Below are positions 1 through 64,000 of a DNA stretch of 64,000 nucleotides, piece by piece. Under the pieces are notes generated by a model, which was not told the DNA's origin, searched no databases, and worked only from the letters and a program-made list of their open reading frames with translations. Origin of the DNA: Isurus oxyrinchus (lineage: Eukaryota); contig JANJGN010000039.1 of the NCBI GenBank assembly GCA_026770705.1, positions 4,526,001 through 4,590,000 of the forward strand, given 5' to 3'. The translations under genes and the position numbers were made by a program. Numbering within the stretch: the stretch's first letter is position 1; each line of letters starts with the position of its first letter.

Positions 1-1525
1 AGCAAGGGGCTCTCAGGCACACATAGGGAGGAAGGTCAGTATGTGCACGCTCCGGGGCCATCCAACCAAATGACTCAGCTAGTGACAGGCCCATGTGCCT
101 TCCCTCTTCCTGTAGACTATACAGATCCAGCTTCACAGGCCGAGCAGGATGCCACTGCCCCACAGCAGGGCGATGAAAACAGACAGGCGACCTGCAAATC
201 TCGGCCTCTGAGAGGACCAAGGCCAAAGTTATCACAGCCAGAGCGTCGCAGTCAGCATGCAGCCGTTAACTCCGGGAATCTGCTCCTGCTGCTGCCTAAC
301 CAGTCGCTCCCTCCTCCATCTTAAACGGTCCCTGTAGGCCATCAGGCTTACTGCTAGGTAACCAGGATGCATGATCCTGACGTGGTCCTCCTGCAGCACG
401 AAAGAGAGAGACACGTGGTAATCATCGCTGGTCCTTTAGCAAAAACCCATAATGCTTCCCAGAAAGTGCTGGTCACCCCTCGGAATTCTAGAGAGGATTG
501 CTCTGCCTGGGTGCCTTGTCAACATGCAGCAACGGGGACGCTGTTACAAACAATGATGCTGAATATGCAAGGAGCTGACAGCGCCTCCAGCAGTGACTGC
601 TACATGACCAGTGTTGGCAAAGAGGTTACACAACGTGTGAAGTCCAACTGCTGTGCAGTGCAATGAAGTGCTGGTGGATTCAAAGCCAGTGCCGGTTTGT
701 GTAGGGGTCGGGGGGTGGGGGGGGAAGCATAAGACATGGAGCAGCTAATGGCACGTTGTTGCCTCTTGGATATTTAAAGGCGCGGGGAGGCAAGGAATCT
801 GAACCAAATCATATCACACTCGCTGCACCTGATCTGCCTCATGTGCAGATACATGGCAAAATTGTGCATGTGTCTTCCATGGGTGGCCATTTCCCTCACT
901 TATCCTACCCTCCACCTCTATTGACTTAAAGTGTGATGCAGCACATTACACCCCTGCCACCACCAGGGCAGCACGTTATAGCACCACCCCGCACCCTCAG
1001 CAGGCGCCTCCTTGGCTGGCAGCAAATGCCCGAGACAGCAACCTGCACCCATCACCAGTCACCTCCGAGGCTGGCCAGCACTTGCCCACAGACACTCACA
1101 ACCCTCACCCTTCACCTGAAGTACCGGGCATCAATTTACTCCGACCTCGGCGCCATTGAGGCCTGAAAAGAATGGGCGACTAGTGGAGATACTGCTGCTT
1201 AATCACTGCAGCTCACCCAAAGTGAAGCTGCACAGTGCACGTCACCTGTGTACTGCTGTGAAACACATCGTTATGCTATACTGATGACATGGACAGGTGA
1301 TACGGTGGATTCCATACACCTGAAGGGATTCCCTTTAAATTATGTACTAATCATTGCAATTAGCCTCCCATTGACCGATGGTGAGAAACGCAGCCCGTTA
1401 GCGGTAGGCTGAGCAGAAGATCGCGACCTGCATTCACGCTGTCTTGAAGTGGGCCCACCATATATACCATGCCCGCCACATATCACACCCGCCGTCAGTG
1501 GGCTTGGAAGACCGCACCCAAAATA
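1..1525. mobile_element. Degenerate PIF/Harbinger-like DNA transposon remnant (truncated by window start)
   Basis: GC-rich segment resembling the clearer Harbinger copies at 7.3-8.3 kb and 49-53 kb. Translation near 1120-1150 (KYRASIYSDL) resembles the transposase N-terminus. It ends abruptly at ~1525, where Gypsy pol sequence starts. Confidence 0.4.
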
Positions 1526-4500
1526 AGTCACTTCGTGAGAGGAGAGGCTGCAGTTGGAGCTTTGGATCAAATCACTATCTAAGGAATTGATTTTATCTCG
1601 GGCTCTGAGACGGCTGGTTCCAATTAGCCTCACCGAGACTGTTATAACACCCACTGGAACTGAAAGTAGCTGAGGCGCGATTTGAGTAATATCCTGCGTT
1701 GTGTCTTGACTGCTTCATGGCTAGATCTCTGGTCAAAAATTACGAAGCCATAGAAGGAACTGGAGCAAACTGAAGAATGTAATGAGAATGAGGATGACAT
1801 TTCGCTCCATCTACTTTAGTAGAAATGCAACAGGCTTATCCAAGGTTGAGAGCATTTGATATAACACCCTATCAGAGCTTGAATCAGAATCAGTACCTGA
1901 GTGTTCTTATTTAAAAATGCTGTGCATATGAGGAAAGGGAGGCCACCTCAAATATGAGCCAATCGGCAATTTACAATAGTTCATCCGGTGGACGGTCCAT
2001 CACGAGTTGCTTACGGTGTTCCAATGGCAGTTCATGCGTGCTTTAGGAAAACACAGGCTAATCTGCTGAAACATATTTATTTCCCATGGTTTCATAAAGA
2101 TGTTGTTAGTTTTTGCTAAACATGACATACATGCCAATTGTGGGGAAGCCACAATCATCAATTAAAGTGCATCCTTTATTCAGTCCAATTCCAGTTTGTA
2201 CAGAACCATTTAGCAGTACCTTAATAGAGGTTTTGGATCCCCAGCTAAAGCTGAAGTGGGAAACAGTGTCTTTCAAAAATTATGGTAGCTCTAACAACAT
2301 TTCCAATGGCAGTGCATTTCAGAAAGATCATGGTGAAAATTGTAGGGGAAAAGCCAGTTCCTTTCTTTACAATATGTGAGTTTCCTCAAGAAAAGTAATC
2401 AGATCAAGGCTCATATTTTATGTCACAGATATCCAAATAAAAAATGAAAAGTTTGGGAGAGGAAAAAAGTATTTTCAGCCTTCAGCGTATGATTCACAGT
2501 CATAAGGAACTTTAGCAAAATGAAATCTAACTTTAAAGACCACGATTAAAGTATATTGTAAATGATGTTCCATTTTGGGGGTAAATTCCTTCGATTTGTA
2601 CTTCTAAGGAACGCCCAGAAGGAGTCCACAGCGAACACTGCTTTTGACCTGATATTTGAGGAAGTGGCAGGAGATCCAGTGAAATTAATTGAAGGAAAAT
2701 TTATCAACCAAAGTTTCCGAGACGTCACATTTGACTAACGTGTCAAAATGCTGGGGAAAAACTAACCAAGCCCTGTGGGTCGGTCAAAAAACATGTAAAA
2801 ATAGAAATGCACCACAAACAATGGAAGCAGGTATCTATTCCAAAACTCGAAGTTATGTTGCTGGAGGAAATGTTTGAGTATGGTGACTTTTCGCTAGTAA
2901 CAAGAGAAAAGCAAGGTTCATCGGCCTTTACCAAGTCACAAAGAAACTCAAATCTGTGAATGATCTAGTGAGCACTCCAAGCAGGGGGAAATTCAACTGA
3001 ATGTTTCCCGTCAATATGTTAAAGCCAAATAATGGCTGGGAAGGTAACCAGGAGAGGAATGTGCTTGCATTAGTGAAAGGAGAAAGGGGAGAAATTAATA
3101 TTTCAAACCAATTGGAGAATGAACCAGAAATCGGAAATTCTAAACTCAACCCATCCAGTGGTTATATTGAACAGTTCAGAGGCCGTTAAAATTTAGATCA
3201 GAGCATAAGAAATAATAACAGCGGTAGAACAATCGGTCCCTTGAACCTGCTCTACTATTCAATAAGATAATATTTGATCTTCCAGTGTTTCGATTTCCAT
3301 TTAGCAATGTAAGCCGGATAACCCGTGATGCCCCTGCCATATTACGCTAACTTCCAGAAAATAATTCCCAGATGTCTTATGAAAGTTAATACAAACTCAT
3401 GAAACTCAATGTACAGATCGACCAAGGAAAACGGCTTTGGCCTTATATGTTGCAATGTTGGGGATGTCACCAAAAGAGCAACGTCTACTCAGGCTTATTC
3501 CAGGGATGTTATTCTAAGCAAAGGAAGCAATGAAGTTTATGTTCGAGGATGACATTATTCAACCGATTAACAGTACATGGAGCTCACCCCTTATAAAGGC
3601 ATCTAAACCAGATGGGTCACAATGATTGTGTGTAGTTTATGGCAACGTTAATGCATTCACATACGCGGATCCATATTTTATTCCAAGATTGGAAAACTGT
3701 ATTGAAAAGATTGGGCAAGCAAGTTTCCTGATAAAAAAAATGAGTTATTGTAGGGGTACTGAAAAGTCCCTTTAACAGAAGTGACCAAAGAAACAACAGA
3801 TTTTGCAACCAGGAATGGCCATTTTGAATGTAATTTCATGCCTTTCGGAATGAAGAATGCAACAGTAACATTTCAATGATTAAGCAAAAGCGTTTTTGAA
3901 GGATTATTTAACAGTGTTATACATATAGTGAGAAGTTCATTGTGTTCAGCTGAGCTTGGGGGGAACTTATACAATTGAATGATGTGTATGGTCATTTACA
4001 AACATACAAATTAGTCATAAAATTTGCATAAAGTGAATTTTCCAAAACGAAACTGATTGATTTGGATCACACTCTGTTGAAAAGGCAAACTGATTTCCGG
4101 AAAAGCAAAAATATGGGTAATCCAGGATTGACAGTGCTTAAGAATAATGGAGCGACGTTATGGTCGCTTGGCATAAATGCATTTTATAGGAAGTTTGTCC
4201 TGAATTTCACGTCGGTAAAGAAGAGCAAAAATATTTGAATGGACAAAGGATGGTCCAAGTGCCTTTGGCATCTTGAATGCTGTACTCACCACTCCACCAG
4301 CTTTAGCAGCATCACATTGTGTGAAGCCAGTTAAACTAGTTTTTGATGCTAGTAAGTGTTGGAGCAGTTTTACCACAGAGCGACTGGACGGGAATTGAAC
4401 GGCCAGTCTGTTAAGTTACTGGAAATGTACTTTTTTTTTTAACAGGGGAAATACTCAGAAGTGAGAAGGATAATCTAAGTATAGTGCTGGCTGCACAACA

Positions 4501-4900
4501 TGTCTCCTCACCCAAACATTCTGCAGAAATTATTATTTTATAAGGATCAGAATCCTATATCCTTCCTAGACAAGTTTTAGAATAAGAAACCGATACAATG
4601 TTGGTTGAGTTTAAGGCTATTCCCTTACAATGAAAAACTCAGCCATTTCGCTGGAAGTTACAATGTAACAACAGATACTTTATCAAGAGCAAATATGGAG
4701 GAAGAAGAACGTCATAATGAAAGTGGACTTGTATAGAATATGATTCTTATGGAAAATACTTGCATATTTGCTGTCAGAACATAATTACAGCTATTGTAAA
4801 AGCTGTAACATAAGATAGATTTAGTGACGAGAGTAGATGCTAACGGGAAATGAAAATGCCTCTTAAAGCTACCTTTTCAATTCTTATCCTTTTGCGGGGT
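1526..4900 (+). mobile_element. Gmr1-like Gypsy LTR retrotransposon pol remnant, domain order PR-INT-RT-RNaseH, many stops and frameshifts
   Basis: Protease C-terminal remnant at ~1530-1740. Integrase H2C2 finger (..KDVVSFC*T*HTCQ..GKPQSSIKVHPL.PIPVCTEPFS) at ~2030-2230 and integrase core end at ~2570-2700. RT motif NGHFECNFMPFGMKNATVTFQ at ~3815-3880. RNase H motif VFDAS..VGAVL at ~4340-4375. Confidence 0.85.
3195..3345 (-). mobile_element. CR1-type LINE/SINE 3' end inserted in the Gypsy element
   Basis: cataagaaataataacagcggtag...cccttgaacctgctctactattcaataagat resembles the reverse complement of the CR1 3' tails at ~25000 and ~37660. Confidence 0.6.
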
Positions 4901-4903
4901 AAA

Positions 4904-5600
4904 TGATGGGAACTCGATGTAATTTTAGACAAGCTACAATTGTATTTGTAATGTGAAGCCTGGGCTTGGTTTCAGTTTGGATTTTTGTGACATTCAGCCG
5001 GCCAGCCTGGGCCACTGTTTAAATGTATACATTTTAATGACTGCATTACGAATCTTGAAATGAAGAGATTGGCTCATAAAGGGATTGGTGATTTAGTGAA
5101 GTCAAATCCAAAACAAGAAGTAGGAAATAAAACTGTGTTGTTGACTCGCAACTTGTGATCAGAGGGAGCTGCACAGATACATAAAGACAAGGAGCCTATG
5201 ACCTTGTAGTTTCAGTTGTATCAGATTGCCAATGAGTGAAGACTTGACGAAAAGGCCTCAGTCTCTCTCCAACTGGGCATGATGCCAGATTCTTATGGAA
5301 CTCGTGGATAATCCTCTAACACTAAAGGAGAGGTGAATTTAGATTGAGTGTTCTGGATATCTAAAGGGATATACAAATTGTGCAATTGCTTCTAGTGAAT
5401 GTTCAGAAGACCACTGGAAAATCAACTTCTTTACCACTGAACAAACGCTACCCTTGGTCCAAAATAATGGTGCCTGTCCGCTGGGGTCCTGGGTTAATAA
5501 GGGCATTAGTAGGATGAAAGGGGCAGTATGAGTTTCTGCCACTTATTTCCTCGTCTCTGTAATGAAAACTTACCAAGCGTTTGGTTGCCTGGTGTAATAT
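4904..5600 (+). repeat. Probable 3' LTR of the Gmr1-like element
   Basis: Non-coding tract after the end of pol and a short purine-rich segment. It starts with TG. No partner LTR could be identified, so the boundaries are approximate. Confidence 0.35.
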
Positions 5601-6005
5601 GATCATGATTAATTACATTTTTTTTGTGAATCTTGCAAAGTCAAATCAGGCTGCTGTGAACCAGTTTCAGTAAGGAACCCACGCTTTCAAAATAAATGAT
5701 TTCTTAAAATAGGTCATCAATCCAGGTTCCATTCTGCTTTGGAACTCTGCTTTTATAAACAGCGTGGAACACTTAAAACCCTCCTGTCCTCGGATATCAC
5801 TTCCAGGTGCCTTTACATGTCATGGTCAGTCAAACCTCTATTCACAGCCTTCCATCCCTTAGCGAGCCACATACATCCGATCTACTAGGTTGTGAGACAA
5901 AAATTGTTGGAATGCAAGGCGTTAAATGAACCGGTTTGTTCAGTCCCTGTAATTAACTTCAATCTCCCTGGATCCTAATTGTGTCACAGGAGGGTTTCAC
6001 TCTGC

Positions 6006-6013
6006 TATTTATA
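6006..6013 (+). promoter_or_regulatory. Candidate TATA box of GPCR gene 1
   Basis: TATTTATA ~140 bp upstream of ATG 6148. A similar TATTTAAA lies upstream of the minus-strand paralogue. Confidence 0.4.
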
Positions 6014-6147
6014 CGGGGCTCATTTCAAAGTGCTGTCCCCTAATGTCAGGGGGACAGTCGCATTCAGCAGTCGCAAGGATCAACGATTCCTGAGAGGGGG
6101 AGAGAAAACATCAGAACCGCAGAATAATAGATTGGAACGTGACAACA

Positions 6148-6322
6148 ATGAATCAGAATCTTAGAACAAAATCTTGGAATTTTACAAAAATGGACAGAAG
6201 TTTAACCTCGGGGCTGTACTATCTTTCTCAAGATCGGATGTCATTAGCTGTTAGGATCGAGGGTATAATTTCGGTAATCCAAGTTGGTTACTTTCCCATC
6301 CTGACTCTTGTTGGTGTCAGCG
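6148..6322 (+). CDS. GPR139/GPR142-like class A GPCR, gene 1, coding exon 1 (N-terminus and first half of TM1)
   Basis: MNQNLRTKSWNFTKMDRSLT...IQVGYFPILTLVGVS followed by G|GTAAG donor at 6323 (phase 1). It splices in frame to the acceptor at 9388. Confidence 0.85.
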
Positions 6323-6419
6323 GTAAGAACCTATATGCAACAATCTGTTTTTTAAACCAGATTGACTGCATTACTGTTACTGTCTTTTACATTTCAGGAA
6401 GATGGAAGTCATTTGCTAC

Positions 6420-6960
6420 TGTTCCCGTTTTAATGATCTTTACCTATCCAGTCGCTCCACCCGCCTACCACGCCATTATCTAAGTCTGAACCATAGTGTC
6501 TTCGACTCCCATGCTCCATTTGGCCCTGAGCTGATTTGTGAGCCCAGACTCTTTCTATCCTTAAGCCTGTCTTCCACCAGCTGTTTAGCCTCACCCACTA
6601 TCCTCGCTGCATCAACACATCACCCGAATGATCCCTCAGCTGTACATTTGGCAAAGCCAGACTCGGCTATTAAAATGTTAATCTGGCCAGCCAATTGCTT
6701 TTACAAACGTTCTTAAAATATACCCCATACAAAACTCTGATTTTTGTAAACTCACCCATGCCAAATCTCATTCCACCAATATCCCTGTGCTCAAGGGCCA
6801 AGATTGCTTCCAGGTCTTTCAAACCGTCAATTTCAAAATTCCCAATCCTGTGATTTGATCACAATTTAATCTCTCTTCTCCAATCAATCCCACGTCCAGA
6901 AACTCACATATGGTGCCCCATGTTGTGCAGGGATTTTCAGCATGTTTGACGCATCCCTTT
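6420..6960 (+). mobile_element. L2-like LINE 3' fragment in the intron of gene 1
   Basis: Degenerate C/T-rich RT-tail-like sequence (ctcacccatgccaaatctcattccaccaatatccctgtgctc), similar to 43020-43500 and 55260-55570. Confidence 0.45.
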
Positions 6961-7329
6961 GAAACACTGGCTCTCCCTGTCCACCGGAAGCCTGTGTTAA
7001 TCACTCTCAGCTAAATATTTGTTAAACAACACGAGGCACCCTCTCCAGTTTAATTGAAACGGGCGAGACATCTCACTGTCAGCTGAAGGGCTTTCGACTG
7101 ACTACTGTTATTGCAAAGTCCATTGAGGTGCTGTAGATTGTTTTCATGGTGCTGTGCTGTGAAGGGCTGCATAAATTGAGAGAGGAAAGAGGATTTATAG
7201 GCCCAACCTTGGAAGAGTATTTGGTGCAGTAATTACAGTGCACCTGGACCTGTACCGTGACTAACAGAAAGGAGCGGAGTGAATAGGGAGTCAACCACCT
7301 GTTAACATTTCTTTGGGGGGGGGAGGAGG

Positions 7330-8330
7330 GTTGCACTGCCCGAAGCACCCCTGGATTGTCAGGAACACTTTACAAACCTACGCAGAAGTCATGTTCAGAG
7401 ACGGATGTAACTCTGACACAACAGTAAAGAGTTACAGTCCCGTGTCACCTCCTTCAACAGGACCTGGGGCCACACACCAGGGTGAGGGAGCTGCTGTCTT
7501 TGGACATTAAGTTCACATGATCATTGAAACTTCTTTTGATTCGGAACCGTCCATGCAGGAGAATAGCTGGTGGTATATTAATTATCACCCAGTATTTTGT
7601 CTAACTATGTATTCGCTAGCTAACAGAGAACATCTATGCTGGGTGCCACGTTTGTACTTTTGCTCCCTCAACAGGGAGAGGCAGTATAAGCGGTCCCAGG
7701 GCCTCCCAGGGCAGAGGGATTCCCGATGGCGTACGTGATTCTGCCGTGTCCCCATTAGAATGGACAGAGATAAAGGCTCTTAAAGAATTCTAACTGCATT
7801 CACTTGCAATTGATGTACATTTATGCACAGTACATCATGTTGGTGAATATCCAATATCCCGACTAGAGCCACAATACCTTCATTCTGAAGCACTCGGACG
7901 TTTCCAGCATCTCTGTAGCTCCATAGAGAACCACGCGGTGGCTTTTCGGAGATGAAGGCTGCCCCATCGGTAAATGGCTCAAAAATCACAACTTCGCCAT
8001 TCCCTACCTCCAACCAAGCAGGTGAACATCACACCTCAATACCAAGAGCAATGGAGTCGCACAGAGCATTTTGGATCACCCTGACATTGTGGGAAAGAAA
8101 AGCTTCTGATTACTGAGCCGTTGGGAGCGAACCCTCCATTTCACCCTGGAGTGGTTGATCATGTTCACAGTGTTCTGCTTCATCCTTCATATAATCACCA
8201 TCATAAGGAGACAGGCATTGTCACCAGGAATCCTGATACACTGCAGGAGAAGAGGAGATTGTGGTAAGATATATCCTGGATGCTTTCGCCTTTGACAGGT
8301 TGTCTAGATGTGCCCACTAAGAATCCAGTT
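7330..8330 (+). mobile_element. PIF/Harbinger (HARBI1-type DDE) transposase remnant in the intron of gene 1
   Basis: Frameshifted motifs in the correct order: CHLLQQDL (~7442), RERQY..GFP (~7672-7725), LQLMY..YIMLVNIQYP..SHNTFIL (~7800-7885), WLFGDEGCP (canonical WLLGDKGYP, ~7938). Confidence 0.75.
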
Positions 8331-9387
8331 TGCACATGACTTCCTTTCTGAAGTTGTACACAATGTAAATTTTAGTGTTTGGACAATGGAAATCCAACAC
8401 CAAGATCGAAGGACAGGGAGACCTTTGCTGATAATAGGAACACTTCAAAATAACCTTTTATTAAGAGACATTTTTTGAAGATTTCAGGTACTAAAAGAGG
8501 CTGATAGGCTATACATGTTGGTACATTTCTTTAATACAGAGGCTCCACCACACTGTAGACTAAAAGCCAGATATTTAAAAACTCCATTTGTCTTCAATCA
8601 CTGAGGAATGAACATTTCAGTCCTGCGATGTTTACAACCAGCACATTAAGCAAATTAAGGAATGAGCTGTTCCTGTTCTACACTCAAAATAATGTAATTA
8701 TGCGCTGCATTTCTGCAAATTATCATTTTATGTGTGAGGGTGTATGAGTGTTTGTGGTGTACGTGATCGCTATATTTGTATTTCGTATTTTGTAAGAAAC
8801 AGTCGTTTATCCTTTAATTTGAAATGATAATTCGCAAGAAAGCTCTCTTCGAAATTCTTAAAATAACATCAGTGGAGAGAGGAAACATTCCATCTGATAA
8901 CTGCATAGCCTTCCTGTCAGGTGATATGTTGCGCAAAATAATAAATTACCCCGTTTCACTTCTTTCCCTTAACACAATCATCACCTCTGGCTGCTCTCAC
9001 TCAAACGCATCTCCCCTCTCACACATGAGTTCCAGCATCAACCATGGGTACCACCCGTAATGGGCACCCTCGCCCGCCAATTCATGCGCCTCTATCATTG
9101 CTAAGTGCAACTATTATCCCCCGATTACTCCTTTCCTCCTTTGTCTCGCAAATATTCCCGTTCTCTCGCAAACTCCCATCTCCACCTTATTCCCACCTCC
9201 TTATTTTAACCATTCAATGTATGCTGCCTTCCACGATATCACAGTCATATTTTATGCCTTGTTTCTGGACCGTTCATTTCAATGCACCGGAGGCTGCTGT
9301 AACACATCTCCATCGCATCTCAATCATACTAGCAACTTTGGTACCAGAGTGATATAGCGTTTTATTGTTTATTACCTTTCCTTGCAG

Positions 9388-10265
9388 TTAACCTGGTCAC
9401 GATTGTGATACTCAGGCGCCGGAGCTGTGGCCTCTCCAATTGTGTTACCCGTTACCTGGTGGCCATGACAGTAGCTGATCTACTGGCCATTATCCTGGAC
9501 CTGATATTGAGGCATATTCCAATTGTGTTTGATAAGTATTTTTTTTTCCTGCGATCAATCCCAGTGTGTAATATCCATGCCGTCCTGCTTTATGCAGCCA
9601 CTGACTGTTCTGTGTGGTTCACTGTCACTTTTACCTTGGATCGATTTGTGGCCATTTGTTGCCCGAAGCTGAAAACTAAATATTGCAGTGAGAAAACGGC
9701 AGCTGTGATTCTGGGAACCGTCATTGCACTGAACTGTTCAAAGAACATTTTCTGGTATTTTTTGCTTACAGGTCAGTACTGGATGGTAAACTTCCCCTCG
9801 TTTTGTGGTTACACAAATGAGGTTCTGTTGAATCCTGTCTGGGTAACAATCGAGTTCACCCATCACATTCTAACACCATGTGTCCCATTTGTGCTGATCC
9901 TGCTCATCAATATTTTGACCATCGAGTATATTTTAGTGACCAGCAGGGCCCGCAAGAGACTCCGGCCTCACAGGAGTGGGCAAAACCCCAAAGACCCAGA
10001 GGTGGAGAATCGAAAGAAATCGATCATGTTACTCTTTTATATTTCAGCCAATTTCATCCTTTTATGGGGAATGCTAATGTTTTTTTCCATATGGATCCGG
10101 ATGTATGATTTAGGCTATTATTCCCTGTATCTAGATTTTTTTGTTATGGAATTGGGCTTCATGCTGCAGCTCCTTAGTTGCTGCACAAACACTTGGATTT
10201 ATGCTGTGACACAGACTAAGTTCAGGAAGCAGTTGTGGAAAATGTTGAAATATCCTTTCACTTAA
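9388..10265 (+). CDS. GPR139/GPR142-like class A GPCR, gene 1, coding exon 2 (TM1 end to TM7 and helix 8); full protein 350 aa
   Basis: Acceptor cctttccttgcag|TT gives V-N-L-V-T-I-V-I-L. The open frame contains YLVAMTVADLL (TM2), CSVWFTVTFTLDRFVAIC (TM3, DRF), TPCVPFVLILLINILT (TM5), RKKSIMLLFYISANFILLW (TM6), LQLLSCCTNTWIYA (TM7) and QTKFRKQL (H8). 175+878 nt = 351 codons including the stop. Confidence 0.92.
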
Positions 10266-11329
10266 ATTCTTTACTTAGTTCAATGATTAGAACAGCTGAA
10301 TATCTGACATTTATAGGACATTATTTCACATTTTCAGCAGGGGCTATGGGTCTGTCATTGGTCAGAAAGAATCAATGCGATCTTCCTGAATTTTAACAAT
10401 TAACTTAACGTTTTCAGCAGATGTGGCTGGGAGATGGGGTGGGGATTTTTGGGAGGTGGAAGTGGGTTTACTATCTGGAAGTATTAAATTACTAGGAGTT
10501 TCATGAATTCTCTCCTTGAATTTAACATTGCCAGCTGGCACGGGGGAGTCGGGGTAGGATGGTGTTGTCTTGTGCGTTCAAGGTGTCCTTATCAAAGGAA
10601 CAGAATCACTCAGCGCTTCCAATATTTTATCAGTTCATTGCTCAGTTTGAATGGAGGAAAATGTCTCTCACTGTGCGAACAAAGAAACCATGATTTTCCA
10701 GAATTATATCATTTTATCTTACTTACAGCAGCGGGGGTGGGGAGATGGTGGTGGGAGTGTGGGGTGTGCGGGGGCGAGGGGAGGCACTGAATGTTCACCA
10801 CTGACCTACTTCTCCCATCCCATTGGACGAATGCAAACCCATCGTCCCCAAGCCTCACACGGTAAGGCAGGAAACACATCTCAAGCCATTTCCACACTTC
10901 CATTGCCCACGAAACATGGCCATTATACTTCTCTCTCGCACTGATTGAACAGAGAACTAAGCCACTGACGCCTACTTCCAAAATCGCCGGTGGAACCGCC
11001 CGCTGCTTCTCAGTGATTGGACATGAATCCTCCTTCCAATACGTGAATGGAAGCCGAAATGGCATGTCAGAGTGCAACGTGGTGCGGTCTCGTCAGAGGA
11101 GATGTGGTCACAGCGTAGACTTAGGGTAACCAACAACGCAAGTAAGATAACAAAGTGAAAGTGAGGTATCAGTGGAAATCAGTGCATGGGCAGCACGCCA
11201 GCTCCGATTGAATGCTAGTGTTTACAACGGAAGTGGGTATCAATGCAGCTGCAGAAAGGGGGCGGCGTTGCAGGGGATTTGGGGTTTGTGTGTTGGGCAA
11301 GATGGCACAACTGGACCTCGATCTCCCTA

Positions 11330-12045
11330 AAAGAGATGCAGATTGATATCGAGAGACAAGGAGAGAAAGACGCAGGTTGCTTAACAGACAGAGAAAGACA
11401 AAGAGAGGTTGAAAAATAGATAGAAAGAGTGTGAGTGTGGGGAGAGGAAAAGGCTGATAGAGAGAGAGGTGGAGGCATAGTGAGAGGTGAACATGCTGGG
11501 CTGGAGAGCGGCAGAAAGACAGAGAGCGAGAAAGAGATAAAGAGAGAACTAGAGGCTGGAAGAGAACAACAGTGAGAAAGGGAGAGACGTACAATAAGAG
11601 AGGGAGAGAAGGAGACATTGAGTGACAGGGCAGAGGACGTGAAAAGGAGTTAAGAGAGGGATTGAGTGAGAGAAGGACAAAGAAGGAGTGAGAGACAGAC
11701 AGACAGATGTTGAGAAAGAAACAAACACAAAATGAGAGATAACAGGAAGGTGAGAGGACGAGCAAGAGAGGGAGAGACGGAGAGACAAATACACAGAAAT
11801 GATCCCTCAGCGCTGCCCTTACAAGAGTGCAGCAGCCCCTCGGTTTTGAAATTTGACTGAAAAGCATGATTTCGTACTGACCCACCGATAGTGCAGCGCT
11901 CCATCATTGCTGTCCACCTCTTTCTCTCACCCTCTCTCTTCATCTCGCCTTCCTGTTACCTCTATTTTTCTTTTTGTTTTTTTTTCTCAAAATCTCTGTC
12001 TTTCATTCTCTCTCCCTCTGCATTTGTCTCACTCTATCCCTGTCT
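11330..12045. repeat. Degenerate (GA)n tract followed by a (CT)n tract, containing an inverted duplication
   Basis: Purine-rich 11330-11795 and pyrimidine-rich 11910-12045. The 238-aa ORF here is a low-complexity artefact. Confidence 0.8.
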
Positions 12046-12290
12046 TCAACGTACAGCACACTTCCAGTACTGATCTTTCGACAATGCAGCACTTGAGCTG
12101 TACCGACCATCCTGTAATTCATCTCTGCTCCAGCATTGATGCTTCTGACGGTGTCCTGCTCTCTCAGTACTGACTCTCTGGCGGTGCAGCAACTCCTCAG
12201 TACTGAAACAAAGATATTGCAGTACAATTCAGTACTGACAGTCCATCAGTGCAGAAATCCGTCAGTGCTGTATTGGAATGCAATAGAGTT
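11800..12290 (+). repeat. Degenerate ~33-bp 'cagtgcagcactccctcagtactga' minisatellite
   Basis: Recurrent cagtactga and gtgcagc motifs at ~11830, 11875, 11891, 12066, 12166, 12183, 12198 and 12230. Confidence 0.6.
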
Positions 12291-13049
12291 ACAGTATTCC
12301 ACATAACAATAGTTTCTCAAAAGATCCATCACCCAGTTAAGGTAATCTGCCAGGAAACATGCAATGTCAGAAGGGTAACCTGTCTGGAAGTGCCTTAGGA
12401 GGAGTCACTAGACTCACTGCAGTGAAAGGTAAACGAAACCGTGACCAAGTGCTCCTATTGGGACGTTGAACATATCATTCTGCTCGATCAGAGAGCCATC
12501 TGCTAAAATTGGAAAGCAACATTCGAGCTCAGGATTTGCTGTCAGGCGGGTTGGACTCGATCCCTGCTCTCAGTCAGTCTAGGACCCTTTTTCACAATAA
12601 CATTGTTGGGGAATAACGACACGAAATCAGACTATTTATCACTGTTACATTCAAATACAGTCTGCCCCCATTTGAACATCAAGTGAGCTAATCCCATATC
12701 CTGGTGGCGTTTCACTGGCCTTCGATAATGACCATCACTGGCTAACCAGCTTTTAGTGACCGGGGAGGGGAGGGGGCGCTTTATTTTCGCGCTGCTGCCG
12801 TCCTCTGTGCCGCTTTCTGGTCATCCTTAATGTCCCAGTGGTGACTTTTGTGAGGATTTCTGGAGAGGGCAGCCGTGGATTATCCCTGTAAAATCAGATT
12901 TGAACGGTTTTCTCTGTCATGATGCAGGGAATGGTGACTGTCTGTCCTTTCAAATCGACTCCAGTCTCCCGATGAGGAATATCCGAGGGTGGTTGCCGTC
13001 CTTTTCTTTAAATCATTTCAAGCATTAAAAATAAATGGACCTTAATGTA

Positions 13050-13800
13050 TTCTTGTGCCGTGATCGGCTGCTAATTCATATCGATTCTTCCCTGATAAAG
13101 GAGGTACATGTTAGGGTTGAATGGAATTGGGAGCGCCCTAATGGCCAGGATATGAAAGAAATTAAAATGTGGGAGGCAGACATTCAGAAAAAGGTGGTGT
13201 CCTCCAATCCAACAAACATGAGTGACTGTGTCAACCCAGGATCTGTTCTGCAGCCTCAGCTGCCAGTTCACTAAAATGCACATAAAACCCTGATGCAGCA
13301 ACATGGAATTTTATATCAAAGATTGTTGATGACGCTCAGTGGGATGGTGATTAAATTATTGAGATGTGTGTGGAAAATTAGTAAGTTGGTTTTAAGGATT
13401 AAACGGTTTGCAAATCTTTGAGGGTATAGGCAAAATCTGAGAGAGTGGGGGCCATTCACAAACGCCATAATTAAAAAGTAGTTTATTCTAGGAATGGTCA
13501 TCAACTAAATTAAGGGTGCTGTCCGCGTGGCTAACTCAGAAAGGCAAGCGTTTTATACCTGGAAAGGAACGGTGCACAATTAAGCCAAGATTAGCATTAG
13601 GCCAGAAGGCTGAGAAAATGTAGGCACATGCAAAACAGTTCCCAAAGAAAATTCAGTTGGAGACATTAGCACATGCCTGGCTAGAAATGTGGCAACATAC
13701 ATTAAAAAAGCCTTCAAACACACATGAAACAAAAGAGGAACTAAATGTTAGTCACATCGTGGATGAGATTTGCGCATTAAGAATGGGGTCATGGAAATGG
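13050..13800 (+). mobile_element. Old CR1 LINE RT fragment
   Basis: MSDCVNPGSVLQPQL (canonical VTSGVPQGSVLGPQL) at ~13220-13262, followed by a degenerate ISKFADD-like motif (tcaaagattgttgatgac) at ~13316. Confidence 0.6.
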
Positions 13801-14175
13801 CAGCTGAATGAATTTTAAACAGTAAAAGTCCCATTCACTTAGCACCAATCTGCTGAATGTATTTTAACCAGTACACACTTATCAACACTCTGCTGAATGT
13901 ATTTTAAACAGCACTAAATCTCATTCACTTCTCAATGATCTGCTGAATGTATTTTCAGCAGCACTACATCTACTCACTTATCAACACTCTGTTGAATGTA
14001 TTTTAAACAGCTCTAAATCCCATTCACTTATCGATACTCTGCTCAATTGATTTTAACCAGCAGTAAGCCCACTCACTTATCAAACACTCTGCTGAATATA
14101 TATTACCCAGCACTAAATCCACTCAATTATCAACACCCTGTATGAATGTATTCTAACCAGCACAAAATCACATTC
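13800..14175 (+). repeat. 50-bp tandem minisatellite, ~7 copies
   Basis: Consensus cagcactaaatcccattcacttatcaacactctgctgaatgtattttaac repeated head to tail with substitutions and no unique spacers. Confidence 0.9.
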
Positions 14176-14979
14176 CTGGTCGGGGAATCTTATACATTCG
14201 TATATGTTAAAATTAGTGAATTAGTATACTATAGATTTCCTGACTATATATGTTAACGTGCCAAGTTTATGCTGATGAATTAAAGTTACTGCACAAAGAT
14301 GTTATTTTATGGGGTGAGTCAGTCCATGATCAGACAGCAGTTAAAGACTGTCGTGAAGTATCGGTTCTACATATTTTTCTGAGACTCAGCCAATCCATGA
14401 GCTCCGCCCGCTGTCTTACAGGTAGCACAGTCAAGCCGGAGCTTCACCCAGGGACTCACAAACATTACCCCAAACCACCATCTCCACAACCACTCTATTA
14501 ATTCACGCACCCCATTGTTGAAAGCCACCTCATCCAATCGGAATGATTGACCAGGTGAACCACGATTCACTGAGCCTATTTGGTATTTCGTTGACATTCG
14601 CCTGACATAATCAGAGAAATCCGCCCGGTCATCAACACCTACCTCAGCCAATCAGGGAGCATCATCTCATTCCCCAAGGATTATTGAACTGTCAGCGGCC
14701 CCTGGGCTACAAACCTGCCGATTCCTTTTGAGCATTTGCAAACCAGTTCACTCGGCCCTGTTTACAATAAACTCAAACCTCCATGAGGTTTATTAACTCT
14801 CTCCCTACCGAGCCATGTTGAACCTTTCCCTCTTCAACTGCTACGATCCTGCTAAGTAATTTATAATTCTCTTCCTTAGAGCGATAGTGGTGAAATTATT
14901 CTGCAACTGTCCAAATGCTTTCAAATTATTGTAAAATTGTTGTGTCCAGTAATGAAAACAATATCCTCCTTGAGGGCTT

Positions 14980-17600
14980 GATGTTATGTATTTTAGAAAT
15001 CCATTTAAACCATATTTTACCGAATATCTAATATTTCTCGTGATATTATTTTATGTGAAAAACGCCACTTTGAATTATTCTGTCCAGGGTGATGTGTGAC
15101 TAGGCGGGATGTGTTTCTTGTTTTACTGTTGCCTTAACGAGGGTGTAAATGGAAGCCAAATTAATTAGGCGTTTTAGGATTATTAGTGTGTTAATTTGTA
15201 GACCTATGCATTTGCTTTTAATCCTAACTGTTGTTATTAAATGTTTAATTTAGTTTACCGAAAACTTTATGGGCTTATAACCCCTCAATTTAGGGCATGC
15301 ATCTCGAAATAAATACATATTGCCAAATCGATGTGACTGCTTGAACAAGTTTTTTTTGTCTGTTTCATCCACCTAGCCCACATCATTGTCGCATCATAAA
15401 AAATGGGAAGTAATTGCTGTATATTTGAAAATATTTGAGTGGCTTGGAAAAGCTGAACATTAAGGTTGGAGGTACGAGAAGCGCTTTGAATTCAGGAGTT
15501 GGCTTGAGGTATTGTTAAAGTTGGGAGACAGCAAGATGCCCTTATCAATGGCTAAATCGTTACTGGAAATAGCATTAATAACTCCCATTTGGTTACAGCA
15601 AAAGAATCTAAGGGTAAGCAACAGGTCTGTTGGTTAAGTTGCAGTTGAGGTTAAATGTGGGAGCAAAGAAAGCAGATATAGTTGAACTGATAGCACAACA
15701 TTTTATGTTGGAAGTAAAAACTGAAACTAGTGTGCCAAAGCTGGAGGTAGTGAAACTCCAGTTGGAATTGAGGAGGCTTGAATTTCAATAAGCAAAGTAA
15801 CTGAAAAAACTTGAATTGGATGCAAAAGAAAAACAAAAGAGATTATATCAAAAAATGTTGGAAATATAAAAACTTGATCTCCAGAAGAAAACGTTAACAA
15901 TTGAGGAGAGATTCAAGGAAAGAGATAGAGAGTTCTGACTTTAATACGTTAGAGTTTTTAAAAAGAGACATATGATGTTGATGTAAGTTCTGATTTTGAA
16001 AAACGTATATCCTGCTGAGGAGCTATCTAAATTTGTTCAATCTTTTCCAAGATTGAAGAGGGAGAGACGTCCAGGCGCACTCTGTTACATTTGAGGAGAT
16101 AATAAAGAGATTAACTCACCAGAAGTAAACCTGACATTGTTGTTAAGGTATACGTTATTGAGCGGACCTCATTATAGTTACGCTTCACTGTCAGAAGAAA
16201 GCTCAATGTATTCTGAAGTGATAAGATACATATTTGAGTGCATATGAGTGGAATCTTGAGGCAGACATCAAGAAATTTAGGAGTACAAGAAAGGAGCCTG
16301 GGCAAATGTAAACTGAGTTTGGAAGAGTTAAACACAATAATTTCGATTGATACATCCAAGCATTAAATATAGAGACAACATATGGTGCTTCCGAGAAGGA
16401 GTACTTTTAGATTAACTAAAAGATTCACTTCCTTCGGTAGTGAGAGCTCATGTTGAGGGACAGAGGGTTAAAACGGTAAGACATGCCACAGAAATAGCTG
16501 ACCATTAGAAGTTATCTCCTACATCTATTCGTTTCTTTTCGTCACCCTTTTAAATAAGTGAGGCATACAAAATAGGAAAATGAAAGTACTGTGTGTAATA
16601 AGGAGAGGGAAGGAGCAGGTGCAATATCCAAGCAACAATTTATTTTTCAAAAACTAAATTGGACGGTGCTAAGGACTGAAGAGACAATCCAAATTTGAAG
16701 TGTTTTCAAAGTGATAAAGTTGGGCACAAGAAGTCAGTGTGTTGGAAATCTCAGGGAAAATGCAGGGAATTAATCAGATGCAGCAAATTTCTGGGTATAA
16801 AATTATTGTGGCTTCTGAGCTTCAGGCAGAGGAAAAAGAAATGTTTTGTTTAGCGGTAAAGAAAGGAAGAATCAATGATATGTCAAGAATGGCTTGAATG
16901 TGTTCATAACCCAAGCGTGTTCTGGGGAGCAGGTTGTGGAAATGTATAAACATTTTGTACATGATGCGGAAATCTTTCACTGTGTATAGGGCAGAGCAGG
17001 AAAATATATTAGAATTTAAAGAAATACATGGGCGACACAATCATTAATGTTGCCGGAGAGTGATATTTGTTGCTCAGAGGATGTATTGCCAGAACAGGTG
17101 ATAATAATTGGGAATCATCGAGATGCTAAGCCTAGTTCATTGTGGAAGGTACATGTTAACAGTAGGTGGAAAATAGGTGAGCTGTTTGTCTGAGGAATGG
17201 CAAATTGCCCATTACATTGATACAATTTGTTTTAGGTAATGTCATTCCTGGATCACAGATGTGGCTGATATCTATTCTAGTTGAGCATATGTAGAGTTAT
17301 TTTCAACCTATGTTTTGCAGAAAGAGCATCCTAGGTTCCTTCCCGGTTGCATTGGAACAAGATCACAAGCTCACAGGTTGAAACATGAAGAACAGGAATC
17401 TAAAGGTCAGGGAGAAGGTGCTGAAATTCAATTATCTAACAATGTATTTGATAACATTGTTTAGAAAGAAAGAATTGAAGATAATGAACCTGAGACGTAT
17501 AGATTAAGGTAGTTGGTAGAGTAACAGGAAAAAAGAGCCACACATAAAACAGTTATATTAGAGAACTTACCACGAAGCACAGACAGAGTGTATTACAGAA
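14980..17600 (+). mobile_element. Gmr1-like Gypsy LTR retrotransposon 5' half: putative LTR (~14980-15399), gag with SCAN-like capsid and CCHC knuckle, protease; truncated before integrase
   Basis: Degenerate AYE..EA.HQEI/KFR..RKEPGQM*TEF (SCAN/CA-like) at ~16240-16320, knuckle CFQSDKVGHKKSVCW at ~16701-16745, and FVLGNVIPGSQMW..HPRFLPGCIGTRSQAH at ~17226-17375. Confidence 0.8.
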
Positions 17601-17835
17601 CGCAGTGACCATAAGGGCGATATCAATGTTAACCAGAAAGAGGCTGATGTGACTCATAAAGCATTGTCGCAGCTAGCTGGCACACAGGCCTCAATGACCA
17701 GAATTAAACAGGTCATTATGATAACAGCACAATCAATAAGGAGACCAGCCGCTGCCATTGCCATCATATAGTATGTAATGCATTTGCAGAGACCATGCTT
17801 TCCTCGCAAAAGATTCACAATTGCAACGCCATTCA
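17600..17835 (-). pseudogene. GPR139-like paralogue 2, exon 2 remnant (TM1-TM3), truncated
   Basis: Acceptor ctctctcttacag|TG gives VNGVAIVNLLRGKHGLCKCITYYMMAMAAAGLL. There is an in-frame TGA at 17654, then SASFWLTL (aligns to CSVWxTV) and a degenerate DRF region. Homology stops at the Gypsy junction. Confidence 0.85.
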
Positions 17836-18299
17836 CTGTAAGAGAGAGAGACACATAACATGAGATAAACAGCAAAGATGAACATATTTTTCTTTTGTTT
17901 GCAGCAAACGGTATTCATTGCAAATTTAGTTTCTTCATGCATCTTTTAAATTGTTTAATGCAAGCATGTTTAGCATGATTTCCAATAGCAACGTGTTTTA
18001 TATATGCATCGAACCTAGTAAAAGTGCGCAGGATGGTTAAGCGTTAATTGATTATTCATCCTTAGGGAGCAGCACCCTCAATGAATTCTGAACAGCTATT
18101 GTGCACTGAAGATTCAGCGTGCTGAGGGTGAATGTGTACTGGACTGACTGAAGGTCCAAAAAAGCCTCGGCTTGTTAAATTTTAAATGAGAAAAAGGAGG
18201 TGGAAAGAGCGAATTCACGTGTGAAGGTGCAATGTGGACTGTGAAATGCGGGCACAAAATAAAGATTTAGCATAGTAGAGTTCTGTTCTGGAAGATGTA

Positions 18300-19270
18300 G
18301 TGGTGAAAAGTGTGCCGGGTATTTAATAGATTCAGTAAGTGGTGGGATGTTTCATTGTGCAACAGGAGAGACAGCTTGAAGAAAAAACGTAGCCCTGGGC
18401 AAGTCTGGGCAGTTGGGATGGTGTAGGTGGAATTGCAATAAACAGGAAATGTTATAATGGTCACTGGACTACAAAAAAGTCCCACATAGAAGAGGCTGAA
18501 TGAATGTTTACTCAGGCGCCCTCATGCTGGCGTTCAACGACAATACAAGTAAGGAAGTATGTTTATGGAGACTAGCGGTGTGAAGTAGGGGTTCATGACA
18601 GACCAGTCAGTAGTTTTAAGGCACGATGAGTAATGTGACATTGATAGGCAAGGTGAGCATTGTCGAGGAAAATTTCAGAACGTATCTTTCGCTGATTCAT
18701 TGCAGAAGGACTGAAGCAACATGTACTATGCAGGGTGGGAAGTCTGGTTTAGTCAGTGCGGATCAAGGGGCAGTTTAATCTCCAAATGGGAGAAAAGCGA
18801 TATTGTCAGGCAGACTGAATATATTGGTCGGGGAATATTTATTGGCAGTTTCAGGGCAGAGTTAGTTTTGTGCATGGCCACGTTTTTTTTCTAGGCAGGC
18901 CAGTTTTAAAGCACATTGAATAGATATGGTAAAATGCAGGGGGAATGGGAATTAGATCGATAACCAAAACATGGTGAATGAGCAATTCAGAAATATTATT
19001 CGACTGCGATTTAACTCAGAGTTTTCCAACTCAGGGCACAGGAGAGAGGTCCCTTTTTTGACCGGGTGAAGTACAAAACACTTTGTTTCTGAAAGGGCAG
19101 AAAAGAATCATTTTCATCTCAGAAGCTGCATCCTTGTGAAACGTTTAGAAATGAAAAATTGAACACTGATTCCTGCTGGACACCAAATGTAGAAAACCCA
19201 GAGAGAAATTGACGGTGATTTGCACATCGACTTGTGTTGGTAAAGTATTTGAAATAGCTAAGACATGATT
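18300..19270 (+). mobile_element. Highly decayed CR1-like LINE fragment
   Basis: Degenerate TSGV..GS motif (actagcggtgtgaagtaggggttc, ~18571) and CR1-like 3' region. No ORF remains. Confidence 0.4.
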
Positions 19271-21449
19271 GGAAAAATTAGTTTGCGATTTGTGGATTTC
19301 CTGAGGATATAGAAAAAATCCATTTCTAAAGTAATGATTTTTATTCTAATTTCATTGTATATTTGTCGGGAACAGAATATCAGTGCATTTTAGAATTGTT
19401 TGGTAGATCCATATTAAATTTTCTTTCAAAAAGCAGGAACTTTTTAGTGAATTCAATCAATGCTTTGTTATTATGTGGAAGTTTACAGTAAGAGCATTCA
19501 TATTAAAGACTGATTATATTCACTCATCAGTATAAATGAAGCGAAATTGTTCTGATCCTTGGATGATCCTGGCTGCATCATATAAGTCATGTTGCATACT
19601 TAAATAACCTCCGTTTGCATTTCGAGGGGTAGCATTACTCAGTGAATCTGAAAGGACCAATTTGATGCTGCCAGAAATGTAACTTCTTAATTCAAACGTT
19701 TATCAAATCATCTTGTGCATTTCAAAATTAATTATATAACACTAGACTAAATGCATATCCTTAAATTCCATTGTGTGTGTAGTCCTGGTTGCAATAGCCT
19801 ATCATGAATCAGGTAAGGGTTCAGAACAGCTTTCCGACTGAAATCTCCAGTGAGGCTGGAGAGGAACAGATTAGAAATGGAAAATTCACATTTTCACAAT
19901 CGAGCGTTCATTGAAGTATGAAATTCTTTTAAGGTTATAGAAAATGCTGCACACTGATGCATAGGCGTTGCAGACTGGCACTTAGGAAAACAACAATGCA
20001 ATGTGGCATTGTATGTTGATTGGATGGTGAATCAATAATTTGAATCACATTATTTAGGCAAGTTGTTGATTAACGATTTTGACGAACTTTGAAAACATTA
20101 AGGAGAATTATTCGAATAAGGATAAAGAGCGGTTTACATTTCTGGATCAGCTTGTGAGTTGATAACCGAACTCTCATTCACAGTTTTGAATAGCGATTGC
20201 AAGCATCCAATATTGATTGGCTGTGGCAGATCCCATCAGACCAATCATAAGAACCTTACAGGGTCACATAATGTGTATAAACTGAGTAGGGATTTTCCGA
20301 TGACCCTTAGGCTGCACTGGAAATGATGCATGTATTAGAAAATCAAAATCCATAAGAAACAACCAAAGTGCGACAGAAATGAAAGTCGGCCTTCATTTGC
20401 CCTTTTACTATCCAGGTGTTAGCTGAGCAAACCCACTATTTACATCCCTACAACATCGTACATTTACACTGAGATTTAATTTGTCATTTCCATACTATCA
20501 ATTCGCTTTCATGAAATATGCAAAGATGTTTAACAAAAATATCAGCACTCAAACTGTCTTGGCCATCACTGCCAACAGGGAAACTCGTTAGAAAACATTA
20601 TTTTTCACAGTTACATGTTGATGTACCCGAAGTTTGAAAAGACTAATTATATAAAATAAATCATTAAATTAACAACATATTTTCTGTTTTATTTCCGAAT
20701 TAAACGTTGAAATACCCAAAAAATGAATCGGTAAATTATCAGCTGAAAGAAATATTGAACAATGCAAACAATGATTCATTATTGTATCTATCAAATTAAG
20801 AATACAGACAATGAAAAAAAATCCAGACGCTTTCCTGCTAAATTAAAAAGAGAAATTAAAATATGTACATGCTGTGTAATTATCCATTATTTTAAGCAAC
20901 AACAATCTCTTCCTGACACCTTAATAATTTGCAGTTGGGAAAAGAAACTGAGACCAGGTACAGTGCACTTGGCTCATGATCCTCTTTGGCCCATGATCCT
21001 AGACTGATCAAACAGAGAGCGATGGGGTTTTGTCCACGAGCCGAAATCCGACATCAGCTAAACCGCAAAGTGACCATGGCAACGGGCAGGAGGCAATGAG
21101 AGATTCAAAACGGGGTCGGCTTCCAATCGGAAGTGCAATCCTTGACCTGATGGGGACGCGTTCAATGCTGTGAATAGAAAGTCGGTAGGGGTCGGGGGTC
21201 AAGGCTGTGGAGGGGGTGTTGCAAGAGGTTAAGCGCGGTTCTTTGTGGGCAACATTTTCAGCCAAGCCTTTTGTGTACAAACTTGGATATTCAAGAGTGA
21301 CTTGAAGATGTATGTTCTCAGTTCGCGACCAGGGTACTGGATGCTACTGAAAATAACTTAAGCATGTGAGATTCGTCTCGATCTATTCGGAACAAAGGAG
21401 TCAGCTCTGGTCATCATTTCAATGCAGAAGGACGCATTATTCATAGATT

Positions 21450-24000
21450 CAGCATGATGTGGCACTTCCTCTGCTTGCGGTATATTGACAAGATCAGTCT
21501 TTATTCCGTTTTCTCTATTTCTTCTTGAAGGGAATGGTTTTATAGTGTTGCAGCTGAAGTGAGGCAAATCGACACACAGTGCTCGAAGAATGAGTTCCAG
21601 GTTTTTGATGCAATGTCACTCAATTAACGGTGAATTATTCCTAGTCATTTTGGTTTGTGACTTGGAAAGGAATGTGAAGTTTATATTGTCCCTATGTTCT
21701 TGCCCTTCCAGGTGTTCGAGGTCAAGTGTTCGAGGATACTGGAGAAGGATATTTGCCGACAAACGTAATATGTCTGGAGTGGCAGCACTGCTAGATAATA
21801 ACGAGGTTTCAACCTGAAGAAGCTGCTTGGCAAGTCTACTTGCTTGCCAAAAACAGCGGAAGCAGCGCACAACAGAAAGTGCTAATTGGTCCCACAAACA
21901 AATAAGCAAATATCAGCCGTGATTTCCAGTCACATGCTGTCTTAAATGTTGTTGCATATTTCAAAAAACTCAATTGCAGAGGACACTCCACCCATATCCT
22001 CATCGGCAATGATTGTGGAGCTCAGCACATCAGTGCTAAAAAATGGCTAAAGAATTTGCAGCCACATTCAGGATGAAGTGAGGAGTAGATGGGTCATTCC
22101 GGCCTCATCCTGAAGATGGCATCATCACAGGGGCCAGTCTTCAGCCTATGTGATTTACATAGCATGATATGAAGAAACAACTCAAGGGGCTGGATGATGC
22201 AGAGGATATGGGTCCTGTCAGATTTCACCAATTGGATTAGAGATCAGTGTCCCTGAAAAATCCTTCCTAGCCACGTTGTAATAGTATAGCTAAAATACCG
22301 GCCTTTACATGAAAAGACATAAGCTGTTGACGCTCATTATGTGTTTTGTCTGAGCTGCAGCTCTTCGATCAGATTTGATACAGACATGGACATTGGTGCT
22401 GAACTCATGATGTGATGCGAGAGCGACTGTGCTTCATATCAATACAACATTTGTCATTTTATGGTAGCAGGGATCAGAAGCGAAATTTGAGTCAATACAT
22501 GTAAGGGGGTGGGGGGAGTTTCTATTGATTGGAGTCATGCCGAGCACAAAGGATTTTTATTTTTGCAAGTCACCCACCTCAGCCTCTTGATATGACTGCA
22601 GGAGATGCTGAGGTCATAGTCCGGGCGCAACCACGTTAATCCACTTCATCAATGAATCTCTCTCCATCATGTACTCAGAAAGGGTTTGGGTTTGGGAAGC
22701 GGGGGGTGGAGATAGATCCACTCATATTTGCGAAAACTTAAGCAAAAGTTGCGACTCAACAGATGCTGAAGAAATCTTTGCCTATGTGTAACTAACAGGA
22801 CCTGGGCAACACCCAGGCCTCTGCTGAAAACCGACAAGTTATATTCACCACACACCGGCGACAGTCAATGATCATCGACAGTAAATAATTATCCAACGAA
22901 CACCCTTGTCATTTAGACCGTCTCTCTTCTACAACACGCAAATCAAGAGTGTGATTGGAAAATCCTACACTTGTCTGGTTGAGTTATGTTCCAATAACAT
23001 TCAAGAATATTGAATTAATCTAGGACAAAGGACCCTGCTTGATTGACAGCAGTTCCGCTACCTTAATGATTCAAGCCGTTTATCTACTGTAGATTAATAG
23101 TTCTTATTGCGTTCAAAGCTCATCTCCATCATAACCCACCCTCTCAGTTAAATAACCCTATCTAAAAACTTAATTCTCAATCCCATTTCGAGCCATCGAT
23201 CATTTTTTGTTCCTTTCTTAAATTCCATTGTTGCAAAACTTTTATGTTCAATGTGACGCATCTGAAACAGCCTTAAAAGTAATTGGAATTTCAATGAAAT
23301 CTCATGGGATCAGGTATTACTTGGGCAAGGAAAGTCCACTGCTGATTAAGCCCTATCGTTCGCCTCAGATGATGAATGAGTGATCATCAATGGAGGAAGA
23401 TTTTGTGATGGCAATAAAAACTATGCTCCACGTAGGGGGCTTCTGTGTCTATGATCAAGAAAGAATCTCTAGCACTACTAATGGCCGAGCTGGCCGCGTG
23501 ATAAAGAAAACTGCAAGACTGGGTCTTTTGCATGTGGTCAGGAAATTAACAAGATGGAAAAACAAAACTGAACTCACCCCAATAACATACGCACGTGGAT
23601 ATGCTCATGGCAGTATTGATAGTATTGACCCTCACACAGTCCCTGAGCACACAAAATCCGCCTTCACTTGGGGATTCCCTCCAACGCGTTGTGTGGCAGA
23701 AACATTCTGCTAAATGAGGTAAATGTCAACGTGTTCAACAACTCAAAATTGGGCATTCACCAGGCGCTCTGAACAATCAGCTGCAGCAGAGTTGTGCACA
23801 AACCTGAATATGTATTCACAAGCCTGACAGATCCTCAACACTGTAGTTATCGGTGGAACATTTATGGTGATGGTTGTGATACCGATCAACCAGCCAACTT
23901 CATTCTTCTTGTGTTGAGTTTTTGAGTTGTTGTTGTCACTGAAATAATCCCGGCCATCTCAGTTTGTTAACCATTCTCCTAATACACACGTAGTTGATGG
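21450..24000. mobile_element. Scrambled fragments of the CR1/L2-group LINE family also at 57.2-60.9 kb
   Basis: On +: RT-region fragment at ~21975-23070 (gctcagcacatcagtgc...aggatatgggtcctg) and endonuclease remnant ORF 23390-23713 (LHVGGFCVYDQERISSTTNGRAGRVIKKTARLGLLHVVR). On -: 3'-end fragments at ~21450-21900 and ~23830-24000. Confidence 0.65.
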
Positions 24001-24249
24001 TGTCCTGAATCTGAATCTTAATAGATGAGATACTCTCATTGTATTTTCTAACGTTTCACCTTCTTTTCGAGGCCAACTTTTACATGGCAGCTACGGTTAA
24101 GTTTCCTGTCACCCAAGGTGCCCAACAGCCTGATTGTGGGGGATTGAGAAATTACAAGGCCATTGGAAAGCAATTGGAGATTTCCAACTTCGTTATGGAT
24201 TTTGATTCACCCACTGACGTGCTGAAAATGTTACTTTCTGACCGGTTTC

Positions 24250-25040
24250 TTCTTGAAGGCAAAAGCTGATTCAGGCTATGAGGGCGTGTGAATGTTAGTT
24301 GTACAACCGTGAACGAGAAGCCCCAATACTTCCTCAAATTACGATTGAGTTTCACTGGTGAAGCAATTGAGTATTTGAGAGCAAACAGAGTGACTGATGG
24401 GCCTCATCTCAAGGGGTGTATCATAAATACTGCCGGTCTTCTTTCCAAAATAAGAAAAAAGTAAAATTGTCATGGTCTGTATTTGGAGACGATGGGGGTT
24501 GATTGTAAGGATAAAACGTGAGGGAGTGCGAAATGGAGAGTTCACCAGACTTACACCTTATATAATTGGGAATTAGCTGGGATTGGCCTATGTGGAGACA
24601 TTGGCGAGACTGAGCCCAAGCTCTTTGGACCTTTGGTAAATAAGGAGTGATCTCAAAGAAGCACAAACCTTCCTTAGAGCTTCAATGGTGTAGAGGTAGG
24701 TTGGATGCTTCCCATGTCGGGGGTGACTGAAAGCCGGAGACACAATTTCAGAACAAAAATATGATATTTAGGACTGAGGTGAGGAGAAATGTATTCACTC
24801 AGAGGGTGATGAATGTTCAAAATTATTTCCTTTCAGCCGCGGTGGTGGTTCAACCATTGCGTATGTTGAAGGCACAAATGAACCAATCTGTAAACATTAA
24901 ATGCAACATAACTATGAGATATTGCAAGAAAATGGCTTGAGACATGATTTCAGCCATGAGATACTTCAATAGTGGATCAAGCCCGAGCGTCCGAATGGCC
25001 AACTTCTACTCCCATTTCTTAGGTTCCTATGTTCATTTGT
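24250..25040 (+). mobile_element. CR1 LINE 3' fragment with terminal tail
   Basis: ttaggactgaggtgaggagaaatgtattcactcagagggtgatgaat...gaatggccaacttctactcccatttcttaggttcctatgtt, the typical CR1 3' end. Confidence 0.75.
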
Positions 25041-25439
25041 AAGCACCTGCATATGATTGCAATGTGGGCTTTCCAAAGGGACAGGAAAGTCCGAAAATTC
25101 ATAATATCGATCCACTTCAATTCTCAATGTAAATCACTTATATTTGGTAGTGTGGTTTACTGCAGCAGGAAGTGGTTGGTGAGAAGTTAAATTGAGCACA
25201 AAAATGAGAATGAGATATGTGCTCAGGTTGCATTGGTGTTTCAAAATTGTTCCACCTACGACTCCGTACCAATCCCCATGATGAGATAGATGTTACCGAT
25301 TTATCTCTGGCGTCAGCACTTGAGAACAAAATTCTCAGCTAATGCTCCATTGCCGTAGTGAGGTAGTTATGTATTGTCTGAAGTAGCAACTTTCAGAACG
25401 TATATAAAATGGATTCACGGGTTAACCGTAAGTAAAAAA

Positions 25440-25680
25440 AGAAGCATGCCACCATTTTGAACAACAAGCTGTTCATAACCTTTTGTGCCCTGACTGATAG
25501 AAATACCTCTGCTAAAACTCACAAACAAAGATCATCGGGTCATTTTCAACGTGCTGCGTGTGGAAGCTTCCAGAGCACAATCTGACTGTCGCACATCTGC
25601 TTTACTCCAGTGTCTATACTTCATGTCAATGCATTAAGGTGGTCGATAAAAGATGCTACAGAAATGAATATCTTTCAATA
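25440..25680 (+). mobile_element. Decayed SINE (DeuSINE/SacSINE1-like 3' part)
   Basis: aaacaaagatcatcgggtcattttcaacgtgctgcgtgtggaagctt...gaaatgaatatcttt resembles a Deu-domain SINE body and tail, judged from memory. Confidence 0.35.
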
Positions 25681-26186
25681 TATACAAACAAGGAAGATAG
25701 TCGATTGTCCTCAGCACGCAGAGCTTTATCTTTCAGCCCAGCTCTCCTTCCTGCATACTGAGCTGTAAAAAATATTGCTGCCTCAAAAAGTAAGGGATTT
25801 GTCAGGGATTCCGTGCTGGCAATATTGCAAAACCGTTGGAAACCATTAGCCAACACTTTCAATTATTTCAAGGTGAATCTTGCATTGATTTGCACAGATT
25901 GTGGTATCGACAACGTCAAGCTCGGTTTGCACTTGGTTATAACATTTATTGCAGCGTCCACCCAGTTACAAAACATTCCCTATAGAATAAATAAAATGTC
26001 ATCACTGGAAACTCCCGTATGAGAGATGCAGCAAAAATAAGAAATCAGGTGACGTTCAGGTTAAATTGGCATCTCAGCTTTGATTACTCTCCAACAGTAA
26101 AGAAACAATTTCAGGTTATCAGAAACGTCGTTTGAGAACAAAGTCAACATCCATTTATACATCCAATGATGTGTTTATGCTCTCAC

Positions 26187-26256
26187 CAGGTACGCCAATA
26201 GCCGCGAGAATACAATAGTAAATGTCGTCAATCTGGTGAAGTCTCAGTTTTGCCAT
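26187..26256 (-). pseudogene. GPR139-like paralogue 2, exon 1 (reading frame intact)
   Basis: Minus strand AAG-ATG-G.. encodes MAKLRLHQIDDIYYCILAAIGVP then G|GTGAG donor (phase 1). It is in frame with the acceptor at 17835, giving an 8.35-kb intron. Too short to appear in the ORF track. Confidence 0.85.
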
Positions 26257-26342
26257 CTTTATGAGAAGGAGACTTTCCTGCTGAGATGGATACACAGCAA
26301 ATAATAGAAGGTGTGAGTTGAAACATACAAATCTCGGTATCC

Positions 26343-26350
26343 TTTAAATA
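26343..26350 (-). promoter_or_regulatory. Candidate TATA box of paralogue 2
   Basis: TATTTAAA on the minus strand ~90 bp upstream of the ATG at 26256. Confidence 0.4.
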
Positions 26351-26499
26351 CATTTCAGAAAGAAAAAGAAACACGGTAAACCTATCGGACAGCCAGAAGG
26401 AGATACCACATTAGTTAAACACACAATATCGGGTTAGAACTGGCACCATAGCATTCGGAACAGGGAACAGAGAAAAACTGCCACCTTTTGCGTGCTTGA

Positions 26500-26800
26500 C
26501 GTCCTTTTGTTAATATGCAAACCCACAGGCGCTACCATCTGGCAAGAATAGAGCAACAGATATTTGCGAATGCAACCAGCTGGAAGTTACCCTCCAAAGC
26601 ACTCATCGCCCTGATTTGGAAATATGTCGCCGTAAGCTCGCTGTCTCTGTGTCAAAGTGCTGAACATCCAAAACAACTTACACCACACAGGCAGCAGCAG
26701 CTGGAAAAGTGAGCTCACCACGAAATTCTGAAGGACAATTGCGGAAAGGCAATTAATGCTGGCTTAGCTAACGTTGCCCATATCTCCTGAATGGAAGGAA
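26500..26800 (+). mobile_element. LINE 3' end fragment (same family as 57.2-60.9 kb)
   Basis: ctgatttggaaatatgtcgccg...ggcaattaatgctggcttagc..gttgcccatatctcctgaatgg matches the reverse complement of the tail at ~57195-57330. Confidence 0.55.
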
Positions 26801-28011
26801 AATCAGCAGTGTATATTGTTTGCCTGAGAATATGTGAATCCACGTACATGGTGCCACGAGAGATGCTGCAACAGTTTTGTAAATGGTCAGCAAATGATAA
26901 AGCATAACAAATTCTAGTCACTGTGATAAGCACTAAGAAACTGCTGCTGAAGCAGTTATACTGAGACTGCTGGAAATCATGAGATGATACTTTCAGAGAA
27001 ACTCCTATTTATATAGCAGATAAATCTCCATTAACGCATTCATACTGCCTGAATAAATAAATTAGTTTCCGTCATTCAACAAACAGATTCTTTCAGTCGC
27101 TCTCCTTATGAGAGAAAAATTTTCAAACTGAAACGCCAAAAAAAAGGAATTACGTCTGCTGTCAAGACAATTCCGGGGTGTATATACCTGAGCAACAGGT
27201 GAATACTACAGGGGATGGTGAACGATTGTCCCAGAAATTGATGCTGAAAAATAAACTTTTATCAATTTAGATCAAAGTATATATATGTAAATGAAAAGGC
27301 CTGAAGCGCCAGGGGAAGTAATGCGGAAAGCACAGTTGTTTGCCACCGTTTTCTGTTTCCGGGCCCACTCCATGTCCAAACAGGGCACATGTGGGATGCT
27401 TGTCTGTGACAATCAAGCTTCTAGAGAGAACAGATACCCTGCCCAGATTTGCCCGTGGATTCCTCTGGCAATGCAACGTGCGATATCTTGTGGGCCAAAA
27501 AAAGAAACCCCCAGCAATTGAAGAACACATTTAAAAATATAAACGTGAAAATGTATGCAAACCTTGGGCACAGACAAATTATGAAATCAACCAATGATTT
27601 CAAAACTTGAGGAGAAGAGGATAAAAAACCCTTCAAGCAAAGCGTGCGCGGACAAAGTTTAATTATCCCGCTAGTACAAGTTTGATATGCAAATTTTGCA
27701 ATCGGTAATGCAAACATAGAATTGGTGTAACCTCACGCAAGGTACCACGCTGACACTTTTTTATTGCTTGGACACTGATCTGTGATAGCGTTGTGAAAAC
27801 CAATCATCAACATCGTTAGACAGGCAGACCTACAGGCTGATAGATGGACAGATGGCTAGACAAATAGAAGACTTAACATTGAACGGATTAATTAAAATGA
27901 GAAATAGCAAGCGAGCGGGAGAGAGAGCGATGCACAGAGAGCAAAGGTGAGAGAGAATGAGAGCACGAGAGAGTTATACAGCAAGCGAGTTAGAGAATGT
28001 GTGAGAGTGAT

Positions 28012-28147
28012 NNNNNNNNNNNNNNNNNNNNNNNNNNNNNNNNNNNNNNNNNNNNNNNNNNNNNNNNNNNNNNNNNNNNNNNNNNNNNNNNNNNNNNNNN
28101 NNNNNNNNNNNNNNNNNNNNNNNNNNNNNNNNNNNNNNNNNNNNNNN
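28012..28147. other. Assembly gap (136 N) next to a GA/TG simple repeat
   Basis: Run of N. Confidence 1.
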
Positions 28148-28934
28148 TGTGAATAAATGCATGTGCTTCTTGGAAGAAATATCCTCTAAAGGACCATAGA
28201 TAAAGGTGACAGTGAAGCAGAACGAGGTGATTTTTGTTGAAAATTTAGGAACCACAGTGCACTTAAACATCCGACTATTGTACATAAATAAAACTGGGAG
28301 TTCCTCCTGACAACTCCCTCCTAATATTGGATCTGTGATAACGACAAGGAATTTGGTGTCTGCCATTCACTCCAAGTAGCAAAAAACACAATTTGAGGTT
28401 GAACACTTTCATCGCTTCAGGAACAAAAGCTCCCGAAATTTACCTGGAGCAGACAAAAGCAGGAAGAAAATACCCAAAAGTGATTCATCAGATATGGAGA
28501 AAGGGAACAGTGTGCCGCGAACTGGGCTAAAATCCCAGCTCTTTGTTGCATTAAATATCTAAACGGATAAATGACCTGGGCAAAACATTCAGTCACAAAA
28601 ATGTATCTAAATACCTTTATCAACAATGCGCCGGGGCAATCGCAAAAATGAAGTAAACAGTGTCTGTATACAATCCACTGGAAGTGCTGAGTGAGGGCGT
28701 TGTGCTCAATGCCCGAATCAGCTGAACGTGGATATAACGATGCAAGTGAAATTTTGCTCCAAACTATATATTGGGATGCCATGGGACAGTAGCAGGTAGA
28801 AGTTTTTTAGTCCATTGGTTTTAAAGTGTCAACAGCGGGTGTTAGAAAACGGGAAAATCCGGACAGCCACGTCTGGCAATTTCACTTTTCGGATGGATTT
28901 AGAAGCGGAAGTCGGAATCCGAACCAGTGAGTGA

Positions 28935-29280
28935 TCGAACAAGAACAATAATAGCTGGAAAGAATCAGCAAGTCTGACAGCATCTGTGGAAAGGAAGACA
29001 GAGTTAATGTTTCGAGTCCGCATGACTCTTCATCAGGAGTAAAACAATATAAATGTGCTGAAATATAAGCTGTTAGAGGGGGTGGGACAGATGGAGCTGG
29101 GCAGAGCGCCAGTGAGTTATCGAGATTGGAGGAAGAGAAAGAACGCAGCTTTCAGAATCTCCAGGAGGGTGAGGTGCTGGGACAAGAGGATCTGGTTTAG
29201 GTACGAGGGCAAACTGAATTCATGCATGAGGAAACCATACTTTAAATGCAAGGATCAGAGATTCTAGCATTCAATGGGAG
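28935..29280 (+). mobile_element. Penelope-like terminal fragment
   Basis: aatagctggaaagaatcagcaagtctgacagcatctgtggaaaggaagacagagttaatgtttcg is the reverse complement of the end of the insert at 58134-58673. Family assignment is from memory. Confidence 0.5.
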
Positions 29281-29299
29281 ACACAGCTGCACATGGTAT

Positions 29300-30030
29300 T
29301 GGAAAAACACAAACAAAGAAATCCCGAGCAGGCCGAGAGAATTCGGCTCCTCGAGTCATGTCCGCCATTAAATTCCATTGTGGCTCATCTCATTGTGGCC
29401 TCAATTCCACATTCCGTCCACCTCCGATTACGTTTCACATCGTTGGTTCTCAAGAGACTGACTACCCCTGCCTGAAAAATATTCCATCAGCCTGAGCCTA
29501 CCACTCTCCGGAGAAGAGAGTTCCAAAGCCATTCAACCTTCTGAGTGAAATAAAAACCTTCCCATCTCTGTTTTAAACGGGAGACCAAAAAGTAGAAAAA
29601 TGTGTTCGCTTTGTTCCAAACTCATCCACAAGAGAAACACACTGTTTACATCCAGGATGTAAAATTCTTCAGGATCCTACCTGTTTCATTAGGGCAACGT
29701 TTGATTTTCCAAATTTCAATGGGCACTGGCTGTCCAATCTTTCAAATAAGATTACACCACAACCACCACCACCCTCCACCAACTCCGCTTCCAGGCATCC
29801 GCAGCGTGAACGCTATCTGAACTGATTCTAATGAATTGTAATAATTACTTAAAGTTGGAGATCAAAACTATACACAGTATCTTAGATGTGGTCTCTGCAA
29901 TAATTGTCAGTATAATTGTCCTAAAAGATCACCATTTCTCTACCGTATTCCTTTGGAAAAAGAAACACATCATTCTAGTTGACTTGCTGTTCGTACATAT
30001 GAACTTTGTGTGACTCATGGGAAATCTATT
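29300..30030 (-). mobile_element. CR1 LINE 3' fragment
   Basis: Reverse-complement CR1 tail (attcggctcctcgagtcatgtccgccattaaa) and RT 3' region (aactatacacagtatcttagatgtggtct). Confidence 0.65.
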
Positions 30031-30499
30031 GATCGTAGCAACACAACTGAAGAAACATTGAACCTTTAAGCTACACAGTTGTCACCCTGCGAGAAAAAAA
30101 ACCTTGTGAATAATAAAGGTTGATTTTTTTTTGGATTTCGAATTACAAATCAATTAATCAAAATATATGAAAAACAGATCGCCCTTCAGTGAATACTGCA
30201 GACAGATTTTTAAAGCCATTGTGCTAATAATGAGACCACAGAATTTATTATTATGCTTATTTACTCCATTCAAAAAATAAATGGGAATTGAACATCCGCA
30301 AGATCAGAATGAGAATTTGACAAACAAAAACTTACTGGGAACTTTGAAAGTCGCCCAGTTGCAAAATCAACACCATGTCTTAAATTCACAACATTTCACG
30401 GTAATTGGTCTTTTTCGGGTAGTTGCCGTATCTGGGAAATTCGAAAGGGAGATAGATCGATTTATATGACGATGATAGAATGGCGATACACTTCTGCCA

Positions 30500-31500
30500 G
30501 TTAGACGATGAATATATTCAATGCTTTTTCATGTACCATGTTAATTGAGAGATACGATGATTGTACACGGAGGTCAATATGAGGTTGAAGATCAGTTGAT
30601 TTCGTGCAGCAGGCTCTAAAGGACAAAGCGCCTTCCTCGAGCTACTGTTTGCTATATTCTTCCAATGTACATGCTGCCCTTGTTCTTCTAGGCCGACAAG
30701 GTTGTACATTTGGAATGTACCGTCAAGCTTTTAGTAACTCGTTGCAGAATATCCTGCAGATAGCACACATGGAAAGCCATGTGCCCCGATAATGGACCGA
30801 GTGTTTTTTATAGCTGGTGGATGGAGTTCAATCAATGAGAATGCTTTTTTAGTTGTCCTGTCAAACTTCTCGCAGAAATTACAAAATAACCTTGACCAGC
30901 ATGTTGCAGATGTTATAGAGGCTTTGGGGAGCGTCCAAAGTAGAAGAGCATTGATAGGCCTGGATGGGCATTTGGCTCGTCTTGAAATGGAGTATTCTTT
31001 CCTGTTCAGGCCACCGTTTCTGGAGGAAGTGTGTGCAGGGAAGAAGGAAGTTGCTAATAGTTCGCCAACAAAGATGCAGGGATGAAGAAGTTCCCTTGTG
31101 TTTCTGGAATGCAAAATTTGGGATTGTCTTTCCTGTAGAAGAGAAGTCAAAGTGGAGATCAAGAGGTGGTGAAAATAATTAGTTTGTACAGAAAAGAGGG
31201 GATGAATTGTTATTCTTTGTGGAACTATAGAGAGCCAATTTTAGGTAATTGGAATTGGAGACAAAAGTGACATTCGTCCGTTCTTCATTATGCAGCAATT
31301 GGTCAGGATCTTGGGTGCTCACCGAATAATGTGTTGGGAGCAGATTCAATTGAGACGTTCAAAAATATGGTTGGATGTTTATTTGAAGAGCAAACAATTG
31401 CACGGCTATCCGGAGAAAGCGGGGTAGATGCAGAGGAGTGTTACTCTTGTACAGGGCAGGCACAGACATGCTGGGCCGAATGCACTCTTGGGTTTTAATC
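30500..31500 (+). mobile_element. CR1 LINE RT-to-3' fragment
   Basis: QHVADVIEALGSVQSR (canonical KDxxALExVQRR) followed by a CR1 tail (ggcacagacatgctgggccgaatg). Confidence 0.65.
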
Positions 31501-32439
31501 GATGTTTGTTATTAACGTACTTGAACGTTCAGCAGTGCATCATGGTGCAATACTCATACGTGATATACTTTTAATTGTCCTGCCTGTCTTACTTCCTTTC
31601 TCTTTCTCTCCCATCTCTACGTATTCTTTCCTACTTTCTCTCCAATAGACAATGACACTAACCATCTTTATTACTTAGTCTCCTATCGCTTCCTGAATAC
31701 CCACTTTTACACCTGAGTAATTGCTTTCATCCGGACGCTGCCTCTTGAACCAAACCCTTGGTGCTGTCATGCGATTTCCCGTGTTAGTCAGTTGAATGAT
31801 GAGTCGTTTGGAAAAGACAATCATCGTGGTTGTAAAAAAAAACAAGTATCCTGTCTGCTGCAATTAGTCAATTTTCATCATTTAATTCATTTCATTTCAA
31901 AAGCCAATGTACAAGTACATCGGGTGTAACAAAACCGAAGCAGGTTTTAACTTGAATATCATAAAATATTCTTGCTGTGTGTATTAAACTATCGCTGTCT
32001 CGTGTTGCACGTATCAATGGCAGTACATGAAATGCTGGATGGCGGCTAGCTGGGTGAGGGGAATAATCCTTCTCTCTCCCAGCAGGAAGATGAAAGTTCA
32101 GACGTTCTATGCTTTTGTCGGAATGCCGGATTCCCAATGTTGTTTTTGCGGTCCCCCATTGTCAACAAGGAGAGGAACAGGAAATGAAGGAATTCTCACT
32201 GCTTCAATGTCTTGTGCGAGAACGATGCATAGCACATCATGTTGATGAACGATCACCATCTTAGCAGCAGCCAGGAATCCTGCACTCTGAAGCCGCTCGC
32301 CATTTTCGGGCATGCACCGAAATGAAGGCTGCCCCTAGATTCATGGCTAAAAATAGCCAGCACATGGCCATTCCAGGCCGCCAATCACACAAGTGAAAAT
32401 AGCTTCGCTACCAAATAACAACTTTTGACACCTCGGATC

Positions 32440-33045
32440 TTCACATAGTTAAAACAGCGAGACTTCAAACCCATTAAACAGAGAGACTTCAATTAGCTTT
32501 AAACTGCGAAACATTAAATAGATTAAAAAGCGAAACTCTGGGAAGTTTAAACAGCGAGTCGTCGGGACAGTTTCAACAAGGAGACATCAAACCGCTAAAT
32601 ATTGATTATTAAATTGTTTCAAACTGCCTGTCTAAGTGGCAGTGTAAACAGAGAGACTTTGGGCAGGTTAAACAGTGAGAATTTGGGCAGTTTAAACATA
32701 GGGATTTCGGGCCGTTTGAACAGGGAGGCTTCGGGACTGCTTAAAGGGTGAGATTTCAAACAGTTGCAGCAGGTTGAATGGGGACACTTCAAACATTTTT
32801 AAAAGGCAGACTTCAAGCAGGTTAACCAGCGAGACTGCAAACATGCTGAATAGGGGGACATCAGTCAGGTTCAACATGGCGACTTTAATCACGTGTAACA
32901 GGGAGACTTCAAATGGGTTTTACAGGGAGGCTTCAAAAATGTTGAAGAGTGAGAATTCAAACAGGTTAAACAGCGAGGCATAATTTAGTTTCAAAAGTGA
33001 TACTTCGGACAGATTAAATAGCGAGGCCTCGGGCATAAATTTAAG
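32440..33045 (+). repeat. 24-bp tandem minisatellite, ~25 degenerate copies
   Basis: Consensus ttaaacagcgagacttcaaacagg. In-frame translation gives 8-aa repeats (LNRETSNR) in ORF 32774-32983. Confidence 0.85.
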
Positions 33046-33119
33046 GGTAGGTTATGGCAGGGCCGATCAGCCACTTGGATTCCTACGGCCATGCGACGTT
33101 GGAGGCCAGTGTCACATCT

Positions 33120-33790
33120 AAAGAACACATGAACGTGGAGCAGAATTTGGCCATTGGACCCCTGGATCCCGCGCCACCTTTCAGTAATAACCTGGTTGCT
33201 CTGCTTGTATTGATGATTCAACATTCCCATCCACCCCGATAACTTCTGTCTCAATTGCCGGACAAAAAATGTTAACGTTCGCCTTAAACTCATTCAATGA
33301 CAGACTCCAGTGCGTTCTGAGGCAGAGAGTTCCAGAGTTACACAACCTCTGAGAGGGATAAAACAACCTCCTCATATCTGTCCCAAAGGCGGTTCCTAAT
33401 TTTAAACAATTCCTACTAATTCTGTTAAATATTATTTCATTGTCAAACTTGTCAAGCCCGTTCAGGAACTTATATACTTCAAAAAAATCATCCCTAACTC
33501 TGCCAAAATCCAGCTGAATCAAACCCAGCCTCTCTAAGCTACCGTCATAACACAACCCAATCGTTCCAGGTTCCAATCTAGGGAAGCTCCTCTGAACAGC
33601 CGCTAATCCTTAAAAGCCTTCGTTCAATAAGGGGAACAAAATTGCTCACAGCGTTCGAGATGGGGTCTCACCAGTGCCCTGTATAACTGAAGCATAACAT
33701 CCTTCCATTTATTTCAAAGTTCTATACTAATATACAATCGCATTCTATGACCATTCTCTATTACTTTCTGAACGTGCATTCGGACACGTG
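33120..33790 (-). mobile_element. CR1 LINE 3' fragment
   Basis: ORF 33181-33576(-) LCYDGSLERLGLIQLDFGRVRDDFFEVYKFLNGLDK is the conserved CR1 ORF2 C-terminus. Confidence 0.85.
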
Positions 33791-33849
33791 ATGAGCACGT
33801 GTGCAGAAATGTCTCCAGCCACAGCTACTCGAAAACTGCAGCTGCGGCT

Positions 33850-36800
33850 GCCGTCACTGCAGAACATCCTTAAGGCCGATATTTTCCTGGAAACCGTACA
33901 ATGGGATGGTCATACCACAGTCAAAGTGTGTACAGGCAGAAAGGCAATTGGTTACCACAGGCAAATTAAAAGCACTGGGCAGTTAATGGGCCCAAACACC
34001 TCTGTAATAGATTTTCTACGTGCATACTGCTTGGCGAGTTGGTTTCTCAGGGGAACGCAGCGAGAGCCAAGTCCGTTGCGCCTCGTGTGGCTCAACAGCA
34101 CGGGGAGCTTGGGGAGAGTGTGGTGAGAGAATGGGAGATTAAAAAGAACAGTGATAGAGGAATAGTGCCAGGGTATTGTATCGTAAAGTGAACAGAGAGG
34201 CGTTTCTGTGGTCGCAGGTATTACTGCTGGGTGGGACGTTTCATCCCTGCTGCTAGGGGCAAGGACGTCACTGAGATGCTGCAGAACATTCTGAACGGGG
34301 TGGGGGGGTGGGGGGGCGGTGGAAAATACATGTAGTGACCCACATGGTACCAGCCTCATGTGCTAATGTAGAGATGAGGTCCTGAAGGCACTTATCGGGA
34401 GCTGAGTAAACAAATTAAAAAGCAGAACAACAAGGTTTGTAATCTCAGTGTAACACCCAGTGTTTCGTGCAAACGAGATCAGGTAAAGGAGGATAGATCA
34501 GTTCAATGTCCAAACGGAGTAATTGTGTAGGGATTTAGATTCCTGAGGGAATGGGACACATTCTGTGGAAGATGGGGTTTGTATAAGCTGGACAAGTTGC
34601 ACTCAAGCAGGACCAAAACCAATTCTTTGCAGGGCTAATCATTTTCTCTGTGGTGCCGATGGGCGGGGGAGGGTTAGGGGAGGAGACTATTATGGTGACG
34701 AGGTCATGGGAGCATCAGCGGTGGGTAACAAGAGAGGGAACAAAGAAACAAATGAAAGAGTACTAAAAAAGAAATGTGGTAAGCAAATGAACATAGGGTT
34801 TGCAGGAAATAGGGACAAAATGCAGTTAGGTTCTGTAAAAATATTAGAATAAACAGCTCTAAAGGCATGGCACCTGAATGCATGGAGCATTAATATAAGC
34901 TAGACGAATTGACAGTGCAAATAGGTTTCAACGTGCACAATGTGATTTCGGTCATTGAGACAGGGCTGCACGGCTTCCAACGCTGGCAAGTGATTGTCCA
35001 AGGGATTTCCATATTTCGGGCGGGCAGGGAAATAAGAAGCAGAGGTGAGGCGGGGCTACAAGATAAGAATGAAATGAGTACAACTGTGAGAACTGATATT
35101 GGCTCAAAATATCTAGATGTAGATTTAGTCTTGCTGTAGCGAAAAAGGGAGAAGGTGCAGAACAGTTTGCTGATTTGTCTAAAGGCGCCAAAATGTAGCA
35201 ATAAGGCAAGGAAAGGCGTTAACCTGAAACGTAGAGATGCATGTAACTCACATGCTGCAGAAATCATGGATGTTTGATGGACAAACTGAATCAGCAATGA
35301 CATTCTGGCGAATGAATTGTCGAGTGTGTACGAAAAGCTTTTTTTTAATTGGACCATTACGTCGGGGATCCAACCAGGGAGCAGTTTATCCTAGATTTGA
35401 TATCGTGTCATGAGAAGGAGAAAGCTAATAACCGTGTCGTGCAATGTCCTTAAGAGAATGGTGACCAAAGTGAGATAGAATTTTTTATTTGGATGAAAAG
35501 TATAATAGTCCAATCCGAAACTATCGTCATACATTCAAACAAAGTAAGCTACGAGGATATGAGACTGTGAGTTGGCTTAGATAATTTGGGTAACTTCATT
35601 AAAGTACATGGTGCTCAGGCAAATTTTTATATTTTTGGACTGGATCTGTGCATTGCTGCAATTACATTCATCTTCATGGCTTCATAAAAAAAAAAGCAGT
35701 AAATGCAGCCCAAAAACAGCTAACAAAACGATATCCGGATAGCGCTAGATCCAGTGAAGAGTCAGTTAAATGTGTTAGCAAAAGTAGCAATTTGGGAACA
35801 GCTTAGAATTTATCGAAGGGTGACCAAGCGATGGTTTAGAGGGCATAGGGCATGAGGGTAAACTTGCAAAAAACATAATAGTGGAGTGCAAAATTTTCTA
35901 CAAGCATGTACAGTGAAGACAAATGTTGGACCGTTACAGTTTCAAAATGTAGAATTTATAACTGAGAACAGGGCAATGCAGAGTATTTAAGCAACTATTT
36001 TATTTACGTAATTTGAGGAGTAAACACAAGTAGCTTACCAGAGATGCCAGAAAAGCAAAAAGAACCAGCGAGAACTATCATTTTAAGGAAATCAGCACGG
36101 GAAAAATTAAAAGAAATACAGCGCTGGAAAAATCAATTGGACTGACAGCCGATAAATCCCCAGGACGTGATCATTTACATTCGGGAGTGCTAACTGAATG
36201 GCCATGGAATGAGAGATTGTGTTAGCTTTCATCTACTAAAATTTTGCAGATTCTGTAACAGTCCCGGGAATTGGAAAGTGGCAAATGTAACGTCACTATG
36301 TTCAAAATAAGAAGCGAAGAATAAAACAGAAAATTACATGCCGGCCACCATCATTTGAAGGGAAAACTTTCGAGTCTATTATAGAGCTTGTGCTAATAGG
36401 TCATTTGAAAATATCATCATTACTGGGCGAAACCATCATGGGTTTATGAAAGGGAAATCGTTTGTTACAAACCTAATGGGAATTTTTAAAAGATGTAACA
36501 GTTAGAAATATCAGGGAGAACAATTGATGTGGTGCAATTGGGCTTTCACGGAGTTTCTGGTAAAGTCCCACAAAGGAGGTTAGTGTGCAAAATTTAAGCA
36601 CATTTGAACGGAGGCAATACATTGGCATGGTTTGAGAATAGTTTACAGACCGAAAGCAGAGAATAGATATAAATGTTCTTTTTTCTGGAGTGGCAGGCAT
36701 TGCCGAAACTGGTACAGGATGTATCAGTGAATGAGTCCAGCTGTTCACATTACACATCAATGATTTTGATGAAGGAATAAAATGCAATAATTCTAAATTT

Positions 36801-37690
36801 GCTGGCAGCAAAACATTAGGGAATGTTAGGGGTGAGGATGATTTAAAGGCGCTTCAAGGCAATTTAAGAAAGGTGAGCGAGTGGACGAAGATATGACAGA
36901 TGCAGTTTTTTTTTCGGTAAGTGTGACATATTCCAATTCGGTCATAAAAAGCCTGAATGCAATAATATTATTTAAATGATGATAAACGGGGAAATGCTGG
37001 TGTACAGATTTCAGCAAGCAGTTTGGAAGGCAAATAACATTCTGGACTTCATTACTGTCGGACTTGAGTGCAGGAGCAAGGATGACTTACTGCATCTCTA
37101 GAGGGCATTCGTGAGACCACTCATTGATTTGTGTGCTTCGGTCTACTTCCCAAAGAAAGGGAATATTGCCATGGAGTGAATGCAGCAAATGGTTACCCGA
37201 ATGATTTATGTGATGGCAGCATTGTCCTATAATGAGAGATTGTGGCGTCCAGGCCAGCATTCCCTGGAGTATAGATGATTGAAAGGGGATCACATTGAAA
37301 GGTATAAAATTCGGTAGCAATTTACAGACTTGTTGCAGGGACGATGTTCTCTCTAGCTGCGAGATCTGGAGCAAGGTGTCATTGTTTCAGGATATGGGAT
37401 AGGCCATTTCGGATTGAAGTGAGGAGAAAGTTCTCCACCTAAAGCGTGGTGAATCTAAGGGTTTATCGACCAAAGAAGTCTGCGGGTGCCAACGGACTGG
37501 ATATATTAGCAATACAGTGGACAGCTTTCTAGACTATGAAGGAGCTTTCTGGACTCTAAAGACATCAAACCTGATGAGGAGAGAGCTGGACAATGGCATT
37601 ATTTTGGATGAGGAAATGTGAACATATGGATGAGGCAGCAGGATCGAAGGGCCAAAAGGATTACAGCTAATCCTATTGTCTGTGCTTTTA
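33850..37690 (+). mobile_element. Near full-length decayed CR1 LINE (ORF1 SGNH esterase-like, ORF2 APE endonuclease and RT, 3' tail)
   Basis: ORF1 motif FCGRR..PAARGKDVTEMLQNILNG at ~34200-34300. EN start HLNAWSI at ~34871. KSPGRD at ~36154, HHGFMKGKSFVTNL at ~36434, INDFDEGIKCNNSKFAG (FADD site) at ~36757-36806, and a CR1 tail at ~37640-37688. Confidence 0.9.
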
Positions 37691-37799
37691 ATCTTCATTG
37701 TTCAAGGGGAGCAATGTAGCACCAGGAGCAGCATGGAACGGGCTACTTACATGATGAAACATTGCTGGCGCTGCATGAAGTGCAAGGATTGAACTCCTC

Positions 37800-40700
37800 A
37801 GTAAACGTTGGTGCAGGTTTCCAAACATCTGATGTTCTCCCATGCAATTCATATGGGGAAGTGGATTGAGGGGAGTAGGTGGGGGTGGTGTCCTCCATAC
37901 ACACGCCTGTTTGCTGCATATTCGGATCAGGTAGTAAGGGATGTTGAGCCGATGTGCAATTGGCTTGCGTCCTGGCTTTTGGCTCAATTCGTGGATGTTT
38001 TCCATTCAGATCGGCAGGGTAGTTGGTAAGTTTGAAAGGTCATTTGAATCGGTTTGTGGATAATCCAGCAAGGCCGGGTATCGTGGTATTCATGAAAGGT
38101 CACAGGGCAATGTCAATGCTTTTTGGGTGTTAGCCTGGTTTGCTAATGAGGGATGTTACCTAACGGCGCGTGTGTTTCTTTCACTGGATGCTCTGTGTGT
38201 ATTTGAGGTTTGTTTCCATAAGATTCGGGGCTAGAGAGGTCAATGAATAAATGCTGTCCAGGCTAGTTATATTAAGGTTGGTTGCGTCTTGGGAAATTAG
38301 TGCTTTTGGATGGGCGGGCCGAGTCAAGATTAGTGACCTATCTGTCAGTGTGGCCGGGACAGAGGAGCAGTCCTTTTTGTTGGGAAGTCAAGCAATTGGG
38401 TTTTGCATTTACTCAATGGGTTAGTTGGGTGGCCAAGTGTAGTCAGCTCCGTTCAAGTCAGTGAGTAGTCTGGCCTCAGGGGATATTTTGTTAAATGGGG
38501 GGTTAACTGAGACCTTTCAATCGGGTAATCAGGTCAGGTTAATTGGTTGTGTGTGCTTGGAAATGCAGCGAGGATGAGTGAAATCTTATTGGGTTTGTCT
38601 GGCATTAGTTAACTGGCCTGCAAAAAGGTCGGGTTGTTTTAAGCGGTTATTGGGGACAGTGGTGAATTTGGTCAGGTACAGCGATTTGGATCAACTGTGG
38701 AAGGGCGGGGTGCTTCGGGTGTTTCGTGAGGTGAATGGGGTCAGGTGGTATTTGGGAAGAGGGAGGTTATGTTGGCGGATTGTGGTGGTGCCTCGATCTG
38801 AGTTATTTTTCTCGTTGGGGCTCTAGTCACTTTGGGTCATGTCCATATTCAAGCCTGTTTGATAATAGCTCGTGAGTGATCGGGGTACTGTTTAAATTGG
38901 ACTTGGGGGATAGTCACATCGATGCAGATTTCATCAGCTGGAGGGTGTATGCATTCTGCAGAGTCTATCGTCCAAAGAATTCGGGGAAATTGGATGGAGT
39001 CGGGTAGAGTCATTTTGTAGCTGGGTCTTGTGTGTTGAAAAGTCTGTTCAGCCGTGGGATAAATAGATCTGCTGGGGTGGAAGATCTTGTCAGCTCGCGG
39101 GTCGGAGAAAGTGGGAGGCACTTTGTTTTGCCCGTGTGTTTGTTCAGCAACTCGAGCTGTAGACAGGCCAAGCCATGGGAAAGCTCTGTTCGATCATCGG
39201 AGTAGTTGTGTCGAATTGGGGGATAGTCCATTCAGGTCAGGGATAGTTGCTCCATTGTTTGGATGAGTAGATTGTTTCAGTCTTCAGGTTGGAGCCACAG
39301 CAATTTAGTTAGTGCTGAATGGCAGTCATGTCGTTTTGGGAGAATGGGTCAGCTTTTGAGTGTAGTCAGTTCAGTTCGCAGTGTGCAGTAATGTCAGGTT
39401 CGTTTGGGTGGAGGAGCTTCAATCGGCTAGCCTTAGGTTAGTTGTTTAATTGTGAGGAATGGTTGCCATTTTAGGATATTCAATTCAGCGGATAGTCATT
39501 TTGGGTAAACGTCTCAGCCTGATTTGTTGGATTGTTAAGATAGTTCGACACGGAGTAGTCAGATGAGCATGCAGTGGTAGTCTTACCCAGAAGTTAATAG
39601 TGGTATCCAGTCAGGTCAGCAGTGTAATCTTGTCAGCTAAAGAAAATCATCACAGGTAGTGAGTAACCCAATCAGGTTGTTGGGTATTCGTGCCGGATTT
39701 GAGAGGTATGTGAATTGGATGGATAATTGGGGCGCATATGAGTCTTACTCGGATTGGCTCGGGGTTTCTCAGGTTCGGTCACGGTGTTAAAGTCCGGTAC
39801 CTTGTTTGTTGCGGTTGAGGATGAGTAAGTAGGATTGGAGAAGGGCTTGATCTGCTCAACACCGTGTACAGTCGGTCAGGTCTCTGGGCAGTTTGGTCAG
39901 ATGGCACGTGGTGATTAGTTCAGGGAGGTAGGAAGGTCGAGTCAATGTTTGTTACTTGAGGTGGGCTTGAAGCTGTCACGAGATGCAAAGGGGTACTCTG
40001 GTGAGGGCAGTGATGTAGACATCTCTGGTGCGTAGTGGGGACTTGTGAGGTGATTTTTGGTACGTGCTGGGGGTATTTTGGCCCAGGTGGTTAGTCGTGA
40101 TCTGCACAGATTAGTCACTTGAGTTTGGGCGGTGGTGACAGTGGTGAGCAGTAGACTTTCCGGTTCAGAAGTTGGCCGGGCTCTGTTGGTGGTAAACAGT
40201 TTAATTGGGCTATTGGGTCGTGGGGGCAGCGGCATATTTGTGTAACATGTTCGGGTCAGTATGTAGCCCATGTAGTGGTATAGTTAGGTCCAGAGTGATA
40301 GTTTGGCCGTGCTGTAAAGGGGTGTAGCTGGAGTGAATAGGGCCGGGAGGTTGAAGAGTCAAGAGAGCTGGATTCAGAAATGTCACCAAGTTGGTTGGAG
40401 GTGTAGTCGGGTCAGGAAACAAGTATTCAGGTTGTGAGTTAGTCCTTCCTGGATGTCAGAAGGAAGAGCATCACTGCTTTAAGGCAGGCATTCCTGGAGT
40501 TAGCCATCTTGGTTCAATGAGAGATAGGTCAGAGGGTATTAATTTGGGCTGGGCTGTTGAAAACTTCGATGCATTGATTCATCAAGCTCAGCATTTAGTT
40601 TATTCGTGTTGTGGGTGTTTAACCGGTGAGGTTAAGGGTATCTGGTCAAGGTGGTGGAATCAACTTGGCCGGGTATGCATGTCAGATCCATTCGTTAATT

Positions 40701-41580
40701 TGGCACGTTTGTTTGCGGGATTTACTGGTGTGTTTCAGGTCAGGCCATAATGGTCATTGGCACGGGTATTCGGACCGAGTGGCGGGTAGTCACGCCTGGT
40801 CAGCGTGTCCATTGTCGAATTGTGATTTTAGGGGGTTGTGTCTGGTCAGCTTGGGATATAGTCAGGTCTAGTCGGAGACTGGTGTGGTCAGTTTCTTGCA
40901 TGAGCTAGTCAACCAAGTGGTTTTTCAGGCTGGGTTTGCAAGTGGAGCAGAAAGATCGTGTCAGGTGTTGTCGCATCTGGTTGGTGCAGGGGAATGTCGA
41001 ATTTGGTTTGCTGCTTGTTGGATCTTGTTGTTGTGGCGGCAGCCTGATAGGATCAGTAGGTAGTCGGATCAAATCAGAGGTTGTCGGACATTATCATTCC
41101 GAGATGTCATGAGATCACTTCGGGGGTGAGTCTAGTATGGAGTGCGATCAGGTGGGAAGGTGGAGAGGCATGTCTTGTTTACAGTCCTGTAGTTAGAGCG
41201 TGACAGGGGCCAGCTGGGTCTGCCAATTATGTGGGGCAATCTGTAACAATCATCAGTTCTGGATGTTATTGGCAGGTAGCTTGAGCGGTTCAGCTAATAA
41301 TCGAGCCGGGTAGGTGCGGTGCTTTTTCGGAGTTGATCAAAGGTAGCCGTGTCTGGTCTGTGCAAGTGATAGTTGGAAAGTGTCAGCGTTTGGCAGAACG
41401 AGCTCGGGGGCTGTTGACAGACTCGGGGAAGTGGACTGTTTTGGGCTGTTTTTTTGGTTCAGGTCATATGGGCTGTCAGGTCCTTAATTTGGTTTAGCAA
41501 CATTTCAGGTTTCATTGAGATCATTGGTTAGTCCGATTGGTTAATATTGGTGTCAGGTCGCGTCAGGTCAGAATCACTAG
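37800..41580. repeat. ~3.8-kb strand-asymmetric, highly degenerate G/T-rich array (core ~GGGTAGTCGGGTCAG)
   Basis: Recurrent tagtc/ggtcag motifs: gggtaatcaggtcagg 38523, gtagtcagttcag 39362, gtgtagtcgggtcagg 40401, atagtcaggtctagtcgg 40858, gtcaggtcgcgtcaggtcag 41552. No recognisable protein motifs. Confidence 0.6.
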
Positions 41581-41859
41581 CCGGCACCGGCGTGATTCTC
41601 TGCTAAGTTAATTGTGAACAGAACTTGAAATTCAACTTAAGGTGTTTTCTGTTCTTTTGTCACCTATACCAGGGTTGAAGGAATGATCAACATCTGGTTA
41701 AAAAAGAACAGCTGAAAGCAAATTTTACAGACAAGATGGGGGCGTCAATGATTTATGTCTTCACGTCGATGGATTATAGAGTGCAGAATCAATCCATTGC
41801 TTGGATCATGCATGTGCTGGCTTCCAAAGAAATATCCAGTTTTGGTTTCCGTGTCTGTT

Positions 41860-42420
41860 CTTTTCCCATAGCGGCTGCAAGTAGCTATTCAGTTCCCTAT
41901 TGAAGCTGCTTTCAACGTGTCTGCAAGCAATGCATTCCAGATAGTAACAACTCTCTACAATCATTTTCTTTTCATGGACTCTCTGATACTCTTGGCAATT
42001 AAATTACCTATCCTAGTTAGAGCGGGAAAATGTTTACTTCCCGTTTGAAAATACCATGGAATATTCATCACCGCGATAACATTTCGCCTTTAACTTCTGC
42101 AGTAAAGGAATGAGCAAGCCCAGCTCCTCTAACCTCTCGATTTCACTGACTGATCTACCATCTCTGGTACCAAAGCAATAACCCGCTCTGCACCCTCCTC
42201 ATATAGTTTCTAATATATATATAGATAGACATAAATTGGATATGGACAGAATTAATCAATTTTACTTTATTGAATTTCAGCACTCACTCCCAATTGTTCT
42301 GTAGTATTTGCATGGAATGATAAGGCAATAACACATGTGCGCATTTTCCAATTCAAATCAAAGTATTCCAGCAGCTTCAACACGGTGTGTACGTCAGCCC
42401 AGTCTTGACTTGTTCCTCAT
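41860..42420 (-). mobile_element. Decayed CR1 fragment upstream of paralogue 3 exon 1
   Basis: gcaatgcattccagatagtaacaactct...agcccagctcctctaacctctc...ctctgcaccctc, typical of reverse-complement CR1 3' sequence. Confidence 0.55.
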
Positions 42421-42619
42421 TTCAAATCGTTGCTTTCAGTTTACATTGACGCTCCTCATTTTCCACTCAATGCAATGCTTTGCACTGCTCTGCATTAAAT
42501 TGCATTAGCCGTGTGTCTCTCCAATGCATCAACCTGCCTTTATACTCATGCTTTGTGTTTCTAACTGAACTTCTTGCTGTTTACTTTTCTGATTTTCTGT
42601 ATTCTACAAAAGGTGAAAA

Positions 42620-42749
42620 TAATGGCAGTTCAATGTTTTGGAAATGTCCCCCTGAAGAATATCAATGTATCCTCCACTCCAGCCTTAACAAGAGCATTAA
42701 ATTAGTCAAATGATTTAGTATCCAATCCTTGCTATTGTCGGTGTCCCTG
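42620..42749 (+). pseudogene. GPR139-like paralogue 3, exon 1 remnant
   Basis: ..I-*(TAG 42716)-YPILAIVGVP followed by G|GTAAG donor at 42750 (phase 1). In-frame stops at 42698 and 42716. The 5' boundary is uncertain. Confidence 0.8.
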
Positions 42750-43019
42750 GTAAGTTTTGTTTTCTATCACGCTGTTAATTAATAACCTCTGACTAACTGC
42801 TTTAGTGTTCTGATTACTTCGTCCCGCGCGTTACTTCCCCCTCAGCCAGTCTATCTGGTTATTAGCTCCACAAACCATTTTTCACTGTTTGTGTAATTTA
42901 CGTGCTCTTTCTTTCATCTGTTGCTGTTCACGCTCTGTCCCTCTGTACAGCAGTTAGATCTATGAAGCACATTGAATTGATTCATGTTTTAAATGTTTGG
43001 ATTCTGGAAGCCATTATCT

Positions 43020-43500
43020 TCCGCCCTTTACACAAACCCCAAACTCTGTAAACCGACTCCCTCCCTTCCGTTGTCAATATGTGAGGTTGAAGAAGATTGC
43101 TGACAACCTCGGCAATCATTCTATCGGTGGATTTACGGTGCCGTATATTCTCGCTCACTAAACCTGAGTGCTACCACCTCCATACATCACCCTCTACTTC
43201 AAGTCACAAAACTAATCAATGTCTACATTACATCCTTGTTAGATTATGTCAATTCAACCTTGGCCACACTCTCGTTTTTAAACGACCAAAAGTACATCAA
43301 ATGCAAATGGCTGTTCCCAAAGGCTGAAGCACACCAACTCCCGCTCACACGCCCCCGTTTGCTCAGTGACCTACATTGGTTCCTGGCCTGGCAGAGCCTC
43401 AGTTTTAGTCATTCAATTATTGTGCTAAAACCAGCCGTGTCTCACGTCTTCGATTCGTTTCATTCCCCTATCTGTTCCCCACGCTCCTGAAAATGGTTCC
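43020..43500 (+). mobile_element. L2-like LINE 3' fragment
   Basis: LDYVNSTLA (canonical LDYSNALLA) and TRP.LLSDLHWFL (canonical ITPVLADLHWLPV) in ORF 43236-43490. Confidence 0.7.
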
Positions 43501-44469
43501 CCATTTGCATTTTATGGACTCACTTCTTTGTCCAAAATGATTTTTCTTTCCCCTCCGTATCGCTCAATGCCCATGATGGCTAGCTCTGCACAGCCACTGT
43601 TACCAGCAGCAAGACGGACAACACCTTGGGAAGGCCGTTTCCGGCTGTCACGTACGACTTGCTATGTTCCCATATGAATCACTCTGAGCTAAATTTGCAT
43701 TAAGTGGCGAGCCGTGTTCCTTGAAAGGACCAGGCATGAAACCTGTATGCGAGCGTCATTTGAAATAGTTACGTTGTGGCAAGTTAGTGGATTTGGCCTT
43801 TATCGTTTTCCGGAGGTTTCATTGTGATATGATGTAGAAACTCAAGAAGACAAATGAATTGGTTCAACATGGTTCGAGATACAGGAACTGTAATGATTCT
43901 GGGTTTGAGGCAAGACTAGCATAAAGAGCAGAGGCGGCATAGAAAATAAACTCTGCAGTATGGTGCAAAGAGGCGGGAACCACGCCGTCAGCATCGCGGA
44001 TGGTCCAAGAGCATTTATACTCCGTGCACATTTCGAGCAGAGTGTGAGGTGACTTCCATTCATCACTGGCTGATGACAGACCTGTGCCAGATAGTTAATA
44101 AGAACGACCTGCGGCAGCGCACCGGAACAAGAATGGCCAGGAGCTGTATGAGGTCACAGCTTCGCTGGGCTTCTGTGCAGGCAGGTCACTTCAGGAAGGA
44201 GAGGGCTGCATTCAATCTCTGAACGTTATGACTTCCTAAAGCCTCCTAATTACAAGGTACATCGTGTCATCGAATACGTTCAAAATTCCTGAATGAGTGC
44301 AGCTCCCACAACAAGGAAGAAACTAAAGATAACAAACGGCATAGTAATCCAATCGATTGGCAGTCCTTCCACGAGCAGTCCCTTCATCCACCTCTTCCAA
44401 ACAGTGGCAGCAGTCTGCAACACCTAAAAGTTGCACTGTAGGATCTTATCATGGCTCCTTAGACAGTAT

Positions 44470-45540
44470 ATAATTTGAATGGACTCTATTTGTTGCAGTG
44501 TGCTGTTCAACTGGCTTCTATTCTCTAAAGTGTGCTGCTAAATATACCCTAATTGCTATGGTGCGTTGTTTGATTATACTCTCTTCTCTGTATTGTGCTG
44601 TTTGAATAGACTCCATTTGCTGTCACGTGTCGTTTGAGCAGACTCTATTTGCTATAGTGCGTTGTTTAAATATACTCATTTTTGTTTCCAAATTGTGCTA
44701 TTTTAATTGACTCTATTCCCTGTGGTGCGTTGTTTGTATGGATTATATTTTCAATCGTGTGTGGTTTAAATATACATCACTTGTCATATGTTCTTGTTTA
44801 TGTAGTTTCATTGCTGCAGTGTGCTGATATATTGACCCTAATTACTCTAGTGTGCTCTTTAGGCGGGCTTTACTGGCTGTAATGGTGCTCTATGTATTGA
44901 TTATATTTGCAAAAATGTGCAGCTTTTACAGACTAATTATTTACATTCTGCTGCTGTATAGGCTCAATTTGTAATAGTGCACTGTTCAAATATCCACTAT
45001 TTCCTATAGTAGTTTGAATAGACTGCATTTGCTCTGGTATTCTGTTCAAAGTGACTATGTTTGTCATCGTGTGATTTTTAATTGGACTACATTTGCTGAA
45101 CTGTCTTGTTCATACAGACCCGAAATTCAATAGTGGATTGAATGAGCTCTATTGGCTAGAGTTTCGTGTTCAACAAGAATATATGTGCTGCAGTGACTTG
45201 GTTAAGTATACACAACATGTGTTTTATCATTCTGTAATTACATTGTATTTTTTGTCACTGTTGAAACAAAAGATATTTGTCATAGTTGCCATACAAGATG
45301 ATGGTGTTATAGTGCACTGTTTATATTGACCCTTTTTTGCCGGAGTGCCCTGCTGAATGGTTCGTTTTCTCCAATGCGTTGGGTGAAAACTGAAATCTCC
45401 TTCGTCATTGGTTAAATAAAGCTTTATTTGCAATGGTGCTCTGTTTAGGGAGGTTCTTGTTTCGCGGTGTTACTCTTTGTACATAGACTTTGGTTGCTCT
45501 AGTGGTTCTTCATAAATAGTCTGCATTGCAGTGCGCTGAT
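44470..45540 (+). repeat. ~32-bp degenerate minisatellite, ~30 copies
   Basis: Consensus gtgtgctgtttgaatagactctatttgctata. Unit starts at 44498, 44530 and ~44561, so the period is 31-32 bp. Confidence 0.85.
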
Positions 45541-45799
45541 GAATAACTTCTCAAATACCAGCTGTTAAGCTGATAAGCACTTATTAGACAACGTAAGTTC
45601 TGCCAGGATCTATGCAGCTAGATACAGACAAAAAGCTTCTGGTCAAGGACCTGCCTTCCAAATTGGAGAACAAAAGGGGGGAGGGGGAGAACGAAAACAA
45701 GGGATGAACTCTGATTGGGTAGATGACAGGAGAGGTCACATAACATAAATCATCCTTAGCAAAGGGAAGGGAGCAGTTCGAGTTATCAAGTTTTTAACT

Positions 45800-46165
45800 T
45801 GGGATTTCAGAGAAGTGGCCATCGCTTGGCAAGGGCAGTAATTTTTGTCCATCTTTAAATTTCCTAGAACTGAAGGGGTTACCAAGCCATTTCACAGGGA
45901 AGCAAATGATCAACTCCATTGCTGTGCCTCTGGAGTCACATGTAGGCCAGACCAGGTAACTTTAGCAGATTTCCTTTCCTAAAGGACATAAGAGAAACAG
46001 TTGGGTTTTTATGACACTCAATGACAGCTTAATGTTCATTATTCCTGAGGCTCGCGTTCTGAATTTAAATTTCACCAAACGCTGTGGTGGGATATGAACC
46101 CAGTTTGAAAGTGGATTAACCTGTGTTAATAGCGCAGTAAGGCTATGATTTTTCCACCGCCTCCG
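45800..46165 (-). mobile_element. SINE copy A (tRNA-like head, LINE-shared body and tail)
   Basis: ctggagtcacatgtaggccagaccaggtaa is shared with 46835 and ~60830. gggatatgaaccc resembles a reversed B-box. Confidence 0.65.
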
Positions 46166-46719
46166 CATAGCAAGGAAGAGAAGAAGATAATTCTGTGCTG
46201 TAAGGGTGTGAAGAGGAGAATCATTATCATCAGTTTCTGCAAGTGACATCATGACAAACAAGATGAAGCCAGGCAGAGGTAAACATGATAGACCCAAAAT
46301 GGTAGATTGAGTTTACATTCTGAAACAGGTAAAATTTAGGTTGAACACAGAAGTTAATAAAGTATCTACTGTAACAATGAAGTGCTGTCCCAAATCGAGG
46401 TCAAAGCCTCACTGGAACAATTCTCCAATCTATATATGGGAGTGTCAGTGAGCGAGAAAAGCAGGGAAGTAAAACTGCCAGAAACCACAACTCCAAGTCA
46501 TGCTTGCAGAGTGGATGTGTGCCATAAAACAGTCGTCCAATCTGCCATTGTCTCCCCACTGCAGGGAATGCCATATTTTCGTCATGAACACAGTTTTCTA
46601 ATTTGAAAGAATTACAGCTAAATTTCTACCTTACCTGCTGCAGTGCACATGTGATTTTTGCATTGGTCAGTAACAATGTCATACAAAAAATATTTTTTCA
46701 TAGGCTCTTTCACTGCAGG

Positions 46720-47075
46720 TGGGTTTTGCAGACAAGGGCAGCGCTTGGTGCCAATCCCTAATGGCACTTGAACTGAGTTGGCTTGCCAGGGCATTTCAGA
46801 GGGCAACAAAGAGTCAAGGACATTGTTTTGTGTCTGGAGTCACATGTCGGCCAGACCAGGTAATGATGCCAGATTCAAGATCAAGAAGGAGTGTAAAAAA
46901 CCATGTGGGTTTTTGTGTGATTTCATTGCTGGTGTCCACGACCGAGATTAGCATCCGAATTCCAGGTTATTTCCTGAATTCAAATTCTGCCATGTTCTAC
47001 TCGAACCTGTGTCCCCAGAACAATAGTCTGGGTCTCTGGCTTTCCAGCCCAGTGACAACAATCATACCACCATCC
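46720..47075 (-). mobile_element. SINE copy B (same family as 45800-46165)
   Basis: catttcagagggc..gagtca..tctggagtcacatgtcggccagaccaggtaa..ctcgaacc..gggtctctgg..ccagtgac. Confidence 0.65.
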
Positions 47076-47899
47076 CCCGCTCCGCCCACTTGCACACAAA
47101 ATGTAAAATTCTGAGCAGCAGTTGCCCACTGTGGCCTTTGCAGCCTCTCCACCATGGAATAAAATCATGGATGATCTGCTTGCAAACTCAATCCCACATT
47201 CCCCTCTACCCCGATAGCCTTTCGCCCCTTGTTGATGAGGAAAATATCTAGGTCGGCTGTAAAAATATTCAAATACACTGTTCGAAAGCCTTTTCAGTAA
47301 GCTGGCTCCAAAGCCTCACAAGGCTCTGAGAGACAAAATGTCTCCTTATTGCTGTCCGAAAAGGAAACAGGAAATTGCAAAGAATGTAGATAGGTTAAGA
47401 CAGTGGACAAGGATCTGGAAAATGGAGTATAATGTGGGAAACAGTGAATGATTAATTTTCTGCAGACTACAGGTATAAAGTGGAAAGGCACGAAGCGGAA
47501 TGCTGACTTCAAGAGGCAGTTGAGGCACGATGGACTGAATAGCCTCTTCCTGCACGGTAATAATTGTATGCAACTCTAATTCTTTGCTGGTTGCCGCATT
47601 TGTTCAATGGGACATGTGTGGTGATAAAGCCTGCAGAATATTCAGTGTGTGAAAACAGAAATACCAAGATTTGTGTTGAATAGAACAGTTGCAAAGTGTG
47701 ATGTCAGTCATGGCTGCTCCAGCAATTTATGCCAGAAACAGAAAATATCAAGTGGAAAAAAGGGGAGCTGGCCATTTTGAAAAATGTAGGCACAATGGTC
47801 ATTCGTAGGCCAAGCTTTGCAGGAAATTAACAGCCACGTGCATCGGGATGGTAAAGGAGATGGATAAGGAGCAGGAAGGAGACAGAGGCCATAGCATCT

Positions 47900-48800
47900 A
47901 CACAGGATTTGCTGGGATTAAAGCCAATACCTGGAATTCACAGAAGCACAATTCTACAGGAGAAAGAGGCTCTCAGGTAGATTGCCAGTGTTATCTAATG
48001 CATGATTGCATGTTCAAAACCTTACCATTACCCATGTACAGGGGTGGCATTAATTTGAACTGCTCTAATTCCTCGTCTCACCACCCATCCATAAGCAAAA
48101 AGCTCTTTTCGATTTTTGAGTTCCCCCATTTAATTCGTGGCGTATTTTCTCCAAACCTACAGTGTTGCAGTGATCCAATCATTGACCAGAAATCACACAA
48201 CCTACTTGGGGTAAGGGCGGAAAAGAGGGTTATTCATTTTAGACAGACACACAATGTGTCAAGGGGCCCCACAACATTCAAAGCCGACCATTCCGAACAA
48301 CTACACCCCATCATCTTTGCATTCATAAATTAAAAGAGTGAAAAGAGATATAATAGCTACAAGGAAAAGACCACATATAAATTAAGAATTATTGGATTAA
48401 AATACCTCAGGCTCCAGAATCCGGAGTACCATTCCATAGCACTTTTCAGAGGTTCGCTGTGTGGAATCGATGTGCGGCGAAAATCTGCTCCAATATTACA
48501 AACTTACACGGTGAGTGAAAGCATTTAGAGATGAATCAGTCTTCTCAGTAGAACCTGGTACAGACGTACAGAAAGTCCAGCAGAAAACAGTGCAGATCAG
48601 GAAAAGGAGATTTGAACCTAGACAGATAGCTGTTTCATCTGGTCCTTCTGATGGATGATTGCAAACAGAGGCAGGCTGCAAGCCTGGAGTCCTGTTGCAC
48701 TTCCGGCGTTGAACTGCGACTGAAGGCGGATCCCTGAGAAATGTATATGAACAGCATTTGGAACAAATCAATTTTCAGTGTCGTGGCAGGGTGGATTCAG
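47900..48800 (+). mobile_element. Decayed L1-like LINE ORF2 C-terminal fragment
   Basis: KTLPLPMYRGGINL resembles the L1/Tx1 LQLP..RGGL.LP motif. Weak similarity only. Confidence 0.4.
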
Positions 48801-49239
48801 AAAAAAAACTATTCAGCTAACAATGCAGCGTGTCGAAACCAATTTTCTTTTGAACAGATAACTTTAGAATCATTAGCACAACATTCAAATGGTCCCAATG
48901 ATGCTAAGCATTTGTGTTATCGTGGCTGGGATGTTTACACAATGAAAGGCGTGTAATACTTTCAGGAATTTGAGGAGCTAAGTTCTGCCAATTATGAAAC
49001 TGATCAGAAACCTCCAGAACAACCAGCATGTGGTCAGCTGCCGTTGCTTAATCCATCGAGCCATTTGTGAAAAACGGTATGTAAACAAGAGAGTAAGCAG
49101 TCCATATTCCTCTTTAAGAGCATTGTCTCTCGTTGTGCTTTCTTGGTGAGGCAAAAACATCAACACCGCTCCTCTGACATGCCCTCTCCAATACTTTGCC
49201 ATGTGAGACAGAACTTGAAAGGCCATCTCTACCTGAACA

Positions 49240-50360
49240 ATTGAACGGAAATTTCGAAGTCCGAGACGGCGGGTGTGATGGGGGCTTGCTCGGGTATTAT
49301 GGCGTGTATCCACTTCACGGTAGCAGGAATCCAGGTTGCAAACTCCCACACAGCCCGCGGAAGTCTGACTGCATTTCCAACCATCGGTCGGTGGGGAGCC
49401 AATTGTATTACACCAGCGTATTATTAAAAGGCCATTCCGACAGGCTCTTGGTCCCCGCATCATCTGGACACATCGGCGGGAAAGCATGCGACATGTTTAA
49501 CATCATCACGCAGGCGACCTGCACTTGTCACCCTTTACTTTGGGAGAACGAAGTGAGTGAGCAGCAGCGTTCTTCACAGCTTCCCCGTTGTTTACAGGGA
49601 TCGGGGCGCTGGTGCAGGGGTGGGGTGTGTTGTGCAATTGACTCCTGGCCCGGGAGGTGGGGGCTGCGTGGTCAGTGTGACTGTGAGCAATTGCTAAATA
49701 GCCGTGCAGGCGCCTGCCGCAGGTTCATGGGTGGAACGGCTGGCCAGTTTTGGGGGCAACTGCTTGGGGGTGGGGGCGCCGGTGTGTGGCGTAGGCTGAA
49801 TATGCCATGGGGCATTTTCTATGCATCCTCAGACGCGGATGCTGAGGAGTTGGGAGGTTCACGTGCTGACCTGGTGTTGCACCACATGCACAGGCAATCG
49901 AGGTTTGAGATAGTGTCAGCAAGAGAAGTGACCAAACATTAGGGGGCGCCTATATAAACTGACCATGGCTCTGCAACTGACACAGATCGGGCGTAGACGC
50001 AATGAAATGATTGGGTTCGGCCTCCTTGACGTCCCGCTCATGCAAGCCATACAGAGGCATCAAAGGACCATCAAGCGTTCCATACCTCACAGCCCCACTC
50101 CCTACCTGCCCGGTGAAAACTTTGAGTCCGCCACCATCTTATTGCAACGTGGAGAAATTGGGCTGCAATCATTGTACAACGTCCTCGTCAACGTTGTGCA
50201 TGTAGCCGTCACCTCCGGGGCGCTCGCAACCACTTGTAATTTCGGCATGCTGCTTGAACCTGTGCCCTCCACCCATGTCACGGGCTGACAAGTCAGCCAT
50301 ACAGCACACTCATCTCTGGCCATCCGAGAGGTGACCAGTTCTCTCTACAGGAAGCTTTAA
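49240..50360 (+). mobile_element. Harbinger 5' region with a first partial transposase
   Basis: GC-rich subterminal region, then VNVVHVAVTSGALATTCNFGM...AIREVTSSLYR (canonical VTVALNFFASGSFQ..CIREVTDALY) at ~50185-50352. Confidence 0.6.
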
Positions 50361-50559
50361 GGGGAGGTCACGCAGGACCAGGAAAGGTGGAAAGCACCAC
50401 TATGATATCTATGTCTCTCTCGTACATGCTGCAGGAGGACCATGTCATTATCATAGATCCTGGTGTCCTAGCTTAATATCTGATAGTCCACAGAGACTGT
50501 TGAAGACGGTGAATTGAGTGATTGAGGCGCCTGGCCACAAAGGTTCAAGAGAAGCAATC

Positions 50560-51670
50560 CCATGAAGAAGGAAGAGCAGGGTTTCTCACACACGCTGTCC
50601 AGTAGTGACAGCGAGCCCTGGCTGTTCGATGCTTTGCAGCACCCACAGGCTGCCTGCTATTCCTGCAGGTTACTGAGACCCAGTGTCAACGGTGGCTGCA
50701 CATATCTAAGGACCTGTTAGCTCACATCTGCCATCTACTGCACGCCAGGCGCCATGAGCAAGGAGGGCAGCCACTGCCACTATCTGTAAAAGTGATTGTG
50801 GCAAAGAAATTGTTTCCCTCTGGCACCTGTCAGGGCTGCACATCTGACCTCTGTGCGATTTCACATCCCCCATCCACAAATATTCCCCCGAAATCATCTA
50901 TGCAAACTTCTGCAAGAGAAACAATTTTGTGCATTTTTCCAGGAACCAGGGCAGCGAGATGCAAGCGCCAATGAATTCGCCCTGATCTCGGGCTTCCAAC
51001 AGGAACATGGTACAATTCAATGCACGCATGTGTCCCTCATGTCTCTGTCACTACATGCAATGGACGTCATCAACCACAAGGGTTTCCAATCACCGAATGT
51101 GAAGCTGTTACCAAAAACAAGCCTGCAAGGTTGCAATTGACTTTCATGAAGTGGACACAATACGTAAAACCTGAATCACTCGTAGTTCCCTGCGGTCTTC
51201 CAGCGTCTACATACGCTGCAGGGTTGGATCCATGGGGACAGGAGCTACCTAAAGAGTGGTGCTTTATGACACAGAGGCTGATTCGAGAGACTGCAGCAGA
51301 GTGATGGTGCAATGCATCTCATGCAGCAGCTCGCGTATTGGTGGAGCAAACCATTCAGCTGCTGAAGATTCAGTCCCTGGTTCCTGGATCTGTCCGATGG
51401 AGCGCTGCAATGCACTGGGCAGAGCGTGTCACGTGTCACGTGTCATTTTTGTTTTTTGTGCCCTTAACAAGGTGGCCTTACAACGACGTGAGGAGGCGAT
51501 GGAGGAGTTGCCCGTCTCCTTCAAAGAGGAGGGTACTGACGGGGATGAGATGATGAGATCCTCCGTGTTGATGATGACAGGGAAAAGGCTATTGCATTGT
51601 CTGGATTAGGCAGGCGCACTTGGCAGGTTCTCATTGCTTCCAGTTTTGTCGAGGATGATGACGACATGCA
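50560..51670 (+). mobile_element. PIF/Harbinger DDE transposase pseudogene (HARBI1-like)
   Basis: PLPLSVKVIVAKKLFPSGTCQGCTSDLCAISH, FALISGFQQEHGTIQCTHVSL (GAIDCTH), INHKGFQSPNVKL (NRKGFHSLNVQL), LVEQTIQLLKIQ and LDLSDGALQC, in order, with an acidic tail. Frameshifted. Confidence 0.88.
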
Positions 51671-51799
51671 CTGAAGGCCATGTGGCTGTGAGCATTGTGG
51701 TCATCAGTCTCATCCTGCAGGAACCCGCTGAGGCCCTCCCTGAGTCTGCAAAACCTGTATCTCTGCAGGGTCAGCCACCCAGGCTTGGTCTAGGTTAAA

Positions 51800-53340
51800 A
51801 TTTGATTCTTCTATCTGAGAGGGTGAGCAACCTGAGGATGGTTAAATTGTCTCAAAATCAGAACTTCCCTCACCCCGCTGTTCACATTGATCCGACCTTG
51901 TGGCGGTGTTCTGATGGATGGATTTCATGGTTGTAGGAGTGCAGCTGCCATTCCCTCGGCTCAACCATCGGCCACCCACGAAGCTTTCCTGTTCCTGGTC
52001 TTTTACTCTTCTTTCCCTGCTGCACTTTATCTCGTACAACAGCTCAGACGATCTTGTAACTGCTGCCTCTGTTCACTATAGTGATGACCAGTGACACATG
52101 GCTGATTATAATCGGTATCCCATCCGGAAGCATTGCCGAGGTCATGGTCACCAGGGACTCATACATACAAAGTGTACGAATTCTCAATTCCTCAGGGTAC
52201 CGAGTCTGATGGACTCATAGCAGCTGCTGTGACTCCAAATAGGAGCCTCAAATTGGGCCTCCAGAGTCGCTGTCTTACTGCTGTGTTAAGTATCTGTGTG
52301 ACTGTCCACCCGCACTCCAGGCTGACTGCCTTTGACGCCTTCTCCTGCACACGGTGCCATGCTGGTCCCACAGTGCTTACTCCCTAGGCCCACACATGTA
52401 GCCGCTGGAGTGTCAGTCTCTGTGCTGGTGCCTGGTGAGCGAGGTATTGATGATGGTGCATCCTCGGACACATCAAGCTCCTCCTTGTATCCTAGTCCTT
52501 AATGCTCTCAGATGGGGTATAGGGGTAGGGTTTCGGAGGCTGGGTTTCGGGAGATAAAAACAAGGCAGCCATGAGATGAGGTGGTGCAGAGTATGCTCTT
52601 TCTCAGTAAACTTCTTCCAATGTTATCCTGGCACTCTGTTGCTCCCATTCACTGCCTCCCAGGTTAAACGCAGTCATACCTTGGACTTAGGCTTTTCCAT
52701 TCTCTACCTGAGCTACCATTTCCAAATCAAAGCGACCCCACCACACCAGCTCCCCTCCCCGCCCACCACGGGCTGCTAATGTCACCACCTGCACGTCTGC
52801 ATCGACAGCACGGCCATTTGAAACTGGGAAGGGTGACCCACCGACACCAACACTTCCTGTGAATTGCATTCTGGTCGATTCTCCTGGAGAGAGGGGGTAG
52901 CAACTCCCAGTCAGCCCCAGCTCTCCGGTGTTTTTCTCTCCTAAAATGACAAGAGGTAAAGGGTTACATGGTGTCTCATGGAGTTTGGAGGTATCTCACA
53001 GAGGAATACAGTTAATTATTCTCCTGGCCATCCGTTGATTGTGACATTGTTCGCTTCACCTTAGTCATAGGCACGTGATGCTCCTCTGGCGCTGCAGAGC
53101 ACCATTAACACTGTACCCAACCGAGGCCTGACATGATGCACTCAACAATGCCAGTCATCATGCCAAGTAGGAACATGTCACAACTTGGCGGATTGAAGAA
53201 GGTCGCTGAAGCACGTTCAATACACCATCCAATCACTCTGGTGGTCACCAGTGGGTCTGATTACTTCCACAATATTCACTCAGGCTCCTTCTGTGATGAT
53301 CGGAGGGAACCTTAACCATTCAGGTAACAGGGTGACCCGC
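51800..53340 (-). mobile_element. Harbinger Myb/SANT-like DNA-binding gene remnant, convergent with the transposase
   Basis: Minus strand ..CFSDLLQSAK (canonical RFNDLLRSAK) at ~53183-53212, and a downstream exon after a tttag acceptor (~52941) encoding GLTG (canonical ..QTGGG). A two-gene layout is standard for Harbinger elements. Confidence 0.55.
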
Positions 53341-54499
53341 CTCTGTCTCATTCTCTCAGGAGGATGTCCAGGCCGTGACCTATGCAGCAGGAAGCTAGTG
53401 CTTCCCGGAACTCCTTGCTATTTCCTTGGCCTGTCTCAATGTGATAAGGGTTTTGTAGGTAAATCAGACAAGGTGTGTGGTTTCCCTTTCTGCCCCCCAT
53501 CATTAGCCTGATTGCAGGTAATTTTAGTGAGGTGTTGGGGGGTGGGGGCACGAGGGAGCTACCGCTGTGTGTGTGTCATATCTGGAAAAGGTTAGCGTCG
53601 CACAGGCTGGCTGACCACAGCGTTGCATGGCAAGTGATAAGATGTCAAAAGCCAGGTCACAAATGCAGTTATTGCCCGAAGCCTTTGAGCAGTTTTCCTC
53701 ATTTAGGTTTGTGTTCATTCTGGGGGTTAAGCATTGCGTGTGTTCAGTGTACTGCCTCACCTGAAGGGGAAAACAATCATTTTGGGCTTGTGGGTAAGGG
53801 AGGGTCCGAGTTTTGAGTGAATAGTTGAGCACTTGACATGTTCTCTTGCGTTCATTGGCAGGGTGTGTTGGCAGAAACATAGGACATGTTTAGAGGTTGG
53901 TGCCTTTTAGGGTTGAGCATTAATAGATTGTTACAGCAGTGTGCACAGAGGGAAAAGCAAATTGGCAGCACTGCATTTGAAAAGCAAGCACAGCAATGAC
54001 TATGAGGACACGAAGGGAAATTTTCCTAATTTCGCAGCTCTCGCAGGGCAATCATTTCCCAGTCATCAGTGATATGATCAGTAACTTCTGACAGTGCAAT
54101 AGTCAGAATTCTCCTCCAGTGGCCTCTCAGAGTCACATTCAGACAGAAACTGTTTCCAGGGACAGGACAGGAAGAACCCAACTCCTCAACCGACCTTTTC
54201 AGGGTAGAAACCAGACCCCCTACACAGTCGGGAGTCAAGGAAACACATGTTTTTTTTTCCTGTCAATGTGCCAGGAATTGGGTCAGGATGGGCTGCGGAT
54301 TTTGGATGCCAATAATTGTTCTGACACGTTCTTGAGAGGATAATGTCGCTGCCAGCTTTAATTAATCCTTCAATTCCATGTGTTCAATTTTGGCAACAAG
54401 CATGTTATATGACACTTCAGCGCAAAGCTTTGGAAGCATTGCGATATTTGTAATTCCTGGCAGGAGAGACAATGGGATACATGAATAACCTAAGGGTCT

Positions 54500-54960
54500 C
54501 ATATTCCCCATTGAATCTGTGTCTCTCACAAATACACATCAGCCCCCCCCCCCCCCCCCCACCTCAAGTAATTTTTTTCCGACCCCTGCATTTTTCTTCT
54601 TCACATATTTATCAATTTGAAGTTATCGACCCATCAGCCATTGGACATCGCTTTTCTCTATTTGATTTATCTGGCCGTTCATAATGTTAGTCACCTCTGC
54701 CAAACCTCTTCTTAATCCTGTCTACTCTGTGGAGAAAAAGTGCAGTTTCTCCAGGCTATCCATGTTACGTTATAGTACCACTCGCTGGAACAATGCTAGT
54801 AAATCTCTTATGTTTACTGCACAAAGCCTCCGCATCCTTCCTAAAATATGGTGCCCGGTATTGGAGACATCATATCAGGTGGGATCACACTCGGCTATTC
54901 GACAGGCTCTTCATGACTTCCAGTATTACATACCCTATAACACTTTTTAGAAAGCCCAAG
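54500..54960 (-). mobile_element. CR1 3' fragment
   Basis: ctctgtggagaaaaagtgcagtttctccaggctatcc...aagcctccgcatccttcctaaaatatggtgccc, typical of reverse-complement CR1. Confidence 0.6.
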
Positions 54961-55259
54961 GCTCCACACACTTCATAAGGAGCTTTCTAAACGGCCTTGT
55001 CAGTTGTGAACCTGCTGTGCCACGTTCACAGTTTTGTTCACAATCCTTAGCACCCTCTGTTCTTGCAGCCTTTATTGGTTTGGAAGATTTAGCTCGTCCT
55101 ATATCTCCAGCTAAAACCTCGTACAAAGCAACCTGGCACAAATGTCGTTGTAATTAAATGTTGGAAAGGCTGAAGACATTCTTTAACGTACCCACTGCAA
55201 ACTCTGTTTCCCAAAATGCAATCCCTGCAGACTCCTGCTAACTGTCTCAGACAGAACCA

Positions 55260-55570
55260 GCCCGTTCAAAACATAGGTGTCATGTATTCACACCATCACT
55301 AAGAACGGCTATTTCCACTTCCGTAACATGACCGTACTTCACTCCCTAACACAGCGCACCCATTCCTGTAGCTATCATGCATGTCTTTGCAACGCCCACA
55401 ATTGGCCATTACACCGCATTTCTGCATCGTCCCCCACATTCCAATATCCATAAGACTGAGTTCCAGCAAAATTAAGCTACTGGTTTCATAACTCTCAGCA
55501 AGTCACGTTTCCCTATCATGCCTGTGTTCAGTGACATACACTGTCTCCTGTTCTATCAACATTTAACCTC
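55260..55570 (+). mobile_element. L2-like LINE 3' fragment
   Basis: catcactaagaacggctatttccacttccgtaacat...cctatcatgcctgtgttcagtgacatacactg, similar to 43020-43500. Confidence 0.6.
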
Positions 55571-55659
55571 CAAATGCGTCTGAGTGTGAGTACCACAATG
55601 GAAAGGTATCCTCTCACTTTCCTCTGCTCACTGACAATGCATTCATTCTCAGACCCTAC

Positions 55660-57115
55660 GTGTGTGTCTGTTGTGTGTGTGTGTGTGTGTCATTGTGTGT
55701 GTGAGTGTTTGTGTGGTGTGCACCAATGGGCGTATGTGTGTGTCTCTTGCATGAGTTTATATGTGCTTGTGTGTGCATGTGTTTGTGTATATGTGTGGGT
55801 GTGTATTAGTGTTTGTGTTTCTATGCGTTTGTGTATGTGCGTGTGATTAGAGTGTATGTGTGTGAAAGTGCGAATCTCTGAAGTATGTGTGACTTAGTGT
55901 AAATGTGAGTTACTAAGTTGAGTACGTGTCTGTGTGAATTTGTTTCAGCAGGTTTGGGTGTCAGTGTGTGTCTGCATGTCCCTGTGAGTACTTGAGTGTG
56001 CGATTGTATATGTTTGTGTCTATACATATATTTATTTCATGTGTTAGTGTGAATGGGTGCATCTGTGTGAATCTCTGTGTGTATGTGTACGTGAAAATGT
56101 TTGTGCGAGAGAGAGACAGATATGAAATGTGTGTGTGTCAATGTTTGACGGTGACTGGGAGTGTGTGTCTGTGTGTGTGATGCTTTGTTTGCTTGAATGT
56201 CTGTGCATGTGTGTGACATAGATTGTGTAGTGTGGCTTGGTGCAAATGAGATTTTCTAAGTTCGAATTTGTGTATGTGTGCTTGCTTCTGTGCAGGTGTG
56301 GGTCTGAATATGAGTTTGCATCCCTGTGTAGAGCTTGTGCACTCGTGTCTGTGTGTTTATGCTTGTGTGTGTATATGCTTGTCTGCGTGCTTGCGCGTGT
56401 GTAAGCTTGTTTGCATTTGTGTGTGTTTCTGTGTATGTGCGTGTGTTTTATGGGCATGTGAGCAAGTCCGCGCATGTATACATTCAATATCTGTGTTTGC
56501 ATGGTGTGTATCTGTGCACATGTGTGTTAATGTGTACAGCTGTCTGTGTGTGTCCGTTTGTGTGTGCGTGTGTGCATGTTTGTGTGTCTGCACATGAATA
56601 TTTTCCATGTGTGTGTATGCGCCCGAATCTCTGTGAGTATTTGTGCCTGTCTCTCTATTTGTGTGTGTGAGAGAGAGAAAGAGAGAGAGAGGGAGAGGGA
56701 GGAATGAAATGTGTGTTTATGTGTTTGATTGTGACTAGGAGTNNNNNNNNNNNNNNNNNNNNNNNNNNNNNNNNNNNNNNNNNNNNNNNNNNNNNNNNNN
56801 NNNNNNNNNNNNNNNNNNNNNNNNNNNNNNNNNNNNNNNNNNNNNNNNNNNNNNNNNNNNNNNNNNNNNNNNNNNNNNNNNNNNNNNNNNNNNNNCGTGC
56901 AATTGCATGTGCATGTTTCTGTGTGTGCATCTATTTATTCTGTGTGTATGTGTGCGTGGTTGTTTGTGTGTGCATGTATAAGTGTGAGATTAATTATCTG
57001 TCTTTATTTGTGTCTTTGTTCGTGCCTGTGTTTATGTGTGTGTGCGTGTGCATGTGCATGAGAAAGAGATGAATTTCTTGTGCCTGTGCGTGCGTGTGCA
57101 TGTGTGTGCCTGTAT

Positions 57116-57150
<35 letters not shown>

Positions 57151-57180
57151 TTTCTGTGTGTGCACGGATGTGTGTGTGGC
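55660..57180. repeat. Degenerate (TG)n simple repeat containing gap 56743-56895
   Basis: Dinucleotide TG tract. The Cys/Val and His/Thr ORFs here are artefacts. Confidence 0.95.
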
Positions 57181-57184
57181 TCTT

Positions 57185-60100
57185 TTTATCATTATTTCAA
57201 GGGATGTGGGCTACACTGGTTGAGCAGCATTTAATGTCCATCACTAATTTCCCTTGACAAAGGAGTGCGGATCTGTTCCCTAAATCACTGCATTCCATGT
57301 GGTCTAGGTATACCCACAGTGCTGTTACGGAAGGATTGCAGGGTTTTTACCCCGTGCCTGTGAAATGTTGGTGAGTGACTTGTAGAGATAATTCCAGGTG
57401 CTGCTGTTCACATGTATCTGCGACTCTTTTCCTTCTGGATGTTAATTTCGAAGAATCCGTCTAAGGAGCCTTGGTGAGCCCCTGCAGTGCATATTGTAGA
57501 TGACATTCAATGTGCCTCTACTGTGCGTCAGTAGGGAAAACTGGATTTTGTGCCAATCCAGCGGGGATGCGTTTCCCGGACGGTGTCAGGCTTCGTGGGT
57601 GTTGTTGGAGATGCAGACATCCAGCGAAGCGGGTGGTGGACAGTATCTGAGGAATCAGGAGATGTGTTACTCTCTGCAGGTTTCCTAAGCCCTGACCAGC
57701 TCTTGTAGCCACAGTATTAATATGGTTAGCGCTGTTCAATTTTTGGTCAACGATAAACACCAGGATGTGCATAGTGGCGGATTCAGCGATGGTAATGGTA
57801 TTTAATGTAAAGATGTGATGGTTAGATTACCCCTTGTCCTTGAAGATGTTTGCCTGGCGCTTCCCTGGTTCAAACGGGACTTCTCAATTGTGAGCCCAAG
57901 ACTCCATATTGGCCTTGTATTCCTGCATATGGAAAAACAGTGCTCAGTATCTGAGGTGTTGTGAAAGGTCCTGGGAATTGTGCAATCATAAGCGAACATC
58001 CACCCTTCTGACTGTATGAAGGAAGAAAGTTCTTGATGGATCAGATGAAGATGTTTGAGTCTCGGACGCTGTTCTGTGGAACTCCTGTCGTAAATACCTC
58101 CTGCTGAGATGACTGACCTCCAACAACCACAACACTGAACTCTCTCCTCTATCCTTCACACGTTCTGTAATCTTCTCTTTTTTCCTAAATTCGTTTTTAG
58201 TTGAATCCACTCAATTTATTTTTATTCAAATAGCAATCATTATATCCACGTTTTATCCACCTTCTGTCCCATTTTATATCGAATTTCGCCACCACTGCTC
58301 CCCCATCCCATCATATACAAAGTCAACTTTTGCTAGTTCCATATTAGCCTTTCTTCTTCTGTTATCACGTTCTTCTTTATTACCTTGTTGCCCCTATCAG
58401 CACCTTATTTCTTTACACTAACCATTACCATTAACACGATCTTCGTCCCTTAGTTCATGACATCGTTGCCATTCCCTTTTTGGTCTCCACGTGGTGGCAG
58501 TTTTCTGTCCAGCTCGAACCGCCGCAGCCCCCTTGAACACTGTATATTTCAACACATTCCCACCTCTATTCTTCTGTGAGGAAGGTTCATACGGACTCCA
58601 AATTTTAACTCTGAACTTACCAAATCAGATGCTGCCAGGCTTGCTGCTTTTGTCCAGCATTTTCTGTTTTCACACCACAACCATCATCCTTTGTGTTCTC
58701 TATGAATCAAACCAGTGGAGGGTTCCCCCTAATTCTCACTGTATCCAGTGTTGCAAGGGCTCCTTTATGCCACAGTCGTTCAGGTGTGTTCCTGCCAGTC
58801 ATTTGTATCTCACCTCGGGATTTCAAAACGTTTGTCCATTTTTCGAACATAGCCGTAATGAGGCCAGGATTTGAGTGACCTTTGTGAAACCTAAACTGAG
58901 CATTAGTTTGATGGTAAAAATGCACTCACTCTCATCTCAATTCAGGAGTACAGCTCTTTTGTCCATTATTGAAAAATGACTGTAATGAGTTCAGGATCTG
59001 ATTGGCACTGGTTAACTTCCACCTGGGCTTCAGTGAGCAGGTTATTGCTAAACCAATCCCACTTGACATCACTGTTATTAACCCTTCTGTCATTTTACTG
59101 ATAATAGAGAGTAGACTGATGGGTCGGTAATTGGCTGTATATGAGTTGTTCTGCTGTTTGTGTACGGGACACACTTGGGCAAATTTCCACCTTGGTAGCT
59201 AAATGCCAGTTTTGTGTCAGTATTGGAACAGCTTCACTAAGGTCGTTGCATGCCATGAAGAACAACCCGTCAGATATGTTGGCAGAATATTGTTATGCCC
59301 ATGGCCTTTGCAGAATCCCGTGAGTTCTGCCTTCCCTCGATATCACGTGGAGGGAACAGAATTGTCTGAATAATAGCAGCGCTGAAACTGGGGACATCCG
59401 AATGAGGAAGAGATGGAGCAGCCAATCATCACTTCAACCTAAGATTGTAACACATGTTTCAGCCTTAGCTTTCACATTGTCTTGCTGTGCTCCCCACCCT
59501 GAGAGTGGAGTGATTTGTAGCGCCTCTTCCAGCAACAATTGTTTAATTGTCCACCACCATTCACGGATGTATGTGTCAGCTTAGATTTGAATCATTGATA
59601 GTGGGATCACACAGCTCTGTCTATCGTTTAATGCTTATGGTGTTTGTCATGAAGGTTATCCTTTGTGATAGCTTCACCAGGGTGACATCTCAATTTCATG
59701 TATGCCTGTTGCTGCTTCTGACACACACTCTCGTTCTGCTCGTTGAACCAGAGTTGATCCACTGGCATGATTGTTTTTTTTTAGACTGGGGAATCAGCCA
59801 AGCCATGCGGCTACAGGTTGTTTCTGAGTACAAAACTGTTACTGCTAATTTCCCACAGGACCACAATGATGCCGAGTCTTGTGTTGCTGAACCTGTTCGA
59901 AATCAATCCCATTTAGCACGGCGGTACTGCCACACGATGGATTGTATGCTCATTGTGAGGGTGGGATTTTGCCTCCAAAATGACAGTGCATTGGGCACTC
60001 CTACTAGTGTTGCAGAGAGGTGGCCACAGCTGCTGCATGGACAGTTCCACCTCATGCAGGCAGTTAGGTGAGGATGAGGCCAAGTATGTTTTCCAGTCTT

Positions 60101-60900
60101 ACTGGACGGCAGAGCACCTGCTGCAAGCCCAGTATAGCATCTAAACCATTTGACACTTGGCCAGCTCGGTCAGTAGCGGTGATACCAAACCACTCTTGGT
60201 GAAGATCGTTGGTATCCGCAACACATAGTACATTCTGGGCCCTTGTCACCCTGAGATCTTTGCTCAAATTTTGTTGAACTTGGAAGAGCAATTATTCGTC
60301 AGCTGAGCAGGGTGACGGGGGTGGAGGGGGTGGGTTGGTGGGTGGGGAAGGGTGGCGGGCGGTGGGGTGGTGGTGTGGTATGTGTAATCACCTGCCCAAT
60401 TGTGGCATGATGCTATAGGACTTCATGCATACAGTATTCGCTATTGATGGCTTGCAGGGCAACGCCCTTCCGACTGCACACCACTGCCTTCACCTCTTCT
60501 GTTTCTGTCCTACCAGTGGGATAGGATACACCCAGGGATGGTGATGGTGCTGTATGGGACATTATCTGTCAGGTGTGAATCCGTGAGGGTGGCTATGTCA
60601 GGCTCTTGCATGACTAGTCTTTGAGGCAACTGTCCAATTATGGCTTTAGCCCCAATAACAATAAGGACGTCATTGCAGGGCTGAGAGGGATGAGTTTACA
60701 TTGTTGTTTACTGTGCATAGGTCAACTCTGTGTCAGCTTTCAGTTTCATTCCTTTATTTGAGGTTTTCAGCTCTTTGATACAACTGATTGATGTATTAAC
60801 TCATTAACAGATCAACCACATTGAAGCTGATCTGGATTCACAGATAAACGAGACCAGGTTACGATGGCAGAATTCATTCCAAAAAAGGCATTAATGAACC
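57185..60900 (-). mobile_element. Near full-length decayed CR1/L2-group LINE (EN and RT), interrupted by a nested insertion
   Basis: EN: RVTRAQNVLCVADTNDLHQEWFGITATDRAGQV (60064-60291). CPVHKQQ..ANYRPISLLSIISKM (58932-59174). MFAYDCTI at the FADD site (57999). HINTVATRAGQGLGNLQRVTHLL. 3' tail at ~57190. Confidence 0.9.
58134..58673 (-). mobile_element. Nested Penelope-like fragment flanked by an 8-bp target-site duplication (ACCACAAC)
   Basis: ACCACAAC at 58126-58133 and 58674-58681, with the host LINE continuous across the site. The end cagatgctgccaggcttgctgcttttgtccagcattttctgtttt is the reverse complement of 28940-28990. Confidence 0.7.
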
Positions 60901-61352
60901 AGATGTGCGTGTCTTGGTTTTTCATCGTGCGTGTGTGTGATTGCGCATGTCAGCATTTTTCTAGGTGTTTGCTTCTATGCCACTCTGTGCCAGGGTATGT
61001 GATTGTGTGAGTGTGTGTGTGTGTGTGTGTGTGAATGTGAGTGTGGCTGTACGTGAGTTTATGTGAGGTGGGGGGGGGGGAGCAGAGGAATATATGTGTC
61101 TATGCAATATAGAGAGTGAGGGAGATAGGAAAAGTGAGTAAGATGATGAGCACATGAGCCTCTGTCCTTTTATTGTGTGCAGATGTGTGTTTGTCAGTCT
61201 GTTTGTGTGTAGGGGTGAATTCGTGTGCACCTGTGTATGCTTATGTGTGTGTGTTTTTTTTGTGTGTGCGCGTGTGCTTTGTTGCTGCTTCTCTGTCTCT
61301 TTTTCATATGTGTTTGTTTGTGCCTGTGTTTCTAAATGCGTATGCACGCACG

Positions 61353-61385
<33 letters not shown>

Positions 61386-61720
61386 GTGTGTGTGTGCGTG
61401 TGACTATATATGTGTGTGTGCATATGAGTGTGTGTGTTTTTCTGGAGGCGGGCATGTTTGTGNNNNNNNNNNNNNNNNNNNNNNNNNNNNNNNNNNNNNN
61501 NNNNNNNNNNNNNNNNNNNNNNNNNNNNNNNNNNNNNNNNNNNNNNNNNNNNNNNNNNNNNNNNNNNNNNNNNNNNNNNNNNNNNNNNNNNNNNNNNNNN
61601 TGTGTGTGTATGTGCCTGCATGTGTTTGTTCCAATGTTTGCGTAGACATGTGTATTTACCTGTGTGTATGTTTATTTATATGGGTGTGCATGTGTGTGCA
61701 TGTGTGTCTGTATGTATATC
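60900..61720. repeat. Degenerate (TG)n simple repeat containing gap 61463-61600
   Basis: TG tract and run of N. Confidence 0.95.
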
Positions 61721-63090
61721 AGTCCAATGCTAGGAGAGGAGTCCAATTTCTTGTCTCTCTTCTGGAAGTGTGCGGAAACTATAAGAGTCAGGTTTCTGTG
61801 CACCGGGACATGGTTCGTGGTCAAATGTGAAACCGGCTTTCCCTTTTCGCTCCTCTCTCACTCATCATCCCTTCCGCCACCCACTCTCCTTTCTCCCCTG
61901 TCATTGTCACATCATATCCCTCTGGAAGATGGATCGAGGAGGGGTTCACATCTTGCTTGTAATGGGAATGTTAATGTATGGAGACATGAAATCCAACTCG
62001 ATGGTCACAGGTCAGCGAGTAAGCGTATCTTAGTAAAAGTAACCTTTACAACTGACATTGTGCAACAGATATCTTTTGGAAACATTGAATAACTGACAAC
62101 ATATTGAATATATGGAAGTCAGTTATTCTAAGTAATGAAGCAGAACCTTAGGGAAAATATCCCCGTCCAAGAAAAAGAAGAACAATGTTTGGAATCAGCT
62201 CAGGCAATTACAAGAGGCTAAAACGTTCTACCTTTTGATATATTTCTTCATAACCACAATTTAGACTAATAGCCAGAATTTCGCCACCTCCATTTGTCTT
62301 CAAAAAAGGAGAAAATCAAGTACCAGCTTAAGGAAGGTAATGAAGCGGCCTGTTTCTCTCCCATGCTTCTGATACACTAAGCGTATGCTACTCCTCTAGA
62401 GTCCCTCTTTTAACGTGTGTGTTTGAGTGTGTGTGTTTGTGCCTTTGTGTCTTTGAGGAATGACATCTTGCTACACTTCGTACTCTTGTAAGCAATACAT
62501 TTTAATCATTTCCTTTAATCTTTTAACTTTACAAGAAAAACTACTTAGTCACTTTTCTTAAAAACTGCCACACTGGAATGTTTAAACACTCCTTCCCTGA
62601 AATGCATCCTGTTGTAGTTAGCAGAGAAATGGGGAAAACATCCAGATCACTTCCCTTTCCTTAACACATCCATCACCTCAGGCTCTGCCCAATCATACGT
62701 GTTCCTCAGTTCGCCCCTCGCCCCTGGGCCGCCCTATTATTGCCTGGCTCCTCCGTTAGCGTTGGGTTTCAAAGTTACGTTTGAATCACTCCTGACTTTT
62801 CCGATCTCCAACTAAATCCCCTTGTTGTCCCCTGGGCCCAACATTCATCCTTTGTACCCTCATTACCTCTACCGCCCGCGATAATCCTGCATCCACTTCC
62901 TCCACCCCTTCAGCTTTTGTTATTTTTCTCGGCTTCCTCAACTCGATCGCAAACCTTCCCATTTGTTATTTCAGGTTCATTTTTCACAACATATTACAGG
63001 CTGCAATAACATACAGAAACTAATCAATTAAACGAGTTGCTTTGACTAAGCCTGATGTATAGTCTAATTGTTTATTTCCCGTCCAGGCAG

Positions 63091-63970
63091 CAAACTTTGT
63101 CATGCTTGTGATCCTCAGGAGCAACAGATGTGGTCTGTCGAAATGTGTAACTCAGTACCTGGTGGCCATGGCTGTGGCTGACGAAAGGTCGTTATTCCTG
63201 ATGTGATAATAAGGCACATTCCATTCTTGTTTAAGGAACAGTTTTACTTCTGGAACTCCATCCACGTGTGTAATATCCATACCATCTTGCTTTAAGCAGC
63301 CACAGACTGTCCTGTCTGTTTCACCGTCACTTTCACCTTTGGGGGATTTGTGGCCATTTGTTCCCTGAGGCTGAAAACTGAATATTGCAGTGAGAAAATA
63401 GCCACTGTGCTTCAGGGAAAATTGATTGTGCTGAGCTGTTCAAATAACATTTTCTGTTATTTTATGATAACAGATCCATATTGGCTGATGAACGGCCCCT
63501 GATTTCTGTGATTGTGCATGGAATAACCACGAATCTCTGTTCTGGGTAGCAATTGAGTTCCATTGTGTTTTCCATTTACCATGATTCTGCTGCTTAGTGT
63601 TTTCATAGGTAAGCAGATTTTAATGAAAGGCAGAGAACACAGGAGATTCCGGGCTCACAGAAGTGGGATAATCCCGGCGATCCATAGAGTGAGAGCAGAC
63701 GGAAATCTATGCATTTTCTGTCTGTTATCTCAGCCAATTTCTTCCTGTTTTGTTCAATGTCAATTGTTTATTCTATTTGGAGACTGATGTGGAATTTGGG
63801 CTATAAGTCGATGTATCTGTATCGTTTTGTTCAGGAAATAGGCTTCATGCTGCAGCTCCTGATTTGCTGCACAAACACTGGGATTTATGCAGTGACCGGG
63901 CTAAGTTCACATAGTATTTAAGAATGTGCTGCAACATCTCTTCACCCGAATTTCTTCAACATATTAAACA
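63091..63970 (+). pseudogene. GPR139-like paralogue 3, exon 2 (near full length, multiply disabled)
   Basis: Acceptor ..gtccaggcag|CA gives ANFVMLVILRSNRCGLSKCVTQYLVAMAVAD, then a frameshift. LL*AATD (stop where gene 1 has TAT), DRF changed to GGF, TGA at ~63499, a deletion in TM5, then FLSVISANFFL and QEIGFMLQLLICCTNTGIYAVT. Collinear with 9388-10265. Confidence 0.92.
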
Positions 63971-64000
63971 ATAAAAAGAAAGAAATCACTGAGAGTTTCA

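What the first reader, a model, noticed from the sequence alone, without database searches (positions are those of the whole stretch)
6148..63970. Birth-and-death cluster of GPR139/142-like receptors: candidate lineage-expanded chemosensory or amino-acid receptor repertoire
Seen in sequence: three divergent paralogues within 58 kb, in both orientations, one intact and two pseudogenised. All share a two-exon layout with a phase-1 intron in TM1, and they are the only host genes in TE-saturated DNA. Established: mammalian GPR139 and GPR142 are single-copy class A GPCRs activated by aromatic amino acids (L-Trp, L-Phe), and cartilaginous fishes have unusually few classical OR genes. Inference: clustering, rapid pseudogenisation and divergent N-termini are the genomic signature of sensory receptor families such as OR, TAAR and V1R. 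This may therefore be a large, little-studied receptor family used for chemosensation or peptide/immune sensing.
Basis: partly seen in the sequence, partly recalled or inferred. Interest (0 to 1): 0.85.

Follow-up and report, generated by a model that had tools for sequence, protein, structure and literature searches.

The report
Expanded shark GPR139-like receptor gene cluster
This stretch of cartilaginous-fish DNA holds one healthy gene and four decayed copies of a very large receptor family, which exists in over a hundred copies per shark genome, has no description in the papers I could search, and might be how sharks sense chemicals, though nothing yet shows where it is used.

Summary
Gene 1 is an intact two-exon class A GPCR: exon 1 at 6148-6322, a phase-1 GT-AG intron, exon 2 at 9388-10265, 350 codons, no assembly gap inside. 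A clear pseudogene lies at 63053-63996 (+). I found three further remnants, not one: 14212-14376 (+), 17666-17884 (-) and 28166-28474 (-). The last ends 19 nt from the gap at 28012-28147.

All four copies that keep the start of exon 2 keep the same phase-1 acceptor. They are therefore DNA-level duplicates, not retrocopies.

The family is huge:
- 1358 database clusters match at E<=1e-3.
- 53 of the best 120 come from one shark species.
- It occurs in sharks, skates, a stingray and a chimaera.

It is not the GPR139/142 orthologue (29.8 bits to human GPR139). Its nearest named kin is a single-copy gene of amphibians and sturgeon.

Signalling motifs are nearly invariant, while pocket and extracellular positions vary. 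Two of the five GPR139 agonist-contact residues are lost.

"TE-saturated" was not verified. Expression is unknown, so the chemosensory reading stays a hypothesis. The scan has flagged the same family before on other DNA of this genome.

The parts
5950..6013 (+). Putative core promoter of gene 1: TAATTA (5950), TAATTG (5976), TCACAGGAGGG (5984), TATTTATA (6006). It lies 135-198 nt upstream of the ATG.
Evidence: Read. The degenerate pattern HD-gap-HD-gap-TATA matches once in the window, with 0 of 100 shuffles giving a match, but the pattern was written after seeing this site. Its function is inferred.
6148..6322 (+). Gene 1 exon 1: ATG, N-terminus with an NFT glycosylation site, first half of TM1. 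175 nt, ending in phase 1.
   Evidence: Translation is open. BLASTP to P0003 residues 2-60 gives 49% identity, E 4e-15. HMM E 2.2e-9. 53 of 61 family queries hit it, best E 1e-19. A GT donor sits at 6323.
6323..9387 (+). Gene 1 intron (3065 nt, GT...AG, phase 1).
   Evidence: Read. The junction falls at the same residue (VGV|xVNL) where family proteins pass from N-terminus to core.
8492..8608 (+). Intron block shared with the 63-kb copy.
   Evidence: 70% identity over 106 nt to 62209-62303 and 76% over 62 nt to 62253-62314 (D10). The offset is the same as for the exon matches (53703-53706).
9388..10265 (+). Gene 1 exon 2: second half of TM1 through TM7, helix 8 and the TAA stop. Intact.
   Evidence: Open frame. 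Pfam 7tm_1 at 49.9 bits. HMM E 1.8e-161. Up to 73% identity to shark proteins. AlphaFold2 model with pLDDT 87.2 and pTM 0.84.
14212..14376 (+). Remnant: TM7 and helix 8 only, with two stops.
   Evidence: tblastn best E 6e-6, hit by 61 of 61 queries. HMM E 2.1e-5.
17666..17884 (-). Remnant: start of exon 2 (end of TM1, ICL1, TM2), with the acceptor kept.
   Evidence: tblastn best E 1.3e-7. HMM E 3e-7. TTACAG acceptor at the homologous phase-1 place.
28166..28474 (-). Remnant: start of exon 2 through TM3, with stops and the acceptor kept. It ends 19 nt before the assembly gap.
   Evidence: tblastn best E 8.7e-7. The HMM alone is not significant (E 1.8-6.4). CTCCAG acceptor at the homologous place.
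28012..28147 (.). Assembly gap next to the 28-kb remnant. It was not filled.
   Evidence: Nothing above the control level lies beyond it.
61463..61600 (.). Assembly gap inside a GT-rich array, upstream of the 63-kb copy. It was not filled.
   Evidence: D1, D2.
62209..62314 (+). Intron block of the 63-kb copy, homologous to 8492-8608.
   Evidence: D10.
63053..63996 (+). Pseudogene: all of exon 2, with at least four frame changes, in-frame stops and DRF changed to GGF. The acceptor is kept.
   Evidence: blastn 72% over 882 nt. Six HMM pieces in frames 0, 2, 2, 0, 2, 1. Three-frame reading. tblastn best E 6e-65.

Best explanation
The window holds a small birth-and-death cluster of a class A GPCR family specific to cartilaginous fishes.

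The family descends from one ancestral jawed-vertebrate gene of the wider GPR139 group. That gene survives as a single copy in amphibians and sturgeon and has been amplified to over a hundred genes per genome in sharks, rays and chimaeras.

Copies arise by DNA-level (tandem or segmental) duplication of the whole two-exon unit. Most then decay. Here one copy (gene 1) is intact and four are in various stages of loss.

The protein works as an ordinary G-protein-coupled receptor. The cytoplasmic coupling core is held nearly constant across the family. The extracellular loops and the positions lining the binding pocket differ from paralogue to paralogue, so different members most likely recognise different ligands.

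Shown here: the gene structure, the family's size and spread, its phylogenetic position, and the pattern of conservation. Inferred: that it signals through G proteins, and that its diversity serves ligand discrimination. Not known: ligand, tissue and cell type.
For: Gene model.

Family size:
- 1358 of 1897 candidates match at E<=1e-3.
- 117 of the best 120 carry a name, and all of those are sharks.
- 53 of the 120 are distinct 90%-identity clusters from Heterodontus francisci alone.
- Among 50%-identity representatives, 743, 154 and 107 match at E<=1e-3, 1e-10 and 1e-30.

Spread: skates (Leucoraja, Amblyraja, Rhinoraja), the stingray Hypanus and the chimaera Callorhinchus.

Tree of 69 rows (quick search):
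- The 48 chondrichthyan rows plus gene 1 form one clade (SH-aLRT 89).
- The 7 amphibian and sturgeon rows form one clade (100).
- These two, with an unnamed clade, sit together (98), apart from a second conserved GPR139-like gene that sharks also keep.
- The amphibian gene shares the family's DPEM-x-RR-x-SI motif.
- It looks single-copy: one row per species among 20 amphibian rows.

DNA-level duplication:
- The phase-1 acceptor is kept in 4 of 4 copies.
- An intron block is shared, collinear with the exons.

Constraint across the 55 representatives:
- D3.49 in 54, R3.50 in 55, W6.48 in 53, N7.49 in 52 and Y7.53 in 52.
- The columns matching the GPR139 pocket residues have no residue above 20 of 55.
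- Mean column entropy is 2.37 bits on the extracellular side against 1.33 on the intracellular side. 1 of 290 circular shifts reaches that difference.

Fold: AlphaFold2 pLDDT 87.2. Foldseek finds at least 500 GPCR chains at E<=0.001.
Against: - No expression evidence of any kind exists for gene 1.
- Gene 1 departs from the consensus at 6 of the 120 columns that are at least 95% conserved among 106 close relatives. The median for the others is 2, and 10 of 106 have 6 or more. It could therefore be under somewhat relaxed constraint, although its frame is whole.
- Within gene 1's own subfamily the outside-versus-inside entropy contrast is weak: 36 of 290 shifts reach it.
- The clade supports come from a quick search only. 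The careful search did not finish.
- No bona fide GPR139 or GPR142 sequence could be put in the tree.
- Many database 'genes' are automatic models, and some are visibly fused or partial, so counts of functional genes are uncertain.
Confidence: 0.85

Rival explanations
1. The family is a chemosensory repertoire (olfactory, gustatory or solitary chemosensory cells). Each sensory cell would express one or a few members, making up for the very small OR, ORA and TAAR sets of cartilaginous fishes.
For: - Family size, clusters with pseudogenes, and variable pocket and loop positions over a fixed signalling core.
- Gene 1 has two homeodomain-type sites, an O/E-like site and a TATA box within 64 nt upstream.
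- Catshark has only 5-8 receptors in each of OR, ORA and TAAR (abstract of PMC6368271).
Against: - No tissue data. No RNA run held the gene.
- The catshark study PMC11979771 says its 50 most specific 'brain & olfactory epithelium' genes included no GPCR (passage).
- The gene has two coding exons, unlike OR, TAAR and V1R genes.
- The O/E-like site is a poor match to the consensus as I recall it.
Confidence: 0.3
2. The family senses internal signals (peptides, metabolites, or immune or inflammatory cues) in brain, gut or blood cells. It would resemble expanded chemokine-, MRGPR- or FPR-type receptor sets.
For: - After GPR139, the nearest solved receptors for the family profile are peptide receptors: PrRP, neurotensin, angiotensin AT2, ghrelin, CCK and neuromedin U.
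- The model has a beta-hairpin ECL2. By my recollection that is typical of peptide-binding class A receptors.
- Within gene 1's subfamily, variation lies mainly in ECL1, ECL2 and ECL3 rather than in the deep pocket.
- An unchecked first-reader note describes another cluster interleaved with antigen-receptor segments.
Against: No expression or ligand data. Over a hundred paralogues is more than known endocrine or peptide receptor families hold.
Confidence: 0.3
3. The expansion is largely a neutral by-product of segmental duplication in repeat-rich DNA. Most copies, perhaps including gene 1, would have no function.
For: - 4 of the 5 copies in this window are dead.
- Gene 1 has 6 departures at conserved columns against a median of 2.
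- Contigs of run X2 pile up about 400-fold on the conserved cores relative to the lowest bin.
Against: - Signalling motifs are kept in 52-55 of 55 divergent representatives.
- Members persist across sharks, rays and a chimaera.
- Gene 1 has 350 open codons and intact splice sites, while its neighbours have accumulated many stops.
Confidence: 0.1
4. Gene 1 is simply the shark orthologue of GPR139 or GPR142, as the automatic database names suggest.
For: NCBI names most relatives 'probable G-protein coupled receptor 139'. Human GPR139 is the best solved match.
Against: - It scores only 29.8 bits against human GPR139.
- A different conserved gene (Latimeria P0240, with catshark, zebra shark and sawshark copies at 60-66% identity to it) scores 70.4 bits against GPR139 and forms its own clade.
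- There are hundreds of paralogues.
- Residues matching R244 and N271 are replaced by L229 and F257.
Confidence: 0.02
5. The copies are processed retrocopies or cargo of a transposon.
For: The family is dispersed over many contigs. The cores have high summed depth.
Against: - The intron acceptor is kept at the same place in 4 of 4 copies.
- A homologous intron block is present.
- No transposon domain appears in the 20 longest other frames.
- No terminal repeats surround the gene.
Confidence: 0.03

Closest known systems
Human GPR139 (PDB 7vug, 9m42)
   Same: - It is the best solved match for the family profile: E 4.4e-24 and 88.3 bits, against 63.4 bits for the next receptor.
- Both are class A and both have a DR[YF] motif.
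- Both lack the proline of NPxxY. The human chain reads N-F-F-L-Y where the family reads N-T-x-I-Y.
- Residues matching F109, H187 and W241 are Y68, H158 and W226 in gene 1.
   Different: - The single gene scores only 29.8 bits against it.
- R244 (6x51) and N271 (7x38), which hold the polar part of the agonists in PMC5430874 (passages), are L229 and F257 in gene 1. Among the 106 close relatives, 105 have L, F or I at the first position and 95 have F at the second.
- The proline at 6.50 is absent in gene 1 and in 47 of 55 representatives.
Single-copy 'probable GPR139' gene of amphibians and sturgeon (P0245, P0410-P0429)
   Same: - It groups with the chondrichthyan family: joint clade SH-aLRT 98 with an unnamed clade, and 76 for the pair alone.
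- It shares the DPEM-x-RR-x-SI motif at the ICL3/TM6 border and the DR[FY] motif.
- Its best non-amphibian hits are family members: 175 bits, against 146 for the other GPR139-like gene.
   Different: - It gives one row per species in 20 amphibian rows, at 66-74% identity across frogs, caecilian and salamanders. It is therefore conserved and not expanded.
- It is only 28-33% identical to shark members.
- Absence from other bony vertebrates is not shown, because the search needs shared 5-residue words.
Conserved GPR139-like gene of non-mammalian jawed vertebrates (Latimeria P0240 type). It may be one of the extra GPR139/142 subtypes that PMC6504862 calls GPR210A/B.
   Same: It is 32% identical to gene 1 and belongs to the same wider group. 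Sharks have it too: P0278, P0281 and P0285.
   Different: - It forms a separate clade (SH-aLRT 98).
- It is closer to human GPR139 (70.4 bits).
- It has ERF instead of DRF and no DPEM motif.
- It is not expanded.
- The link to the name GPR210 is my guess from a passage. I did not match accession numbers.
Vertebrate odorant receptor, TAAR and V1R/ORA families
   Same: All are large, lineage-specific class A repertoires in genomic clusters with many pseudogenes. All show variable ligand-facing positions over a fixed signalling core.
   Different: - This family has two coding exons with an intron in TM1.
- It is no close sequence relative of those families.
- Expression in sensory neurons is not shown.

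Membership tests
Class A (rhodopsin-like) GPCR | Matches Pfam 7tm_1 above its cut-off | tested here: met
   49.9 bits against a cut-off of 30.5, covering profile positions 2-260 of 260.
Class A (rhodopsin-like) GPCR | Seven-helix fold | tested here: met
   The AlphaFold2 model of the exon 2 product has pLDDT 87.2 and pTM 0.84, with helices for the end of TM1, TM2-TM7 and helix 8. Foldseek finds at least 500 PDB GPCR chains at E<=0.001, with TM-scores of 0.6-0.75. The first half of TM1 lies in exon 1 and was not joined.
Class A (rhodopsin-like) GPCR | E/DRY motif at the end of TM3 and the TM3-ECL2 cysteine pair | tested here: met
   Gene 1 has D84-R85-F86. D is kept in 54 and R in 55 of 55 representatives. 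C60 and C139 are conserved in at least 90% of alignment A1.
Class A (rhodopsin-like) GPCR | NPxxY in TM7 and CWxP in TM6, taken literally | tested here: not met
   N267 and Y271 are kept, but position 7.50 is T in 47 of 55 representatives. W226 is kept (53 of 55), but position 6.50 is P in only 8 of 55. Human GPR139 also lacks the TM7 proline, so this is a trait of the group and not a defect.
GPR139/GPR142 subfamily (orthology) | GPR139 is the closest characterised receptor | tested here: met
   The family profile scores 88.3 bits against 63.4 for the next solved receptor. The single gene gives E 3.9e-6 against 1e-3 for the next.
GPR139/GPR142 subfamily (orthology) | One-to-one orthologue with high identity | tested here: not met
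   It scores 29.8 bits against human GPR139. There are hundreds of paralogues. Another conserved gene, which sharks also keep, is closer to GPR139.
GPR139/GPR142 subfamily (orthology) | Agonist-contact residues F109, H187, W241, R244 and N271 (PMC5430874, passages) | tested here: not met
   By the profile alignment to the GPR139 chain, gene 1 has Y68, H158, W226, L229 and F257. Three are kept or similar, and the two polar anchors are replaced. The TM5 alignment differs, so H158 is the less sure assignment.
GPR139/GPR142 subfamily (orthology) | Placement in a tree that includes bona fide GPR139 and GPR142 | not testable with these tools
   No such sequences were returned as usable ids.
Vertebrate chemosensory receptor repertoire (as a kind) | Large lineage-specific repertoire in clusters with pseudogenes | tested here: met
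   The window holds 1 intact copy and 4 decayed ones.
Vertebrate chemosensory receptor repertoire (as a kind) | Variation concentrated at ligand-facing positions | tested here: met
   In the broad family, entropy is 2.37 against 1.33 bits, with 1 of 290 shifts reaching that difference. Pocket-equivalent columns are highly mixed. The signal is weak inside gene 1's own subfamily (36 of 290).
Vertebrate chemosensory receptor repertoire (as a kind) | Expression in sensory cells, one or few receptors per cell | not testable with these tools
   No RNA run holds the gene. The single read-laying run returned contigs only.
Vertebrate chemosensory receptor repertoire (as a kind) | Homeodomain plus O/E promoter sites, as in mammalian OR genes (recalled) | tested here: inconclusive
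   The sites are present at 5950-6013. But this is one gene, the pattern was written after seeing it, and there is no binding or cross-species test.
Processed retrocopies | Loss of the intron | tested here: not met
   The acceptor and polypyrimidine tract sit at the same phase-1 place in 4 of 4 copies. An intron block is shared.

The most novel reading that the evidence does not exclude
This family is a major, so far unrecognised chemoreceptor repertoire of cartilaginous fishes. It would be a new vertebrate chemosensory GPCR family, born from a GPR139-related gene, that takes the place of the nearly missing OR, TAAR and ORA sets and is expressed one receptor per sensory cell.
Probability: 0.3. 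Interest if true: 0.9.

Novelty: new variant of a known kind. Interest (0 to 1): 0.6.

Why it matters
Published accounts describe cartilaginous fishes as poor in GPCRs and in odorant receptors. These are the whale shark paper PMC8455134 (passages) and the catshark paper PMC6368271 (abstract: 5-8 receptors each in OR, ORA and TAAR, with V2Rs dominant).

A class A family with over a hundred members per genome, present from chimaeras to sharks and rays, does not fit that picture. I found it in none of the six answered literature searches.

If it is sensory, it would explain part of how sharks smell or taste and would add a new family to the short list of vertebrate chemoreceptors. If it is not, it would be one of the largest expansions known to me of a non-sensory, peptide-receptor-like GPCR.

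In either case the single-copy amphibian and sturgeon counterpart gives a tractable entry point, for example in Xenopus, to the ancestral function.

Tried and rejected
**Approaches that led nowhere**
- Expression. The look-up of sequencing runs found no RNA run holding gene 1. Read laying on 5800-10800 gave contigs only. One run guessed to be RNA (X10) has a 745-nt contig that matches 98 nt of a paralogue, not gene 1. This says nothing about tissue.
- Copy number from read depth. The summed depth is 55131 on the TM2-TM3 core against 138 in the lowest bin. The run's coverage is unknown and the tool warns that this is not a copy number, so I use it only as a sign of many near-identical copies.
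- Transposon content. 0 of 20 long open frames had a Pfam match above cut-off; one zf-CW match fell below it. Rfam gave 0 matches and the tRNA scan 0.
- Further exon 1 copies and the continuation of the 28-kb remnant. The only hits had E 0.24 and 0.62, weaker than the reversed-window control at 0.058. I rejected them.
- Careful tree. It did not finish in two runs of 288 s, so I report the quick tree.
- In the first tree I had wrongly grouped the salamander protein with the Latimeria type. It fell inside the shark family on a long branch. Adding frogs, a caecilian and sturgeon put it outside, next to the family.
- dN/dS. No coding DNA of other members was obtainable, so it was not done.
- ESM Atlas. 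It only repeated the automatic 'probable GPR139' names.
- The spliced 350-codon model was never joined. Exon 1 and exon 2 were translated, searched, aligned and folded apart. The model therefore lacks the first half of TM1.
- Supplementary tables of PMC11979771 (tissue-specific genes) were closed and may bear on expression.

Full report
**1. What is in the window**

The window has three N runs: 28012-28147, 56743-56895 and 61463-61600. The longest open frame, 9333-10262 (+), is a rhodopsin-type receptor: Pfam 7tm_1 at 49.9 bits against a cut-off of 30.5.

The sequence upstream shows a polypyrimidine tract and an AG ending at 9387. It also shows an ATG at 6148 opening a 175-nt exon that ends before GTAAGA at 6323.
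- That exon translates without a stop.
- It aligns to residues 2-60 of the Scyliorhinus torazame protein P0003 with 49% identity, E 4e-15, and stops exactly where P0003 passes into the part encoded by exon 2.
- It carries an NFT site.

Gene 1 is thus 6148-6322 plus 9388-10265: 350 codons, a phase-1 intron in TM1, and no gap inside.

Upstream at 5950-6013 lie TAATTA, TAATTG, an O/E-like TCACAGGAGGG and TATTTATA. A degenerate form of this layout occurs once in the window and in 0 of 100 shuffles. I wrote that pattern after seeing the site.

**2. The other copies**

An HMM built from 61 family proteins and tblastn with the same 61 proteins find five loci:

| Locus | Strand | What survives | Best tblastn E |
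|---|---|---|---|
| gene 1 | + | intact | — |
| 63053-63996 | + | all of exon 2, broken | 6e-65 |
| 14212-14376 | + | TM7 and helix 8, two stops | 6e-6 |
| 17666-17884 | - | end of TM1 to TM2 | 1.3e-7 |
| 28166-28474 | - | end of TM1 to TM3, with stops | 8.7e-7 |

The same queries on the reversed window reach no better than E 0.058.

The 63-kb copy is 72% identical to gene 1 exon 2 over 882 nt. Its six HMM pieces lie in frames 0, 2, 2, 0, 2, 1. It has in-frame stops, and DRF is changed to GGF.

All four copies that keep the start of exon 2 have a polypyrimidine tract and AG at the same phase-1 position. A 62-106-nt intron block about 0.8-0.9 kb upstream of exon 2 is shared by gene 1 and the 63-kb copy at 70-76% identity, with the same offset as the exons. 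The copies therefore arose by duplication of genomic DNA, not by retroposition.

No second exon 1 was found.

**3. The gaps**
- None touches gene 1.
- The gap at 28012-28147 begins 19 nt beyond the last aligned residue of the 28-kb remnant. Nothing above the control level lies beyond it. Whether that copy continues there cannot be known.
- The other two gaps sit in GT-rich arrays. The one at 61463-61600 lies where the intron or exon 1 of the 63-kb copy would be.
- I filled none of them.

**4. The rest of the window**

0 of the 20 longest other open frames match a Pfam family above its cut-off. Rfam and the tRNA scan find nothing. Repeats within the window are few. "Only recognisable genes" therefore holds, but "TE-saturated" is not shown.

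**5. The family**

The exon 2 product finds 1358 proteins at E<=1e-3 among 1897 candidates.
- The best 120 are 65-73% identical over most of it (a few less).
- 117 carry a name, and all of those are sharks.
- By species: 53 Heterodontus francisci, 25 Heptranchias perlo, 14 Rhincodon, 10 Stegostoma, 4 + 4 Scyliorhinus, 3 Chiloscyllium, 2 Carcharodon, 1 Mustelus and 1 Pristiophorus.
- Nearly all are automatically named 'probable G-protein coupled receptor 139'.

None is identical to gene 1, so this species' own proteins are not in the collection. Three unnamed metagenome proteins start at the exon 2 boundary, which marks them as genomic DNA.

Against one representative per 50%-identity cluster there are 743, 154 and 107 hits at E<=1e-3, 1e-10 and 1e-30. 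Named members of diverse representatives include skates, a stingray and the chimaera Callorhinchus milii.

**6. Relation to GPR139**
- Human GPR139 is the best solved match but a weak one for the single gene: 29.8 bits.
- For a profile of 55 family members it scores 88.3 bits, against 63.4 for the next receptor, the PrRP receptor.
- A different conserved gene is closer to GPR139 at 70.4 bits. It is Latimeria P0240, with copies in catshark, zebra shark, sawshark, sturgeon, teleosts, amphibians and reptiles.
- PMC6504862 (passage) already lists extra GPR139/142 subtypes in coelacanth, gar and fishes.

A further gene is present in salamanders, frogs and a caecilian: 20 amphibian rows at 66-74% identity, with sturgeon at 46%. 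In a 69-row tree (quick search, SH-aLRT):
- the 48 chondrichthyan rows plus gene 1 form one clade (89);
- the amphibian and sturgeon rows form one clade (100);
- these two, with an unnamed clade from unlabelled assemblies, stand together (98), apart from the Latimeria type (98).

The amphibian gene shares the family's DPEM-x-RR-x-SI motif, which the Latimeria type lacks. True GPR139 and GPR142 could not be included in the tree.

**7. How it probably works**

The AlphaFold2 model of the exon 2 product (pLDDT 87.2, pTM 0.84) shows the end of TM1, TM2 to TM7, a hairpin ECL2 and helix 8. Foldseek returns class A receptors throughout, with GPR139 at rank 9 of a flat list.

Across the 55 divergent representatives:
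- The signalling residues are almost fixed: D3.49 in 54, R3.50 in 55, W6.48 in 53, N7.49 in 52 and Y7.53 in 52.
- The extracellular half has a mean column entropy of 2.37 bits against 1.33 for the intracellular half. 1 of 290 circular shifts reaches that difference.
- The columns that match the GPR139 agonist contacts are highly mixed.

Within gene 1's own subfamily (106 proteins) those pocket columns are nearly fixed. Variation there sits in ECL1, ECL2, ECL3 and the tops of TM6 and TM7, and the contrast is weaker (36 of 290).

By the profile alignment gene 1 has Y68, H158 and W226 at the places of F109, H187 and W241. It has L229 and F257 at the places of R244 and N271, the polar anchors for the agonists in PMC5430874 (passages). 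Nothing therefore supports aromatic amino acids as ligands.

Gene 1 departs from the consensus at 6 of 120 strongly conserved columns. The median among its relatives is 2, and 10 of 106 have 6 or more.

**8. Expression**

No RNA run holds gene 1. Laying four runs on 5800-10800 gave the following:
- Run X2 (same organism label, kind unknown) covers all 30 bins, the intron included.
- Summed depths are 55131 and 35362 on the TM2-TM3 core and 22938 on TM7, against 138-2147 elsewhere. Many near-identical copies exist, but this is no copy number.
- Contigs cross the exon 1 donor and the exon 2 acceptor with 3-9% differences.
- A run guessed to be RNA has one contig of a paralogue.

Tissue remains unknown.

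**9. Literature**

Six answered searches found no description of this expansion. The catshark paper PMC11979771 (passages) reports no GPCR among its 50 most specific 'brain & olfactory epithelium' genes. The whale shark paper (passages) speaks of a paucity of GPCRs in cartilaginous fishes.

**10. Earlier notes of this scan**

The same family has been flagged many times on other DNA of this genome. This includes a follow-up giving over a hundred genes per genome and two on a conserved promoter layout. My counts and the promoter of gene 1 agree with them. I did not see their sequences.

**11. Verdict**

This is a real, correctly located cluster of a very large and apparently undescribed chondrichthyan GPCR family, distantly tied to GPR139. 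The birth-and-death reading is supported. The sensory reading is open.

Noticed in passing
window 8492-8608 and 62209-62314: An intron block is conserved between gene 1 and the 63-kb pseudogene at 70-76% identity, as high as the exons and with the same offset. In gene 1 it holds a TATTTAAAA. It could be an intronic regulatory element or an internal promoter.
   Followed up: partly
window 13803-14169: A tandem array with a 50-nt unit (about 6 copies, 76% matches) lies directly upstream of the TM7-only remnant at 14212-14376.
   Followed up: no
window 55748-57221 and 60964-61717: GT-rich low-complexity arrays enclose the assembly gaps at 56743-56895 and 61463-61600. The gaps probably reflect assembly trouble in these arrays.
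   Followed up: no
window 301-413 and 50412-50524: An inverted pair of 113 nt, 74% complementary, lies 50 kb apart. It is probably two old copies of one interspersed repeat.
   Followed up: no
window 9547-9718 and 10140-10171 (run X1): A coral metatranscriptome run holds four short contigs (88-153 nt) that are 91-97% alike to the receptor's conserved cores. This looks like shark or ray nucleic acid in an environmental sample, or contamination.
   Followed up: no
proteins P0001, P0002 (Heptranchias perlo): These database models of 462 and 493 aa carry a second TM5-TM7 block. The annotator seems to have fused two neighbouring copies. Other models are partial or fused to unrelated genes (TMEM183A, a RING protein). 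Gene counts taken from annotation are therefore rough.
   Followed up: partly
proteins P0256, P0260, P0267, P0270 (ENA/Logan, no organism given): An unnamed clade on a very long stem groups with the shark family and the amphibian gene (SH-aLRT 98). Its organisms are unknown.
   Followed up: no
window 51253-51606 (+): A sub-threshold match to the CW-type zinc finger (17.5 bits, cut-off 27.5) lies in a GC-richer stretch (50-54 kb, GC 0.50-0.51). It is probably chance.
   Followed up: partly
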